Below are positions 1-64,000 of a stretch of 64,000 bases of DNA, one piece after another. Position numbers and translations under genes: made by a program. Source of the stretch: a virus; the IMG/VR virus record IMGVR_UViG_3300045283_000116, positions 20,693 through 84,692 of that record, one strand, 5' to 3'. Numbering within the stretch: the stretch's first letter is position 1; every line of letters begins with the position of its first letter. A model generated the notes under the pieces. It had not been told where the DNA came from. It made no database searches and saw only the letters and a program-made list of their open reading frames with translations.

Positions 1-1
1 G

Positions 2-220
2 CTCATCAAGCCGGACGCGGCCTACGTGCCGGGGGACCTGATCGGCTGGGACCCGGCCGGTGCGCGGCCACAGGGCAAGGGGCAGACGAACGGGACGGGT
101 TCGTGGATGCGCGGCGTTGCCGCGGCGAACGCGCTGTTCACCGTCCAGGAGTTCCGGCCGTACAACACGGCGGGGACCGAGGGCGTTCTCACCGTCAGGA
201 GTCTCCGCGGCCAGTTCTAG
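2..220 (+). CDS. 5'-truncated structural protein (possible capsid decoration protein)
   Basis: Frame open from the window start; lies immediately upstream of the major capsid gene. Confidence 0.45.
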   Translation, partial: LIKPDAAYVPGDLIGWDPAGARPQGKGQTNGTGSWMRGVAAANALFTVQEFRPYNTAGTEGVLTVRSLRGQF

Positions 221-253
221 GCGTCCGCGGCAAATCACGAGTAAGGAGCACAC

Positions 254-1192
254 ATGGACGCCGTCATCTTCAACACGCTGGCGAAGGTCGCCGCGGAGAC
301 GGACAAGGTCAAGCGGGCACAGCTCAAGGCCGAGACGAACATCGAACTCGCGTCGCACTTCGCGCGTCACGGCATGGACATGGAGGAGCTCGCGTACGAC
401 CTCCTGAACCAGGCGTGGGGCGACGCGATGCAGGGCAACATCGTCGGCTCGGTTATCGAGGTCAAGACGGTCGGCCTCGGCGATGTCGATTTCGTGGAGG
501 AGAACCTCCGCGGGATGCGCGCGTACTGGCAGGGCAAGGGCGGCCAGATCCGCTCGGACATCCTGCGCTACGAGCGTTCCCAGATGCCGCGTGAGGAGAT
601 CGTCGCGGCGATCGACATGCACCAGGACGAGCTCGCGCTCAACTTCTGGGGCTCGCTCGACAAGCTGTCCAGCCACGCGCAGGACAAGATGGAGATCCTC
701 CCGGCGCAGCGGCTCATCGAGCTCATCCAGGCCGCGATCACGACGGGCACGTACTTCGGTTCGTTCGCCGCCGCGACGCTGACCGACACGCAGATCGACA
801 CGATCCTCGACGCCGTGGCGCTGCGGTCCGGCGGCAAGGTCTCGATCCTCGGAACCTCCGTGGCGATCCGCAAGCTCGCCAACGTGGGTCTCGACTTCGG
901 TCCCAACATCCAGGAGCGGGTGTTCGAGACCGGCCAGATCGCGACCTACAAGGGCTACCCCGTCGTGCAGGTGGAGAACTTCGAGAACTTCGAGGGCAAC
1001 TTCGTCCTGCCGAACAACGAGCTCTGGTTCGTCGGGCGCAACGCCGGTCGGCTGACCTACTACGGCAGCACCGCCAAGGTCCAGCAGTTGAAGCTCCCGA
1101 GCTTCTACTTCCGCTGGGAGACCGCGCGCGATGCCGGGATGCTGCTCTACGGCGTGGCGAAGGGGCGTCTGGGCCGCGTCGTTCTGACCTAG
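254..1192 (+). CDS. major capsid protein
   Basis: 312 aa, strong AAGGAG RBS, highly biased codons, followed by a hairpin and head-tail genes; size and position fit an HK97-fold capsid. Confidence 0.75.
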   Translation: MDAVIFNTLAKVAAETDKVKRAQLKAETNIELASHFARHGMDMEELAYDLLNQAWGDAMQGNIVGSVIEVKTVGLGDVDFVEENLRGMRAYWQGKGGQIRSDILRYERSQMPREEIVAAIDMHQDELALNFWGSLDKLSSHAQDKMEILPAQRLIELIQAAITTGTYFGSFAAATLTDTQIDTILDAVALRSGGKVSILGTSVAIRKLANVGLDFGPNIQERVFETGQIATYKGYPVVQVENFENFEGNFVLPNNELWFVGRNAGRLTYYGSTAKVQQLKLPSFYFRWETARDAGMLLYGVAKGRLGRVVLT

Positions 1193-1213
1193 TCCCTGCC
1201 GGGGCGTGGGATT

Positions 1214-1241
1214 GAGCGGGCGGTTGAAAAGCCGCCCGTTC
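1214..1241 (+). terminator. stem-loop after the capsid gene
   Basis: GAGCGGGCGG-TTGAAAAG-CCGCCCGTTC inverted repeat. Confidence 0.55.
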
Positions 1242-1251
1242 TGCTGTCTGG

Positions 1252-1265
1252 AGTCGTAGATTAGG
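1252..1265 (+). promoter_or_regulatory. AGTCGTAGATTAGG motif copy 1 (putative late promoter element)
   Basis: Exact 14-mer also at 3899 and 27274, each just upstream of a + strand gene start. Confidence 0.6.
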
Positions 1266-1297
1266 AACGGCAAACGGCTCCCTGTGGAGGACTGGCA

Positions 1298-1666
1298 ATG
1301 GCGAAGGTGAAGACAACGCGGTTCCGCAATACGAGCGCCGGATACGTCGGCGTGTCGAAGTACAAGCCCAACGGCGACGAGGACGCGATCGCCGTTGAGC
1401 CGCACGGCACCGTGGAGCTCACGGACGAGGAGATCGAACTCACCGCCCGCGCGCCGAGGGAGCTCAAGGACAACCCGTTCCTGCCGCAGCGCTTCGAGAT
1501 CCGCGACCAGAACACGGACGAGTTGATCGAGGAGGGCACCCGGCCGCTCCTGGTCGTCGACACGTCCGAGGTCTTCGTGCCGGATACCGGCAGCTTCGCC
1601 GAGGGCGAGGAGGTCGGCACTCCCGCCGCACGCAGGGTGCGCCGTCGTGCGAAGGCCGAGGCGTAG
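1298..1666 (+). CDS. hypothetical virion-module protein
   Basis: 122 aa, GGAGG RBS, coupled to the next gene. Confidence 0.7.
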   Translation: MAKVKTTRFRNTSAGYVGVSKYKPNGDEDAIAVEPHGTVELTDEEIELTARAPRELKDNPFLPQRFEIRDQNTDELIEEGTRPLLVVDTSEVFVPDTGSFAEGEEVGTPAARRVRRRAKAEA

Positions 1667-2241
1667 TGGCCGTCACCGTCGACGAGACGCTGACCGACAT
1701 TCGGGTGCTCACCCCGCGGATCAGGCGCGCCCTCGAAGGTACGGGCGCGCCGGTCCTGACCGACGACCAGATCAAGGACATCACTGCCGACGCGATGGCG
1801 GACGTGACGCTGTATCTCGGCAGCGTCTTCGGCAAGCAGTTGGTCGTCACGGAGACGGACGCGAACGGCGCGCCGATCGAATACGCCACCACGGAGGAGC
1901 TCAGCCTCCAGGAGGGCTCGGTCATCGCGGCCCAGGCGGCGCTGGACTACTTCTTCTTCCAGTTCGCCGGGATGAAGGTCTCGGAGACGATCTCGGACGA
2001 GGCGTCGTCGTGGGAGTACGCGCTGTCGCCGTCGCTGCTCGCCAACCAGCTCAAGCTGTTGCAGCAGGAGCGCGACAAGGCGCTGGAGGCGCTGGCGGGC
2101 AACATGGACCCGCTGGAGCACTTCATGGACTTCGTCTACGCGCGCGACGCGGTAACGGCACGCATGATCGAGCCGTGGGTCCTCAACCAGGGCGTCGGCG
2201 GGCAGGCGGGCTTCTTCGACGAGCGCTTCGGGACGTACTAG
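1666..2241 (+). CDS. putative head-to-tail adaptor
   Basis: 191 aa helical protein; synteny after the capsid gene. Confidence 0.55.
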   Translation: MAVTVDETLTDIRVLTPRIRRALEGTGAPVLTDDQIKDITADAMADVTLYLGSVFGKQLVVTETDANGAPIEYATTEELSLQEGSVIAAQAALDYFFFQFAGMKVSETISDEASSWEYALSPSLLANQLKLLQQERDKALEALAGNMDPLEHFMDFVYARDAVTARMIEPWVLNQGVGGQAGFFDERFGTY

Positions 2242-2699
2242 TGGTCGTCATCACGCCCGATCTGGCGGGCTACGAGGAGGCCCACAACCGGGCTCGCGAC
2301 TACATGGGCGTGCCGATCGTCCTGTTCGGCCCGGTGGAGAGCACCTGGCCGCCGGGCACACCGGTCGATCCTCTGACTGGAGTCCCGATGGACCCGACGC
2401 TCGAGCCCATCTCCTCGGCCGCGGCTTCGGCGCTCGTCCACGGCAAGGTCGGCTTCCGGGCGGTGATCCGCGGGTTTAGCGCAGGCTCGTCGGAGGACAA
2501 GTCGGCCGGAGTCATGGACCGCGCCGACGTGATGCTGATCCTGCCGTCTGCCGCTGCGTCCGCGGTCACCGCGATCGACGCCCAGAGCTTCGAGGCGCGC
2601 GACTGGACCTGCAAGATCGAGACCTACAAGTTCGACGGCGTCGCCGGGATCGACCGCTTCCTGATCTACGGTAGGCGCATCTCGGAGCCACGGCTGTGA
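2241..2699 (+). CDS. putative head-to-tail stopper
   Basis: GTG overlaps the upstream TAG; 152 aa beta-rich; synteny. Confidence 0.5.
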   Translation: MVVITPDLAGYEEAHNRARDYMGVPIVLFGPVESTWPPGTPVDPLTGVPMDPTLEPISSAAASALVHGKVGFRAVIRGFSAGSSEDKSAGVMDRADVMLILPSAAASAVTAIDAQSFEARDWTCKIETYKFDGVAGIDRFLIYGRRISEPRL

Positions 2700-3181
2700 T
2701 CTCCCGCGAAGACCTGATCGACAAGTCCGTCCGCGAGTTCGCCCGGCAGTATCTCGTCACGCGCGGCTACGGGCCGGACAAGCTGCGCTGGATCGAGAGC
2801 TTCCCGCACTCGCTGGAGTCGCTGGACGGCGTGTCACTCGCCGCGGTCGGCTTCAACTTCGACGACGAGGGTCGCGAGGCCGAGATGGGCTCGTCGCTCA
2901 CAGAGCGCAACTACACGATCGAGTTCTTCGTCTTCGGCGTCGACATGGAGATCGCGCGCAACGTCGCGAACTGGATGAAGTTCGCACTGGAGTCCGACGA
3001 ACAGGGCACGCTCCCGCTCATGGACTACGGCCAAGACCCGCCTGTCGAGATCGACCGGCTGCGCGTCGACGGCGTGTCGACGCATCACCAGGCGTTCCTT
3101 GACCCCGAGCCGTGGCAGGAGTTCACCTGGCTCACGACCGTCCGCGTGGAGGACATCTACTACGCCTCGACGCTGGCCTGA
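2696..3181 (+). CDS. putative tail terminator
   Basis: 161 aa, GTGA overlap; synteny. Confidence 0.5.
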   Translation: MISREDLIDKSVREFARQYLVTRGYGPDKLRWIESFPHSLESLDGVSLAAVGFNFDDEGREAEMGSSLTERNYTIEFFVFGVDMEIARNVANWMKFALESDEQGTLPLMDYGQDPPVEIDRLRVDGVSTHHQAFLDPEPWQEFTWLTTVRVEDIYYASTLA

Positions 3182-3876
3182 TGGCGCAGTGGTACGACAT
3201 CTTCGTCGTCGAGGATGTCGGGCCGATCTACGAGCACTTCGACCGCATCATCATCCAACTCAGGGAGCTTGAGGCCGCGGGCGTTGCGGGCATCGCGGGA
3301 GCGGGGTTCCTGGCGAGGGTCCAGAAGTCGCTCCTGAACTTCATGGACGGGCTGGAGTTGGCGGCTCGCACCGCGGCGGTCCAAGCCCAGCAGGAGATCG
3401 TCGGGAAGATCGCGGCAACCCAGGTCCGCCCCGACACCGGGCGACGCCCCGGCCTGGCTGCTGCGATACGCACGGCGGTGCTGGAGCCACGCGGGGGCCT
3501 GCCGACCGGGGCGGTCGGCGTCGGCAACATCAATACGCTCGATCGCCTCACGACACGGAGCGGCAGGATGGCGCGCTACGGCCCGTACTGGCGTTCCCAG
3601 GAGTACGGCTTCCGGCCGCGCGGTCGCCAGCTTTCGGGCATCCGCGGCTTCTTCACGGGACCGGGCTTCGGGAACGTCGCGCCGAGTCCCGGCGCGTTCC
3701 GCGATCAGCCCACATTCGAGGCCCGGCGCGGCGGACCTCTGATGCGTCCGAGCGGCTACCAGGGCCGGTTCTTCCTGCGTGACGGCTCCGCCGCCGCCTT
3801 CGCCGCCTACAAGCGGGAGCTCCTGGCGCTCCAGGACCGGATCGACGCCGAGCTCGCGCCGATCCTCCGCTACTGA
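3181..3876 (+). CDS. putative neck/tail-completion protein (HK97 gp10-like)
   Basis: ATG overlaps the upstream TGA; basic, with a YWRSQEYG...GRFFLRD pattern. Confidence 0.45.
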   Translation: MAQWYDIFVVEDVGPIYEHFDRIIIQLRELEAAGVAGIAGAGFLARVQKSLLNFMDGLELAARTAAVQAQQEIVGKIAATQVRPDTGRRPGLAAAIRTAVLEPRGGLPTGAVGVGNINTLDRLTTRSGRMARYGPYWRSQEYGFRPRGRQLSGIRGFFTGPGFGNVAPSPGAFRDQPTFEARRGGPLMRPSGYQGRFFLRDGSAAAFAAYKRELLALQDRIDAELAPILRY

Positions 3877-3898
3877 GCGTCTGTCAGAGAGCGCCTCC

Positions 3899-3912
3899 AG
3901 TCGTAGATTAGG
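3899..3912 (+). promoter_or_regulatory. AGTCGTAGATTAGG motif copy 2
   Basis: Exact repeat, upstream of the tail genes. Confidence 0.6.
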
Positions 3913-3942
3913 AGCGCAACGGCGACGTAGGCAAGGACTGGC

Positions 3943-4206
3943 GTGGACCGAGAGCAGTATCTCCACAGGCGGAAGGCGAAGTACATGGCTCAGACGCTTG
4001 AGGAGTTCGAGAACAAGATCGAGCCCCTCTTGCCGGACACGACAGAAGCACGCGAGGCGCGGGACCACTTCAAGGGCCTGTGCCGAGGGCGCTTCAACGG
4101 ACTGGCAGTCGACGGCTGTGAACTGCTCAAGCTGGATGGGATTTCCGAGATCAACGGCGTCGCGCAAGGCATTCGAGACCAACTTTCGCCCGTCGGCCGA
4201 CCCTGA
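3943..4206 (+). CDS. hypothetical protein
   Basis: 87 aa, AAGGA RBS. Confidence 0.65.
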   Translation: MDREQYLHRRKAKYMAQTLEEFENKIEPLLPDTTEAREARDHFKGLCRGRFNGLAVDGCELLKLDGISEINGVAQGIRDQLSPVGRP

Positions 4207-4227
4207 CACCAGGAGCAACGAGACCAT

Positions 4228-5493
4228 ATGAGCGTCAACGCCGGTTCCATCATCCACGTCGCGGGCAACAGCGTCATCGACCGTCTCCAGTCGGCCGGTC
4301 TGAGCAACGTCAACGTCCCGCTGACGGTCGTCCAGGAGATCGGCAACGACTCGATCGTCGACAAGATCCCCGGCGACCCGCAGTTCACGTTCTCGATGGA
4401 GTCGTGGGATGTCTCCACCGAGCTCGAAGCCCTCCTCATGGGCGAGCACGCCACCAGCGGCAGCTTCGCATCCGGCCAGGCGCTCGACGTGACGGACGCG
4501 GACGGCACCGAGTACAAGTTCTCCAAGTGCCAGTACGTCACGATCGCCTCGCCGTGGAAGGACCCGCTGTCCTCCGGTGGCGTCGTCAACGCGGGCCATC
4601 TTGTTCCCGCCTACTGGCCGACCCGGATCAGCTACTCCTACGGTGTCAGCGACCAGGCCGCGGAGACCGTCGAGCTCTCGGGCGGGGCGTTCTACTACGC
4701 CAAGGGCGCGCCGGTCGAGCAGTTCGCCGCGGGCGGGTCCGCGAGCTACGTCACGTCGGACCCGGCGATCCCGTACCGCATCGGCGGCGCGGCGGGCACG
4801 ACGTTCAAGTCCGTCTTCGGCGTGATCGTCAACGGCGCGGTGATGATCGAGGGCGTCGACTACACGTCGACGCCGACCAACTCGCCGAACCCGGCCGTCG
4901 CCACCATCACGTTCACCACGGCGACCCCGGCCACGGACGTGAACGGCCAGCCGACCGTCGTCAAGTTCTCCTACTTCACGACCGCGGCCAAGTCGTTCCC
5001 GCAGCCGGTCCACGCGAGCGTCATCACGAAGCCGGGCGCGGTCCGCGGCCGCAACATCTGCGTCTACCTGACCGATGCGAAGCTCAAGCTGGCGAGCGTC
5101 CAGCAGTTCACGCTGGAGGGCACCGTCACCGGTCAGTTCGACTACGAGTTCTGCAACATGGACTCGATCGGCTACACGGTCACGCAGCGCGACGTGAACG
5201 GCACGATCACCGTGCGCTCGCGCGACGCGGCAGCGTTCTTCTCGATGCTGTCGGAGATGACCGGCGTCGCCCCGGCCGAGGTCCAGGGCTGGCTGAACCA
5301 GAACGCGATCAAGCTCGAGGTCCAGATCCAGAACCCGAAGAACCCGGCGGCGATCCTCAAGACGCTGTACGTGTCGGACGCGATCTTCCAGACCCCGGCG
5401 ACCCCGGCCCGCGTGAACACGCCGACCGATTTCGTCATCAACTACACGAGCCAGAGCGGTGAGTTCTCGGCGTTCAAGGGGTTGAGGCCCTGA
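4228..5493 (+). CDS. major tail (tube) protein
   Basis: 421 aa, S/T/G/V-rich, AGGAG RBS, precedes chaperone and tape measure. Confidence 0.75.
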   Translation: MSVNAGSIIHVAGNSVIDRLQSAGLSNVNVPLTVVQEIGNDSIVDKIPGDPQFTFSMESWDVSTELEALLMGEHATSGSFASGQALDVTDADGTEYKFSKCQYVTIASPWKDPLSSGGVVNAGHLVPAYWPTRISYSYGVSDQAAETVELSGGAFYYAKGAPVEQFAAGGSASYVTSDPAIPYRIGGAAGTTFKSVFGVIVNGAVMIEGVDYTSTPTNSPNPAVATITFTTATPATDVNGQPTVVKFSYFTTAAKSFPQPVHASVITKPGAVRGRNICVYLTDAKLKLASVQQFTLEGTVTGQFDYEFCNMDSIGYTVTQRDVNGTITVRSRDAAAFFSMLSEMTGVAPAEVQGWLNQNAIKLEVQIQNPKNPAAILKTLYVSDAIFQTPATPARVNTPTDFVINYTSQSGEFSAFKGLRP

Positions 5494-5783
5494 TGGCACA
5501 GGTCCACCAGTTCGGGGCGGGCGACAAGGGCGGCATCGTCGACCGGGTCAGCCTGCTCGCGATGGTCAATGGTCTCGGCGGGCGGGTTCCGACGCCGGTC
5601 AAGGCGAGCCGGGTCGCCCGGTTCCTGCACCCGCGGGGCACCATCACGACGGCGGAAGTTCGCGCCGTTGCGGCGTCGAACGCGACGCTCGTGACCGACG
5701 ACGGCTCCGGCAACCTCACGCTCACGGGCACGGGGCTCAGGCAGGCGCGCTCGCGCATGTCCCCGAGGTACTGCATCCGATAG
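5493..5783 (+). CDS. hypothetical protein
   Basis: 96 aa, TGATG coupling. Confidence 0.55.
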   Translation: MAQVHQFGAGDKGGIVDRVSLLAMVNGLGGRVPTPVKASRVARFLHPRGTITTAEVRAVAASNATLVTDDGSGNLTLTGTGLRQARSRMSPRYCIR

Positions 5784-5884
5784 CACCCCTCATAGGGCTG
5801 ACGGCCCGCTCGACGGCACAAGCGGCTCATGGAGCCAGGCAAGCAGGAAAGGCGCGACTCCGGTCGCACGGCGAAAGGAACGAT

Positions 5885-6760
5885 ATGACCGACGTAGCTG
5901 TCGAGGAGATCGAGGAAGTCACCGTAGTGCCCGACGAGATGAGCCCGGAACTCCGGGCTCTGTTCACGTTCTCGACGTGGGTCCACGTCGGTCTGGGGGC
6001 GGAGGAGTGCGACGCCGTCGACACGGAGGCGGGGACGAACGGGTGCGTGGACCCGGCGCACATCCACGTCTGGTGCCGCCTGCCCAACGGCCTCCAGCTT
6101 CGCGTCATCGCGGAGAAGGCGCGGGCGGCCAAGGCCCGGCGCGCGCGCGAGCTTCGCGACGACCAGACCGACTCGCACGCCGTCCTCGAAGACGAGGTCG
6201 CCGACCTGATCGACGCGGGCGAGAAGGAGCCGCTCGTGGACGTGCTCGTCGGCCGCGAGTGGTTCAAGCACTACCTGCGCGCACGCAACGAGGTCGAAGC
6301 CACCGAGGCCGAGCCCGACGAGGACGACGGGCCATTCGCGCACATCGACGACGACCAGGAGCGCCTGCTGGCGATCAGCCGGATGCCCGAGGCCGATCAG
6401 CCGAAGGACGAACGGGAGTCGCTGGATAAGCACGTCCGCCGCTACCAGGATCTCGTCGAGGCCAAGCTGGAGGAGTACCTCGAGCCCGAGCGCGAGGGTC
6501 TGCGGCTACTGGAGATGGAGGCGCTGGTCGAGCGAGTCCGCCGCGACCTCATCCAGCAGGACGCGATGGCCGTCTTCCAGCACGAGTACGCCATCCATGA
6601 GTGGCTGCTGTGCACCACGGACGCGCCGCACGGCAAGCGGCGCTGGATGACCGCCGAGGACATGGAGAACGAGCCGCCGGAACTCATCGACACCGTCAAG
6701 GACGCCTACGAGCGTCTGGAGCGCGAGCAGAGGACGCTGACCCAGGGAAAAGCCTCCTGA
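5885..6760 (+). CDS. tail assembly chaperone (G)
   Basis: Acidic 291 aa, ends just after a slippery G GGA AAA site. Confidence 0.8.
   Translation: MTDVAVEEIEEVTVVPDEMSPELRALFTFSTWVHVGLGAEECDAVDTEAGTNGCVDPAHIHVWCRLPNGLQLRVIAEKARAAKARRARELRDDQTDSHAVLEDEVADLIDAGEKEPLVDVLVGREWFKHYLRARNEVEATEAEPDEDDGPFAHIDDDQERLLAISRMPEADQPKDERESLDKHVRRYQDLVEAKLEEYLEPEREGLRLLEMEALVERVRRDLIQQDAMAVFQHEYAIHEWLLCTTDAPHGKRRWMTAEDMENEPPELIDTVKDAYERLEREQRTLTQGKAS
6745..6751 (+). other. -1 programmed ribosomal frameshift site
   Basis: X XXY YYZ heptamer GGGAAAA; the -1 frame stays open to 7077 (GKSLLTSDEW...). Confidence 0.85.
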
Positions 6761-7077
6761 CCTCGGACGAGTGGCTGAGCATCGTCAAGCTCGCCCGCGA
6801 CCTGGGGTCGATCGACCACCTACTGCCAGATCACGTTGAAAGCCTCATCGACATCCCGTACACGCTGGCCGCAGCCATCAGCCTTGCGACGACAGTCTGG
6901 AATTGGCGCGAGAACCTCGCGTCCGACGAGATCCCTCCGCGGCACATCTGGCTGGACGGTGAGCTTGTGACCGACTGGTTCGCCGAGGTCGACGCCGCCC
7001 GCGAGCGCAAGTACAAGGGCGAGCCGGACGGGGAGCAGAACGAGGCCGTGAACGCCCTGGTGGTCGGCGATGGCTGA
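6745..7077 (+). CDS. tail assembly chaperone frameshift extension (GT)
   Basis: Open -1 frame overlapping the tape measure start. Confidence 0.8.
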   Translation, partial: GKSLLTSDEWLSIVKLARDLGSIDHLLPDHVESLIDIPYTLAAAISLATTVWNWRENLASDEIPPRHIWLDGELVTDWFAEVDAARERKYKGEPDGEQNEAVNALVVGDG

Positions 7078-10000
7078 TCGCAGCATCAACCCCGAGACCA
7101 ACGTCAAGCTCGACAAGCTCGAGTCGACCGTCTCGCGTTTGGACACCCGCCTCGGGCAGGAGGCGCAGATCGCACGGGAGAACGCGGCGAAAGTCGAACG
7201 CGCCGCTACGCGCCGCGCTGCCGCCGCGGAGCGAGGGACTGCACCCGCGGCGGGACCGACCGAGAAGGCGACGATCGACGAGGCCACGCTGAGCACCGAG
7301 CGCCTCGTCAAGGCGCAGGCGGATGCGCTGGCCGCGGCGCGGCAACGGCTGGCGGTCGAGCAGGAGGAGGGCCGAGTCCTCGCCGCGAACGCGGCCACGA
7401 TCAGCGCGCAAGCTGAACGGGTCCGCGCGGCCGCGCGCCAAGAGAGCCCGCTGCTCCAAGCTGCGACTCGAGTCCAGCGTCTCAACGATCCGGCGCTGAT
7501 CCAGGCCCGTGCCGAGCAGGAGGCGGCGATCGCGGCCCGCGGCCGGGCGTACTCGTCGCAGAAACTTCTCGGCCCCGGCCCGCAGCCGACACCGCAGCTC
7601 CTCCTCGGCGCGGGTCCACAGCCACCGCCGCAACGCCTGCTCACGGCGGGCGAAGACCTGTCGAAGGTCGCCAAGGGCTACGGCGACATGGAGCACGCCC
7701 AGGCCGCCGCGGAAACCCAGACGGCTCGCTCGACCCAGACGACCAGCCTGTTCTCCCGCGAGCTACGAGAGCTCGACGCCCAGCTTGAGTACGAGGCGCG
7801 CGCCTACAACCTCGCGGCCGACGCTGCGGCCCGGCATGGCCTGCTGACCAGCGAGACGATCGGCTACATGGCGCGCGGTCAGGTGACGGCCCGCCAGTTC
7901 GGCGCGGAGATCCTCGGCACGATTGGCAAGTTCGCGGGCTGGACGGCCGCGGCGTCCCTGACCTTCGGCGCGGTTCGCGCGCTCGGCCTGCTGGGCAAGG
8001 GCGCGGTCGACGCGGCGTCCGGTGTCGGGCTCGTCTCGCGCGTCCTGAACAACGTCGACTCGTCGAAGCTCCAGCAGAGCTTCCGGGACCTCAGCGCGCA
8101 GTTCAACGTCCCGATCGAAGACACGGTGCAGGCGGTCTACGGCTCGGCCAAGGTCTTCAACGACCAGGCCGACGCGGTGCAGGGGGCCACGGTCGCGTTG
8201 TACGCGATGAAGGTCGGCGAGCTCACCGCCGCTCAGTCGACGCAGTACCTCAACGCGATCGTCAACGGCTTCAAGCTCACTGCCGCCGACCTGCTGCCCG
8301 TTCTCGACTCGGTCAACAACGTGCAGAACCGTTTTGGCGGCAACCAGGGCCAGCTCATCGCGGGCGTCGCCAAGGCTGCGGGCGCGTTCCGGCTGGCGGG
8401 CGGCAACTTCCGCGACCTGATCGCCCTGATCGAGACCGGCACGAAGCTGACCGGCGCGTCCGGGGAGAACGTTGGTACGGCGATCTCGCGCGCCGCGTCG
8501 AGACAGCTCACACCGCAGGGCGCTGCGGCCCTGCGGTCGGTCGGGATCACGCCGGGCGGCGGGTTCATGGACACCCTGACGCAGGCGGTCAAGCTCGCCA
8601 AGGACGCGTCGCCGGAGCAGGTCAACGCCCTCGCGCGAGCCCTGGTCCCTTCGGGTGGTCAATTCGCCCGGTTCTTCATCCCGATCATCCAGAACCCGCA
8701 GCTCTTGCGGCGGATTCAGGGCGCGGCCGGGGAGGACCAGGCTCAGGGTTCCGCCGCTCGCGAGTTGCGCCACGCCCTCGGGCAGGTCAACGAGCAGATC
8801 AGCGCCATCGGCCACGGGATCGAGCGACTCGGGTCGGCGTTTGCGTCGGCCGGTGGCCTCGGCGGCGTCGGACTGCTGGTTCGCGTCCTGAACCAGGGCC
8901 TCACGATGACGACGAGCCTGGTCGAGGAGATCAGCAAGATCCCCGGCATCAAGGTCGCCCTCCCGTTCCTTGAGCTGTACGGGATCGTCAGGGCGCTCAA
9001 GTTCTTCAACCTTGGCGGGTCGCTGCCGGGAGCCCAGCCGGGATCGCTTCGCGGCGGCATCCAGGGTCTCGTCACTGCGAGCCCGGAGCGGATTCAGAAC
9101 CGGGAGATCCTCAAGGACTTCGAGTCCGAGCGAAACCAGCTTTCCGGCGAGGCTCAGAACGCTGCGAGGGCAAGCCGCCTGGCCGCTTCGCGAGCGAAGA
9201 ACCTCGCGATCGCAGCAGAGCAGATGGCTGTCGGGACGGAGGAGCAGGAGGCGGCGGTAGAGCGCGCCAACGTCGCGTTCCGCAAGTCGACCGAGGCGGC
9301 GCTGCTCTCCGCGCAGAAGGCCGAGGAGTTCCAGGCGCTCAACGAGCGCGAGGGCATCTACCGCTCCCTCCAGAGGGGCGGGATGGCCCCCATCCCAGCG
9401 ATCACCGCCGCGGGCGGCAGGTTCGGGACCGGCACCCTGGAGCACGGGGCTGGTGGCGTACCGGTCGAGTACGCACGGTCGCTCGACGCGGCGGCCGTGG
9501 CCGACCACAGGGCCGCGGTGGAGGCGGAGGCGTCGGCGAGGACTCGGGCCACGGCGGCAGCCGATGTCGTGGCGGCCGAGGAGGTCGCAGGCGCGCGCCG
9601 GGTGGCGGTCGTGCGGGAGGGCGTCACCACCATCTCCGAGATCGAGGCGGTCGGGATGGCCGCAGTGGCGACCCGCTGGGAAGTCGGGATGGAGCGGATC
9701 ACCGCGGCCACCGTTGCCGGATTCGGCGTGATGGGAGCGGCGGTGAGGGTGGGACGCGCCGTCCCCGGTGCCGTTCGCACGGGGCTCGGAGCACGGATTG
9801 GCGGGCCGGTCGAAGCGCTGTTCGTCGCCGGGATCACCAGCAAGGCGATCTACGACCACTACGACAACTACGCCAAGCAGGAAAAGAGCTTCTCGGACGC
9901 GGCGAACGCCGGGACGGTGAACCTCGAGAAGACGGTTACGCAGGGCAAGGCGATCCAGAAGCAGAACGAGGTCACGGCGACAGGGCTGCTGAGCGACGTT

Positions 10001-12091
10001 GCGCAGGGCAAGGTCGGAGACCTCTACTTCAAGGTCACGACCGGAGTCGGGAATTGGGTCAGGGACCAGCTCGGGCTTTTCAACCAGGCCAAGCAGGACC
10101 GGGAGAACACGGAGGCGCTCGCGTCGGAGCTTGCGCATCAGAGGCTCGCTCAGGGCACCGGCATCACGCGCACCGACCGACAGTCGCTCATCGACGAGCA
10201 GTTGAGGAACCTCCCCGACTGGTATCGCAGCAACCCGGCGGTCCAGCGGCAGGCCGCTCAGGTGGCCGACCGGGAGATAGCGGCAGCCAAACGACGCGGG
10301 GCCGCGGGGCAGGGCACGCTCCTGACGACGAACCAGATCGACCGGGGGCTCAGGCAGCGACTCGCCGACGCCACGAGCGACAAGGAACGCTTCGACGCCT
10401 ACGACAAGGCGTCGAGCGACTTGAGCAACTCCTACGCCACGATCTTCGGCGGGAGGCAGGCCAAGGCGGCGTCGGCTGCCGAGCGGTCCAAGGTCGTCGC
10501 AGGCCGGGCGCTCCTGTCCGCCCAGACGGGCGACTGGACCGCGCTCCAGAAGGCACTTGCGGACGGCTCGATCTCCCTCGACGGCTACGCCCAGGCGATC
10601 ACCGACACGATCGCCCAGACGGGCGTCACGGGCGTCACGGTCAAGAGGGCGCAGTACGGGATCGAGCAGGCCCTCACGAACCTCGGCAAGGCGGCGTTGC
10701 TGGGTCCCGCGGGTCAGGGCGACGCGACGAAAGCGCTCAAGCAGATCAAGGACATCCAGGACTCGATCACCGGACCTGCCCAGCAGAACTTCCAGACCGC
10801 GTTGTCTCTCGCGCAGACCCCGCAGCAGGACGAGGCGGCTCGCCAGACCTACCTGGATCAGGCCCCCCGCTTCATCATGGGGGTCTTCAACAGGAGGATT
10901 CGCGCCGCGCTGGCCGACATCGCGCGACTCCAGCTTCTCCCTCGCACGACCGCCAATCTGCAAGCGCTCCGCGAGGACAGGTCGACCCTCGCGCAGACCC
11001 GCCAGCAGAGGGGCCTGTACCAGCCGACGTTCGACGCGACGGTCCTACAACAGAGCCAGCAGCATCTCGAGCAGAGCGTCTTCCCGCTGATCGACTCGAG
11101 GGCCGCGCTCGCCGAGGCCAGAACCTCAGACCCGACCGAGAAGATGCGGATCGCGCTGGAGGCAATCAACCACAAGATCCGCGACATGGTGAAGGCGCAC
11201 CTGACGCACACCAAGGAGTTCATCGACCTCCAGACCGCGGCCGCCACGGCGTTGCAGAACGTCGCCGACAACGCCGTGCAGCAGTACGACGACCAGGCCG
11301 CGGTCGCCGACTCGGCCGCGGGGATCGGAGCGACCCAGGCCCAGAAGCTCACGACGGCGCTCAACCGCTCGATCGACCGGCTCGCATTCCTGCGCAGCCA
11401 CCACGCCTCCGCACACGACATCTCCCAGCAGATCGTCGCGGTCAACAACAACCGCGCGGCGTGGCAGGACTACCTGACCGGCCAGGCCCAGGCGTACGTC
11501 CGGGCGTCGGCCAATCTCGCGGCGAGCGGCACCACAGACCCGGTGAAGCTCGCAGATATCAACTTGAGGCGCGACATCCAGTTGAGCAAGTACGCGCAGA
11601 CCCCGGCCGAGAAGATCGACGCGCTCGCCACGGTCCGTAGCGACCGGCAAGCTCGGCGTCAGGCGGGCTGGCAGGACCGGCTGGACACGATCAACTTCAA
11701 CCTCGACATGGGCCGGATCAGCAAGGACATCGCCGCCACGGAGATCGAGGCGCTGGCCCGGAGGGTCAAGAACAACAAGGCGTACAAGAACCAGCTCCTG
11801 CTGCAAGCGCACGAGCTCCGCGCGTCCCAGGCTGACGCCAGCAACTACGAGCTCAACGTCGGCAACATCAAGTTCCCGACCGCGTACGAGGTCATGCGCG
11901 GCATCGGGCAGGCCAACAAGGCTTCGTCGCGGACGCTGAGCACCGGCAACGTTCATGCGACTGCAAACGCAACTATCAACGTCAACGTGGCGAACAGGGG
12001 CGACGTGGGCGCGGTCTCCGACGCGATCGACACGGTTCTGTCGACTCACGTCCGATCCACGCTGCGGGCGAAGGGAGTGCTTGGCGGATGA
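7070..12091 (+). CDS. tape measure protein
   Basis: 1673 aa Ala/Gln-rich helical protein directly after the chaperone. Confidence 0.9.
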   Translation: MADRSINPETNVKLDKLESTVSRLDTRLGQEAQIARENAAKVERAATRRAAAAERGTAPAAGPTEKATIDEATLSTERLVKAQADALAAARQRLAVEQEEGRVLAANAATISAQAERVRAAARQESPLLQAATRVQRLNDPALIQARAEQEAAIAARGRAYSSQKLLGPGPQPTPQLLLGAGPQPPPQRLLTAGEDLSKVAKGYGDMEHAQAAAETQTARSTQTTSLFSRELRELDAQLEYEARAYNLAADAAARHGLLTSETIGYMARGQVTARQFGAEILGTIGKFAGWTAAASLTFGAVRALGLLGKGAVDAASGVGLVSRVLNNVDSSKLQQSFRDLSAQFNVPIEDTVQAVYGSAKVFNDQADAVQGATVALYAMKVGELTAAQSTQYLNAIVNGFKLTAADLLPVLDSVNNVQNRFGGNQGQLIAGVAKAAGAFRLAGGNFRDLIALIETGTKLTGASGENVGTAISRAASRQLTPQGAAALRSVGITPGGGFMDTLTQAVKLAKDASPEQVNALARALVPSGGQFARFFIPIIQNPQLLRRIQGAAGEDQAQGSAARELRHALGQVNEQISAIGHGIERLGSAFASAGGLGGVGLLVRVLNQGLTMTTSLVEEISKIPGIKVALPFLELYGIVRALKFFNLGGSLPGAQPGSLRGGIQGLVTASPERIQNREILKDFESERNQLSGEAQNAARASRLAASRAKNLAIAAEQMAVGTEEQEAAVERANVAFRKSTEAALLSAQKAEEFQALNEREGIYRSLQRGGMAPIPAITAAGGRFGTGTLEHGAGGVPVEYARSLDAAAVADHRAAVEAEASARTRATAAADVVAAEEVAGARRVAVVREGVTTISEIEAVGMAAVATRWEVGMERITAATVAGFGVMGAAVRVGRAVPGAVRTGLGARIGGPVEALFVAGITSKAIYDHYDNYAKQEKSFSDAANAGTVNLEKTVTQGKAIQKQNEVTATGLLSDVAQGKVGDLYFKVTTGVGNWVRDQLGLFNQAKQDRENTEALASELAHQRLAQGTGITRTDRQSLIDEQLRNLPDWYRSNPAVQRQAAQVADREIAAAKRRGAAGQGTLLTTNQIDRGLRQRLADATSDKERFDAYDKASSDLSNSYATIFGGRQAKAASAAERSKVVAGRALLSAQTGDWTALQKALADGSISLDGYAQAITDTIAQTGVTGVTVKRAQYGIEQALTNLGKAALLGPAGQGDATKALKQIKDIQDSITGPAQQNFQTALSLAQTPQQDEAARQTYLDQAPRFIMGVFNRRIRAALADIARLQLLPRTTANLQALREDRSTLAQTRQQRGLYQPTFDATVLQQSQQHLEQSVFPLIDSRAALAEARTSDPTEKMRIALEAINHKIRDMVKAHLTHTKEFIDLQTAAATALQNVADNAVQQYDDQAAVADSAAGIGATQAQKLTTALNRSIDRLAFLRSHHASAHDISQQIVAVNNNRAAWQDYLTGQAQAYVRASANLAASGTTDPVKLADINLRRDIQLSKYAQTPAEKIDALATVRSDRQARRQAGWQDRLDTINFNLDMGRISKDIAATEIEALARRVKNNKAYKNQLLLQAHELRASQADASNYELNVGNIKFPTAYEVMRGIGQANKASSRTLSTGNVHATANATINVNVANRGDVGAVSDAIDTVLSTHVRSTLRAKGVLGG

Positions 12092-12531
12092 CCGTGGTGC
12101 ACAACGTCTTCACGAACCCGGCGACCGGCGACCAGTTCACGTGGCCGATCAACCACGACACCGAGGACATGGGCGGGCGCTCGCGGCAGATCACCTACAG
12201 CGGCAACACGAAGCAGGTCGGCCTGGTCCGCCAGCAGGGCGACAGTATCCCGATGCAGTTCAAGTACAGCGGAACGTTTTTCGATCAGGCGTCAATCCAG
12301 CGCATGTTCGACTTCTACAACCTCGGCCGCAGCCAGACGATCTACTTCACGGACTTCTCCGGGGCGATGTACGAAGTGCTCATCACGGAGTTCACGCCGG
12401 TCCGCAAGCGCACGGTGCGCAACAGCCGGGACTTCGCGCACGCCCCGACGTGGTACTGGACCTACACGATCACGATGGACGTGGTCACCGTTCTCGCTGG
12501 CTACCTGCTGGGCCACGTCGTCGACGCATGA
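12088..12531 (+). CDS. distal tail / minor tail protein
   Basis: 147 aa, ATGA overlap after the tape measure. Confidence 0.6.
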   Translation: MTVVHNVFTNPATGDQFTWPINHDTEDMGGRSRQITYSGNTKQVGLVRQQGDSIPMQFKYSGTFFDQASIQRMFDFYNLGRSQTIYFTDFSGAMYEVLITEFTPVRKRTVRNSRDFAHAPTWYWTYTITMDVVTVLAGYLLGHVVDA

Positions 12532-14924
12532 GCCCTCGTCCACTCGGCGCACGCGGTGTCAAGGACGTACCGAAGCTCCGCGCCGCGCAGTTCCTCCAGC
12601 CGCCGAGCGCGGAGGCGGGTCCGGAGGGCAGCACCGGCTCTCGCGGCACAGCACCGATCGACACGATCAACCACTTCGCCGGGATCGGCTTCGACACGGT
12701 CAGCAACCAGGTCTACGGGACCTGCTGCCCCACGGGTATCGGCAACTTGATCCGCCTGACCTCGGGCTACTACACCGACCGGCAGATCCAGCCGTCGTCC
12801 GATGATGTCTACGACCTGTACCGGCGCGCGGGCAATCCGGGCTTCGTGCCGGGCGTGTCGGTCCAGGACGGCCCGGACGACCAGGGGTGCTATATCCAGG
12901 ACGCCCTCGACGAGGTCCGCATCAACGGGATGGGGGCGGGCAAGTACGGCCGGGTCTACGCCCTCGCGCACGCCACGGTCGACCACACGAATGAGGCGGA
13001 GCTCAAGCAGGCCATGCAGATTTTCGGCGGCCTGCTCTACCAGACGGAGATTTCGGCGGCCCAGGACGCGGCCTACGAGGTCGTCTACGCGGAGGCCACG
13101 GCCGGAATCCCGGTCGACCTCAAGGACCCTGACACGTGGTGGGACGGGTTCTCGGGGGAGGACCGTGGCGCTCATGTGACGGTGGCCGGAGCCTACGAGC
13201 CGACCGAGATGCAGGACATCATCACCTGGGGCTATCGCATCCCGACGACCCGCAACTACCGGCAGGTCAATGCGGGGCGTCTCCAGGAGGTCTGGATCGT
13301 CATCTGGCCGTGGACGCTGGAGCACCCGAACTTCCAGGAGGGCGTCGACTACGACGCGCTCCAGACCGCCTACCACGCCCTGACGGGCGGCAACCTGCCG
13401 CCGCAGCCGACCCCGACCTCGATCGCGGGGCGCTGGAAGTCCGGCAAGCACGTCGGGGCTGCCAAGCCGCGCGCGAATGTGATGGTCCGCCGCGGCCATT
13501 ACCACCGCCGCTACTCGGCCGACGGCGTGTGGCAGGCCGTCTGGGTCGCGGACTCCGACTGGATGGTCATCCCGAACATCACGCAGATCACGCTCGAGTC
13601 GAGCTTCGACAGCAACGGCGTGACGGTGGCGACCGTCCAGATGGACAACGTCGGCTACATCAATGCCGTGGGCGCTCTCGGCGATCCGTTCCACAAGATC
13701 GAGCGCGGCTGGTTCTCGCCGCTGCGGGCGTACAAGGCTCCGGGCCGTCCGAGCCTCTTTCACGAGCCGAACGAGTGGGACCGGCTGCTCACCGACTCGG
13801 TGGAGATCCACATCTCGCAGGGCTACGGGGACCAGATCGTCCCGACCTTCTCCGGGCTCATCGACTCGGCCACCGTCGGCGACCTGCCCGACCAGATCAC
13901 GCTGTCATGTCGCGACTTCGGTCTGAACCTCGTCGACAGCAAGCTGTTCGGCTGGAACATCGACCCCGACAAGCGTGATCCGGTGACGTTCTACGACCGC
14001 GGTCAGGTCCAGCAGCGCCTCGACTCCAAGGTCAAGGCCACGCGGGACGAGGGGGCTCTCCAGCAGAAGAAGGGCGTCCTCATCGACGACCTGTCCGACA
14101 TGGTGAAGATCGCCTGCCGATGGGGCGGCTGGAACGTCAACAACATGCGCATCGACCCGACCGGAAACCTCGGGCCGCACGGACTCAAGGCACAGGGAAT
14201 CGTGTTCGACGTGCAGAGCACGCTCATGGACATCATCAAGAAGGCGTGCGATCTGACCGGCTTCATCTTCTACATCGAGCCCGCGAGCGGCGCGCATCCC
14301 AACGGCCGCCCGGTGTTCAAGCAGTCCGAGGCCGCGGGCCAGAACCCGCCGATCTTCACGGAGATCCGCGACGACCAACTCCTGACTGGAGTCCAGTACC
14401 AGACGGACAACACGCAGAAGGCGAGCATCATCCGGGTCCGCGGCAAGCTCCCGAAGAACGGTCGCGGGGGTCTCAAGCTCGGCGGCGACCAGACCCTCGG
14501 GATCACCGGGCTCTACCGCCCGCCGTGGCACAAGACCATCTACCTGACGGGGACCGACCGCGACGCGCGCGTCCTGCGCCACGAGATCCACCAGGAGCCG
14601 CTGTTCACCACGCAGCACGAATGCGACCTGGCCGCTCAGTTGATCGCCTTCCGGCAGGCCCTCGCTGCCACCACGGCCACCGTCGAGATCCCGGCCTACC
14701 CGTACTTCTACCTCGACCGGGTCCTGACGCTCATGGATCGTCCGTCCGGGATCAATTCCCGCATGTGGCTGGCGCACATCACGAGCACGCAGACGTTGGG
14801 TCAGAACGGCACCTACAAGATGTCGCTCGGCGTGGCGCTGCTCGACAACCCGGACGTGTCGGAGGTCGTCAAGGATCTGATCGTCACGTGGGCCGAGCCG
14901 AACCTCGGGATTACGGGGTGGTGA
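12528..14924 (+). CDS. tail tip/hub protein with an N-terminal papain-like peptidase domain
   Basis: 798 aa from ATG 12528; NQVYGTCC, GAHVTVAGAY and ITWG motifs, then a hub-like beta region. Confidence 0.6.
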   Translation: MSPRPLGARGVKDVPKLRAAQFLQPPSAEAGPEGSTGSRGTAPIDTINHFAGIGFDTVSNQVYGTCCPTGIGNLIRLTSGYYTDRQIQPSSDDVYDLYRRAGNPGFVPGVSVQDGPDDQGCYIQDALDEVRINGMGAGKYGRVYALAHATVDHTNEAELKQAMQIFGGLLYQTEISAAQDAAYEVVYAEATAGIPVDLKDPDTWWDGFSGEDRGAHVTVAGAYEPTEMQDIITWGYRIPTTRNYRQVNAGRLQEVWIVIWPWTLEHPNFQEGVDYDALQTAYHALTGGNLPPQPTPTSIAGRWKSGKHVGAAKPRANVMVRRGHYHRRYSADGVWQAVWVADSDWMVIPNITQITLESSFDSNGVTVATVQMDNVGYINAVGALGDPFHKIERGWFSPLRAYKAPGRPSLFHEPNEWDRLLTDSVEIHISQGYGDQIVPTFSGLIDSATVGDLPDQITLSCRDFGLNLVDSKLFGWNIDPDKRDPVTFYDRGQVQQRLDSKVKATRDEGALQQKKGVLIDDLSDMVKIACRWGGWNVNNMRIDPTGNLGPHGLKAQGIVFDVQSTLMDIIKKACDLTGFIFYIEPASGAHPNGRPVFKQSEAAGQNPPIFTEIRDDQLLTGVQYQTDNTQKASIIRVRGKLPKNGRGGLKLGGDQTLGITGLYRPPWHKTIYLTGTDRDARVLRHEIHQEPLFTTQHECDLAAQLIAFRQALAATTATVEIPAYPYFYLDRVLTLMDRPSGINSRMWLAHITSTQTLGQNGTYKMSLGVALLDNPDVSEVVKDLIVTWAEPNLGITGW

Positions 14925-15451
14925 TGAGCGACCAGGCCACATCCGTCCCGACCCATGCGCTTCACCGTTCGATCGGGACGCTGGCGCACGGTATCGCCCA
15001 GGAGATCCTCAATACCGAGCGCAGTCGGCAGTGGGGCGCGCTGCGCGAGTGCGTGGAGCAATTCCAGATTTCAGTCTCGGGAACCGCCTCGGACTACCCC
15101 GGCTGGCTGGAGCTCGAGCTCAAGTTCACGCAGCACTTCGTGACGGTGACCGGCAACCGGATGTCCGATCTCGAGCGGCCGCACTTCTACTACGGCTTCG
15201 AGCTTGTCACCGGCCAGTCCCAGAACGCGATCGTGATCGAGAACACGCCGGGCGGCGTGACCCGCTCGGACCCGGTGATGTTCTGCGCCGTCGTCACCGA
15301 ATGGGTCATCAGCGACGCCTCGATGGTGACCGGAGCCAAGCTCAAGCTCGGTGCCATCGCGCCGGGGGACACGGTCGTCTTCGACGGCTTCGTGCACGTC
15401 TCGTTCCAGGGGCTCGGGGCGACCTACCAAGACGAGGACACCCAGGAGTAG
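14924..15451 (+). CDS. minor tail protein
   Basis: 175 aa, translationally coupled, in the tail module. Confidence 0.55.
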   Translation: MSDQATSVPTHALHRSIGTLAHGIAQEILNTERSRQWGALRECVEQFQISVSGTASDYPGWLELELKFTQHFVTVTGNRMSDLERPHFYYGFELVTGQSQNAIVIENTPGGVTRSDPVMFCAVVTEWVISDASMVTGAKLKLGAIAPGDTVVFDGFVHVSFQGLGATYQDEDTQE

Positions 15452-15453
15452 AC

Positions 15454-16677
15454 ATGGAGCAGACGATCTTCGCCGGACTGTCGACGCTGGAACCGGGCGA
15501 CGCCCTGTACGACAACGGCGCGGCGTTCACGGACCGCAACATCCGCACGATCGACAGCCTGCTCCAGCTCGGGACGGTCACGCACGTCCACGACGCCCAC
15601 GCACCGCTTCCTGCGCCTACCGTCGCACCTTCGGTCGTGGCGAACGCGACGGGCGGCCAGATCCCGGCGAACACCACGGTCTACTTCGGGCTGACCGCGG
15701 TGGATGCCTACGGCGGCGAGACGAACATCGGGCCGCTCGGCAGCGCTGCGACGCCGGGGGGCTTCGGGACGCCGACGATCGCCCCGTCCGCGGTTGCGAG
15801 CTACAGCGGCGGCAACCTGCCGATCGCGCAGTATTACTACGCCGTCACGCTCGCCGACGGGATGGGCGGCGAGACGGAGACCGGGCCGTACACGAGCCTG
15901 TCGCGCGACCCCGGCTACGCCAGCGGCCAGATCATCCTCAGCGGCCTGACGACGATTCTGCACTCGGAGGCGCTGGCGACCGGCTGGCGCGTCTACCGGT
16001 CCGTCAACGGCGGGCAGTTCGCCTTCCTCGCCTCGGGTGCGGCGGGGCAGGACACGGTCACCGACGACGGGAACCTGTGCGCCGACTGCACGCAAGCGCC
16101 GCCCACGGTGAGCACCACCGCCTCGACGGCGTCGATCGCGGTCACCGTGCCTCCGCTGGGCTCCGGGGCGTCCTCGTGGAGGCTGTACGGCGGGGTGTCG
16201 CCACCGTTCGGCTCGCCGTCGCTGGTCGGCACGGGCCTGGGCTCGGGTGGTGTCGGGTTCACCGTGACCACGTTGGGATTCCAGTCGGGATCTCCGCCGC
16301 CGGTCAGCCTGTCGAAGCCGGGCGCGAACAAGATCAACCCGGCGACCGACATGCTCCCCGCGGCGTCGGGTGCGATCACGCTGGGCGCTGGCTGCTCGGC
16401 GTATGGCACCGGCTATGCCGCGCCTCGAGTCTCACGAATGGCGCAGGATCTCCGGGTTCTGGAGGGCGTCGTCGCCGGACCGGGGACGGCCGGGAGCACG
16501 CTGGTGACCCTTGCCCCCGCGGATCGCCCGACTGCAATCCACGCTTTCAGCGTCGCGTCGCTCACTACGCCACGCAGCCAGGTCGGTGTCGACGTGATGC
16601 CGGACGGCCGAGTGGTGCTCGTCAACGCTGCGACCGCGGCCGTGTCCCTCGACGGGATCGCGTTCAGGGTGACGTAG
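15454..16677 (+). CDS. minor tail protein, paralogous to the tail fibre N-terminus
   Basis: 407 aa; MEQTIFAGL...FTDRNIRTID aligns with MDQTPFAGL...[10 protein letters not shown] of the next gene. Confidence 0.7.
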   Translation: MEQTIFAGLSTLEPGDALYDNGAAFTDRNIRTIDSLLQLGTVTHVHDAHAPLPAPTVAPSVVANATGGQIPANTTVYFGLTAVDAYGGETNIGPLGSAATPGGFGTPTIAPSAVASYSGGNLPIAQYYYAVTLADGMGGETETGPYTSLSRDPGYASGQIILSGLTTILHSEALATGWRVYRSVNGGQFAFLASGAAGQDTVTDDGNLCADCTQAPPTVSTTASTASIAVTVPPLGSGASSWRLYGGVSPPFGSPSLVGTGLGSGGVGFTVTTLGFQSGSPPPVSLSKPGANKINPATDMLPAASGAITLGAGCSAYGTGYAAPRVSRMAQDLRVLEGVVAGPGTAGSTLVTLAPADRPTAIHAFSVASLTTPRSQVGVDVMPDGRVVLVNAATAAVSLDGIAFRVT

Positions 16678-19600
16678 ATGGATCAGACGCCGTTCGCGGG
16701 CCTGACTGTTCTCCAGCGCGGGGATGCGCTGGCAGTCGGCACTCCGTTCACGGACCGCGACGTGCGTACCGTCGACCACTACCTGCGCGTTGGCGCGATC
16801 GACCATCGCCACGACGCGCACCCGGCGCTCGCCAACCCGCAGGTCGCGCCGGGCGTGACCGTCGACCCGAGCGCGGGCCAGCTCACCCCGGACACGACGT
16901 ACTACGTGGGCTTCACGCTGCTGGACAGCTTCCAGGGTGAGACCGCAGTCTCCCCTTTGGGGTCGGGGGCCACGCCGCCCGGCCTGACGGACCCGACCGA
17001 GGCTCCGGTGGCGTCCGCTGTCTACACGGGCGGGACGCTCACGCCCGCCACGTACTACTACACGGTCACGCTCATGGACGAGTTCGGCGGCGAGACGCTG
17101 CCGAGCCCTGTCGCGCAGGTGAGCGTCGACTACGGCCACGCCTCGGCGACGGTGCTCATCAGCGGCTTGCTCGCCGTCAACGACGGCAACCCGGTGCGCC
17201 TGTATCGCTCGACGAACGGCGGCACCTACGACTACGTGGACTCGATCGCCTCGGATGTCGACTCGTACGTCGACGACGGCGCGGAGTGCATCGACTGCGG
17301 AATCGGGACTCCAGTCGTGAACAACACCATGAGCATCTCGAGGCTCCTGGTGACCGTGCCGTCGGCGGCGGTGGCAAGCGCGGCGGGGTTCGGGCTGTAC
17401 TGCTCGGACGCGCCGGATCTGGCGACCCCCGCGTTCATTGGCTTCCTCCCGGCCGCGAGCGCGGGGGTCCCGATCCAGATCGACAGCCCGTTGTTCGCCC
17501 CCGGCGAGCCGCCTCCTGTGTCGATGTCGACGCCGGGGGCGAACAAGATCGACCCGGACACGGAGTTGATCGACTGGCACTGGCTGCGGCCGGTGGACAC
17601 GTGGGCGTCGCTTGGCGAGGGCGTCAACGGCGATGTGCGCATGGCGATGGACACGAAGTTCATCTGGACGCCGAGCGGCTCGGGTGCCGTGGTGGCCGAC
17701 GACTGGATGCGCGTGCCGGGGACCACCGGCATGAACGGCGTCGGCGTCATCGACGGCAACGGCCACGCTGCATCCGGCTCGGCGATCGAGTTCACCGCCT
17801 CCGGCAACGTCCACGTCGCGGTGTCGCAGGGCGTCGGCGGCTCGGCACAGGTGCTCATCGGCAGCGCGGACCCGACGCTGTACGACGGCGACGAGCTCGA
17901 CTGGCTGTACGGCACCCCGAGCGCTCCGGGCACTGAGCTCGCGCACATCAAGGCGACCTCGTCCGGCGCGGAGTGGACCCAGGTCACCGAGCTCACCGGG
18001 GTCAGCCAGGACACGTCGGGATTCCAGTCGTTCGCTCTGGACGCGGCGCACACCAGCGACTACGCGATCGCCGAGTACGACGCCTCGGCGCGGCCGGGCT
18101 CCGTCCACGGCATCGGCTTCCAGGACCCGTCCGGCAACGTGCTGTGCCTCACCTACTACAGCGGCTACGCCCTGTTCGACGGCCCGCCGTTCGTCGGCGG
18201 AAGCCAGATCCACGCGTTCTCGTCGCCGCCGTCGACGACCGGATGGATTGTCCTCTCGCGGCTCGGCAGCACGATCCGCCTCGAGCATTGGACCGGCGAT
18301 CCGGCCGGGGGCGGAACCGTCGACTACAGCCAGGACTACGTCCTTACCGGCACGCTGGCGACGCACTTCGGCGGGGGCGCATCCTGCTTCCCGATCTATT
18401 GGGGCACGGGCGCGACGTACACCGCGGACATCCTGCGCGCGAGCCGCGGCGTGACGCTGAAGGCGCTGCTCGCAAGCGTCGACGGGAGTCCCGAGAAGGC
18501 CCTGATGCGCGACGACGGGACCTCGGACTTCCAGATCACGCTCGGCGGCTACGACCGCATCCAGTCGCTCGAGATCGTCGGCGCGGGCGGCACCACCGTG
18601 GACACGGTTGCCACGGTTGGCGGCAGCGCACGGGTGACGGTGACCGGTGCGATGGGCGGCAGCGGTGCGTCCGGCGCTCCGGGTCCTCCCGGTCCGACCG
18701 GCGCTACCGGCCCTGTTGGTCCGACCGGCGCGACCGGTGACCCCGGCGCTACCGGTCCGCCCGGCGCGACCGGCCCGACTGGCGCGACGGGTCCGGTCGG
18801 TCCCGCTGGCCCAACGGGTCCCGCTGGCGTGACCGGGCCGGTCGGGGCTACCGGGCCGCAAGGCATACAGGGCGTGCAAGGCGTCATCGGACCTACCGGT
18901 GCGACCGGGCCTGCCGGAACAGCGGGCGTCGTCGGCGCGACCGGCCCGACCGGAGCCACGGGTCCGACCGGTGCGACCGGACCTACCGGGGCCACCGGAC
19001 CTGCGGGTACCGCGGGCGCGATCGGCGCGACCGGGCCGGTCGGCGCAACTGGACCGACTGGAGTCACAGGTCCGGCCGGGGTCGCCGGTCCGACCGGCGC
19101 GACAGGTCCGGCTGGCACGGCTGGCGCTGTTGGCGCGACGGGACCGACCGGCCCGCAAGGCACCGCGGGCACCACTGGCGCGACCGGCGCGACAGGACCG
19201 ACCGGCGCGACCGGACCGACCGGCGCGACCGGACCGACCGGCGCGACCGGACCGACCGGCGCGACCGGACCGACCGGCGCGACCGGACCCATTGGGGCCA
19301 CCGGACCCACTGGACCCATTGGCACCAGTGGCGGCCGGACGTTCTGGCTTGACTATCAGGACAAGTCGGCCGTAACCCCGACCTACGGAACGGTGGTGGA
19401 GGCCCCGAGTCTGAAGACGCAGACCGCGCTCAGCCTGACCCTGTCGGGAACCTCCAACACTTTCGCCGCGGGCTTCATCTCACCCGATGGAGTTCCTGGG
19501 ACCGCGGTGTATCCACCCGAAACCGGAATCCTCCGGGACATCTACGGCATCGTGACGACTCCCGGTGCCTTCGCGACGATCACGGTCTACGTCGCCGTGC

Positions 19601-22600
19601 TTGATCCGGCGACTTCGGCCGAGAGCGGCGTCAGTCAGGTCACGAGCGCGCCGTTCGGCTACTCCGCAGCCCCGCAGCTCATTCAGATACCCAGCACCAC
19701 CACGGTGGGCGTGCCGATGAAGCCGGGGGATCGCATAACGGTCAAGATTTGGATGGCGCGCGTTAGCGGTCCCGCCAGCATCGGTGCCGCGGTCTACTTC
19801 GACGGCTACGACTATGCGTCGTACGTCCAGACCTCGCTCAGCGGCGGGCAGGGCGACGTGGGTGCCGCGGGGTTGCCGGGAACCGTGGGGTTGCCGGGAG
19901 CTACCGGGGCGACCGGGCCAACGGGAGCTACCGGGCCGACCGGGGCTACGGGTCCGACTGGAGTCACGGGTCCGGCCGGGGTAGTCGGTCCGACCGGCGC
20001 AACCGGGCCACAGGGCATCGCGGGTACCACTGGCGCGGTCGGTGCGACCGGGCCGATTGGAGCGACCGGGCCGATCGGCGCAACGGGTCCGACCGGAGTC
20101 GCAGGTCCGATCGGCGCGACTGGCCCACAGGGCGTCATCGGCCCGACGGGAGTGACCGGCCCGGCCGGAACGACCGGAGCCGTGGGCGCAACGGGACCGA
20201 CGGGTGCAACGGGGCCGATCGGTGCAACGGGTCCAGTCGGGATCAACGACCGCGGGGCATTCACGAACCCAACGGCGTATGCGGTCGGGGATGCCGTTAC
20301 GTCGGCGGGTGGCTACTACCGCTGCATCCTCGGTTACACGTCGAGCGCCACGTTGCCCGCTGCCGATCCGACCCACTGGGCACAGCTCGCCGCGCCTGGC
20401 GTCACCGGACCTACCGGAGCGACCGGGCCTACCGGGGCGACGGGACCTACCGGCGCGACGGGACCCATCGGCGCGACCGGACCCACGGGCTCGACCGGCG
20501 CGATCGGCGCGACCGGCCCCGGTGGAACGCCTGGCGCTGTCGGAGCGACCGGACCTGTCGGAGCGACCGGACCCGTCGGCGTAACGGGTCCGACTGGAGT
20601 CACAGGCCCAACCGGCGCTACGGGACCCATCGGGGCGACGGGGCCACAGGGTGCGACGAGCTACGACACCGACCAGATCGGTGCCGTCAAGGCGTGGTCG
20701 GCCAGCCTCGCTTCGATCCCCGCGGGCTACGTGGTGTGCAACGGCGCGACCTATACGCAGGTTGCGTACCCACAGGCTTATGACTTCGCCGTGACGAACG
20801 CCACAGGCTCGAACGGCCTCTGGGCGGCGGATACGTCAGCCCACACGTTCAGGGTGCCGAACCTCGCCGACCGCTTCATCTACGGCGTCGGCAGCCGGGC
20901 TGTCGGTACGAGTTCGATTACCTCGCCGCCCGGCGCGGCGAACCTGGGCGAGGAGACGCACGTCCTGACTCCGGCCGAGACGGCGATGATCGCCCACGGC
21001 CACACGATCACCGGCAACACGGGCAACCAGGGTGCACCCGACCACCTTCACCAGACTCCGGTCGCGGGCTACCAGTACCTCCTCTGGCTCGGGGAGGCGT
21101 GCCTCATCAACGCCGGGGCCGGGAGCGCGTACCCGCACGGCGCGGCCGCGAACACGGGCGCGTCGGACCGCAGCCTCGCCCACACGCACGACCAGGGCAC
21201 GCTCGCCAACTCCCTCACCACGGCGGCGAGCGGGGCGGCGCACAACAACATGCCGCCGTACGTGGTGCTGTTCTGGATCGTCAAGGTCGCCGGGGCGACG
21301 ATCAGCGCGTCGGTCATCACCGGCCCACCGGGACCGACCGGCGCGACAGGTCCGACCGGTGCGACCGGGCCGACAGGCGCGACAGGTCCGATAGGCGCGA
21401 CAGGTCCACCGGTCTCTGAGACCTCCATCCTGGCCGCTGTTCCCGTTCTCGACGTAGGCGTGCTCAACCAGATCCGCGCCGGACGAACGCTCACGGCAGC
21501 CGACTTCACAAGCATGGGCCTGTCGGCTCCGGTTGGCCTGTGGAATCTCTCCGACCTCACCGACGCGAGCGGTAACGGACGAGCCCTGACCAACAAGGGC
21601 TCAGTCACGTTCGACGTAGGCATCAACGGTTCCGCCAGCACCGCGGCGAGGTTTACCAGCACCGCGGCACAAAACCTGTATATCGCCGATACCGGTGCCG
21701 CCGATCCGTTCAGAATCAGGAACGGCTCGTGGGGTTGCTGGGTGCGTACGGCAAAACGCGGCGCTTCGCAGTATCTCGTGGCAAAATCCACTGCCGCTGG
21801 CGGGGGATACGGGTACTTCATATCCGTACTGACCAGTAATGTCGTTTATGCGCAGGTGTCCGGTGACGGGAGCGGCACAGCCAATATCGCTGGAACGACC
21901 GATATCGCCGACGATCGCTGGCATTTCGTTGTTGCCACATTCGACTCGATGTTCCTCCGCGCGTATGTAGATGGAGCCCTCGAGGCCCTTGTTCCGACCG
22001 CGAATGTCCCGATCTTTGGGACCTCGGGTGCATTGAACGTCGGTGCCTACGGTGGGGATGCTGCCACCGCCAACAACGGGCCTCATGGCGGTCGTATTGA
22101 CGAGGCGTTCGTCACCACCGACGTACTGAGCGACGAGCAGGTTCGCTTGCTCTACTGCGCACGGATTCCGCACAGCCTCGGCGTCACACCGGGTCACGCT
22201 TCGGTCAACGTTCATCGCCGTCGCAAGGGCGCAACAGCGATATCCGCCGACTTCGTGACCGCACCACAGCGCTGGTACAACTTCACGAACGGGTCGATCG
22301 CCGACAGTGGCTCGCAGGGCGTCTCAGTGGCCCCGGTGAATACCGCTCCCGTGCCTATCTCCGGAGCGGACGGCACAAAGGACAACGCCGTCATGTTCGG
22401 CGGGGCCGGATACCTGGCGTCAACGGATGCGCTCCTGCCCGCGGGCCTCGCTGCACGCAGCTACGGATGCTGGTTCAAGGTCAACAACGTCACCACGGGC
22501 TCAAATCAAACCATGATCGCCTGGGGCACGTACAGCACGGCGGATCTCAGGCTCGTTATGAACAACGCGGGAATACTCCAAACCATTGAGGCGGGCAACA

Positions 22601-23010
22601 TCATCAGCGGCCCATTCGTCGCCGACGGACAATGGCATCACGTGGTTGGAGTCGAAGATAACTCAGCGGTCGACGGCCTGAAGCGCAAGCTGTATCTCGA
22701 CGGTCGAGTGGTCGGTTCAGACACCACCATGTTCACGATCACCCTGGCCGGAGCCAACAAGTTCGCCATTGGCAACAACGGCAACTCGCCAGCTAGCGCT
22801 CCGTATCAGGGCATCATCGACTCCGTCTTCGTATGCGATTTCGCGATGCCATTCGAGACCGTTGCCAAGCTCTACACGAAGGGAGCCCAGGATCTCGGAG
22901 CCAGCCCCAAGAACTCCGGTGACCATGTCGAGCGCATGGACGCGACGAGCATTCTTGCGATCTTCGACAGCATCGACATGCAGAACACCGTGGACATGGT
23001 GATCGCATGA
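16678..23010 (+). CDS. tail fibre with collagen repeats, tail-collar domain and two LamG/ConA domains
   Basis: 2110 aa; GPT/GAT triplets; IGAVKAW...CNG...VPNLADRF...HNNMPPY collar motif; two WH(F/H)VV...Y(V/L)DG LamG motifs. Confidence 0.85.
19201..19290 (+). repeat. 18-bp tandem repeat x5 in the collagen region
   Basis: Four perfect ACCGGCGCGACCGGACCG units plus a fifth differing at the last base. Confidence 0.9.
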
Positions 23011-23423
23011 GGTCAACCCGTACGCCGATCCGGGGGATCTTCTCGCATACGATGACGGCCACCGGCGCTGCCGGATTCATAGTCGCGACTCTCGCGCCCG
23101 TGGGCGGTAATCAGATGGTGGCGTCGGGTGTGATGAACACCATCGTCATCCCTCGCGATGGCTGGTACAAGTTTTCGTTGGACGCGCAGTATCAGAACTC
23201 CGCTGGTAGTGCCTTTTACTCGTATGTTCAGCAGAACGGGACTAACATCATCATCGTGTCGGGCAATCAGAACGCTGTGGCATCCGCCCCTACGGCGGCC
23301 TACAGTCGTGTGGCCTGGTGCAAGGCGGGGGATAGGATTGTCGTTCAATCGAGCCACAACGAGGGCGGAGCGACAGTTCGCCAGATCAATGGCGTTCTGA
23401 CGATTGAGGAGATCGTGTCATGA
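23007..23423 (+). CDS. small beta-sandwich (C1q/BclA-CTD-like) fibre-associated protein
   Basis: [12 protein letters not shown]...GDRIVVQ pattern. Confidence 0.5.
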
Positions 23424-24493
23424 GGCTCCACGTCGTCAGCCTGCCCCACACGCAGACGACCGGCGAGTACAACCAGTGCGCCTACACGGCCAAGGCCACC
23501 CGGTTCTGCACGATGATGACCGACCTCGGTCACGACGTGATCCTGTACGCCTCCGAGGAGAACGAGGCGCGCTGCGCCGAGCTGGTGACGTGCATCACGA
23601 AGAACCAGCAGGAGAACATGATCCCGGAGGGCGAGGTCTACGAGGTCGACTTCGACCCGACGCTGCCGTTCTGGCGGCACTTCAACGCCAAGGTGATCGA
23701 GAAGCTGCGCCCGCGGCTCGAGCCTCACGACTTCATCTGCCTGACGGTCGGCGACCCGCACCGCGAGATCGTCGAGGCGTACCCGAACCACATCGTTGTC
23801 GAGACTGGAGTCGGATACGAAGGCATCCTGCCGTCGACGTGGAAGGTGTACGAGAGCTACGCATGGATGCACGCCATGTACGGGAAGAACGGCCCGACCG
23901 CCGCTGACGGCCGCGCGTTCGACGCGGTGATCCCGAACTTCTACGACGTGGATGACTTCCCGGCCGGGGACGGGGACGGCGGCTACTACGCCTTCCTGTC
24001 GCGGATGACGCCGCGCAAGGGGCCGACGATCGCGATCGACGCCGCGGCCGAAGTTGGCGCGGAACTGTGGGTCGGCGGGTCGGGCGGCGACCGGATCGAG
24101 GCCGACCACGTGAAGTACCTCGGGTTTCTGGACGCAGAGGGGCGCGCGAAGGCGCTGGGCGGCGCGATCGCGACGTTCGTCCCAACGCAGTACATCGAGC
24201 CGTTCGGCGGGGTCGCGGTCGAGTCGATGCTTTGCGGGACTCCGGTCATCACTTCGGACTTCGGCGCGTTCACCGAGACGGTGCACCACGGCGTTGACGG
24301 CTACCGCTGTCACGTGATGGGCGAGTACGTCATCGCCGCACTGGCCGCCCACGAGCTCGACCGCGACGCGATCCGCGAGTCGGCGATCTCGCGATTCTCG
24401 ACGGAGGTTGCGGGTCGCAGATACGAGCTGCACTTCGGCCGGTTGCTGACGCTGTGGGGCGCAGGGTTCTACGAAGGGGTGACCGTCCGGTGA
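23420..24493 (+). CDS. glycosyltransferase, GT-B/GT4
   Basis: RMTPRKG and EPFGGVAVESMLCGTPVITSDFGAFTETV motifs. Confidence 0.9.
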   Translation: MRLHVVSLPHTQTTGEYNQCAYTAKATRFCTMMTDLGHDVILYASEENEARCAELVTCITKNQQENMIPEGEVYEVDFDPTLPFWRHFNAKVIEKLRPRLEPHDFICLTVGDPHREIVEAYPNHIVVETGVGYEGILPSTWKVYESYAWMHAMYGKNGPTAADGRAFDAVIPNFYDVDDFPAGDGDGGYYAFLSRMTPRKGPTIAIDAAAEVGAELWVGGSGGDRIEADHVKYLGFLDAEGRAKALGGAIATFVPTQYIEPFGGVAVESMLCGTPVITSDFGAFTETVHHGVDGYRCHVMGEYVIAALAAHELDRDAIRESAISRFSTEVAGRRYELHFGRLLTLWGAGFYEGVTVR

Positions 24494-26241
24494 CGATCAC
24501 TTCGATCGCGCCGGACCGTACGACGGCGACGATCGACCACACGATCATCGTCGACATCGTCGGCGGCGTGAACGTGATGCCCGCCATCCAGCGCCAGTGG
24601 TGCTTCGAGGCGATCGACACCTGCGCGTTCGACTGGATGCGTCTCGCCGCCGCGGTAGGTGTGAACACGCACGACTCGACCCTCGGGCAGGCCGGAGTCA
24701 CGCCCGCCAACATCCGCATCGTCTGCGAGGTCGTGCCGAAGGGGAGCATCTCGCGCTTCGACCAAGGCGAATACGGCTACGGCGTGTGGGGCGACCCGCG
24801 GCTTCCGGAGAACCACGTCTACATCTGGGATGGCCTCGGGGCCAACCCGCCGCCGTTCGGTGGCCGCATGTTCTTCAAGGAGACCGTCATCCATGCGCTC
24901 GGGGACATCGCCACCGTGGCGCTCGCGCCGCAGAAGGACCCGTGGAAGATGGCGGAGCTCGGGATGGCGATGGGTCTCGGCACCGTCACCACCGAGAGCT
25001 TCGACACGCCGAACACGCCTCCGGACCTGCTCATGCCTCCGGACTCCCGTCCGAAGCAGACCGACCTCAACAACATGAAGAAGCCCAGCATCAACGAGGC
25101 GTACAACGCCTGGCTCGGCGTCGGAAAGCACATCAAGCAGCTACACCGCGACGACTTCTTCGAGCCGATCCCCGGCTTCCCGGACGAAACGGACAACTTC
25201 TACTACCTGTATTGGGGCAAGACGGTCGGGCTCGACGGCGTGCCCGGCATGTACAACCCCGACAATCCGGAGGTCGTCGGCGGGGGCGGGATGTTCCAGG
25301 AGACGTACATCACCGTCGACGCGCCGCCGTGGGACGAGGACCCGCGCGAGTTCATGGCCGAAGCGTTCAAGGACATCTACGCCGCCAACGGCGCGTACCG
25401 CTTCGCCAACAGGACGAAACTCAAGGCGGACTATCGGGTCGTCGACAAGCACTTCTCGATCCTGCTGCCCCTGGGTGGCACCGGCTACACGGGGGCGGCG
25501 TCCGACATCGGCTCGGCGCTGCTGGGGGTCAATCAGGACACGGGTGCCCTGACCCAGAACGAGCTGTCGATCCGCACCGGCCTGCCGCACTCGAAGATCA
25601 CGCAGCACTCCTCGATCCAGACGCGGCCGTGGGGAATGGAGGACGAGCCTCACGTGGTGGGCACGACCTACGAGGTCTCGGTTCAGACGACGATCGAACA
25701 GCAGGACGAACGGCAGACGGTCACCGCGCACGAGGGCTACAAGCGTGGGCTCACGATCGCGCTCAAGATCGACGAGCCCCACGGCGGAGTGTCCGAGGAG
25801 GACTGGTTGGCCGGGGTCGGGCTCGGGATCATCGGCAGCCAGATCAACATGCAGATCCTCGTCAATATCGCGACGTTGCCCGACCACAGCCCGCCGAACC
25901 CCTTGATCCGGCCGGGCATCGACTTCGGCAACACCATCGACGGCGTGACTGAAGTCTCACCCTTCCTGGCCGGGGTAGCGGTCATCAACCGCCACGCGCC
26001 GAACGGCTCCCCCGCTACGTTCCCGCTGAACATCCACGCCGAGTGGCACGCGCACTCGAGACGGGGGCCGGGGCGACTTGCGACTGGAGTCGTGAAGGTC
26101 AAGGGCTGGGACAACGGTGTGATGGTCCCGGCCGATCGGCACATGGGGCGCGGTGTGACGGCGGCCGACCAACACGAGCCCGCCGTATTGGACTCCGGTG
26201 GCACCGGATACGCGCAGCCCTTGACGGTCAACGGCATCTGA
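24490..26241 (+). CDS. hypothetical protein with degenerate zincin-like motifs
   Basis: 583 aa from GTG; ETVIHALGD and EFMAEAF. Confidence 0.55.
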   Translation: MTITSIAPDRTTATIDHTIIVDIVGGVNVMPAIQRQWCFEAIDTCAFDWMRLAAAVGVNTHDSTLGQAGVTPANIRIVCEVVPKGSISRFDQGEYGYGVWGDPRLPENHVYIWDGLGANPPPFGGRMFFKETVIHALGDIATVALAPQKDPWKMAELGMAMGLGTVTTESFDTPNTPPDLLMPPDSRPKQTDLNNMKKPSINEAYNAWLGVGKHIKQLHRDDFFEPIPGFPDETDNFYYLYWGKTVGLDGVPGMYNPDNPEVVGGGGMFQETYITVDAPPWDEDPREFMAEAFKDIYAANGAYRFANRTKLKADYRVVDKHFSILLPLGGTGYTGAASDIGSALLGVNQDTGALTQNELSIRTGLPHSKITQHSSIQTRPWGMEDEPHVVGTTYEVSVQTTIEQQDERQTVTAHEGYKRGLTIALKIDEPHGGVSEEDWLAGVGLGIIGSQINMQILVNIATLPDHSPPNPLIRPGIDFGNTIDGVTEVSPFLAGVAVINRHAPNGSPATFPLNIHAEWHAHSRRGPGRLATGVVKVKGWDNGVMVPADRHMGRGVTAADQHEPAVLDSGGTGYAQPLTVNGI

Positions 26242-26367
26242 CGGTAGGGTTTTCCGCTGCGACAAAAAATGCGACGCCGCTGGACGGAGTTGTCCTAGAC
26301 CGAGGACCATTCCCGCGCTGAACCAGCGGCGTCGCAGTCGTTCTACCACCTACCCGTAGGAGGAGAC

Positions 26368-26880
26368 ATGACGACGGACAAGGGTCCGCAGCATTTCATG
26401 GTCGGATTCGTCGGAGGTCTGACGATCGGCCTGTTGGTCGGCTGGCTCTATCTCAGCGGCGGCTCTGCTGGTGCGAAGCCGCGGCCGCACTGCTCCCCCG
26501 CGTGCGTCGAGCGCGTGAAGGGCAAGATCAGGAAGCGCCTGCACCACCGGCACGTACTGGAGGCGCGCCACGCTCGGTATCGGGCGGCGAAGGAACGTGC
26601 GGGCATGGCGACCGCCGTCGCGTCGTGGTACGAGGACGCCGGAGGAACGGCGTGCGGAACGCACTACAGGGACGGAGTGGCCCACAAGACGTTGCCGTGC
26701 GGCACGTTCGTCCGGATGTGCGCGGTGCGTTGCGTGACCGCGACCGTTCAAGACCGAGGGCCGTTCATCGCAGGACGCGAGTTCGATCTCAATCCTGGCC
26801 TCAAGGCCGACATCGGGTGCGGCGACATCTGCACGGTCCGTTGGGCCGTCGTCACCGAGCACCCTCCGACCGGAAGGTAG
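26368..26880 (+). CDS. rlpA: RlpA-like double-psi beta-barrel lytic transglycosylase with an N-terminal TM/signal
   Basis: ASWY...VAHKTLPCGT...VQDRGPFIAGREFDL. Confidence 0.85.
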   Translation: MTTDKGPQHFMVGFVGGLTIGLLVGWLYLSGGSAGAKPRPHCSPACVERVKGKIRKRLHHRHVLEARHARYRAAKERAGMATAVASWYEDAGGTACGTHYRDGVAHKTLPCGTFVRMCAVRCVTATVQDRGPFIAGREFDLNPGLKADIGCGDICTVRWAVVTEHPPTGR

Positions 26881-26882
26881 AC

Positions 26883-27275
26883 ATGACCGTCCTACTGGCC
26901 TCACTGGCGCTCGTCGCCGCCCCGCATCCCATCCACCACCCCCGGCCCAGCCACTCGCCCTGTTCGATCGCGTGTATCGAGCGGGTGAAGACCAAGATCC
27001 GGCACGACATCCGGGTGCGCCATCGCAAGGAATGGCGGGCCTTCATCGCCCCGTACGTCGGCTGGCTCAGATCGACGCGCTCGTGCGAGTCGGGCGGCGA
27101 CTACAAGATCAACACGGGCAACGGGTTCTACGGTGCGTACCAGTTCGTCCTGACCACCTGGCAGTCGATGGGTGGCCGCGGGTTGCCCAACGACGCTTCG
27201 CCATTGGAGCAGGACTACCGGGCGGTGAAGCTGCTCAAGGCGGCTGGCACCGGGCCGTGGCCCGTCTGCGGGTAG
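26883..27275 (+). CDS. rpf: resuscitation-promoting-factor-like transglycosylase, secreted
   Basis: CESGG..INTGNGFYGAYQF..TW...ASPLEQ...WPVCG; hydrophobic N-terminus. Confidence 0.9.
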   Translation: MTVLLASLALVAAPHPIHHPRPSHSPCSIACIERVKTKIRHDIRVRHRKEWRAFIAPYVGWLRSTRSCESGGDYKINTGNGFYGAYQFVLTTWQSMGGRGLPNDASPLEQDYRAVKLLKAAGTGPWPVCG

Positions 27276-27287
27276 TCGTAGATTAGG
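27274..27287 (+). promoter_or_regulatory. AGTCGTAGATTAGG motif copy 3
   Basis: Exact repeat upstream of the membrane/holin genes. Confidence 0.6.
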
Positions 27288-27298
27288 GGGCGAGCAAT

Positions 27299-27514
27299 GT
27301 GCTCGCCCTCGCCGCTGAAACCCTGTTTGGTGCAGTCGCCGCGCTGTGCTCCATCATCGGCATAGCGATGGCGATCCTCAGCCATATCGCTGGGCGCAGG
27401 AACGCGGCCGAGCAGGCTGCCGATGAGCTGCACGAGAAGCTGCTGGCTGAGCAGCGCCGCTCCGAGGAGCTCTCAGCCGAGCTCCACAGGCTGAGGATGG
27501 AGGAGCTGTCGTGA
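27299..27514 (+). CDS. small membrane protein (TM plus coiled coil)
   Basis: 71 aa, one hydrophobic helix. Confidence 0.6.
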
Positions 27515-27924
27515 GACTCGGGTCTACAGCGACCGCTGTGCTGCTGGCCGGTGGCCTGGGCATGACTGGAGTCGCAGGCTTCTTCACGGCCAAGGCCGTC
27601 ACCGCCAGCGCACAGTCGGCGGGGACAACCCGGACGGTCACCGTCGACGTGGGCACGGGCGTGATCGGGCCGCCCGGACCGCCTGGTCCGAAGGGTGACA
27701 CCGGAGCGAAGGGTGCGACGGGCGACACTGGCCCCACCGGACCTGCCGGACCTGCTGGCGACACCGGCCCGGCCGGACCCGCTGGTCCGAAGGGCGACAA
27801 GGGCGACACGGGTCCCGCGGGCGGCATCATCTGCCCTGCCGGGTTCAGCGAAGGGTTCGTGCAGATCAACGGAGCGGGTGGGCACGTCGTCATCTACACC
27901 TGCGTGGAGGACACAGCACCATGA
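27511..27924 (+). CDS. secreted or membrane collagen-like protein
   Basis: Signal-like N-terminus, G-X-Y repeats, Cys pair at the C-terminus. Confidence 0.7.
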
Positions 27925-28151
27925 GCGAAATCATCAAGCGTGCGTGGAAGGAACCCGCCGTCGGCATCGGCCTACTGGTCACCGTGGCCCTGGCGATCGG
28001 GGCCGCTGCGACAAGCTCTGACTGGAGTTGGGAGACGATCGTGGCGGTGCTGTCCCCGCTGCTGGCCGGGCTCGGCATCCGGCCGCTGGTGACCCCGGTC
28101 AAGAAGCCTGCGGATGTTGTACCATCGCCGCAAGGCGATACTGCGGTCTGA
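27921..28151 (+). CDS. holin
   Basis: 76 aa, two TM helices, EPA...RPLVTPV pattern typical of actinophage holins. Confidence 0.65.
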
Positions 28152-28472
28152 GGCTCGATCTGGCTACCTTTCGGCTGCCGCGTCCGCCACAGACGAGTGA
28201 GCCTTTGGCTTAGCGAGTCGCTCCGGTCCGGGGCGGCTCGCGGCCTTTCTGGACGGATGTTCGGTACATCTTCGACGCGCGATGGCCGATCATCGGGTCG
28301 TAGGGTTGAACATCGTCTTGGCCGGTCCCACGGCGGCATACCACCGGGACCGGAGGGGCCACAGGCGACGATCCCCTTCGACCGCGACCCGCCACCTACC
28401 CCGGCGGGTCGCGGTCGTTCTGCGTCCGGTTCGGTTTGTATCCTGGGCTGAAATCACGACCCACGGAGCGAA

Positions 28473-29447
28473 ATGCCTGACACCCCGCAAGAAGTCGAAC
28501 TCGCCGCCGAACAGCACGGGTCCCGGTGGTTCCACGCCCCGCCAGCCGGAGAGGACTTCGCCGCCTGGTTCGCCGCCAACGTGAAGATCCACGAGGGCAT
28601 GGAGCACGCGCCGTACGTCACCGGCTGCGTGATGATCGGCAGCCAGGAGACCTACAAGCGCACGATCCAGAAGGCCAACGGCGAGCTCGTGTTCCTGGAC
28701 TCCAAGCGCCGGGTCTACACGCCGTACGCCAAAGTCGAGACTCGAGTCGCGTACTTCTGGGACCTGATGGACACCGACGGCTTCGACGACGTGGTCGGCA
28801 TGATCGAGCCGGTCCCGATGGCGAGCCTCAACGACCCCGGCTACGTCAACTACAACCTGCCGCCCGGCTTCTTCCGCATCCCGATCGGCCTCGGCGGCAA
28901 CATCGTCAGCTACATCGGCTGCTCGATGAAGGTCAGCATGTGGGACAAGGGCTCGATCATGTGGGTCGAGCGCGAGGAGGTCACCCGGCTCCCGGACGGC
29001 ACGGAGACCACGCGGCCCTTCCACGAGTTGCAGGGCACGCCCGTTCGCGTGTTCCCCTCGGCGACCAAGATGGTGCCCGTCCTGAGCCGCAGCGACGAGG
29101 AGGACCCGTTCGCGGTGATGAAGGCAGAGACCGGCGCGGTCGGCCGCGCGCTCGGTATGGCCGGGATGCTCGTGATCCCCGGCTCCGGTGTCGCCACTGC
29201 CGACGACATGCTCGAGGTCGACTCGATCACCCGCGGCGTAACTTCCGACCCGAGTCTCCCGGCAGCACCCCAGGCGGCCGCGGAGGGCGTCGACGAGGTC
29301 GAGGAGCTCAAGGTGCGATTCGAGGCGCTGGATAAGGGCCAGCAGACGATCGTCGAGGAGTGGGCGGAGGGCCGCAAGATCGACCTGAGCAACCCGAAGT
29401 CGACGCAGCTCCGGGCGATCCGCGCGCAGATCGACCGCCTGTCGTGA
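28473..29447 (+). CDS. single-strand annealing protein (Rad52/Sak/Erf-like)
   Basis: YAKVETRV and KAETGAVGRALG motifs. Confidence 0.6.
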   Translation: MPDTPQEVELAAEQHGSRWFHAPPAGEDFAAWFAANVKIHEGMEHAPYVTGCVMIGSQETYKRTIQKANGELVFLDSKRRVYTPYAKVETRVAYFWDLMDTDGFDDVVGMIEPVPMASLNDPGYVNYNLPPGFFRIPIGLGGNIVSYIGCSMKVSMWDKGSIMWVEREEVTRLPDGTETTRPFHELQGTPVRVFPSATKMVPVLSRSDEEDPFAVMKAETGAVGRALGMAGMLVIPGSGVATADDMLEVDSITRGVTSDPSLPAAPQAAAEGVDEVEELKVRFEALDKGQQTIVEEWAEGRKIDLSNPKSTQLRAIRAQIDRLS

Positions 29448-29650
29448 AAGAGGTCGAGCACCACGAAGCGTCGGACGGCCGGACGTTTAGGACATTCACC
29501 GTCCCGTGTTTCCATATGGACCCGTGCTGGCAGGGGCGCTGCCAGTGCGGCGAGGCGCTGACGAAGCACGACGACACCCGCGAGATGTCCATTCGCTGCT
29601 CCCTGGAGGCGCTCAGGAAGGACCACCCGACGTGCAGACGACGGAAGTAG
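29444..29650 (+). CDS. small Cys-rich hypothetical protein
   Basis: GTGA overlap, 68 aa. Confidence 0.45.
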   Translation: MKEVEHHEASDGRTFRTFTVPCFHMDPCWQGRCQCGEALTKHDDTREMSIRCSLEALRKDHPTCRRRK

Positions 29651-30006
29651 CGCTGGAGTACCTGCCGCCGTCCTACAACGTCCTGATGCGGAGCCACTGG
29701 CGCAAGCAGGCCAAGCTCAAGGCCGACCTCCAGCAGGACATCACGATCATGCTGCTCGCGGTCAAGCTGCCACGGCTCCTGTCGTTCGTCAGGGCCACGG
29801 CGGTCCTGATCGTCCCGGACCGGCGCAAGCGTGACGAGGGCAACTACCGCACACCGCTGGAGAAGGCCCTCGGCGATGCCCTCGCGCCGAGTGGCGGGCA
29901 TGGGTGGCTCCCCGACGACACGCCGCAGCACTACCGGTTCGAGCGACTGGAGTTCGAGCACGTTCCAAGGAGCTCGAGGACGCTCCTCTCCTTGGAGTAC
30001 CGATGA
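29632..30006 (+). CDS. rusA: RusA-like Holliday junction resolvase
   Basis: LPPSYN...RRKRDEGNY...KALGDAL...PDDT. Confidence 0.75.
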   Translation: MQTTEVALEYLPPSYNVLMRSHWRKQAKLKADLQQDITIMLLAVKLPRLLSFVRATAVLIVPDRRKRDEGNYRTPLEKALGDALAPSGGHGWLPDDTPQHYRFERLEFEHVPRSSRTLLSLEYR

Positions 30007-30033
30007 TCCGACCGAAGTCGTAGCATCATCGAC

Positions 30034-31107
30034 ATGGCCGACAACTACGGGAAGCTCACCACCACCGAGCAGGGCTACTGGAACGTCTACACCCGACTTC
30101 GCCAGCTCTCGGATTGGGCAGGCTTCACGGACGGCCAGGACGACGCCAAGACCAAGTCGCGCAACTGGCTGGAGCAGCAGCGCAAGGAAATCTGGCGGCA
30201 GGCCCAGCCGAAATCCGACGGCGGTGACGGCAAGGGCTGGGACGTGAACAACCGCCGCGAGCGCTACGCGCAGTTGGCTGACGACTCCTTGAACGGCGGC
30301 TCGCCGCGGAACCTGTGCCAGCTTCCGACTGGAGGCGGAACTGCGACCGAGAAGGCCAAGATCGCCGAGCGCGAGATGTGGTGGAACCAGTCGAGCGTCG
30401 ACGACGCCACGAAGCAGTGGCGGACGAACAACTCGTCGTGGCTGACGGAGCGCCGCAAGCAGCTTTGGCATCTCATCAACGACGAGGGCGGCTCCCCGGC
30501 CTACAACCGCCAGTCGCGCTACGACGCGATGTGCGTCGCCACGAAGACCGGCGAGCCGTACGACTCGTGGGCCAAGACCCACGACGTGAACACGGGCGGC
30601 ACGAAACCGAAGCCCGCTCCGGCCCCCACGCCGCCGTCGAGCCGCGAGAAGGCGGTCGAGCAGGCCCGCTCCTACCTCGGCGTTCACGAGAGCCCCGCTG
30701 GCTCCAACCGCGGCAACCCGCAGCCGTCCGGCTGGCAGCGCCGCCTGCTCGGCTCGGACGGGTTCGCGTGGTGCGCGTGCTTTACGACCTGCATGGCCTG
30801 GGACGCGGGGGTGAAGGGCGGAAGCTCGGCCGGGGTCATCGTCATCATGTCGATGGCGCAGAGGGGCCAGGGCATGTTCAAGGGCTGGACTACCGACCCG
30901 AGTCGCGTTTTGCGGGGCGACATGGCGGTCATCGGCTGCGCGTCCTGCCACATTGGCCTGGTCGCGGACTCCAACGATCCCTATCACCTGATCGAAGGCA
31001 ACACGTCCCCCGGCAGCGAAGGCAGCCAGTACGCCGGGGGCTGCGTGGCCGAGAAGCGCCGCCCGCGCGGGGCGATCATCGGCTGGGCGCTCGTCGACTA
31101 CCCGTAG
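30034..31107 (+). CDS. endolysin with C-terminal CHAP amidase
   Basis: AWCACF...HIGLV...IEGNTS catalytic motifs; Pro-rich linker. Confidence 0.8.
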   Translation: MADNYGKLTTTEQGYWNVYTRLRQLSDWAGFTDGQDDAKTKSRNWLEQQRKEIWRQAQPKSDGGDGKGWDVNNRRERYAQLADDSLNGGSPRNLCQLPTGGGTATEKAKIAEREMWWNQSSVDDATKQWRTNNSSWLTERRKQLWHLINDEGGSPAYNRQSRYDAMCVATKTGEPYDSWAKTHDVNTGGTKPKPAPAPTPPSSREKAVEQARSYLGVHESPAGSNRGNPQPSGWQRRLLGSDGFAWCACFTTCMAWDAGVKGGSSAGVIVIMSMAQRGQGMFKGWTTDPSRVLRGDMAVIGCASCHIGLVADSNDPYHLIEGNTSPGSEGSQYAGGCVAEKRRPRGAIIGWALVDYP

Positions 31108-31116
31108 GAGAGACCG

Positions 31117-31377
31117 ATGACCGTAACGATGAGCGTAGCCATCTCGTTCGACGCCGACACCCCCGAGGAGGGTCAGGCGATGGTGCACGCGATGAACATC
31201 CCCGAGGGCGCGCAGGTGAACGTCAACGCGAACGTGCATCTCGTGGCGGGCGTCGTGGATGCCCGTGGCGTCGTGGCCCCCCCCGGCCCGCCCGAGCAAG
31301 TTCTCGCCGAGGCCGCGGAGGAGGCAGCAGCAGCGCTTCCTCTCGGCGAGCCAGTGCCCGTAGAGTCCGACTCATGA
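31117..31377 (+). CDS. hypothetical protein
   Basis: 86 aa, AGGAG RBS. Confidence 0.6.
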   Translation: MTVTMSVAISFDADTPEEGQAMVHAMNIPEGAQVNVNANVHLVAGVVDARGVVAPPGPPEQVLAEAAEEAAAALPLGEPVPVESDS

Positions 31378-31634
31378 CCGAGCTTCCCGAGACCCCCGTC
31401 ATCCAGTACCGCGACGCGAAGACCGGCGAGTACGTTACCGCCGAGTACGCGGAGGCGAACCCCGACACGACGGTCAGCGAGACCGAGACCGGCAGCGACG
31501 ACCTGCTCATCGAGACCGGCGTCATGGAGCAAGTGCAGGCCGCGCAGGACAAGTTCGAGCACGACGAGGCCAACGAGGAAGCGATCGTCAGCAACACCGA
31601 GCCCGAGGACGACGGGCTGCCGGACGCCGAGTAA
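31374..31634 (+). CDS. acidic hypothetical protein
   Basis: ATGA overlap; YRDAKTGEYVT...NPDTTV. Confidence 0.6.
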   Translation: MTELPETPVIQYRDAKTGEYVTAEYAEANPDTTVSETETGSDDLLIETGVMEQVQAAQDKFEHDEANEEAIVSNTEPEDDGLPDAE

Positions 31635-31670
31635 CGGATCAACAACTCGCGACTGCGGTCGTAGCGTAGT

Positions 31671-32198
31671 GTGGCTGGCGGGATGCTCACCTTCTGGCAG
31701 CGGCTCGTCTACAACAACGCGCAGTTCCTCGCAGGGCAGTTCCGGCGCTGGGCCGACCAGCTTGACGCCGCTGCTCCGGGGCCTCCGGTGGTGGCATTCC
31801 CGATCCTGTTCATCACCGGAAAGGAAATCTCCGTGGGCCACATCACCGTGCGCGACTCGACCGCGCCGATCAAGGCGTCCGTCACGTTCAAGGACGCTGC
31901 CGGACACGACACCGCACCCGAAGGTCTGCCGACCTGGACCTCATCCGACGAGGCGGTAGCGACCGTCGTCGCATCCGAGGACGGCCTGTCGGCCGAGGTC
32001 ACCGCGGGCTCGCCGGGTGCCGCCGTCATCGAGGTCAAGGAAGTGGACAACGCCGGGCAGGAGATCGTGTCTCAGGGCACCGTCACCGTGCAGCCGGGCG
32101 ACGCCGTGATCGGCGAGATCCACTTCGAGGGCGAGGACGCTCCCGCCGTCCCGGATCAGAGCCTTCCCGGCGACCAGCCGGAGATCAACCCGCTCTAG
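31671..32198 (+). CDS. Ig-like (Big_2) domain protein
   Basis: PTWTSSDEAVATV motif; alternative GTG start at 31833. Confidence 0.65.
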   Translation: MAGGMLTFWQRLVYNNAQFLAGQFRRWADQLDAAAPGPPVVAFPILFITGKEISVGHITVRDSTAPIKASVTFKDAAGHDTAPEGLPTWTSSDEAVATVVASEDGLSAEVTAGSPGAAVIEVKEVDNAGQEIVSQGTVTVQPGDAVIGEIHFEGEDAPAVPDQSLPGDQPEINPL

Positions 32199-32218
32199 GG
32201 CGGGCTACGCTGACGCAG

Positions 32219-32251
32219 CAGCGGCCCGGTAGATCATCCGCCGGGCCGCTG
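32219..32251. terminator. stem-loop between convergent units
   Basis: CAGCGGCCCGG/CCGGGCCGCTG perfect 11-bp stem. Confidence 0.6.
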
Positions 32252-32255
32252 TCCT

Positions 32256-32348
32256 GTGATCGCCACCACGAACATCGCCGCGATCGCGGGACTAATCGCC
32301 GTCCTGATCTTCGCGATCCTCGTCGCGCTCTACGCCTCCAACAAGTAG
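32256..32348 (+). CDS. 30-aa single-TM peptide
   Basis: MIATTNIAAIAGLIAVLIFAILVALYASNK; fills the gap between the hairpin and the convergent gene. Confidence 0.45.
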   Translation: MIATTNIAAIAGLIAVLIFAILVALYASNK

Positions 32349-32349
32349 C

Positions 32350-32637
32350 TCAGGCGGCGTGGAGTTCCTCGAGGTTGCGCATCCACACGTCGAACAGCGG
32401 CTCGGTCTCCGGGTCGATCCCCCAAACACGGTGCTGGCGGCGGCGGTTCTCCCACGACGCGCGCCACATGACGTGGAACGCCTCGCGGGGAAACTCCTCG
32501 TCGGTCGGCCACGGTGCCTCCGGCGCGAGCGCCTCGGCCAATCGGCCGAGGCGCATGTTCACCTGCTGGGCCGCACCGACGCTGTCGTCGGTCGGCCAGC
32601 TTGGCGGGCTAACCCACTCAGAATCCGTGGCGGGCAT
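32350..32637 (-). CDS. hypothetical protein
   Basis: 95 aa, last gene of the leftward cassette. Confidence 0.5.
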   Translation of the reverse strand: MPATDSEWVSPPSWPTDDSVGAAQQVNMRLGRLAEALAPEAPWPTDEEFPREAFHVMWRASWENRRRQHRVWGIDPETEPLFDVWMRNLEELHAA

Positions 32638-33064
32638 AGATGTTGTCGATCTCGGCCTCGAACTCGCCCATCGTCACCGGGCGACCGAGGCGAAGCGCCT
32701 GCTTGTCGAGGAACTTCCCGACGGCCACGTCCGCGGCGAGCCGACGCTGGACGGAGACGATGTGCGCGCCCTTGATCCGCAGCGTCACCTTGAACTCCTG
32801 GTCCGTGATGTCCGTGTCGACCTTGCGATCCCACGTCGAGTCGCTGGAGAGCATCATGCCCCTCGCCTTGAGACGGGCACGGACCCGGCCGGTGACGAGC
32901 CGAGCGAACTCGGTGAACATCAGCGCGGCAGGGACCGTCGACACCAGATCCCCGGCGACATCCCCGGTCGTGACCGGATGCCCCGCGGCCTCGCGGGCGT
33001 CGATGGACGTGTCGATGGCCTGGGTCAACGGATGACCGGAACGGCGGTAGCGCTTCGACTTCAT
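32618..33064 (-). CDS. hypothetical protein (possible DNA-binding)
   Basis: 148 aa, ATGA overlap. Confidence 0.6.
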   Translation of the reverse strand: MKSKRYRRSGHPLTQAIDTSIDAREAAGHPVTTGDVAGDLVSTVPAALMFTEFARLVTGRVRARLKARGMMLSSDSTWDRKVDTDITDQEFKVTLRIKGAHIVSVQRRLAADVAVGKFLDKQALRLGRPVTMGEFEAEIDNIYARHGF

Positions 33065-33804
33065 GATGCGATCCCTTCGGCTTCGTTCGACGCCTTGGCA
33101 GCCTCGGCGGCATCAAGCTGCTCGAGAAAGAACGAGATCCGCTGACCGCACTGGATCAGCCGCTCGCGTTCCCTGTCGAACTCGCCGAGTTCGGTCAACG
33201 CCATGCGGAACCCGTGGCGCTCGTAGCGCCCGTACGCCTTCTCGATCATGTTGTAGACCGAGTCCAGCGCGGGCTCCATCGTCTCGTTGTGGATCTTGTC
33301 CGCCATCGCGCCCGGACCCATCCCGCCAAGCTGGTGGCTGGCGGCGTCGGGCGGCGGCGGCTTCTCGTTCGCCTTCCTGCGCAGATACGACTCGGTCGAC
33401 GAGGCGATACCCACGTTGTCGAGCGCCTTCTGGCTGGATTCGGCGGTGACCGCCTGCGCGATCTCCGGGTCCTCCATCGCCTGCGCGATTTCAGTCGCAA
33501 CTTCGGCGGGCTTCTCCGCGATCAGCTTCCGGGCTCCGGCCTCGATCTCAGCGGTCGTGGCATGCGACCCGCGGTCCCACGGGATCTTCAAGTCCCCCTG
33601 CGGCACCGGCTCCGCACTTGTGCGTGCGCGCACAAGCTGCTCCACCCATCGTGCGCTCCTATCGAGCCTCCGGGCAATCTCTCGCGTGCTCAGTCCCGGA
33701 TCGTCCTTCTGCGCGGCGACGATCTCGTCCGCCGCCTTGAGGTAGAAGCCGTCGCCCTTGGCGATGTACCCCCTCGCCTTCTCGATGTGATCGACCTTCG
33801 TCAT
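33061..33804 (-). CDS. HTH DNA-binding protein
   Basis: LSTREIARRLDRSARWVEQLV helix-turn-helix; GGAGG RBS before ATG 33804. Confidence 0.7.
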   Translation of the reverse strand: MTKVDHIEKARGYIAKGDGFYLKAADEIVAAQKDDPGLSTREIARRLDRSARWVEQLVRARTSAEPVPQGDLKIPWDRGSHATTAEIEAGARKLIAEKPAEVATEIAQAMEDPEIAQAVTAESSQKALDNVGIASSTESYLRRKANEKPPPPDAASHQLGGMGPGAMADKIHNETMEPALDSVYNMIEKAYGRYERHGFRMALTELGEFDRERERLIQCGQRISFFLEQLDAAEAAKASNEAEGIAS

Positions 33805-33823
33805 ACGACCTCCTGGTTCGGTT

Positions 33824-33855
33824 CGGTACATCATCCCACGAATCGGTACATCATC
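33824..33855. promoter_or_regulatory. two direct CGGTACATCATC repeats (putative operator)
   Basis: Copies at 33824 and 33844; a third at 34069. Confidence 0.55.
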
Positions 33856-33863
33856 AACGTTCG

Positions 33864-34061
33864 TTACGAGCCCGCTCTCGCGAGGTCGATTAGGTTCTGG
33901 GCGACCTCGTCCAGGGCTGGCTTGCGGTAGGCCGGTGCGTGCCAGCCCTCCGGCGTCGGCTCTGGGGCGATCCCGAGTAGGAAGCGCATCCGTGCGAGTA
34001 CGTAGGTCGCCTCAATCGCCTGGCTTCCGACCAGGCGATTGCCGTAGTAGGTGTCTGTCAT
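33864..34061 (-). CDS. hypothetical protein
   Basis: 65 aa MTDTYYGNRL... Confidence 0.4.
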   Translation of the reverse strand: MTDTYYGNRLVGSQAIEATYVLARMRFLLGIAPEPTPEGWHAPAYRKPALDEVAQNLIDLARAGS

Positions 34062-34205
34062 GGCCCCACGGTACATCATCCGCAGACGTTCGGTCAAGAT
34101 GTTCATACTGATGGTATACCGATTGCCTCGTTCGTCGCCGGCGACTTCCGTCCGACCGGCAGGCTTTACTCCCGACTGTAAATCGAACTTCGGGAGGATG
34201 GGCTC

Positions 34206-35390
34206 GTGGAGCTCCCAGACAGCAGCATCGGCATCTCGGACATCATCGGCTGGCGCGACTGCCCGAGGCGGATGAGCTACTCCATGCGCCGCCACACCGG
34301 CAACGGAGCCCAGAGCGACGAGCGCACGCCCGAGGCTGGCTCGTGGGCCACGTGGTACGGCTCGGCGATCCACGAGGCCATCCACGCCTCGGACCAGGGG
34401 TTCGACGACGAGGCTGCGCTACAGGCCGCGTGGGATCTGTTCGGCCGCTACCTGCGCCCGTCCGATGTCGACGCCCTGCGCGAGGATCTGGAGACCTACC
34501 ATCAGCGCGACTTCCGCAACGTGCGGACCGTCATGAACGAGGAGGAGTTCCGGGTCCCACTACTAGATCACGACGGTCGTCGCATCTTCTTCCGCGGCCG
34601 CATCGACCGGCTGTACGAACGCCTGGATGCGCCGGGGCACTTCATACACATCGACTACAAGTCGAGCCGGTGGCCCAAGACGCAGGCCGACATCAACGAG
34701 GACGAGCAGCTCTGGGCCTACAACTTCGCCCTGCACGAGTGGCTGCCCGAGATGACCAGCCTGCTCCAGTTCCACGAGCAGTTGAAGTTCGGCCAGCTAC
34801 ACACGCGCAAGACCCCCGACCAGCGTCGCCAGATGGGCGACTGGCTGCGGCTCAACGTCGAGGCGATCCTCAACGACGACGACGTTCGCCCGGACGGGCT
34901 GCTCAAGCACAGCAAGAACCAATGGTGCGCCTGGTGTCCCATCTTGGAGTCGTGCCCGATCGTCCCCGAGCTCACCGACTTCGCGCTGATGGAGCTCGAG
35001 CTCCTGGCCCCGACCCAGAAGATCGGACGCAAGTCTGTGCCTTTCCTGGAGCCGGACCGCATCGAGGAGTACATGGTCGAGCTTGCCCAGGCCAAGGACG
35101 CGCAGGCAATCCTCGGCCGGTTCACCGACGCGATGAGGGATCTGATCCTCAGGATGGACGAGGTCGAGCGCGTGACCTACGGCTACAAGCTCCAGCCCCG
35201 CAAGAAGACCACGTTCACCGGCTCGGCGATGGAGCAGCTACACGACATGCTCGGACCCGAGTTCTACGAGGTCGCCTCGGTCACGAAAACTGCACTCGAG
35301 GCCCACTTTGAGGGCGACGAGTCGGGACTCCAGTCGGCCCTGGATCTCGCCGTCGAGGAAGCCGGGGCCTCCGCCGTCGTCAAGGCGTAG
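34206..35390 (+). CDS. PD-(D/E)XK Cas4/RecB-like exonuclease
   Basis: CPRR, GSAIH, GRIDRL, IDYKS, QLWAY, CAWCPILESC. Confidence 0.85.
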   Translation: MELPDSSIGISDIIGWRDCPRRMSYSMRRHTGNGAQSDERTPEAGSWATWYGSAIHEAIHASDQGFDDEAALQAAWDLFGRYLRPSDVDALREDLETYHQRDFRNVRTVMNEEEFRVPLLDHDGRRIFFRGRIDRLYERLDAPGHFIHIDYKSSRWPKTQADINEDEQLWAYNFALHEWLPEMTSLLQFHEQLKFGQLHTRKTPDQRRQMGDWLRLNVEAILNDDDVRPDGLLKHSKNQWCAWCPILESCPIVPELTDFALMELELLAPTQKIGRKSVPFLEPDRIEEYMVELAQAKDAQAILGRFTDAMRDLILRMDEVERVTYGYKLQPRKKTTFTGSAMEQLHDMLGPEFYEVASVTKTALEAHFEGDESGLQSALDLAVEEAGASAVVKA

Positions 35391-35700
35391 GAAAGAAAGC
35401 TCCCGATCGCTTTCCTAGCGCAAGATGCGAGGACTCGTTGTTGACGTGCGCGAACGCTGCGCTAGAACGGGAGACGCGCCCGGTCCCCTTGCTGGCTGGC
35501 GTGGGACCGGGCGCGCGCTGGAGCACTCCTCCATCCTCCGTCGTCGAACTTTACGGGCTAACGGAAATATTCGCAACGGAGAAGAAGACGTGACGAAACG
35601 CCAAGATTTTACCCCGAACCACGCTCGCTACACGCACCACGCTGCGAGCAGACCTCCACGACGCTCGTCATCCACTTCTCCCTCAGAGAGGTTGTAGACG

Positions 35701-36435
35701 ATGAAGGTCACGCTAGGTTCTGATCGGTACTTGCGGGATGTTTCTGGCCGGATCGTAGGCAAGGCCCTTGACAAGCCCGGAACGTTTGAGCTCAAGATTG
35801 GGGAAGGAATAGAGGATGGGGTAGAGGAGGATGGGGCTCAGCTAGGGCTCGGGCTTAGCTCCGGTAGCGATGGTGCTGTAGACGTAGGTCTTACCAGCGA
35901 CGTTGGTCGCGCGCGCGAGGACCGCTCAGAAAAACTTACGGCGGTCAACCGTGTCTGGGAGAGCTACTGCATCACCATGCACCCGCGGTCGACGCTGCTG
36001 GGCGAGCAGGAGCGCAAGATCATCGGCGCGGCGCTCAAGGTCGCAAGCTGGGAGGAGTGCATCCGGGCGATCATGGCCTGCGAGCGGTCCGACTTCCACA
36101 TGGCGCGCGGCGAGTACCAGGGCGGCAAGCGTTACAACCGCCTGTCGCAAATCCTGAAAGGCAAGCCCGCTTCTCCGCGTGGCCCAGGGAAAACGATTCG
36201 CGAGCAAATCGACATGTTCCTGGACCTCGCGGAAAAAGACGGACAGGAGTCAGGGGTTCCGTCCGTAGGAAATGACAACATCCGCAGGGCCAAGCGCGAG
36301 GTAATCGACGCGACCGAGTTCCCCGGTGACGAACGGATTGTCGAACGGGGTCAGCGGGCGCGAGCGCTTCTCGCCGAAGTCGGAATCACCGTCGTGGACG
36401 TAGTCGGCGGACTCCCGACCTTCATCAACTCATGA
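35701..36435 (+). CDS. putative replication initiation protein
   Basis: 244 aa upstream of HNH and DnaB; helical central domain. Confidence 0.4.
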   Translation: MKVTLGSDRYLRDVSGRIVGKALDKPGTFELKIGEGIEDGVEEDGAQLGLGLSSGSDGAVDVGLTSDVGRAREDRSEKLTAVNRVWESYCITMHPRSTLLGEQERKIIGAALKVASWEECIRAIMACERSDFHMARGEYQGGKRYNRLSQILKGKPASPRGPGKTIREQIDMFLDLAEKDGQESGVPSVGNDNIRRAKREVIDATEFPGDERIVERGQRARALLAEVGITVVDVVGGLPTFINS

Positions 36436-36839
36436 GCCTCCCAGATCGCATCGAAGCCAAGATTGACCGCAGCGGCGACTGCCATCTCTGGACGGGCTAC
36501 GTCGAGAAGAACGGCTACGGAAGGGCGAAGTTCAGGGGCGAAATGTGGCTCGTTCACCGCTTGGTCTACGCCCTTGAGGTCGGCCCCATCCCGCCGGGGA
36601 TGCAGATCGACCACGTCAGGACTCGAGGCTGCACTTCGCGCGCGTGCGTGAACGTCGCCCACCTGGAGGCCGTGACGCTCACGGAGAACGCCCTTCGCGC
36701 GCGAAAGACCCACTGTCTCCGCGGCCACCCGTACGACGAGGCCAACACGTACGTCGATCCGTCGACCGGATACCGCCGCTGTCGACGCTGCCACGCCGAT
36801 GCTGAGCGCGCACGCTGGACGGCACGGAGGGCGGCATGA
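36432..36839 (+). CDS. HNH endonuclease
   Basis: CHLWTG...GYG...VHRLVY...IDH...CVNVAHLEAVT..EN. Confidence 0.9.
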   Translation: MSLPDRIEAKIDRSGDCHLWTGYVEKNGYGRAKFRGEMWLVHRLVYALEVGPIPPGMQIDHVRTRGCTSRACVNVAHLEAVTLTENALRARKTHCLRGHPYDEANTYVDPSTGYRRCRRCHADAERARWTARRAA

Positions 36840-38215
36840 CCGTTTCACGTGAAACCCTCCCGTACTCCCCCGCCGCCGAGGAATCGGTCGTGGGGGGCGT
36901 GCTGGCACGTCCGGCGATCGTGCAGGACATCATCGCCACCGGCCTTGAGCCGATCCACTTCTACGGCGCGCCGATGCGAGCGCTGTTCCACGAGGCCGTC
37001 CAGTGCTACTACGCCGACCAGCCGATCGACCCGCTGACGTTCGCGGAGATTCTCGCCAAGCCGCTCTCGAGGTCATGGGCCTGCGACGACGACGAAGTCG
37101 TGACTCGGGTCCGGGCCTTGGCTGGGGCCGCTCGTGGCGCTCCGCCGCGCCAGCCTGTCGACCACGCCCAACTCGTCAAGCGCCACGCCGACTACCGTGC
37201 CCTGCTCGAAACCGCGGCGATGATCGTGACCGAGGTCGAGCGCGAGAACCAGAGCCCCGAGGAGATTGCCGGGCTGGTCTCGGTGGGCGCGATGGAAGTC
37301 GCAACATCGTCCAGCCTCATGTCGACGATCGTGTCGTTCGACGACCTGGGCCGGAACTTCATCCACACCCAGCGCACGCTGATGGCTGCTCGAGCCGCCG
37401 GAGTCGAGTTGGGCGTCTACTTCGGACTGCCGTTCCTGGATGCGTTCACGCGCGGCCTGCGTCCCTCGGAGCTCCTGTTCATCGCCGGGGAGCCGGGGGT
37501 GGGCAAGTCGGCGGTGACGTGGGCCGCGGCGCTGTCGTTCGCCACGAAGCAGATGCAGCGCCCGGAGGACAAGCGGATCGCCACGCTCGTCCTGTCGCTG
37601 GAGATGGCCGAGGAGCCGTCGTCGGGCCGCCTGGCGCAGGGGGTGACCGGGTTGGACGGTGGCAAGCTGCGCGAGGGCCGTGCGACCCAGGAGGATCTGC
37701 GCCGGGTGGCGGCCGAGTGGCGTAACCGCAAGGGCCTGCCCCTGTACTTCAGCTTCGGGTCGAACCTTCGCGCCTCGCAGGTCCGGGCGATCGTCGCCGA
37801 CGCGATCCGCCGCCACAACGTCGGGCTGGTCATCATCGACCACTTCAAGTACCTCGACATGGATGGCCGCTGGCGCTCTCAGATCGAGGAGGACGGGGCC
37901 AAGGCCCGCTTTCTCAAGCAGGACATTGCCACGCAGTTGAACGTGGCCTGCATCTGCTTGGCGCACACGACGAAGGCGATGGAAAACAAGGACCGCCGTC
38001 CGAGGTTGGAGCACCTGCGCGGCAGCCAGGAGATCAGCGCTCATGCGGACTTCGTGTCGTTCATCTACCGGCCGTACAACCACGCGACTGAGTCGGAGAT
38101 CGACGCCGGGAAGGTGCTGCGCACGGATGCGGAGATGATCTTCGCGAAGAATCGGCACGCGCTGGAGGGCAGCGCGCAGTTCTTCTTCGACCCGAGCAGG
38201 ATGGAGATTCACTGA
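36836..38215 (+). CDS. dnaB: replicative DNA helicase
   Basis: AEESVVGGVL, GEPGVGKS, SLEM, IIDHF, LRGSQEI..HAD, AKNRH. Confidence 0.92.
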   Translation: MTVSRETLPYSPAAEESVVGGVLARPAIVQDIIATGLEPIHFYGAPMRALFHEAVQCYYADQPIDPLTFAEILAKPLSRSWACDDDEVVTRVRALAGAARGAPPRQPVDHAQLVKRHADYRALLETAAMIVTEVERENQSPEEIAGLVSVGAMEVATSSSLMSTIVSFDDLGRNFIHTQRTLMAARAAGVELGVYFGLPFLDAFTRGLRPSELLFIAGEPGVGKSAVTWAAALSFATKQMQRPEDKRIATLVLSLEMAEEPSSGRLAQGVTGLDGGKLREGRATQEDLRRVAAEWRNRKGLPLYFSFGSNLRASQVRAIVADAIRRHNVGLVIIDHFKYLDMDGRWRSQIEEDGAKARFLKQDIATQLNVACICLAHTTKAMENKDRRPRLEHLRGSQEISAHADFVSFIYRPYNHATESEIDAGKVLRTDAEMIFAKNRHALEGSAQFFFDPSRMEIH

Positions 38216-38637
38216 TGGCTGCGAACGTGACGTGCGCGAACTGCGGGGTCGAGTTCTGGATGACCGACGGGCTTGAGCGTGCGCGTCGCCGTGACGGGTC
38301 CAGCTTCTACTGCCCCAACGGCCACTCGCTGTCCTACGCGCCGACCGAGGACCAGAAGCAGATCAAGGAACTCGAGGGGCAACTGGAGTCCCAGCGTCGC
38401 CAGCATCGGCGGCTCATCAACGACTACAACGAGCTCTGGGCGCAGCGCGAGGAACTCGTCGCCGACCTCAAGGTCTGTCCGCTGGGCTGCGGCTATCGCT
38501 CGCGCCGCCAGGTGCCGCGCGACCCGGTGGCGATGGGCCGGGGCCTTGAGCGGGTGCGCACCGACATGGTCGACCACCTGCGCGTCGTCCACGGCGCGCG
38601 CATCCCCGCGACGAAGCTGCTGAAGGCCGGAGCGTGA
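38215..38637 (+). CDS. Zn-finger/coiled-coil protein
   Basis: CANC...FYCPNGH...CPLGC. Confidence 0.65.
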   Translation: MAANVTCANCGVEFWMTDGLERARRRDGSSFYCPNGHSLSYAPTEDQKQIKELEGQLESQRRQHRRLINDYNELWAQREELVADLKVCPLGCGYRSRRQVPRDPVAMGRGLERVRTDMVDHLRVVHGARIPATKLLKAGA

Positions 38638-38762
38638 TGTGCATCCGCTGCCGTGGTACCGGCAAGATCACCTACCCGCCCGCGCTCACCCCGCAGTTCC
38701 CTACGTCCCAGACCTGCCCCGACTGTGCGGGCACGGGCCAGAACAAACCACAGGAGAGATGA
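38637..38762 (+). CDS. 41-aa DnaJ-type Zn-finger peptide
   Basis: CIRCRGTG...CPDCAGTG; coupled on both sides. Confidence 0.6.
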   Translation: MCIRCRGTGKITYPPALTPQFPTSQTCPDCAGTGQNKPQER

Positions 38763-38972
38763 ATGCCACGCACGAACTCAGTGCCGATCGGCGAGATCAA
38801 GACTCGCGTCGAGAAAAGGCTGCGCGTCAAGGCCAAGACCGCGGCTGAGCTCGGAGACGAGATCGGCATGTCTGGCCGCGGCGTCGGTCGCGCCCTGGGC
38901 CAGCTCGTGCGGGAGGGCCGCGCCGTCAAGGTCGCGACCCGAGTTCCTGGATACACGAAGCCGAGGCCCTGA
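38763..38972 (+). CDS. small HTH protein
   Basis: KTAAELGDEIGMSGRGVGRALGQL. Confidence 0.7.
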   Translation: MPRTNSVPIGEIKTRVEKRLRVKAKTAAELGDEIGMSGRGVGRALGQLVREGRAVKVATRVPGYTKPRP

Positions 38973-39532
38973 TGCTGACCACCAACCAGACCCTTCTGCT
39001 GCGCCGGATCGCCAACGCGCCCGAGCCAATCTCGGTCGAGGCGCTGTCGTCCGTTCGCAATGAGCACGACGACGAGATGGGGGAGAACGCCGTTCGCTCG
39101 TCGACGAAGCGCATGGAGAAGAACGGCTGGGTCACGGGCTCAGGCATCGGGAGACTGCGCTCCTACGCGATCACGGCCGTCGGAGTGGCCGCCCTTCAGG
39201 ACCCGACAGCTTCGGACTCCAGTCTCGACAATGGGGACCAGGGTGCACCAGCTCCGCCTGGACTCGAGCTGGATGCTTCCCCGGCCTCCAGTCGCAACTA
39301 CGTGGTGCTGGAGGAGGTCATGGTCGGCGAGCTCGAGCTGGATGAGCAGGCCGCGGTGTACGTCGTGGTCGAAACCACCGCGGCCCGCAACGTCGAAGCC
39401 GCCCTGCGCCACGCCGCCAAGGCGAACTTCGAGGACGGCATCCCGAGACTGGTCGCCGTGTCCGAGAAGATGTGGCAGGTGACCCCGGTGGAGGTCAAGA
39501 CCGCGAGGTCGGTGAGCATCGGTGGAGGGTGA
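38972..39532 (+). CDS. winged-helix protein
   Basis: RMEKNGWV...YAITAVG wHTH pattern. Confidence 0.6.
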   Translation: MLTTNQTLLLRRIANAPEPISVEALSSVRNEHDDEMGENAVRSSTKRMEKNGWVTGSGIGRLRSYAITAVGVAALQDPTASDSSLDNGDQGAPAPPGLELDASPASSRNYVVLEEVMVGELELDEQAAVYVVVETTAARNVEAALRHAAKANFEDGIPRLVAVSEKMWQVTPVEVKTARSVSIGGG

Positions 39533-39773
39533 CCTGTTCCGCGCGCACGACGACGCCGTGAGCCGAGCTCGCGAGTTCGACGGCGACTGGATCGGGCGAC
39601 TCAAGGCTTTCGGTCTGGACCCGGCCGAGGTCGAGGAGGTCATCGTGGCTCGCTGGGAGGACTTCAAGACGGTGCGGCAGGAGGGCGTCATCACGGAGGA
39701 CTTCGTGCTGTTCGCCGCGGGCTTTGCCGAGGGCCTCGTTGCTGGCGTGGCGTTCGGTGAACGTGAACACTGA
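39522..39773 (+). CDS. hypothetical protein
   Basis: 83 aa in the operon. Confidence 0.5.
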   Translation: MEGDLFRAHDDAVSRAREFDGDWIGRLKAFGLDPAEVEEVIVARWEDFKTVRQEGVITEDFVLFAAGFAEGLVAGVAFGEREH

Positions 39774-40431
39774 ACTGTTCGCCTACGAGGCGTGGCCTCC
39801 CCGTTCGATCTGGGGCGAGCACGCGGCGCAGGGTCAGAACCCGTACGACACCGTCGACTTCCACGTCGACCTGGGCTGCGGAACCTTGCCGAAGGGTCGG
39901 ATTGGAGTCGACCGCTACCGCGCGCCGGGCGTCAACGTCCTCGCCGACCTGGATGCGGTCCTGACGTACGCGGTTCCAGTGGTGCCTGGTGGCGAGGCGG
40001 GACCGGGGGCCGTGCCTGGCCCCGGACTCCCGTTCGCGGATAGCTCGATCCGGTCGATCATCTCCCACCACGCGCTCGAACACATCGGGGACGGGTTCCT
40101 CACGCTCATGGAGGAAATCCATCGGGTGCTGGTACCGGGCGGTTTGCTGCGGGTCATCACGCCCGCGTTCCCCTCCTGGGCAGCGGTCGGTGACCCCGAC
40201 CACCGTCGCTACTTCATGGCCGATCCGTCGACGGGCGCGTCGACGTGGGACGCTTTCTTCGTCGACGGCAACGGCCACTCGTGGCTTTCGGAGTTCTCCG
40301 TCCCCTACATCGGCACGGCGAAGTTCATGCGACTCGAGTTGGACGTGACCCCGACGCCCCCCCTGGAACTGCAATGGACGGCCGAGGACAGACGAGAGAT
40401 GCGTATCGCTATGGCGGCCTGGAAGCCCTGA
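39757..40431 (+). CDS. class I SAM-dependent methyltransferase
   Basis: VDLGCG, LPFADSS, HALEHI, EIHRVLVPGG, DPDH. Confidence 0.85.
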   Translation: MNVNTELFAYEAWPPRSIWGEHAAQGQNPYDTVDFHVDLGCGTLPKGRIGVDRYRAPGVNVLADLDAVLTYAVPVVPGGEAGPGAVPGPGLPFADSSIRSIISHHALEHIGDGFLTLMEEIHRVLVPGGLLRVITPAFPSWAAVGDPDHRRYFMADPSTGASTWDAFFVDGNGHSWLSEFSVPYIGTAKFMRLELDVTPTPPLELQWTAEDRREMRIAMAAWKP

Positions 40432-40527
40432 GCCATCACTTCGATCCGTCCTACGCTTGGCCGGTCGGTTCTCGCGTCTGCGTTTGCGGTCGCCATGAAG
40501 ATCATTCGATCCACCTAAAATCACTGC

Positions 40528-40953
40528 ATGGCACCACTACCGACACGCCGAATCACAGCCACGTCCTGCGAGGTCATCACGACCGGGCTGGGCAAGAACA
40601 ACAGGGAGTACACGATCTACGAGATCGCGGCCCGCGGTGAGGACGGGCTCGAGATCACCGAGAACCTGCGGTCGTTCGAGAAACTGCCGTTGGACGTACT
40701 CATCGAGGTCGAGGTCGAGTCGTTCAGCAGCGACCGCCACGGGCACTCGTACACGCTCAAGCTGCCGCGCAACTCGGAACACAAGGCCGAGAATCAGTCG
40801 GGCTCCGGGCTGTTGGAGCTCATCCGCACCCAGCTCACCGAGCTCCGCACCGAGCTCGAGCTCCTGAAGCCCCAGGTCCGCCAACTCAGGACTCAAGTCG
40901 CAGAGTTACGGGGCGAAGAAGCGCCCCGAGACGAGACCGAGGTCATCCTGTGA
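40528..40953 (+). CDS. hypothetical protein (OB-fold-like plus coiled coil)
   Basis: 141 aa. Confidence 0.5.
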   Translation: MAPLPTRRITATSCEVITTGLGKNNREYTIYEIAARGEDGLEITENLRSFEKLPLDVLIEVEVESFSSDRHGHSYTLKLPRNSEHKAENQSGSGLLELIRTQLTELRTELELLKPQVRQLRTQVAELRGEEAPRDETEVIL

Positions 40954-41654
40954 GCCACGCGACGTGCTGCGTGCTCTCCTACAACCGACCGGAGTTCCTG
41001 TCTCGCAGCGTCCTGTCGATGATCCAGAACGCCGACGAGCCTTTCGAGTTGATCGTCCACGACGACGGCAGCAAGGACGCGGTCGACATGCGCGTCGTGC
41101 TCGACTGGTTGCAGTACGTCGTGGGGGCGACCGTCATCCGCAACGCTCCCGGCCACAATCAGGGGCAGGGTGTGGCGCTGAACCGCATGTTCGGGATGGC
41201 GACCGGCGACCCGATCTACAAGCTCGACCACGACCTGACGTACAAGCCGGGGTGGCTGAGCCGATCGAAGCGGCTGATCCTCGGCAACCCGAAGATCGGC
41301 CTCCTGGGCCTGTTCCACTACTACTACGAGCCGTGCGACTCCCGTCGCACGTTGATCGAGGATCACGAGGAGTGGAGCTCACGCACCCACATCCTCGGTT
41401 CGGCGTTCGGGGTTCGCCGCCACTGCTGGGACTGGCTCGGCCCGTTCGATGAGCACCGCGCCGACTTCGGTGAGGACTGGTGGTTCCAGAAGCGGGTCAC
41501 GGCAAGCCGCGACTACTGTTGCGCGTTGCCGAGGAGGGATCTCGTCGAGAACTTCGGCTTCGGGATCGGGCCGTCGACCGTGAACGTTGCGGCCAACACG
41601 CTCCAGGAGATTTACACCCAGCCGTACCTCATCGTTCCGCCTGGAGTCCCATGA
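40950..41654 (+). CDS. glycosyltransferase GT2
   Basis: SYNRP...VHDDGS...KLDHD...GED. Confidence 0.85.
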   Translation: MSHATCCVLSYNRPEFLSRSVLSMIQNADEPFELIVHDDGSKDAVDMRVVLDWLQYVVGATVIRNAPGHNQGQGVALNRMFGMATGDPIYKLDHDLTYKPGWLSRSKRLILGNPKIGLLGLFHYYYEPCDSRRTLIEDHEEWSSRTHILGSAFGVRRHCWDWLGPFDEHRADFGEDWWFQKRVTASRDYCCALPRRDLVENFGFGIGPSTVNVAANTLQEIYTQPYLIVPPGVP

Positions 41655-42541
41655 TCGGCATCGTCATCCCCGTGGGGCCGGGCCGCGAGAAGAACCTGAC
41701 CCAATGCCTGTTGGCGATCCGCAGCCTCGGTCGCGACCTGCCGCCCGTCGTGCTCGTCGGTGACGGCGTGGGTCCCGACGATCTGTGGGCCACGGTGCCA
41801 TTCGGACTGCCGGAGGTCGGCGTGATCGAGCTACCCAAGCATGTCCCCGGCATGGAGCAGCCGCGCAATCAGGGCGTTCGCTATCTCGCTGGGCGCTGGC
41901 CCGAGGTCACGTACGTGTGGTTCGTGGATTCCGACGTGGTGCTGGAGCCGTGGGCGCTGGACGCCATGCGCGATGCGATCGCCGACGGCAATGCCGGGAC
42001 GGAACCTCGGATTCTCGTCGGACCCTACGACTGGCTGCCGGAGGGTTGGCGGCCCGAGAGCGGGGTGGGCTGGTCGAGTAGAGGCGGCCTCCGCAACGAC
42101 CCCCGCTGGCCCGCCTTCGATACCAACGACCCGAGTCACGTGTTCAAGGGCGACCTCATGGCTGGGCTGGCCTGCTTCTCCGGCAACCTGGTGTGGCCGA
42201 TCGAGGAGTTCCAGAGGACCGGCGGATTCTGGTCGGAGCTTCACCACGGCCGCTGCGAGGACGGGGAGCTGGGCTTGCGGGCCGTGGCGATGGGCGTCGG
42301 AATCTCGATGGTGCGCGAGGCGCGCGGCTACCACCTGTGGCACCCGGTCGACACGCAGTTGGCCCTCGCGCGTAACCTGCGCGACGTGCCCATGCTCAAC
42401 ACGCGCCACCCCTGGGCCGAGGGTGCGGGCGTGGTGATGGTGGATCGGGACGGCAAGGCGTTCGACGTGCGCTGTTCGGGGTGCGGGAGGCTGGTCCCGA
42501 CGATCGGCTGGTGGGAGCACGCCGCCGCCTGTCATGAGTGA
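41651..42541 (+). CDS. glycosyltransferase GT2
   Basis: IVIP...RNQG...FVDSD...GGF...EDGELG.R. Confidence 0.8.
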   Translation: MIGIVIPVGPGREKNLTQCLLAIRSLGRDLPPVVLVGDGVGPDDLWATVPFGLPEVGVIELPKHVPGMEQPRNQGVRYLAGRWPEVTYVWFVDSDVVLEPWALDAMRDAIADGNAGTEPRILVGPYDWLPEGWRPESGVGWSSRGGLRNDPRWPAFDTNDPSHVFKGDLMAGLACFSGNLVWPIEEFQRTGGFWSELHHGRCEDGELGLRAVAMGVGISMVREARGYHLWHPVDTQLALARNLRDVPMLNTRHPWAEGAGVVMVDRDGKAFDVRCSGCGRLVPTIGWWEHAAACHE

Positions 42542-43325
42542 AATCCTGGTTGTAGTCCCGACCTACCTGACCGAGCCCGCGGACCTCGAGGTCACGCTGA
42601 AGATGCTCGAGTCCCTACGGGCCACGGAACCCGAAGTCGGAGTCGTGGTCGTCGACGACGGATCGCCCGCCGGGCAGCTCGTCGACGAGATCGAAGCCGC
42701 CAAGTCACGACTGGAGTTTGCCCTTATCCGCCGCCCCGTGAACGAGGGATTCGCCCGTACCGTGAACGTTGGACTGGAGATGGCACGCAACTCGGACCGC
42801 GACGCGATCCTGGTCAACGCCGACATCGAGTTCATCGACCAGAATTGGGCGCAGAAGATGCAGCAATGCCAGCGCTTCGACGGCCAAGGTCCGGCTGCCG
42901 TCGTCGGCGGACTGCTGCTCTACCCCACCGGCCTGATCCAGCACGCCGGGATCTTCTTCAGCCTCCTGCACCGATGTTTCGACCACCGTTACAAGTACGC
43001 GCCGCTCGATCTCCCCGAGGCGCTGGTGGCCGAGTCGTGCCCGGTCACCGGAGCGTTGCAGTTCATCCGCAACGACTGCCTCCAGATCGTCGGCCTCTAC
43101 GACGAGGAGTTCCGGCTCGGCTGGGAGGATGTGGACTATTGCTTGCGCGTGTTCATGGCCGGGGGCGAGTGCGTGTACGACCCGACCGTCCGCGCATTCC
43201 ACTACGAGTCGATGTTCCGCAGCAAGCCGTCCCCGAAGATCCAAGATTGGCAGGCTCGCTCATGGCTGTACCTAGTCCAGAAGTACAAGACCACGAGCTT
43301 CGCCCTGTGGGTGCCCGGCCTGTAA
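42534..43325 (+). CDS. glycosyltransferase GT2
   Basis: VVDDGS, NEGFARTVNVG, VNAD, EDVDYCLR. Confidence 0.9.
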   Translation: MSEILVVVPTYLTEPADLEVTLKMLESLRATEPEVGVVVVDDGSPAGQLVDEIEAAKSRLEFALIRRPVNEGFARTVNVGLEMARNSDRDAILVNADIEFIDQNWAQKMQQCQRFDGQGPAAVVGGLLLYPTGLIQHAGIFFSLLHRCFDHRYKYAPLDLPEALVAESCPVTGALQFIRNDCLQIVGLYDEEFRLGWEDVDYCLRVFMAGGECVYDPTVRAFHYESMFRSKPSPKIQDWQARSWLYLVQKYKTTSFALWVPGL

Positions 43326-43363
43326 GGAAGGCCGCGACTCCAGTCGCACTGACGGACGACGTG

Positions 43364-44392
43364 ATGACGGATCAGGTGGCCTTCGTCGGCCTGGGTGCGA
43401 ACGCCGTCTGCTGGTATCGGTGCGTCCTACCGGCAATGGCGATGGCGTCGGACTGGCTGGGCGTCGTCGGCCATCCACCGGAGATGCGCTTCGTCACTGG
43501 CCTCGTCAAGGGGGCCACGGTGCGGCCCGAGTGGGACGACTACAAGCTGGTCGTCGTGCAGCAACCGCGGGGTCGGGGCTGGGCGCGCTGGATTCAGGGC
43601 GCTCGCGAGCGCGGGATCAAGGTGGTCTACGAGATCGACGACTACGTGCACGGCATCGCCCGGATGCAAGACCACGACTACCGTCAGCACTTCGACAAGA
43701 AGGGGCTCGCCGAGATGGAGCTCTGCATGGCGCTGTCCGACGCCATGATCTGCTCGACGGAGTACGTCGCTCGTCGCTACCGCAAGTACAACAAGCACGT
43801 CTACGTCTGCGAGAACGGGATCGACATGTCCCGCTACCAGCTAACGCGGCCCACGCGCAGGACCGTGAACGTCGGCTGGGCCGGGGCGACGGGCCATCAG
43901 CGCTCAGTGCTGGGCTGGCTGGAGGCGGTGGGGCACGTCATGGAGCGCCACGATGACGTGTGCTTCATCAGCATCGGGCAGGCGTTCGCGGACTACTTCG
44001 TGCCGCAGTTCCCGAAGCGGGCGCTCAGCGTGCCGTTCACGCTCGTGGATATCTACCCGGCTGCGATGACCATGTTCGATATCGCCCTGGCTCCGGCCGG
44101 GCCTGGCAATTTCTTCCGGGGAAAGAGCGATTTGCGTTGGCTGGAGGCGGGGGCGCTGGGCATCCCGACCATCGGGTCGCCGATCGTGTACCCCCGCATC
44201 GAGCACGGCATCACCGGATTCAAGGCGGAGTCTCCGGGCGATGTCGAGGGGCTCCTCGAGCTGCTGGTGACCGACCGGGAACTTGCGACTACGGTCGGGG
44301 AGAACGCTCGCCGCTACGTCGTCGAGGAGCGCACCATCGAGGCGATGTCGGCGTCCTGGATCGAGGCGTTCCGGGACATCCTCGACACGTAA
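43364..44392 (+). CDS. glycosyltransferase GT-B
   Basis: YEIDD, VGWAG, DIALAP...KSDLRWLEAGALGIPTI. Confidence 0.85.
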   Translation: MTDQVAFVGLGANAVCWYRCVLPAMAMASDWLGVVGHPPEMRFVTGLVKGATVRPEWDDYKLVVVQQPRGRGWARWIQGARERGIKVVYEIDDYVHGIARMQDHDYRQHFDKKGLAEMELCMALSDAMICSTEYVARRYRKYNKHVYVCENGIDMSRYQLTRPTRRTVNVGWAGATGHQRSVLGWLEAVGHVMERHDDVCFISIGQAFADYFVPQFPKRALSVPFTLVDIYPAAMTMFDIALAPAGPGNFFRGKSDLRWLEAGALGIPTIGSPIVYPRIEHGITGFKAESPGDVEGLLELLVTDRELATTVGENARRYVVEERTIEAMSASWIEAFRDILDT

Positions 44393-44504
44393 GACCGGAC
44401 TCCCGTCGGAGCCTGCGCTACGCTCCGCGCAGGCTGGCTGTGCAACTTGGACCGGAACCCTTCCCGCGAAGTGCGGTGCCGGGGTCGCCGGTCCTTCGCC
44501 TTTT

Positions 44505-45104
44505 ATGGCACCCCTACCGGAGCACATAGACGCTGTGATTGGCCGCTACGAAGGGCTGATCTTCCGTCACGCGACACGCATCGAGCACATCGTGGAGATA
44601 GAGCTTGACGACATTCGCGCGATCTACAGGGTCAAGACGTGGTACGCGCTGGAGCGCTTCGACAGCGGGCGCGGTGGCGGACCGGGATGCGCCCGGTCCA
44701 ACGGAGGATGCCGCTGCGCCCGGTGCCGTTTCGTGTTCATGTGCCTCAAGAACATGGAGAAGGATCTGCTCAAACGGGTCCGGCGTCGCGAGGTGTTGCT
44801 GGAGGACGCGGCCCCCAGCTCGCAACCGCAGTCGCGCGATCGTTTCGAGCAGCGCCACGGACTCTCGGTGTCGCACGACGAGGTCTACGGCGAGGTCGAA
44901 GACGACCTGCTGCTGCCGTCGACGCTCTCGCGCGGGGAGCGTGCGACCGTCCTCGCACTCATCGACGGCGCAACGCAGGCGGACATTCGCCGAGCGGCAG
45001 GCTTGTCCCGCGGCGAGATGGACCGGGTGATGATGGGTATTCGGTTGAAGATGGCTGATTGGAAGCCGTCGAGCACCTACGCGCCCGCCCTCGTCGCCGC
45101 CTGA
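44505..45104 (+). CDS. phage sigma70-family (ECF-like) sigma factor
   Basis: Region-2-like ELDDIRAIY..WYALERFD..FV..LKN..KDL; region-4 HTH LSRGER...GATQADI...GLSR. Confidence 0.7.
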   Translation: MAPLPEHIDAVIGRYEGLIFRHATRIEHIVEIELDDIRAIYRVKTWYALERFDSGRGGGPGCARSNGGCRCARCRFVFMCLKNMEKDLLKRVRRREVLLEDAAPSSQPQSRDRFEQRHGLSVSHDEVYGEVEDDLLLPSTLSRGERATVLALIDGATQADIRRAAGLSRGEMDRVMMGIRLKMADWKPSSTYAPALVAA

Positions 45105-45105
45105 A

Positions 45106-45168
45106 CTTCCTTCCACGGTCCTTCCATTCCTTTCCACGGTCCTTCCACGACCTTTCCACGGCTGGAAA
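45106..45168. repeat. helically phased TTCCA(CG) array
   Basis: Copies at 45111, 45122, 45132, 45143 and 45154. Confidence 0.85.
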
Positions 45169-45226
45169 CCCTCTCGGCTAAGCTCCGACTGGAGTCTAAA
45201 CTTCGTGGCGAAAGAGAGAGAGGCGG

Positions 45227-46225
45227 TCATGCCGCCCGCTCCCACTCCGGGACCAGCGCGGCGGAGAACTTGGCCCTGCTGCCGCGCGATGCGTCCTGGA
45301 GGTCTGTGCCCGCAATGCGAGCGTAGGCGAGGGTCTGGTGGACGTTGGTGTGGCCGAGGATGCGGGACACCTTCTCCAGCGGCATCCCGGCGCGCAGTAG
45401 CTCGGTCGCCGCCGTGTGCCGCAGTCGCCGGAAGGACCAGCGCTTGCCGTCCACGTTGTCGAGGAAGTGCCGGAACGAGTCGCGGAGCATCGGCTCGCCC
45501 TTGCGAAAGCGATGGACCCACATCAGGTCGTGATCGCAGTCGAGCGTTGCGCGGAACTCCCACCAGCGCGTCACCGCCGTGTGCATGTGCTCGGTCGTCC
45601 ACGGAACGTTGCGAACGCGGGTGTAGCCGCCCTCGTTCTTCGCCGCGCTGCTGACGCCGAGGAAGTCGTTGAGCGGATGGGCCTGGCGGACGGTGAGCCG
45701 CCCGATTTCCTCCATGCGCAGTCCGCCGTACAGCGCGATCGCGACGACAGCCTCCAACTGGAGTCGGGTGACGTGGCCGTGAAAGTGGCGGTACTGGATG
45801 GTGCCGTTGGCCCAGCGCTTGAGTCGCTGTGGTCCGGCGAACGGGTAGGTGCCCACGCCGCGCCACAGCTCGGCCACTTCCTCCACGGAGTACGGGTTCG
45901 GATTCATCTCACCGCGCGAGCCGCGCGGCAGGGGAACGCGGCGCATCGCTTCCACGGTCGCCGGGTCGACGCGTCCGGTCTCCGCCGCCCATCGCATGAA
46001 CGTCATCAGCATGTTGCGGTGCTTGCGCACCGTGGTCACCGCGAGCCCGCCCGCGACTTGAGTCGCAAGGAAGCCGCGCAGGATGTCGGCGTCGAGGAGA
46101 AGCGGGTCCGCGATCCCGGCGAACTCCATCGCGCCCACGATCACGCGGCGCGTGTCGATGATGCGCCGCGGGCTGATCCCGTTGTAGCGCTGGTACTCCC
46201 TGTCGAAGGTCGCGAGCGCGTTCAT
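45227..46225 (-). CDS. tyrosine recombinase/integrase (XerC/D-like)
   Basis: GGLRMEE, RRLRHTAAT, LGHT..QTLAY catalytic motifs. Confidence 0.9.
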   Translation of the reverse strand: MNALATFDREYQRYNGISPRRIIDTRRVIVGAMEFAGIADPLLLDADILRGFLATQVAGGLAVTTVRKHRNMLMTFMRWAAETGRVDPATVEAMRRVPLPRGSRGEMNPNPYSVEEVAELWRGVGTYPFAGPQRLKRWANGTIQYRHFHGHVTRLQLEAVVAIALYGGLRMEEIGRLTVRQAHPLNDFLGVSSAAKNEGGYTRVRNVPWTTEHMHTAVTRWWEFRATLDCDHDLMWVHRFRKGEPMLRDSFRHFLDNVDGKRWSFRRLRHTAATELLRAGMPLEKVSRILGHTNVHQTLAYARIAGTDLQDASRGSRAKFSAALVPEWERAA

Positions 46226-46377
46226 TTCTCCACGTCCTTGGCGCGCGGGTAGTCGCGTAGGTCGCGGCCCTCGCACTCCGGGCACCCCTCGCGCGGAATC
46301 TCGGGCGGCGAATGCAGGCCCTCGGCGTGCGCGTCGACCATGTCCTCCGCCTCCTCGCGCGTGATGATGTTCCTCAT
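46222..46377 (-). CDS. small hypothetical protein (CxxC)
   Basis: GGAGG RBS, coupled to the integrase. Confidence 0.55.
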   Translation of the reverse strand: MRNIITREEAEDMVDAHAEGLHSPPEIPREGCPECEGRDLRDYPRAKDVEK

Positions 46378-46534
46378 GCCGCCTCCTCGCTGACTGTCGC
46401 CCGATGCCACTTGCCGCACATCGTGCACTGGTAGGCGCACTGGTCCCTTGCGATTCCAGTCTCGGCCTTGATCTTGGTCGGCCACGCGCGCTTTGGCGCG
46501 CCGTCGCTGCGGAAGTGCTCTCCGAGAATCCGCG

Positions 46535-46786
46535 TCATGCCATCACGTCCACGGGGACCTTGCCGACGAAGGCGTCGGTCAGCGCTTCGCGCGCCGCCTC
46601 GCTGTCGAGGCTGTAGAGCGCGTCGAGCGCCCGCGCGGCCGCGACGATGACGCTGCGGGTCAGCGCCGGGTCGGCGAGCACGCGCGCCACCCGGTTGTAC
46701 GTGTCGTCACCGGGCGGCCCTTCGCTCGGTGGTGTCCACGTCGGGTAGCGATCGGTTCCTCGGTACTGCCGGGTCCATCTAGGCAT
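46535..46786 (-). CDS. hypothetical protein
   Basis: 83 aa in the coupled minus-strand array. Confidence 0.5.
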   Translation of the reverse strand: MPRWTRQYRGTDRYPTWTPPSEGPPGDDTYNRVARVLADPALTRSVIVAAARALDALYSLDSEAAREALTDAFVGKVPVDVMA

Positions 46787-47090
46787 CCTTGCCCTCCTCG
46801 TGACTCAAATCGAGTGTTTTCTCATCCCAGCCGACCATCGAGATCGTCAGGGTCGCGCCGTCGTCCAGCGTGAGGACCAGCTTGTGCCAGACGGTTCCGT
46901 CCAGTTCGCCGCCGACCGCAGTGATCGTGCGGCCGACGAGCTTGGCCCGCGCGGCATCGCGACCCTCCGCCTCTAGTTCCTCCATCCGCGTGCGGTAGGC
47001 GCGGTGCGCGCGGGTGTTCTGCTCGGCACGCCACGCTTCGACGCGCGTAATCTCGTCGTCGCTCGGCCTAGGGACGGTCGCCATCGTCAT
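46779..47090 (-). CDS. hypothetical protein
   Basis: 103 aa. Confidence 0.55.
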   Translation of the reverse strand: MTMATVPRPSDDEITRVEAWRAEQNTRAHRAYRTRMEELEAEGRDAARAKLVGRTITAVGGELDGTVWHKLVLTLDDGATLTISMVGWDEKTLDLSHEEGKDA

Positions 47091-47487
47091 CCTCCTCGTG
47101 CATCGTCTGACTCAAGTCGTGCTCTGCGAGCACCGCGGCCTGGGCCTCCTCGTCGCGCACCGCCTCGTTGAGCTTCTGCTCCACCGCTGCGTGGGCGGCG
47201 AGCGCCGAGGCGTACTCGACGTTGAGCTCCGCCTCGGGCACGTCGGGGAACTCGTGCGCCACGGTCGCGATGACCTGCGTGCGCGGGTAGATCCCGACTA
47301 GGAATCGCATCTGCTGTCCAACGGTGGCTAGCGCCATGAGTGTCTCCGGTACGTCGTCGTAGTTGTCGCCCACCGCGCCGGTCCATCCGGGCGGGGTTAC
47401 GCGCAGTAGGAATGCTGCGGCGAGCAGCGGGGTTGAGAAGCCCTCGCTGACCAGCCGGTCGTCGTAGTTCACGTGCAGGACCATCAT
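47068..47487 (-). CDS. hypothetical protein
   Basis: 139 aa. Confidence 0.55.
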   Translation of the reverse strand: MMVLHVNYDDRLVSEGFSTPLLAAAFLLRVTPPGWTGAVGDNYDDVPETLMALATVGQQMRFLVGIYPRTQVIATVAHEFPDVPEAELNVEYASALAAHAAVEQKLNEAVRDEEAQAAVLAEHDLSQTMHEEDDDGDRP

Positions 47488-47834
47488 CGGCCTCGCCTCT
47501 TTCGTGGTCGGCGGTTTGCTGACGGGCGTGCGCCTACGCGTTTCGGCTTTGCAAAGTCCTCGGTGGCGATGGCCTCGGCGAGCGACTCGAGGTCGATCAT
47601 TCCGACTTCAATCCCAACCTCTTTGCAAAGCACGCGCATCGCGTTCATCGCCATCATGGCCGCGACTTCGGGTCCAACGTCGCCCATGAGTACGCCGCCG
47701 CTGTTGACTTCGAGAACGTCGTCTGCGAACTCGACGCTGATGAGGTAGCGCATGTCCGCGTCGTCTATGCCCAGCGCCTCGGGCAGGGTTTCGCACACGG
47801 CGCGAACGATGCGCGCGGCTTCTTCCTTGGTCAT
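47484..47834 (-). CDS. hypothetical protein
   Basis: 116 aa, 4-bp overlaps. Confidence 0.6.
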   Translation of the reverse strand: MTKEEAARIVRAVCETLPEALGIDDADMRYLISVEFADDVLEVNSGGVLMGDVGPEVAAMMAMNAMRVLCKEVGIEVGMIDLESLAEAIATEDFAKPKRVGARPSANRRPRKRRGR

Positions 47835-48268
47835 CTCAGGTGCTCCTGGATCGGGTTGATGAGCGGGCCGATGGCCTCACCTTCGGGCCATGCGCGCCAC
47901 GCTCCGTGCGAAGCGACTCCGTCGTGGCGTACGAGCCGGGCTTGCCAGACCTCGGCGCGCTCGCGGTCGATCACGCACGCGACGACCATCTCGTGCTCGT
48001 ACATGCCGCCCTCGCCGTGGTTCCACGCTGCGAACGTCCAAGCCACAGACTCGGGTCGCATGATCTCGACGTACGGGAGGATCGCGTGCTCGAGCAGGAT
48101 CATGCGATCCACGCCGGGGTCGAAGAACGCTGGGTCGAGTCCGACGCCGTGAACCCGTCCGTCCACGTTGAAGTGGATCATCGGCAGGATGCCCTTCTCG
48201 TCACGGATCTGCGAGACGAGCATGGACGCTAGGCCCCTCACGGCGTCGGCGAACTCGCGGTAGTTCAC
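47831..48268 (-). CDS. hypothetical protein
   Basis: 145 aa. Confidence 0.6.
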   Translation of the reverse strand: MNYREFADAVRGLASMLVSQIRDEKGILPMIHFNVDGRVHGVGLDPAFFDPGVDRMILLEHAILPYVEIMRPESVAWTFAAWNHGEGGMYEHEMVVACVIDRERAEVWQARLVRHDGVASHGAWRAWPEGEAIGPLINPIQEHLR

Positions 48269-48293
48269 GACTAATTCTTCCGTCCGGGGGCGC

Positions 48294-48806
48294 TCATGGC
48301 GTGTCGCCGGGGTGCCAGCAGCGCAGCGACGCGGAATGAGTGACCGGGCCGCACGCGATGCTCGGCGTGGTCGGCGGCGGTGGCGGCGGCGCGGGCGTCG
48401 TGTCGATTCGACCGTGCGGGTGGGATGGCGTATCCGCGCCTACAGTCGCGAGATAGCGGAACTCCGCGAGCGGGCCACCCGCGGGGCCAAAGCAATACCA
48501 CTGGCTGCTGTAGTGGGCGACCTTGTAAAAGCAGTCCCACCTTCGGCCGACCGCGTACGGATGGAACTCGTCGATGTAGCCCGCGTAGATCGTGTCGCCC
48601 CTGAGCTGCATGGCGTGCAGATGCGACGAGAACTTGTGGAGCAGCGCGCCGGTCTGCGAGCAGTAGATGTGCCCTCGGGCTTGGGTCTTGCCGAACTCGC
48701 CGTGGATGCACGTGCTCCAGCCATACAGGCTCGCGTGCGCCGTTCCTGCAACTGCAAACGCGCCCACTAGCGCGACGATCATCGTGATCTTCTTCGTGTT
48801 CTTCAT
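48294..48806 (-). CDS. secreted Cys/His-rich protein
   Basis: Classical signal peptide ending in AHA. Confidence 0.65.
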   Translation of the reverse strand: MKNTKKITMIVALVGAFAVAGTAHASLYGWSTCIHGEFGKTQARGHIYCSQTGALLHKFSSHLHAMQLRGDTIYAGYIDEFHPYAVGRRWDCFYKVAHYSSQWYCFGPAGGPLAEFRYLATVGADTPSHPHGRIDTTPAPPPPPPTTPSIACGPVTHSASLRCWHPGDTP

Positions 48807-48831
48807 GCTTCCTTGCCTTTCGTTGGACCGG

Positions 48832-49191
48832 TCAGCCGCCGAGATCGGTCTTCGTCACGTCGATGACGCGACCGTTGCTGTAGGTGATCGTCACGGACTT
48901 GCCGAACAGCCTGCCGCCGTCCTTGACGTTGTAGGACTCGATCGCGGACGAGCCGAGCCCGTCGCTCGCCGAGTCGCTGACGATGTCGGGCTTCGTCGGA
49001 CTCAACGTGTGATGCACGGCACCGCGCGTCATGCCGGTGCGAATGCGGGCGACCTGCGCCGCCGTCGCCGCGCTGCGCTCCTGATCGTGAGCGACCTTTG
49101 CGGCACCCGCGCCGATCAGCGCGGCGCAACCGACGATCAGTAGCACGGCGCCGAGCATAAGCCCGACTGCAATCTTGAAAACAGTTTTCAT
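48832..49191 (-). CDS. membrane-anchored protein (BLIP/SmpA-like)
   Basis: N-terminal TM; RIRTGMTRGAV motif. Confidence 0.55.
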   Translation of the reverse strand: MKTVFKIAVGLMLGAVLLIVGCAALIGAGAAKVAHDQERSAATAAQVARIRTGMTRGAVHHTLSPTKPDIVSDSASDGLGSSAIESYNVKDGGRLFGKSVTITYSNGRVIDVTKTDLGG

Positions 49192-49250
49192 TGACTTCCT
49201 TGCCTTTGCTTGCGTCGACGCTCGTGCGCCGACTGGTTGATGGAGAGGCA

Positions 49251-50363
49251 TCAGCGCGTGAACTCAAAAACGCGCTTGGTGAGCTTGAGCGGCAGGTGCT
49301 CGGGACCTTTTACGTAGGGCGCGATCCACACCTGTCGGTGTTCTTTGATCGAGGGGTACCATTGCCGCCTCCAATGCCCGCGCACGAGCCACTTGTGCTT
49401 CCACTCGGGCGACTCGCCCTCCTCGTCGTAGTGACGTTCGCCCTCGCGCCGTAGCGTGATGACGGTCACGTCCTCGGCCGCTTTGACACCGTGGCGCTTG
49501 GCATCGCGCCGGTACGCTCGAGGTAGCCGCTGCTTGGCGTGCATTACCTGCGACCCGAGTCGCCACATTGACTGGACGAGCGCGACCTGAGCCTTCGCGC
49601 GGATTCGCGCCTCGCCCTCGAAGTCGGGCCACGGGTTCGTGCCCCACGTCCACTGGAACGTGTGCACACACGTGAGCTCGGCGAGCGGGCCGAACGCTGT
49701 GCGCGTGTCGAGTCCGCGGCCGTTCGGCAGCTTCATGTCGTCGTCGGCATGGACGTAGAACGTGACCCAGAAGCAGCCCTTGTCCGGGTCCTCGCCGTGG
49801 ATCGGAATCCACGAGATCGCGCGCACGTAGACGACCCACTCGCCGTCGTGCGTCGGGTGGTCGTCGAGTGCGATCGGCCGCGGGAGCCACGCGAAGCCGC
49901 AGAACGTGAACGGGTCGGTCGGCAGCACCGGCTCGGGATCGAAGCTCTCGCGGGCGTAGTCGATCATGTCCGTCACGTCCGCCGAGATGTAGACCGGGTC
50001 GGCCTGCTCGAGCGTGGACTTTTGGATGTAGTACAGGTAGCCCTCCGTGACCTGCGAGATGCCGTGCGACTCGGCGATCAGGCGTATGCCCTCGCGCGTG
50101 CCAAGCGTCTCGATATCCGGGTCAATCGGCGGCGCGTCTTTCGGCCACTGGCCGAGGCCGATCAGGCGATTGAGCGACTCGCGTCCGGTCTCCTCGCCGA
50201 GTTGGCTCGGCGGGTCCTCGCCCTCGACGCTCGCGACGATGTGCCGGAGGTTCATGTCCTCCTCGAACTTGAGCGTGTAGTACATCCCGCGCGGGGTGTT
50301 GAGGAAGCGAAGCTGCTGGACCTGCTGGTGCATCGCATCTTCGTATCGGTGAACTCCAGTCAC
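49251..50363 (-). CDS. phage hypothetical protein
   Basis: 370 aa; C-terminal VRGHWRRQW...WIAPYVKGP motif. Confidence 0.65.
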   Translation of the reverse strand: MTGVHRYEDAMHQQVQQLRFLNTPRGMYYTLKFEEDMNLRHIVASVEGEDPPSQLGEETGRESLNRLIGLGQWPKDAPPIDPDIETLGTREGIRLIAESHGISQVTEGYLYYIQKSTLEQADPVYISADVTDMIDYARESFDPEPVLPTDPFTFCGFAWLPRPIALDDHPTHDGEWVVYVRAISWIPIHGEDPDKGCFWVTFYVHADDDMKLPNGRGLDTRTAFGPLAELTCVHTFQWTWGTNPWPDFEGEARIRAKAQVALVQSMWRLGSQVMHAKQRLPRAYRRDAKRHGVKAAEDVTVITLRREGERHYDEEGESPEWKHKWLVRGHWRRQWYPSIKEHRQVWIAPYVKGPEHLPLKLTKRVFEFTR

Positions 50364-51439
50364 GGCTTCGCTCCTTCCATCTCGGCGACGCGGGCGATCC
50401 CGGCGTCGGTCAGGACCCGGCCGCCGCTCGCGACTTGCACGTAGCCGAGTTCGATGAGGTACGGCTCGACTCGCAGCGCGATTGCCTTCGAGTCCCTCGA
50501 TTTACCAATAGCCGTTGCGATGGCGTTGACGCTGGCCTGATAGCGCGTCTCGCCGCGCACGGTTCGCTTGCATCGCAGGAACATGAACTTGAGCATCGCC
50601 TGCATGTCCGGCGTCAGGCCGTCGCGCGCGATGCCGCCCACGTCGAGCACCTTCTGCGCCTCGGCCTTGCCGATCGTGTCCGTGGTCGCCCACAGCGCCG
50701 CGTTCTTGATGAGGTTGTTCATCTCGCGCGGTACGCCCCGACAGGCATGGGCAAACATCCGCGCGGCGTTGCGCCGTATCTGGAGGTTCAGCGTGTAGGC
50801 GTTGCGTGCCGCCATGAGGATCAAGTCGTCCTCGTCGTACGCGACCAGACGCGGCTTGAGCGCGAAGCGATTGACGAACGCGTCGGGCAACATGCCCTCG
50901 TCGGTGGTGGTGCCGATGACCGTGATCGCCGGGAAAGGCAGGACTCCAGTCTCGGTCGGCAGCACGCGGTCCTCCATCACCGCATACAGGACTTCGGGCT
51001 GAGTGGCCGCGGAACGTCCGCGCCGGTCGCCGATGCCCTGCTGGTGAATCTCCTCGATCTTGAGCACGTCGCCGTCCTTCATCGTCGTGCGCAAGGCGAG
51101 CAGCGTGTCGAAGCTGATCGGCGCTTCCACGTCGTATACCTCGACGCCGAGTTCGTTGGCGATGACGTGACTGAAGGTGGACTTTCCGGTGCCGCTCGCA
51201 GCCACGAGCAGCATGTGATCCATCGGCTTGCCGGTCGCCTTCGCGCGGTCGATGGCCGCGCGGGCTAGGGCCTTGGCCTGGCCCTGCCCGATGACGCCCG
51301 CCAGAGTTCGGGGGCGCATCGGGTTCTTGGTTCGGTCGTCGGTCGGGGTCGGGGCGAGCGCGTTGGCCGCGTGCTCGCCCTGCTTCTCGCGGGCGAAGGC
51401 GAGCAACGGTGGTTCTGCGGATCTGAAATCCCTCGTCAT
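50360..51439 (-). CDS. ruvB: Holliday junction branch-migration ATPase RuvB
   Basis: RPRTL..IGQ, DHMLL..SGTGKS, EEIH, LYAVMED, NRF, RGVPR, EPYL. Confidence 0.9.
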   Translation of the reverse strand: MTRDFRSAEPPLLAFAREKQGEHAANALAPTPTDDRTKNPMRPRTLAGVIGQGQAKALARAAIDRAKATGKPMDHMLLVAASGTGKSTFSHVIANELGVEVYDVEAPISFDTLLALRTTMKDGDVLKIEEIHQQGIGDRRGRSAATQPEVLYAVMEDRVLPTETGVLPFPAITVIGTTTDEGMLPDAFVNRFALKPRLVAYDEDDLILMAARNAYTLNLQIRRNAARMFAHACRGVPREMNNLIKNAALWATTDTIGKAEAQKVLDVGGIARDGLTPDMQAMLKFMFLRCKRTVRGETRYQASVNAIATAIGKSRDSKAIALRVEPYLIELGYVQVASGGRVLTDAGIARVAEMEGAKP

Positions 51440-51493
51440 GTGCGTACTCCTTTACGCTTGCGTGGAAAATCTACAGGAATGGGACTCGCCGTG

Positions 51494-52633
51494 TCACGGT
51501 GCCTGCGTGGCGGGAACCGGCCCGCTCCGCAGGCCCTTCGCCACCGCAGCCGCCCACGCCTCGTTGAGGTTGTCCTGCATGTCGCCGCCCTTCATCCGCA
51601 CGCGATCGGCGGCGTCGCCGTAGCCGAGTTCGAGCGAGTCCAGCGCGCCGAGCAGCTTGGCGTCGCCCATCGCGCGGTAGTTCCTACGCCAGCCTTTAGT
51701 CGCAGGCTTGGCCCTCGGAGGACCGGGCGAGCTCGCAGGGATTCGCGGCGCGTTGACCGGCACCACTCCGCCCGTCAGGCGGGGGTTGACGGCCGGACCC
51801 GCCATCAAGTCGTCGCGCCTGCGCAGGAACCGCGGGTTGCGCGGCTTGCCGCTCGCGGGGTGCAGGCCGTCGTGCTGAATCTCGATGACCGTGCCGACCC
51901 AATCCTGCGGGTTCGTCCAGATGTCCTCGCGCTGCTGGTCCGTGAAGCCGGTGCCGACCTTCGCGTACGCGCCGGAGCCTTCGATGGAGATCATCAGCGC
52001 GCCGAGTTGCGTTCCGTTGCGCCCGCTGCCGACCTCCATGTCGTAGACCTCGGCCTCGCACGTCTGGACGGGCTTGCACTTGATCCAGCTCGTTGAGCGT
52101 CCGGGTGAGTAGAGCGAGTCGACGCGCTTGAACATCGAGCCTTCGTAACCGGCCATGACCGCGGCCTGGTGCGCACGAGTCGTCGCCGGGCGGGCCGTCG
52201 AAAGCGAGACTTCAGTCCCGACGTTCAGGCCGGACTCGAGCATCGCGCGGCGCTCCGTCCACGGCAGGGTGCGTACGTCCACGCCGTCGCAGCGCAGGAT
52301 GTCGAAGACCACGTAGTGCAGGTCGTGCACGTGGCTGTGGCTCGTCATCTGCGACTGGACCGAACCCCAATCGTCGCCGTCGGGGTTCGCAACGATCTCG
52401 CCGTCGACGCACGTGTCGCGCGGGAGCAGGCCGACAACCCACTCGGCTTCCTTCAACCTCCCGGTGTAGTCGGAGCCGTTGCGGCCGCCGTACGTGTGCA
52501 CGCTGCCGTTCTCGTCGTTCCAGAGCAGTCCGCGCCAGCCGTCGAGCTTGTACTCGTGAATCCACTCGTCGGGGTTGTGGATCGGGTCGCCCGCCTGAGC
52601 GAGCATCGGTGACGCCCACGTGGGAGCAGCCAT
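51494..52633 (-). CDS. ATP-dependent DNA ligase
   Basis: EYKLDGWR, DGEIV, FDIL, EGSMFK, WIKCK, VGTGF, RNPRF. Confidence 0.92.
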   Translation of the reverse strand: MAAPTWASPMLAQAGDPIHNPDEWIHEYKLDGWRGLLWNDENGSVHTYGGRNGSDYTGRLKEAEWVVGLLPRDTCVDGEIVANPDGDDWGSVQSQMTSHSHVHDLHYVVFDILRCDGVDVRTLPWTERRAMLESGLNVGTEVSLSTARPATTRAHQAAVMAGYEGSMFKRVDSLYSPGRSTSWIKCKPVQTCEAEVYDMEVGSGRNGTQLGALMISIEGSGAYAKVGTGFTDQQREDIWTNPQDWVGTVIEIQHDGLHPASGKPRNPRFLRRRDDLMAGPAVNPRLTGGVVPVNAPRIPASSPGPPRAKPATKGWRRNYRAMGDAKLLGALDSLELGYGDAADRVRMKGGDMQDNLNEAWAAAVAKGLRSGPVPATQAP

Positions 52634-52634
52634 G

Positions 52635-52931
52635 TCAGTCCTCCTCTACGAGTTCGGGCTGGCCCGCGACGAATCGCGCTTCCCAGCCGTCCTCGGTGTC
52701 GTCGTAGTCGCAGTTGCGGCAGTGCAGGCCGATCGTGTCGGACGTGTCCCAGAACATCTCGGTGCCGTCGTGGAAGTCGAAGACGAGTTCGGCTTTGCCC
52801 TCCGTGTTCGCGACCACGCCGATCGTCACGCCCAGGTGGCCGATGACCTGTTCGACGGACTTGAGTCCCTCGCTTTCGTGGCACTCCGGGCACACGAGGA
52901 TCTTCGGTTCGTTCGCGTCGGTGGCGCTCAT
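52635..52931 (-). CDS. Zn-ribbon protein
   Basis: CPEC...CRNC. Confidence 0.6.
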   Translation of the reverse strand: MSATDANEPKILVCPECHESEGLKSVEQVIGHLGVTIGVVANTEGKAELVFDFHDGTEMFWDTSDTIGLHCRNCDYDDTEDGWEARFVAGQPELVEED

Positions 52932-53764
52932 GACTTCGCCGCCTTACGCGCGGCGGGCTTCTTCGCGGCGGGCTTCGCCTTGTCCAGCGCGGCGCTCATC
53001 GCAGCCATGAGGTCAGGCACCGCGGCCGCCGCGCTCGGCGCGGAAGTCGCGACGGGAGTCTGGCCGGAGAGCACCTGCTGCACGAGTGCGTCACGCCGTT
53101 GTGCGTACGTGTCGACGAACGCGGTGTGCGAGAAGTCGTCCATGCTCAGACCGGCCGACTGCGCGAACGTCTCGAACGCCTGAGCGGCCTGCTCGTTCTC
53201 CTCAAACTTGTGCTCGCGCACGTCGTTGAGCTCGTTCGTGTACGGGAGCGCGTGGCCGGTGAGCCCGTGCTCGTCCGCCGTGATCGCCATCAGCGCCGGG
53301 CGGGTACCGGCGCGAGCCGAGAACTCCGTGATGACCGCGCGCCCGCTGGCGAGTAGGCCGTTCCACAGGATGTTCGCGGGCTGCTCAGAGCCGGGAACCT
53401 TGTCGTCGGGCACGATGCGGTACTTCGCGCTGGTGAGCGCGGACGGGATGCTGTCCTGCAACGGGAGTCCGAGGATCTCCATCGTGTCGGTTCGGTCCGC
53501 GTCGATGAGCGCCGCGTGCTGCTCGGGCGTGACCGGGCGCACGTCGTTCTTGCCGATGGCGATGCCCTTGTGCATCGCGGCCGTCTCGAGAATCGTGCCG
53601 TCGATCGCGCACGTGTTGTGCTGCTTGATCGGTTCGTCGTGGCACGGGCAGAGGTTCTTGAACCCGCTCGCGCTCGCGCTGGACGAGACGATCGAGTAGC
53701 CCTTCAAGTGGATCGGGAAGCCCGCGAAGTTGATCGCGGATGCCCATGCGGAACGTGCAGCCAT
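52928..53764 (-). CDS. ku: Ku DNA end-binding protein
   Basis: RSAW..AINF..PIHLK.Y; C-terminal DLMAAMSAAL plus basic tail. Confidence 0.85.
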   Translation of the reverse strand: MAARSAWASAINFAGFPIHLKGYSIVSSSASASGFKNLCPCHDEPIKQHNTCAIDGTILETAAMHKGIAIGKNDVRPVTPEQHAALIDADRTDTMEILGLPLQDSIPSALTSAKYRIVPDDKVPGSEQPANILWNGLLASGRAVITEFSARAGTRPALMAITADEHGLTGHALPYTNELNDVREHKFEENEQAAQAFETFAQSAGLSMDDFSHTAFVDTYAQRRDALVQQVLSGQTPVATSAPSAAAAVPDLMAAMSAALDKAKPAAKKPAARKAAKS

Positions 53765-53787
53765 GTTGTGTCTCCAGTTGTTCGGTA

Positions 53788-54018
53788 CTAGAAGATTCGG
53801 TCGTGGTCGATGAGCCCGCAGCGCAGGCATTCCGCGCCCGCCATGTGGTCATCGTGGTAGTGCCAGACGTGGCCGACGAGCGCACACTTCGCCTGCGCTC
53901 GCTTGGCCTTCGCGACTTCCACCGAGTTGAGTTCGTTGGCGAATCGTTCGCGTGCGAGGAACTTGCGCACCTGCCGCTGGCGTGGCGTCTCGCTAGTTGG
54001 TGTCGGCGACGAGCACAC
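53788..54018 (-). CDS. small Cys/His protein, start uncertain
   Basis: CALVGHVW...CLRCG. Confidence 0.4.
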   Translation of the reverse strand: MCSSPTPTSETPRQRQVRKFLARERFANELNSVEVAKAKRAQAKCALVGHVWHYHDDHMAGAECLRCGLIDHDRIF

Positions 54019-54544
54019 GCGGGAGCCTCTTGAACAGGGTCATGATCGCCTCGTGGAGCGCGCCCTCGCTCTCCATGTGCTTGATGTCGATCGGGCCGAT
54101 CGGAACGTCGAGGTTGTTCGCCTCGTCGCGCACCCACACGGTGACTTCGCCCTCGCCCATGTTGATCTTCACGAGCGCGGCGACAATGTCCTCGGGCAGG
54201 TTCGCAAGCTCGTCCGCGAACATCTCGAGTGCCTGCTCGGGAGCCCTTCCCAGGACTGGAGTCGCAGCCATGAGCACGCGCGGGCACTTGAGGAAAACTT
54301 CCTCCAGCACGCGCGCCGGGTCGAACGTGACCTCGGGGATCGGCTGATCCATCGTGTCGGTCTTGTTCGCGTGCTTGCGCTCGACCTCGTAGCCGAGTTC
54401 GACCGCCATGTCCACGATCGCCGCGGACGTGGGCACTGCGCCCTCGTCGAACGCGAAGGCGATCTGCGAAGCGTCGCGCTGCGACAGGCCGGTGAGCGCG
54501 ACGATGCGCTCGACGAGCTCCTGAAAGTCATCCATGACGGGCAT
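53993..54544 (-). CDS. hypothetical protein
   Basis: 183 aa. Confidence 0.55.
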   Translation of the reverse strand: MPVMDDFQELVERIVALTGLSQRDASQIAFAFDEGAVPTSAAIVDMAVELGYEVERKHANKTDTMDQPIPEVTFDPARVLEEVFLKCPRVLMAATPVLGRAPEQALEMFADELANLPEDIVAALVKINMGEGEVTVWVRDEANNLDVPIGPIDIKHMESEGALHEAIMTLFKRLPRVLVADTN

Positions 54545-54815
54545 CCTTGATTCGTTGCAGCACGCGCTCGGGCGGCTCGCCGTAGTTGGCTTCGAGCGCC
54601 GCGTAGAGCGTGGCGTTCGGGTTGTTGAAGTAGTGCAGGCCCGCGTTCACGAGCAAGTTGAGCGCGTCGACCATGCCCTCGTCGGGCAGGTCGCATTCGA
54701 CGATGATCTCGTCGGCTGCGCGCGTGAATGCCGCGCGCAGCCGGTCGGTGATGGGCGGGAGGTATTCGGTCATGCCGGTCTCGCCGTTGTAGAAGGTGTC
54801 GCGATCGGTGCTCAT
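54528..54815 (-). CDS. hypothetical protein
   Basis: 95 aa. Confidence 0.55.
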   Translation of the reverse strand: MSTDRDTFYNGETGMTEYLPPITDRLRAAFTRAADEIIVECDLPDEGMVDALNLLVNAGLHYFNNPNATLYAALEANYGEPPERVLQRIKDARHG

Positions 54816-55780
54816 GCGTCCGCGCCCATATCGCCGAGCTTCTCGAGCGCCTCGTCCAACTGCTCGAGGTTCTGGTCGATCTCGTCGCGCGAAATCCCGA
54901 CGAGAGTCTCGAACTGAGCAACCGCACCGGCCAGCTTGCGCCGTTCCAGGTGCAGGTTCGTGAGCAGGTCCGAGCGCACCTTGCCGCCGTTCGCGTTGCG
55001 CAGACGGTTCGTGGCCTTCTCCAGTAGCTCGCGGCTCGTCTCCTGCGCGTTCAGCGCGAAGTGCTTGGCGACCATCTTCTCCGCCTCCTCATCGCGCACG
55101 AGCGGGATGATGTGGAAGTCCGCGCGCTCGCCGTAAAGCTCCGCGAGCGCCGCCTGCATCCCGAGCAGGATCGGTTCGGTCGGCTCGTTCGTGCGCCCGA
55201 CGATGTGCGTGTCGGGCACGAAGTACAGACCGCCAGCCTTGCGTCGCACGTTCTGCGCGCCCAGGTCTTGCAGCATCTCGCGGATCGCGTTGCGGATCTT
55301 CGGACCCGGAACCGTCTTCTGGTTCTTGGCGAAGTGCGCGCGGATGGTGTCCTCGAGCCCGCGAAGCGAGGCGTAATCGCTGTCGAGATCCTTCACGGTG
55401 ATGTCGTCCTGCGCCTTGTCGTACACGAGCGTCATCGACTTCTCGTGTTCGATGAGGCGCGCCTGTTCGTCGCGCACCTTGCGCGTGATCTGGTAGACGA
55501 CCTCGGTCGCGCTCTCCATCACGCGATCGACCGCGACCTCGACGCCCGCGCCGCCGCGCCGCGTCTCCACGGAACGGCAGGCCGACATGAAGATTTCCGC
55601 GCCCTTGCGCGTCTTGGGCAGCACGTTCACGTCGAGTCCGTGGATGCCCCACACGCGCACGAGCTTCGTGGCGCTCTGCGGATCGTCCGGGAGCGTGTAC
55701 GTCGCGAGCCGCCCGAGCAGCTTCATGTCCTTCGCCGCCTTCGCGGATACAGCCTTCGCGCCGCTGAGGTTCGCAGCCAT
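54812..55780 (-). CDS. conserved protein downstream of the AAA/VWA pair (DUF6744-like)
   Basis: 322 aa, GGAGG RBS; RRKAGGLYFVP motif. Confidence 0.55.
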   Translation of the reverse strand: MAANLSGAKAVSAKAAKDMKLLGRLATYTLPDDPQSATKLVRVWGIHGLDVNVLPKTRKGAEIFMSACRSVETRRGGAGVEVAVDRVMESATEVVYQITRKVRDEQARLIEHEKSMTLVYDKAQDDITVKDLDSDYASLRGLEDTIRAHFAKNQKTVPGPKIRNAIREMLQDLGAQNVRRKAGGLYFVPDTHIVGRTNEPTEPILLGMQAALAELYGERADFHIIPLVRDEEAEKMVAKHFALNAQETSRELLEKATNRLRNANGGKVRSDLLTNLHLERRKLAGAVAQFETLVGISRDEIDQNLEQLDEALEKLGDMGADA

Positions 55781-55793
55781 GTCTAGCCTCCAG

Positions 55794-57428
55794 TTAGGTG
55801 ATGTTCTGCGCGAGCTTCGTGCTCGCATCGTTTGACCCGGCGAGGTCTTGCACGTCGACGACGTACTCGCACATCTGGCCGAGATAGGCGTTGTTCGGGC
55901 ACAGGATCGAGATCCCGTGGATGCGCACGCCGAGTTCGTTCAGCGCGTGCTTGATCGTCTGGTCGGCCTCGCGGAAGTAGTCCTGACCGTCCCCGATGAG
56001 GATGATGTCCGCGGTCTTGAACGCGGGCACGTCGCGCATGATCCGCAACGCTGCGGTCATGCCCGTTCGCGTGCTCGTCCCGCCGCCGAAGAAGTGGCTC
56101 GCGTAGTCGAGCACGACGTTCGGGTCCGCGGGCACGCCCTTCGGGAAGAACCATTCCTTGCACTGGTTCTCGCTACCGAACTCGATGCCCGCGAACTCGC
56201 GCTTCTCGCGCTGCGCGATCGTGAGCAGGCACAGTGCGAGCGAGGACGCCCAGACGAACGGTTCGCCGCCCATCGAGCCCGAGCCGTCCGTCACGCAGAT
56301 GATCGGCCCGCGCCCGGCGGGCATCTTGCCGCTCATGTCGTATTGCAGGACCGCGTTGTCCGCGAAGTCCCTCATGAACGTGGTCTTGATGAGCCGGTTG
56401 TCCGAGAACGCCCGCGCGAGTTCGTGCGGGAGCATCCGACTGAAGTCTCGGCCCGTGGTGATGCCCACGGGCTCGATCGGGACGTTCTTCGTTCGAGCCT
56501 CGCGCTTGAAGCGCATGTCGCGATACAGCCGCCCGAGCATGGCCGCGATCTTCTTGAGGTCACGGTTCTCGCTCCACTTCTCCGCGAGCGCGATCTGCTG
56601 GTCGGGCGTGAGGTTGTGCGACTCGCCGCCGCCGATGCCCGGAATCGAGTGGAGAGCTTCGACTGCCTCCGCGCCCGCCTGAGCGGCGTCGCGCGCGGCT
56701 GCGCTGGCGTCGGCGACCACGCTGCTCGTTCGATGCGCGTGGTCGAGTTCGGCAAGAAGTTCGCTCGCGGTCTGGCGACGCTTGGCGACGCCCTTGATCT
56801 CGCGCTTGGTCTGGTCGGTGACCTGACCCGCGTGGTCGATCTCGGCGCGCGCGCGGTCGCGAAGGTTGTCCATCATGTCCTGCGCGTCGCGCATCTCCTG
56901 TTCGACCTGCTCGGCCTCGTCGGCGCGCGCGACGTGCTCGGCCAGCCGCGTCTGTGCGGACTCCTCGAGCGACTTGCGCATCGCCATCGCCCCAAACAGG
57001 GACTCAAGTTCGTTGTTGCGCGTGTACGGGCGCGACTCCTGAAAGCCCTCGCTGATGAGCGTCTCCGCGAGAATCTCACGGTTGAGCCGGTGGCTCAGGC
57101 GCACGTCGTCCGCGCGGCGAAGCTCGGGTTCGTCGAGCGAGAAGTTCGCACGCGCCACGTCACGCAGAAGCTCGGGGAACGTCGACCAGTGATGGTCGTG
57201 CTGCGTCTTGCGCTCGTTGCCGTGCTCGTCGGTCTCCGTGCGCTCGTAGTGCACGATCGGCGGGTTGCGCGTGGCAGCCTTGAACCGTTCGGTTCGCGCG
57301 GCCGACTCCGCGATGATGTTGTCACGCAGCGGGTCCGCGGTCAGGCCCGACTTGCTGAGTTCCTGCGGCTTGCGCGCCGCGATCAGGGAACGAACCCTGT
57401 TCGCGGCGCGCGTGAAGTCCATGCCCAT
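55794..57428 (-). CDS. VWA domain protein (ViaA/CoxE-like)
   Basis: MIDAS DGSGSM...GGGT...IGDG; MLPHEL. Confidence 0.85.
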   Translation of the reverse strand: MGMDFTRAANRVRSLIAARKPQELSKSGLTADPLRDNIIAESAARTERFKAATRNPPIVHYERTETDEHGNERKTQHDHHWSTFPELLRDVARANFSLDEPELRRADDVRLSHRLNREILAETLISEGFQESRPYTRNNELESLFGAMAMRKSLEESAQTRLAEHVARADEAEQVEQEMRDAQDMMDNLRDRARAEIDHAGQVTDQTKREIKGVAKRRQTASELLAELDHAHRTSSVVADASAAARDAAQAGAEAVEALHSIPGIGGGESHNLTPDQQIALAEKWSENRDLKKIAAMLGRLYRDMRFKREARTKNVPIEPVGITTGRDFSRMLPHELARAFSDNRLIKTTFMRDFADNAVLQYDMSGKMPAGRGPIICVTDGSGSMGGEPFVWASSLALCLLTIAQREKREFAGIEFGSENQCKEWFFPKGVPADPNVVLDYASHFFGGGTSTRTGMTAALRIMRDVPAFKTADIILIGDGQDYFREADQTIKHALNELGVRIHGISILCPNNAYLGQMCEYVVDVQDLAGSNDASTKLAQNIT

Positions 57429-57437
57429 GCGCGCCTC

Positions 57438-58739
57438 CTACGGCTTGTACTTGGTGGGAAGGTCGTTGTCGTAGAACCACTTGCGCACCGACAGCAGTTC
57501 GTTGGACAGTTCGCGCAACGCAGCCGCGTCGCGCTTCTCTGAGTCCGCCTCCGCGAGGATCGCGTCGACGCGCTTGTTCACTTCCTCGATCATGCGCGAG
57601 GCCGCGATCGCCTTCGACAGAACCTCGGAATCGAGATCCTCGTTCGGGGGCGTGCCCTCGATCGTCGGGCGCACTTCCTCGACGGACGCGAACGCCTTGG
57701 CCGCCTCTTGGCGCTTGGCCGTGGCCTCGCGCTCGAAGCGCCCGTGGTACTTGAGCACGAGCTTGTGCGCGAGCGGAATGTCGTCCTGGTCGCGCCACAT
57801 GCCGTGTTCGCAGATGGCGAGGTCTTCGGCGATCGTGTGGTCGCGCCCGCTCATCCATGCGTTCGCACGGCACACGAGCACGAGCTCGACCCAGCGCCGC
57901 GGCGAAACGATCAGGCCCTCGGCCTTGCTCTCGCTGCGCAGGGATGCGGCCGCGTCGAGAAACTCCGGCGACAGTTGGACGTTCGCCACAGCGTCGCGCG
58001 CGGCGACGTACTGGTCGAGCGTGACGGTCTCGCGTGGCGCGGCCGAGCCGGTGCGCACCATCGAACCGTTGTCGATCAGTTCGCCGTTGACGTTCGTCCC
58101 GGCCAGCCGCCGCGCGTGATCGCGCCGCAGCAGTTCCTTGAAACTGTCGTCGCTGCGAATGTCCTCGATCTTGAGCATCACGGTCACGCGATCGCTGATC
58201 GCCTGCGCCTGCGCGTTCTCCGGGTCAAACCACGTGTTCGAGCCGGACACGACGAATTGGATCGGCGTTTTCTTCATGCCGCCGTTGTGCTCGGCCATGC
58301 GCTCCTGCGTGTTCATGAACGACAGGCACGCATCGAGCAGCGGCCCGTTCGCACGCGGAAGCTCGTCGAGGAACACGATGTGCGCGTTCGGCGCGTAATG
58401 CGCGACGTTGCGCTCGAAGTCTCCGGTCTTGGCGAAGTTCGCCATGTCGTACGGGCCGATGACCGCATCCGCGCCGAGCGTGCCGTGCAGGATCTTGCCG
58501 AAGTAGCGCACGTCCGTGATCGACTTCGCGAACTCGGTGAGCGCGAGGGACTTCGCCACGCCCGACTCCCCGATCATGTGCGCGTTGACGCCCGCGAGCG
58601 CGGCGCGTAGGAGCACGCGCATCTCGAGGTCGCGCTCGACCAAGACTTCGGTCGTGATGTAGGTGATGATGCGATCGAAGTCTGCGGGTTCGACCGCGAC
58701 TTGCGCGGGGGCGACGGCCCCGGTGCGCGTGGCAGGCAT
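57438..58739 (-). CDS. MoxR/RavA-family AAA+ ATPase
   Basis: GESGVAKS Walker A, FLDE Walker B, AISDR, VSPRRW. Confidence 0.88.
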   Translation of the reverse strand: MPATRTGAVAPAQVAVEPADFDRIITYITTEVLVERDLEMRVLLRAALAGVNAHMIGESGVAKSLALTEFAKSITDVRYFGKILHGTLGADAVIGPYDMANFAKTGDFERNVAHYAPNAHIVFLDELPRANGPLLDACLSFMNTQERMAEHNGGMKKTPIQFVVSGSNTWFDPENAQAQAISDRVTVMLKIEDIRSDDSFKELLRRDHARRLAGTNVNGELIDNGSMVRTGSAAPRETVTLDQYVAARDAVANVQLSPEFLDAAASLRSESKAEGLIVSPRRWVELVLVCRANAWMSGRDHTIAEDLAICEHGMWRDQDDIPLAHKLVLKYHGRFEREATAKRQEAAKAFASVEEVRPTIEGTPPNEDLDSEVLSKAIAASRMIEEVNKRVDAILAEADSEKRDAAALRELSNELLSVRKWFYDNDLPTKYKP

Positions 58740-58792
58740 TGTTCGGTTCTCCAGACTCTAGTTTGACGTTCGGGTCGGGCGGCCTACAGACC

Positions 58793-58821
58793 AGTATGGG
58801 TCGTCGGCCGCCCCATTCTCA
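58793..58821 (-). promoter_or_regulatory. TGAGAA-N17-CATACT promoter copy 1
   Basis: Points into the AAA/VWA operon; same motif at 61885 and 63289. Confidence 0.7.
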
Positions 58822-58863
58822 GTTCTAGGGGAAGGTTTTTCTCGCGCGTGTAAATCCTACGCG

Positions 58864-59094
58864 CTACGTGGTGGGCAGGTGCGGGTCGTCGAGCGCGAGT
58901 TCGCGGTCGCACACGAGGCAGATGAGCACCTGTTCGTCCACGTGCTCGACCGTGCGCGTGTCGTCGTCGTCGACGCCAACCCAGCGCGCCGACTTCATGT
59001 CCCACACGGGCGTTCGTTCGACTTGCGCGCGCGTGCTCACCACGAGTGAGGCTTCGCTCGCGCACGACGGGCAGATGAGGTTCGGTGGGCTCAT
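58864..59094 (-). CDS. Zn-ribbon protein
   Basis: CPSC...CLVC. Confidence 0.55.
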   Translation of the reverse strand: MSPPNLICPSCASEASLVVSTRAQVERTPVWDMKSARWVGVDDDDTRTVEHVDEQVLICLVCDRELALDDPHLPTT

Positions 59095-59519
59095 ATGCGC
59101 ACCTTGTTCTCTCGCGTCTGGAACATCACGCGGGCGACCTGTAGCTCACGTGCGTTGCGCGGCTCGAGAAAGCGCCCGTTCGTTGCGGCGTGGAAGTCCG
59201 TGCGCCCGCGGTAGTCGTTGCAGCGCGCGTCCTCGTCGATATCGAACAGTCGCGCGAGCCACCACCCCCACTCCGTCCATGAGGCGGCGTTCGCGTTCGT
59301 GTAGAAGGTGAACCGATCGCTTTGCGTTCCGCCCGGATTGCGGTAGCGCGTGCTCGTTCGAGAGCACAGGCTCACGCGATCCCAGCGGCGCGTGCGCGGC
59401 CCTTCGTAAAGCTCCGCGCTCTCGGCCACGTACACGTCGCAGCCGGGGAAGTCCGCGTTCACGCGATACGCGGCGCGGTCGAGATCGTTGCGGTCGAGAA
59501 TGCGACTCCAGACTTTCAC
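59091..59519 (-). CDS. hypothetical protein
   Basis: 142 aa, GGAGG RBS. Confidence 0.6.
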   Translation of the reverse strand: MKVWSRILDRNDLDRAAYRVNADFPGCDVYVAESAELYEGPRTRRWDRVSLCSRTSTRYRNPGGTQSDRFTFYTNANAASWTEWGWWLARLFDIDEDARCNDYRGRTDFHAATNGRFLEPRNARELQVARVMFQTRENKVRI

Positions 59520-59944
59520 GAGTCCTCCTCGGGCATGTCTTCGATGTCACGCACCTGGCGGCCGGACGCGCGGATGAGGTTCGCAATCACGTCGAGCGTG
59601 TCCGGGGACCACTCCACGCCATCGAGCTCGCGCGCGATGGCATCGAGGCGCTGTTCGTCCGTGGCGTGCGTGTTGACGATCCGCGTTTCGGGCGCAGGCC
59701 AGCCGAGCGCGTCGACGAGTAGGTGCGCGAGCGCCTGCATCGTCGTGGGTGACATGTCGAACGTGAGCGTGAGCGCGGCCTTGCGTTCGCTGCGCCGTTC
59801 GAGATTGCGGAGTGACGCGCGCGAAATCTCGAGCTCGACGCCCGCGATGTCACCCGCCGTCGCCGCGTCCATGTGCGCGCCCTCGGGCACGCTCACGACC
59901 ACGACCGCGGAATCGTTGTTGTTCGCCTTGATGTTCACTTCCAT
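59516..59944 (-). CDS. hypothetical protein
   Basis: 142 aa from MEVNIKANN, GGGAG RBS. Confidence 0.6.
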   Translation of the reverse strand: MEVNIKANNNDSAVVVVSVPEGAHMDAATAGDIAGVELEISRASLRNLERRSERKAALTLTFDMSPTTMQALAHLLVDALGWPAPETRIVNTHATDEQRLDAIARELDGVEWSPDTLDVIANLIRASGRQVRDIEDMPEEDS

Positions 59945-60299
59945 GATGCGACTCCCGTTCGTTGTTCGTGTGCGAAGACTTGGCCCTGCCCGCGCGCTCA
60001 ACGACAAAAGCGCGCGGGCAGGGTTTCGGGCGTGCGTCGCCCTGGCTGGGAAGGCCGTTCGCCACGCGCGCCGGGAGAGTTGCGCGCGTGGCGAGTGAGG
60101 CGAGCGCGGTGACGCGCTCAAGCCTGAAAGCAAAGACTCCCGGCGCACGTTCGTGACGTGCGCCGGGCGTGTTGGAGCGTTCGCTATGACGCGGGCATGT
60201 TCCAGCGCGCCCGCGGGTTCGCTAACGGTGCAATGCAGCCCTCCGTTCGTTGCAGGGTTTTCCCGCCCGCGCTAAGAGCGCGCGCGGGCGGGAAGTTGG

Positions 60300-60575
60300 T
60301 CAAGCGTGTTCGAGCCTGTCGATGCAGCGCAAGCACTGCGTGTGATCGTGCCCGTACGGTGGCCGTTCGTGGCACGTTTCGCAGCGTGTGCCCGTTCGAC
60401 GGCAGGCGAGCTCGTCGTCGATGCGCGTGGCCTCGCGCTGGTACGCGAGCGCGTTCGCATTGGACCCGCGTTCGGTCCAGAGCGCGTCACGGCAGTTGAG
60501 CGCGGCGATGCGCTCGTAGTGCAGCCAGTCGTTCGACATGGCGCGCAGGTCGCACGGAAGCGAGACGCTCATCAC
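60300..60575 (-). CDS. small Zn-finger protein
   Basis: CETC...CLRC. Confidence 0.5.
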   Translation of the reverse strand: MMSVSLPCDLRAMSNDWLHYERIAALNCRDALWTERGSNANALAYQREATRIDDELACRRTGTRCETCHERPPYGHDHTQCLRCIDRLEHA

Positions 60576-60808
60576 GCGGCCTCAAGCGCGATCTCGCGCG
60601 CGATCTCGGCGAGAACCTGAGACTCCCGTTCGTCGTACGCGTCGATGCATCCGTAGTGCACCGCGTGCACCCACGGGCGCTGTTCGATCGCAACGGACCA
60701 GAAGCCCTCGCGTTCGTTGATCGTCAGCCCGCACTCGGCGCAACCGAGCCCGCGCGAGCGGTACGTCACCTTCGGCGCATCCATCGGATCTCCCATCCGT
60801 TCGAGCAC
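60572..60808 (-). CDS. small Zn-finger protein (start may be 60784)
   Basis: CAEC...HYGC. Confidence 0.5.
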   Translation of the reverse strand: MLERMGDPMDAPKVTYRSRGLGCAECGLTINEREGFWSVAIEQRPWVHAVHYGCIDAYDERESQVLAEIAREIALEAA

Positions 60809-61022
60809 GCGTGATTGCGCGCAAGGGGTGAGAGACGACTTACGCGGAGCCTATGGGTCGCTGTTCTGGCACGCGCGCACCGACCGGTCCGTCCGGGTGC
60901 GCCGTTCGCCCGACTTGCGTCGGCACTTGGCTGCGGCTGCGTCTCACGTTCGTTCGCAGTCGCGCAAGCGCGGTCTGCGGAAGCTCGGTGCCCGCCCACG
61001 CTTTCGCGCGGGCGGGCGGGAA

Positions 61023-61196
61023 CTACAGGCGAATGCCTTTCGACCACGCCTCGGTCTCGTACATCGGTGCGGGCGGTGCCGCCTTGCGCGTGTCCGCCCA
61101 ACAGCGGAAGCACATGCCTTCGAGCGGCGCGTGGTTCGCACGCGCGGCGGGCATCAGCGCCGTGCACATGCGGCATGGCACGGTTCGATCGTCCAT
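61023..61196 (-). CDS. 57-aa Zn-finger protein
   Basis: MDDRTVPCRMC...CFRC; GGGAGG RBS. Confidence 0.55.
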   Translation of the reverse strand: MDDRTVPCRMCTALMPAARANHAPLEGMCFRCWADTRKAAPPAPMYETEAWSKGIRL

Positions 61197-61516
61197 CCCT
61201 ACCTCCCTGTTCGCCTACAAGTGGCGTTGGAGCGGGAGAGCGCGCGCGTCTCCGCGCCCGGCTCTCCACGCTCCAAGAGCGTTGGAGCGGGAAAGCTCGC
61301 GTGCCCGCTCGCCGTGGTATTGGCGGGCGTACGTGCGAGGCTTTCCAACGCTCCACGTTCGTTCGCAAGGTCGCGCGGTGCGCGGTTCGACTTGCGTAAG
61401 TTCGGTGTCCGTTCGGACACGTGCCGTTCGGACATGCGCCGGGGCGCGGTCGGCACGCGCGGGAGCGCGCCCCCGCCCGCCCGCGTGGGAGCGGGCGGGC
61501 GGGCGGCGCGCCCGTA

Positions 61517-61846
61517 CTAGCTGGCGGCCGGGGCGGGCGCGGCGGCCGGTGCGGCCGGGGCGGCCGGGGCGGCGGCGGCGGGCTTGGCGGGCTTGGCGGG
61601 CGCGGTGACGATCAGACCGGCGGCGAGCGCGCGGGCGAAGTCAATCACGCGGCCGGTGGGCCGGTAGGACCCGCTCGTGCTCAGTCGGCAAAGCACCGGG
61701 TCGGTCTCGCCTTCCCGCGCGCACACCGCGAGCGTAACGCCGTCTGTCGTGACCGGCTCGCCGCCCGCGACCGGGACCCGCTTGGCGGCGGTGTCCGGGG
61801 CGGCGGTGCTGACTGCGCCGTCTGTCGTCGGCAGGGTGATGCTCAT
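61517..61846 (-). CDS. hypothetical protein with a Pro/Ala tail
   Basis: 109 aa, GGAG RBS, downstream of promoter copy 2. Confidence 0.55.
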   Translation of the reverse strand: MSITLPTTDGAVSTAAPDTAAKRVPVAGGEPVTTDGVTLAVCAREGETDPVLCRLSTSGSYRPTGRVIDFARALAAGLIVTAPAKPAKPAAAAPAAPAAPAAAPAPAAS

Positions 61847-61884
61847 GTTGCGACTCCGTTCTGTCGTTGATGTACTTACACCGC

Positions 61885-61913
61885 AGTATGGGCCGACCGG
61901 CCCGCCGTTCTCA
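61885..61913 (-). promoter_or_regulatory. TGAGAA-N17-CATACT promoter copy 2
   Basis: Exact hexamers and 17-bp spacer. Confidence 0.7.
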
Positions 61914-61932
61914 CAATTCCAAAGGACCCGAC

Positions 61933-63291
61933 ATGAGCATCAATCTGACTGAAGTCCGCGCCGCCGCTTTCCGCCCGCCCGCCGAGCCGGACGACGTGCG
62001 CATCTTCCGGCCGGTGACGGAGTACCTGCCCGCGCCCCGGCCCGCGACCGGCCGCAGTGTCACCGCGTATCTGGCGGCGGCGGATCGGCACACCGACACC
62101 GACGCGGGAGCTTGGCTCTACCGGGAAGCTCGCGCCGCCGTCGTCGGCATCGCCGCGATGCGCGCCGCGACGGAAGATGAGCGGATGGCGCTCATCGGCG
62201 AAGTGTGCGCCGCCGTCGCCAAGCGCGGGAAGCTCGCGCAGGGTGACGCGGGCCGGTGGTACCTACGCCAGACGGCGCGGGCGATCATGCGCGACTCGCG
62301 GACGTGGCTTGACGCGGCATCCCTGCACCGGACCCGCGCCGCCCGCCGCGATGGCGTCGACGCGGTGACGGTCACGACCCACGGGACCGCGACGGACCTA
62401 GCCGAGTACACCGACCCGATGGCGCACCGCGCCGCCGTCAAGCTCGCGGATGCGGACATCGCGCTCGTGCCCGCGAGTCTGTCACCCGTTGCAGCGCTCG
62501 CGGCCGATGCGCTCGTGCCCGCCGCCGCGAAGTCCCGCGCCGCCAAGCACCGCAACGTAACGGCCCGGCTCGTGCAGTCGCTCGCGGGCATGAGCGGGCT
62601 TGATGTGACCGTCGCGCTAGTCGCGCACGGCGGCGAGTCCGGTCGGTCCCTGAAAGCGGTGCAGGCGATGGCCGACCGGGGCGCGGACCTACTCGCCAGC
62701 ACCGACCCGCTGGCGGTGCTCTACGCCGTCCGTAGCGCCATCCGCGAGCACGGCGGCGGCGATGGCGGGGCGCGCCGCGAGCCGGTGGGTATCGACGCCA
62801 TCCGGGCCGACTGCGCCGGGGCGATCCGGGACCTAATCCGGGAGCGCGGCGGGCGCGACGTGGAAAGCATCCGGACGGAACGGGCACTGCCCACGTGGGC
62901 CGACCGGAAAGTGCCCGCCGACGACATGCCCCGGCCCGCCACCGGCCGATCCGTCGTCGCGTACATCGCCGCCCGCTATGACGCACTGCACCGCGTGCCC
63001 GCCCCGGCTCGTGACCGGGGCATCACCGCCGCCCCGGTGGTCACCCTGCCCGCCAAGCGGGAGCGGGGCACTGCCGACTATCGGCCGGGTCGCTCGCCGC
63101 TACTGCCCGCCACTGCGGCCGGTGCCCCGGTGGGCGGCGAGCGGATGCCCGCGCCCCGCTCATGGCGCGATGGGTCGGCACTGCGCGGATGGGCCGGACC
63201 CGGCCCGGATGCCGCCGCCGTCGCGCTCGCCGCCAAGGTCGCGGCGCGCCGCGCCAAGGATGCCGCCATCGCCGCCGCCAACGGAAAGTGA
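61933..63291 (+). CDS. Ala-rich hypothetical protein, weakly sigma-like
   Basis: 452 aa, AAAGGA RBS; internal repeat PRPATGRSV.AY.AA. Confidence 0.55.
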   Translation: MSINLTEVRAAAFRPPAEPDDVRIFRPVTEYLPAPRPATGRSVTAYLAAADRHTDTDAGAWLYREARAAVVGIAAMRAATEDERMALIGEVCAAVAKRGKLAQGDAGRWYLRQTARAIMRDSRTWLDAASLHRTRAARRDGVDAVTVTTHGTATDLAEYTDPMAHRAAVKLADADIALVPASLSPVAALAADALVPAAAKSRAAKHRNVTARLVQSLAGMSGLDVTVALVAHGGESGRSLKAVQAMADRGADLLASTDPLAVLYAVRSAIREHGGGDGGARREPVGIDAIRADCAGAIRDLIRERGGRDVESIRTERALPTWADRKVPADDMPRPATGRSVVAYIAARYDALHRVPAPARDRGITAAPVVTLPAKRERGTADYRPGRSPLLPATAAGAPVGGERMPAPRSWRDGSALRGWAGPGPDAAAVALAAKVAARRAKDAAIAAANGK

Positions 63292-63317
63292 GAACGGGCC
63301 GGGGGACGGCCCATACT
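63289..63317 (+). promoter_or_regulatory. TGAGAA-N17-CATACT promoter copy 3
   Basis: Exact hexamers and 17-bp spacer; overlaps the upstream stop codon. Confidence 0.7.
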
Positions 63318-63645
63318 GCGATGTAGAGACGAGAACGGAACGGACCCGATGCCCCGCCAACGGCGGGGCATCGCCGCATCCGACCTAAGCGATTGACACC
63401 TAGCACCGCCGCCCCGGACACCGGGCCGGACACCGGGAGCGACGGAGCATCAGCGACGGCGGGCACTGCGGCGATGCCCCCGGTGGGTCACCGGGTCCGA
63501 TGCCGTTCCGGCTCAGTCAGCACCGCCGCCGTCCGGCCCGGTGATGCCGACGACGGGACGGCGGAACGTATGCCGCACTGCCCCGGTTGACACCTGCCAA
63601 GCACCGACCGACTGCCCGCCGCACTGCGGCGGGCCGGGAGAGAAC

Positions 63646-63849
63646 ATGCCCACCGACGCATCAAACATCCGTCCGGCCCACCGACCCGGCTACATCGGGA
63701 CCGACCGGTACCCCGCGACCGTCCCGGCCGCGTACAACATCGGCCCGCCCACCGACCGGTGGCGCGACCCGGCCGCACCGCCACACATCACCGCCAGCAC
63801 CGCCGACGGACGCGACGCCATCCGCCGCATCCTGAACGGGCGGCGATGA
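63646..63849 (+). CDS. hypothetical protein
   Basis: 67 aa, GGGAG RBS. Confidence 0.4.
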   Translation: MPTDASNIRPAHRPGYIGTDRYPATVPAAYNIGPPTDRWRDPAAPPHITASTADGRDAIRRILNGRR

Positions 63850-64000
63850 GCGGACACGCGCTCAACCGGGCGCGCCGATGCCGTGCCGACACGGGCCGGA
63901 ACCCGTGCCGACACGGCATCGGGGGGTCCCGCGTGGACCCACCAGACCCGCCCGCCCCCGTTCCCAACGGGCGGCGCGCGCGGCCATCCTGACCCCCACC

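Follow-up and report, generated by a model that had tools for sequence, protein, structure and literature searches.

The genome of this uncultured 85-kb soil phage comprises 84,692 bp and encodes a tyrosine integrase (positions 45227 to 46225, minus strand; PF00589, E 1e-17), which shows that the phage is temperate. The window, i.e. the whole 64,000-nucleotide stretch of this genome that was analysed, contains 25 copies of the dyad GACTNNAGTC (GACT-NN-AGTC), and the complete genome contains 29, which corresponds to 342 per Mb. All 25 coordinates given in a preliminary description of this DNA are exact matches, and the nine one-mismatch copies it named are likewise real. The sites, 79% of which are intragenic, occupy all genome modules. 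They are listed below with the strand of the gene concerned in brackets; the Thr-x-Val frame is the one read as xxG-ACT-NNA-GTC.

2375..2384, GACTGGAGTC: gene 2241-2699 (+), frame xxG-ACT-GGA-GTC; kept in relative L001
7465..7474, GACTCGAGTC: tape-measure-size gene 7070-12091 (+), Thr-x-Val frame; missing at the counterpart position of L001
14384..14393, GACTGGAGTC: gene 12528-14924 (+), Thr-x-Val frame
17307..17316, GACTCCAGTC: 2110-aa collagen-repeat fibre gene 16678-23010 (+), Thr-x-Val frame
19056..19065, GACTGGAGTC: collagen repeat, paralogous copy 1 of 3
19956..19965, GACTGGAGTC: collagen repeat, paralogous copy 2 of 3
20592..20601, GACTGGAGTC: collagen repeat, paralogous copy 3 of 3
23803..23812, GACTGGAGTC: gene 23420-24493 (+), Thr-x-Val frame
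25947..25956, GACTGAAGTC: gene 24490-26241 (+), Thr-x-Val frame
26082..26091, GACTGGAGTC: gene 24490-26241 (+), Thr-x-Val frame
27564..27573, GACTGGAGTC: gene 27538-27924 (+), 26 nt from its start, Thr-x-Val frame
28739..28748, GACTCGAGTC: gene 28473-29447 (+), Thr-x-Val frame
35326..35335, GACTCCAGTC: exonuclease gene 34206-35390 (+), frame 1
39215..39224, GACTCCAGTC: winged-helix gene 38972-39532 (+), frame 0
40890..40899, GACTCAAGTC: gene 40528-40953 (+), Thr-x-Val frame
43336..43345, GACTCCAGTC: intergenic, 10 bp after the end of a GT2 gene and 15 bp before the start of a GT4 gene
45187..45196, GACTGGAGTC: intergenic, 30 bp past the 3' end of the integrase gene, adjoining TTCCACGG repeats (attP-like region)
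46055..46064, GACTTGAGTC: integrase gene 45227-46225 (-), Thr-x-Val frame
47109..47118, GACTCAAGTC: gene 47068-47487 (-), frame 0
50942..50951, GACTCCAGTC: RuvB-like gene 50360-51406 (-), Thr-x-Val frame
52208..52217, GACTTCAGTC: ATP-dependent DNA ligase gene 51494-52633 (-), Thr-x-Val frame
52858..52867, GACTTGAGTC: gene 52635-52931 (-), frame 1
54254..54263, GACTGGAGTC: gene 53993-54544 (-), Thr-x-Val frame
56438..56447, GACTGAAGTC: vWA-like gene 55794-57428 (-), frame 0
61947..61956, GACTGAAGTC: ORF 61933-63291 (+), 14 nt from its start, Thr-x-Val frame
30327..30336, GACTGGAGGC: best near-consensus copy, position weight matrix (PWM) score 14.8
One-mismatch copies with good flanks, examples: 40331, 28020, 2985, 20091, 47604, 33487, 46452, 37102, 16277

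Three helix-turn-helix (HTH) genes are candidates for encoding a binder:

33061..33804, minus strand: P0123, 247 aa, N-terminal four-helix HTH of ParB/KorB-like fold and C-terminal helical hairpin
38763..38972, plus strand: P0121, 69 aa, winged-helix-like by eye only, no family match
38972..39532, plus strand: P0122, 186 aa, N-terminal winged helix, weak PaaX match, MarR/PadR/BlaI-like in the Atlas

The HTH_ParB-like fold of P0123 reaches TM values of 0.67-0.74 to Atlas clusters and a Z score of 7.1, in the middling range, to the ParB-parS structure 6s6h. None of the three, all named as candidate binders in the preliminary description, could be linked to the motif. A single canonical parS is present at 36842-36855, as a feature separate from the dyad array.

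GACT-NN-AGTC is the strongest dyad of the genome (29 copies versus 0.95 expected, about 1e-32). Dinucleotide shuffling gave a mean of 1.25 and a maximum of 4 copies against the 25 of the window, while for the whole genome, with its 29, Markov models of order 3 and order 5 gave 1.3 and 2.1 copies, respectively, the latter with a maximum of 5. When amino-acid sequence and codon usage were both preserved, shuffling left 6.5 copies in total, about six of which are the untouched non-coding ones, so that approximately 0.5 coding copies are expected against the 23 observed; the claimed enrichment thus survives all four nulls. The three collagen-repeat copies have common flanks and are paralogous duplicates, which leaves about 27 independent exact copies. 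One-mismatch copies number 88 versus 22 expected under an independent-base model, and the AACT and GATT transition variants are enriched 13-18 times, as expected of a degenerate binding matrix. Beside the roughly 30 exact copies, 25-35 near copies can be recognized; one-mismatch copies with good flanks number about 24.

The sites are spread over three frames and both strands, with some in non-coding DNA, and 18 of the 23 coding copies are found in the Thr-x-Val frame. This frame places four of the eight fixed bases at wobble positions at the price of two rare codons; since the favoured frame is the one that demands the largest number of rare codons and constrains the amino acids least, selection acts on the DNA. 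The rare codons noted in the preliminary description are confirmed: ACT makes up 5% of the Thr codons overall and 21% of those inside Thr-x-Val, and A-ending codons rise from 5% overall to 22% at the x position. Full sites are present in 18 of the 138 Thr-x-Val tripeptides of the phage.

The site extends beyond 10 bp, with a strong preference for Y at -3 and R at +3 and a weak enrichment of A/T at -6/+6, and these flank preferences are symmetric. At -3, T was found in 8 of 18 cases (6.5% background, p 8e-6) and G in none of the 18, and at +3, A was found in 6 of 18 (5% background, p 2e-4). The centre is GG/CC in 17 of the 29 exact sites and is never purine-pyrimidine (0/29, p 1.4e-4); similarly, none of 34 eligible Thr-x-Val tripeptides of the purine-pyrimidine class is a full site, versus 18 of 78 others (p 0.0013). 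The orientation of the centre tracks the encoded residue and not the strand, and orientation bias is absent. The full site covers about 16-22 bp, a-n-n-Y-n-n-GACT-NN-AGTC-n-n-R-n-n-t, with the half-sites of the core 6 bp apart, centre to centre; outside 22 bp the flanks are unrelated among copies, and no extended palindrome was found in them. A PWM cut-off of at least 12 yields 53 sites in the phage, whereas the null gives 2.2 and each of seven other phage genomes has 0-5. The perfect arms and symmetric flank preferences confirm the earlier proposal of a target with two-fold symmetry, such as a dimeric binder would typically recognize.

A contig with 85% nucleotide identity (L001) also has the motif, with site gains and losses via synonymous changes: individual sites turn over and density is maintained. 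Six related phages of 71-86 kb and similar G+C content contain 0-1 copies, and the motif is private to the phage's own sublineage. Because relatives exist without any such array, its function is dispensable for the phage family, a large group of soil phages of 78-86 kb whose members have the word, a different one or none. Among cultured phages, protein similarity was found to one mangrove-soil phage only. Among 401 sampled Actinomycetota genomes, which may not include the host, the dyad occurs at about 1-10 copies per Mb, and an enrichment equal to that of the phage, which would have marked the word as a host feature, was not seen. The codon-preserving shuffle, the frame bias, the symmetric flanks and the site turnover together bear out the view that the dyad is kept by selection on the DNA, not on the protein.

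On balance, the dyad copies are best explained as putative sites at which a single DNA-binding protein, sequence-specific and dimeric with two-fold symmetry, would dock, a reading that the sequence pattern makes somewhat probable. Selection on site number would write the word genome-wide, mainly by synonymous change of Thr-x-Val tripeptides to rare ACT and NNA codons plus GTC. Given that the motif is confined to the sublineage, a phage-encoded HTH protein is the most likely reader, and it would probably act genome-wide and not at promoters, because most sites are intragenic and spread over all modules. The favoured mechanism in a temperate phage would be prophage-wide transcriptional silencing or roadblocking, stoperator-like but without orientation, or, alternatively, a KorB/Noc-type marking of the phage chromosome. 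Two observations speak against this explanation: the divergent region 34107-34205, which lies beside the only repressor-like gene module and where a repressor operator would be expected, has a one-mismatch copy but no full site, and at 6 bp the half-sites are closer together than those of classic HTH operators. The core equals that of the DosR box, which would suit a conserved factor of the host no less than a protein of the phage.

Such a host factor, a NarL/LuxR (GerE-type) response regulator of the DosR/DevR kind whose box core was copied into the phage genome, is a possible but rather unlikely reader; phage transcription or replication would then follow the physiological state of the host, e.g. 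dormancy or hypoxia. The NarL family uses inverted repeats spaced by 2 bp, a layout that the dyad matches, and a few dozen regulon sites would leave genome-wide host counts unraised. The phage encodes no GerE domain, so that only the host could supply such a reader. GACT-NN-AGTC is the exact core of TTGGGGACTAAAGTCCCTAA, the 20-bp DosR consensus used in EMSA (PMC5999986), and GGGACT is contacted by DosR helix alpha9 (PMC13486717). However, the GG that precedes GACT and defines the DosR box is not maintained (G at -1 in 17 of 58 cases, 29%, which equals background), the A/T-only centre of DosR is found in 0 of 29 phage sites, and the motif is missing from the six related phages. A bolder version, which we consider improbable, would have the box core written some 30-60 times into phage genes, the activated regulator coating and pausing the phage genome until host revival; shutdown of a soil actinobacterial host would then pause the phage through a built-in dormancy sensor.

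A similarly improbable reading has a sequence-specific enzyme (methyltransferase, nickase or Type II-kind nuclease) recognize the word, which would then act as a self mark or epigenetic mark. Type II enzymes typically recognize compact interrupted palindromes whose outer bases are invariant, as they are in this 10-bp word, the dyad is a subset of GACNNNNGTC, and GAGTC or GACTC is present in 24 of the 29 sites. Phages normally avoid restriction sites, yet the dyad is enriched 30-fold; preferences reaching to +/-6 and tolerance of transitions suit a binding matrix better. Six-frame searches found no DNA methyltransferase domain of the N6/N4, Dam or C5 type in the phage, whose sole methyltransferase is a Methyltransf_11 enzyme that stands among glycosyltransferases and is common to motif-free relatives, and the analogy to HIP1 or modification drawn in the preliminary description consequently gains no support. 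Least credible is a non-functional by-product of mutation or repair bias, tiny-repeat spread or selection for slow translation at rare codons: collagen-repeat duplication did yield three copies and most copies contain rare codons, but the flanks beyond 22 bp are unrelated, the sites are not confined to one frame, one strand or coding DNA, repair drive would deplete the transition neighbours that are in fact enriched, related phages of similar G+C content do not have the word, and with four pairs and a 2-nt loop it could not form an RNA hairpin.

Dispersed dyad repeats in phages have been described since Corndog and are still unexplained. The present phage is an unusually clean case of dyad words kept via selection on DNA, because it combines one favoured frame, rare codons, symmetric flanks, a forbidden centre class and turnover between 85%-identical genomes. 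With the 22-bp probe and the three candidate genes that it supplies, the question of the reader becomes testable, and the phage family, with the word present, different or absent, offers a natural comparative experiment for finding that reader.

Several known systems were compared with the array. REP-type hairpin elements do not apply, given the lack of an extended palindrome in the flanks and the 79% of copies in coding DNA; true REP-like arrays occur in a comparison genome (G186). For HIP1-like or restriction-modification-linked words, the 401 sampled Actinomycetota, which may not include the host, have no comparable density, and no DNA methyltransferase family was detected in the phage. The DosR/DevR box of mycobacteria (NarL/GerE family) is identical in the 10-bp core and 2-bp spacer, but its flanking GG/CC, and with it the GGGACT half-site, and its A/T centre are not kept. 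KorB OB sites on RK2, Noc NBS and parS resemble the array as palindromic sites of ~13-16 bp across a replicon, also intragenic, with a dimeric HTH reader, and P0123 has a ParB/KorB-like HTH fold; however, no match to ParB_N (CTPase domain, PF02195), which would accompany the ParB HTH in such a reader, was found in six frames of the phage, P0123 included, and the dyad is not a relative of parS, NBS or OB, as its core is unrelated and the canonical parS is separate. The 13-bp repressor sites of Cluster A, the stoperators, are likewise found in temperate phages as about 25-35 dispersed sites, many intragenic and of lineage-specific sequence (PMC4351075, discussion). Stoperators are asymmetric and transcription-oriented and are bound by the immunity repressor, with an operator at the early promoter, whereas the phage sites have perfect dyad arms, symmetric flanks and a centre that follows the residue, and the putative switch region 34107-34205 has a one-mismatch copy but no full site.

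The closest known system appears, by analogy, to be the unexplained 17-bp dyads of Cluster O mycobacteriophages, of which Corndog has 34 copies of TGTTCGGNNNCCGAACA (PMC4351075). The phage is not a member of that lineage: its dyad differs in sequence and has shorter arms, and its capsid-region and terminase proteins have no mycobacteriophage match at E<=1e-5. Intragenic copies amount to 79% versus about one third to 60% in Corndog, the phage dyads, unlike those of Cluster O, are made through synonymous recoding in one frame, and the integrase has no Cluster O counterpart. Both genomes nevertheless have the terminase about 12-14 kb from the left end, Ku, glycosyltransferases with a methyltransferase and a long leftward operon. 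With 29 exact sites and 53 at a PWM of at least 12, the array reaches a Cluster O-like copy number (at least 30 in the whole genome), and in both cases dozens of inverted repeats with invariant arms and a variable centre lie between and inside genes without orientation relative to transcription, for which, in Cluster O, a dimeric DNA-binding protein was predicted as the binder (PMC4351075).

The word GACT-NN-AGTC is by far the strongest dyad of the phage genome, with 29 copies against 0.95 expected when all dyads of 3- to 5-mers with gaps of 0-12 are compared. The 25 positions listed in the preliminary description are without exception exact GACTNNAGTC matches in the window, for which dinucleotide shuffles expect 1.25 copies (maximum 4). 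The 29 exact copies found genome-wide compare with 1.3 and 2.1 copies in Markov-3 and Markov-5 simulations. Permuting synonymous codons within each gene gave 6.5 copies, which represent the non-coding copies left untouched by the shuffle; approximately 0.5 coding copies are expected and 23 are observed, so that the excess holds against codon-shuffled as well as Markov nulls. Three copies located in the collagen repeats are mutual duplicates. Since the half-words GACT and AGTC, and also GANTC, occur singly at their expected frequency, selection targets the pairing of the half-words. The enrichment of the dyad is real and is selected at the DNA level.

Twenty-three of the copies are located within genes, five are intergenic and one lies across a stop codon. 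The frame xxG-ACT-NNA-GTC, used by 18 of the 23 coding copies, costs two A/T-ending codons in a genome where A-ending and T-ending codons represent 5% and 6.5% of all codons, respectively. In this frame four of the eight fixed bases are wobble positions, and therefore only a Thr-x-Val tripeptide is required. Full dyad sites are present in 18 of the 138 Thr-x-Val tripeptides, and ACT accounts for 21% of the Thr codons in Thr-x-Val versus 5% overall, in agreement with the rare codons claimed previously. The flanks of the dyad extend outward symmetrically, with T at position -3 in 8/18 (p 8e-6) and G in 0/18, A at position +3 in 6/18 (p 2e-4) and C in 1/18, and an over-representation of A/T at positions -6/+6. 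The centre is GG or CC in 17 of the 29 sites and purine-pyrimidine in none (p 1.4e-4); likewise, none of 34 Ala/Thr/Val/Ile-centred tripeptides carries a full site, versus 18 of the 78 centred on other residues (p 0.0013). Transition variants are also enriched (AACT..AGTC 18-fold, GATT..AGTC 13-fold), and a 22-bp position weight matrix identified 53 sites at >=12 bits, versus 2.2 in simulations; seven other phage genomes contain 0-5 such sites.

The sites are present in every module, being densest at genome positions 33-75 kb and sparse toward both ends. No significant regular spacing was found, and the orientation of asymmetric centres relative to transcription displays no bias beyond that explained by the encoded residue. 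The only clear leader-located site is a near-copy, AACTAGAGTC, situated within the stretch 58754-58821 between a promoter-like TGAGAA-N17-CATACT and the Shine-Dalgarno sequence of the MoxR ATPase gene; a sigma-70 consensus scan of 32-47.5 kb found no promoters. In the attP-like region beside the integrase (45105-45226), about four TTCCACGG(T)CC repeats, possible arm-type sites, precede the exact dyad at 45187. When this region was used to search for attB, only the short TTCCACGG repeats matched, and none of the 401 sampled Actinomycetota genomes yielded an attB. The motif CCGG-N5-CCGG is also in excess in the genome (54 copies versus 9.4 expected); the fibre gene at 16678-23010 (2110 aa), whose collagen-like repeats have a 9-bp period, is the probable source.

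The phage genome is a single virus record of 84,692 bp (the window being bases 20693-84692) with a G+C content of 67.2% and an estimated completeness of 97%, on which a codon-usage gene caller predicted 121 genes covering 92% of the sequence. Most of the approximately 70 genes compared with Pfam are orphans. The recognisable genes encode a major-capsid-like protein, an exonuclease, DnaB, an HNH endonuclease, three GT2 and one GT4 glycosyltransferases, one Methyltransf_11 enzyme, a RuvB-like ATPase, an ATP-dependent DNA ligase, Ku, MoxR/vWA proteins and a tyrosine integrase, and because of the latter the phage is temperate. Ku, the ligase and the full-length RuvB-like ATPase form one leftward operon (50360-53764, minus strand). 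Ku is known in Corndog and Omega, where its role is end-joining circularisation. No close cultured relative was found, the sole match being a mangrove-soil phage with ~30% identity. Near-identical DNA is present in soil metagenome runs of 12 studies, and the reads of four soil runs contain ~1,900 differences to the phage. A relative of the capsid gene was found in an Actinomycetota MAG.

Comparison with an IMG/VR contig (L001; 11.3 kb aligned, 85% nucleotide identity) revealed two exact copies of the word on the latter; one copy is shared and one is private to each genome, the differences being mostly synonymous, while at the matrix level four of seven sites are shared. As only part of the sites are common to both, the sites turn over and the word persists. 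For the RuvB-like protein, 447 strong homologues were found, many of them on 78-86-kb contigs, which points to a large soil-phage family; the nearest ones, on Logan/ENA contigs, are 83% and 67% identical. An alignment scan with RuvB was dominated by Walker-A matches. Single-protein IMG/VR scans with the repressor-like gene, DnaB and Ku returned no relatives. Six related, mostly complete phage genomes (G404-G409) have 50 of the 121 genes in common with the phage and encode capsid proteins that are 58-66% identical, but lack Ku and the ligase. These genomes contain 0-1 copies of the dyad each, and no dyad of comparable strength was found in them. One of them, the 83.2-kb IMG/VR relative G405, possesses its own weaker dispersed word CAAC-N4-GTTG (10 copies versus 0.8 expected, Markov-3; e.g. 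at 5683, 28842 and 52856), mainly as CAACTCCCGTTG, and in addition five copies of AACTNNAGTT; this word could represent a divergent form of the phage's dyad system. Three others (G404, G407 and G408) contain 38-50 copies of the 8-bp palindrome CGCCGGCG, versus 8-12 expected.

Equal enrichment across the host chromosome had been put forward as the sign of a host feature. The 401 sampled Actinomycetota genomes contain 0-35 copies of the word each, or ~1-10 per Mb versus 342 per Mb in the phage, whose host may lie outside this sample; a reversed-word control gave similar or higher numbers than the word. This conclusion is independent of the 15 unpublished genomes among the 401 (G121, G002, G175, G392, G227, G049, G240, G019, G337, G149, G083, G269, G319, G344 and G089). 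The sole outlier, the Actinomycetota genome G186 with 114 copies, was rejected as a phage-like array: its copies lie between genes, in arrays of longer, REP-like hairpins centred on GGGACTTCAGTCCC, a different phenomenon. Approximately 100 of these hairpins, CCGGGACTTCAGTCCCGG and GCGGACTGAAGTCCGC, are found 25-40 bp apart (L011 and L012; e.g. C15:36755-36859), and their core resembles the DosR box.

The three helix-turn-helix (HTH) genes proposed as binders in the preliminary description all exist, but none could be linked to the word:

33061-33804, minus strand: P0123, weak HTH_23 match
38972-39532, plus strand: P0122, MarR/PadR/BlaI-like winged helix
38763-38972, plus strand: P0121, 69 aa, winged-helix-like by eye only

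All three are missing from G404-G409, as are ~70 other genes. The first 66 residues of P0123 are confidently modelled as four helices (pLDDT 86), with the parS-bound ParB DNA-binding domain (6s6h) as best solved match (Z 7.1, rmsd 3.0, 60 aligned residues); KorB, Spo0J, P1 ParB and VirB match as well, all of them, including 6s6h, in a middling Z range. An Atlas structure search independently placed P0123 among HTH_ParB/KorB clusters (TM 0.67-0.74), and Foldseek gave nothing at E<=0.001 for the N-terminal domain. Modelled at full length, P0123 gave a poor structure (pLDDT 57), for which the fold search was dominated by helical hairpins. P0123 has five homologues in 5.8 billion proteins and no match among cultured phages; a 99%-identical copy, P0124, is located on a 91,308-bp contig, indicating that the phage also exists in a longer or more complete form. 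The P0123 C-terminal part and the two genes downstream of it make up a three-gene module (32350-33804, minus strand) with a 43-65% identical counterpart in G410 (71090-72377), an otherwise unrelated 122-kb phage that has neither the N-terminal HTH nor the dyad word. The divergent region adjoining the P0123 operon contains only a one-mismatch copy. A single perfect canonical parS, GTTTCACGTGAAAC, is present in the first dnaB codons (36842-36855); no other sequence in the genome comes within 2 mismatches of it. Although the phage is without a ParB_N gene, the ParB-like HTH fold of P0123 makes this parS a possible alternative target of that protein.

In both size and symmetry, the target matches an operator bound by a dimeric protein. 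We moderately favour the interpretation that the sites are docking points for a probably phage-encoded dimeric DNA-binding protein, which would act genome-wide and most likely silence or mark the prophage. A reader with a NarL/DosR-type domain, whether supplied by the host or diverged beyond detection, is plausible. The NarL-family layout consists of inverted half-sites with a 2-bp spacer. That a host NarL-type regulator reads the sites, which we consider rather unlikely, would be consistent with this spacer and with the 10-bp core of the phage dyad, identical to that of the mycobacterial DosR box, whose EMSA consensus is TTGGGGACTAAAGTCCCTAA (PMC5999986) and of which DosR helix alpha9 reads GGGACT (PMC13486717). 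However, the flanking GG and A/T centre of the DosR box are not kept, and the phage sites are therefore not canonical DosR boxes. That the dyad is the mark of an enzyme is improbable, as no N6/N4, Dam-type or C5 methyltransferase domains were detectable in six frames of the phage; the same holds for GerE and ParB_N domains. A by-product as the origin of the enrichment is highly improbable, and Shine-Dalgarno sequences would cover only the GG-centred copies immediately upstream of start codons. Also rejected were a Chi-like site (Chi being asymmetric, read on a single strand and abundant in the host), an RNA hairpin (the loop would be 2 nt only) and a mobile mini-element (the flanks are unrelated).

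Compared with known systems, the sites of the phage lack the defining features of stoperators, parS sites and DosR boxes. Similar arrays are already present in the literature, as a kind that is known but unexplained. The nearest described counterpart is found in the Cluster O mycobacteriophages, with their unexplained array of 17-bp dyads (PMC4351075); the phage, although not a member of this cluster, also resembles them in its genome layout.
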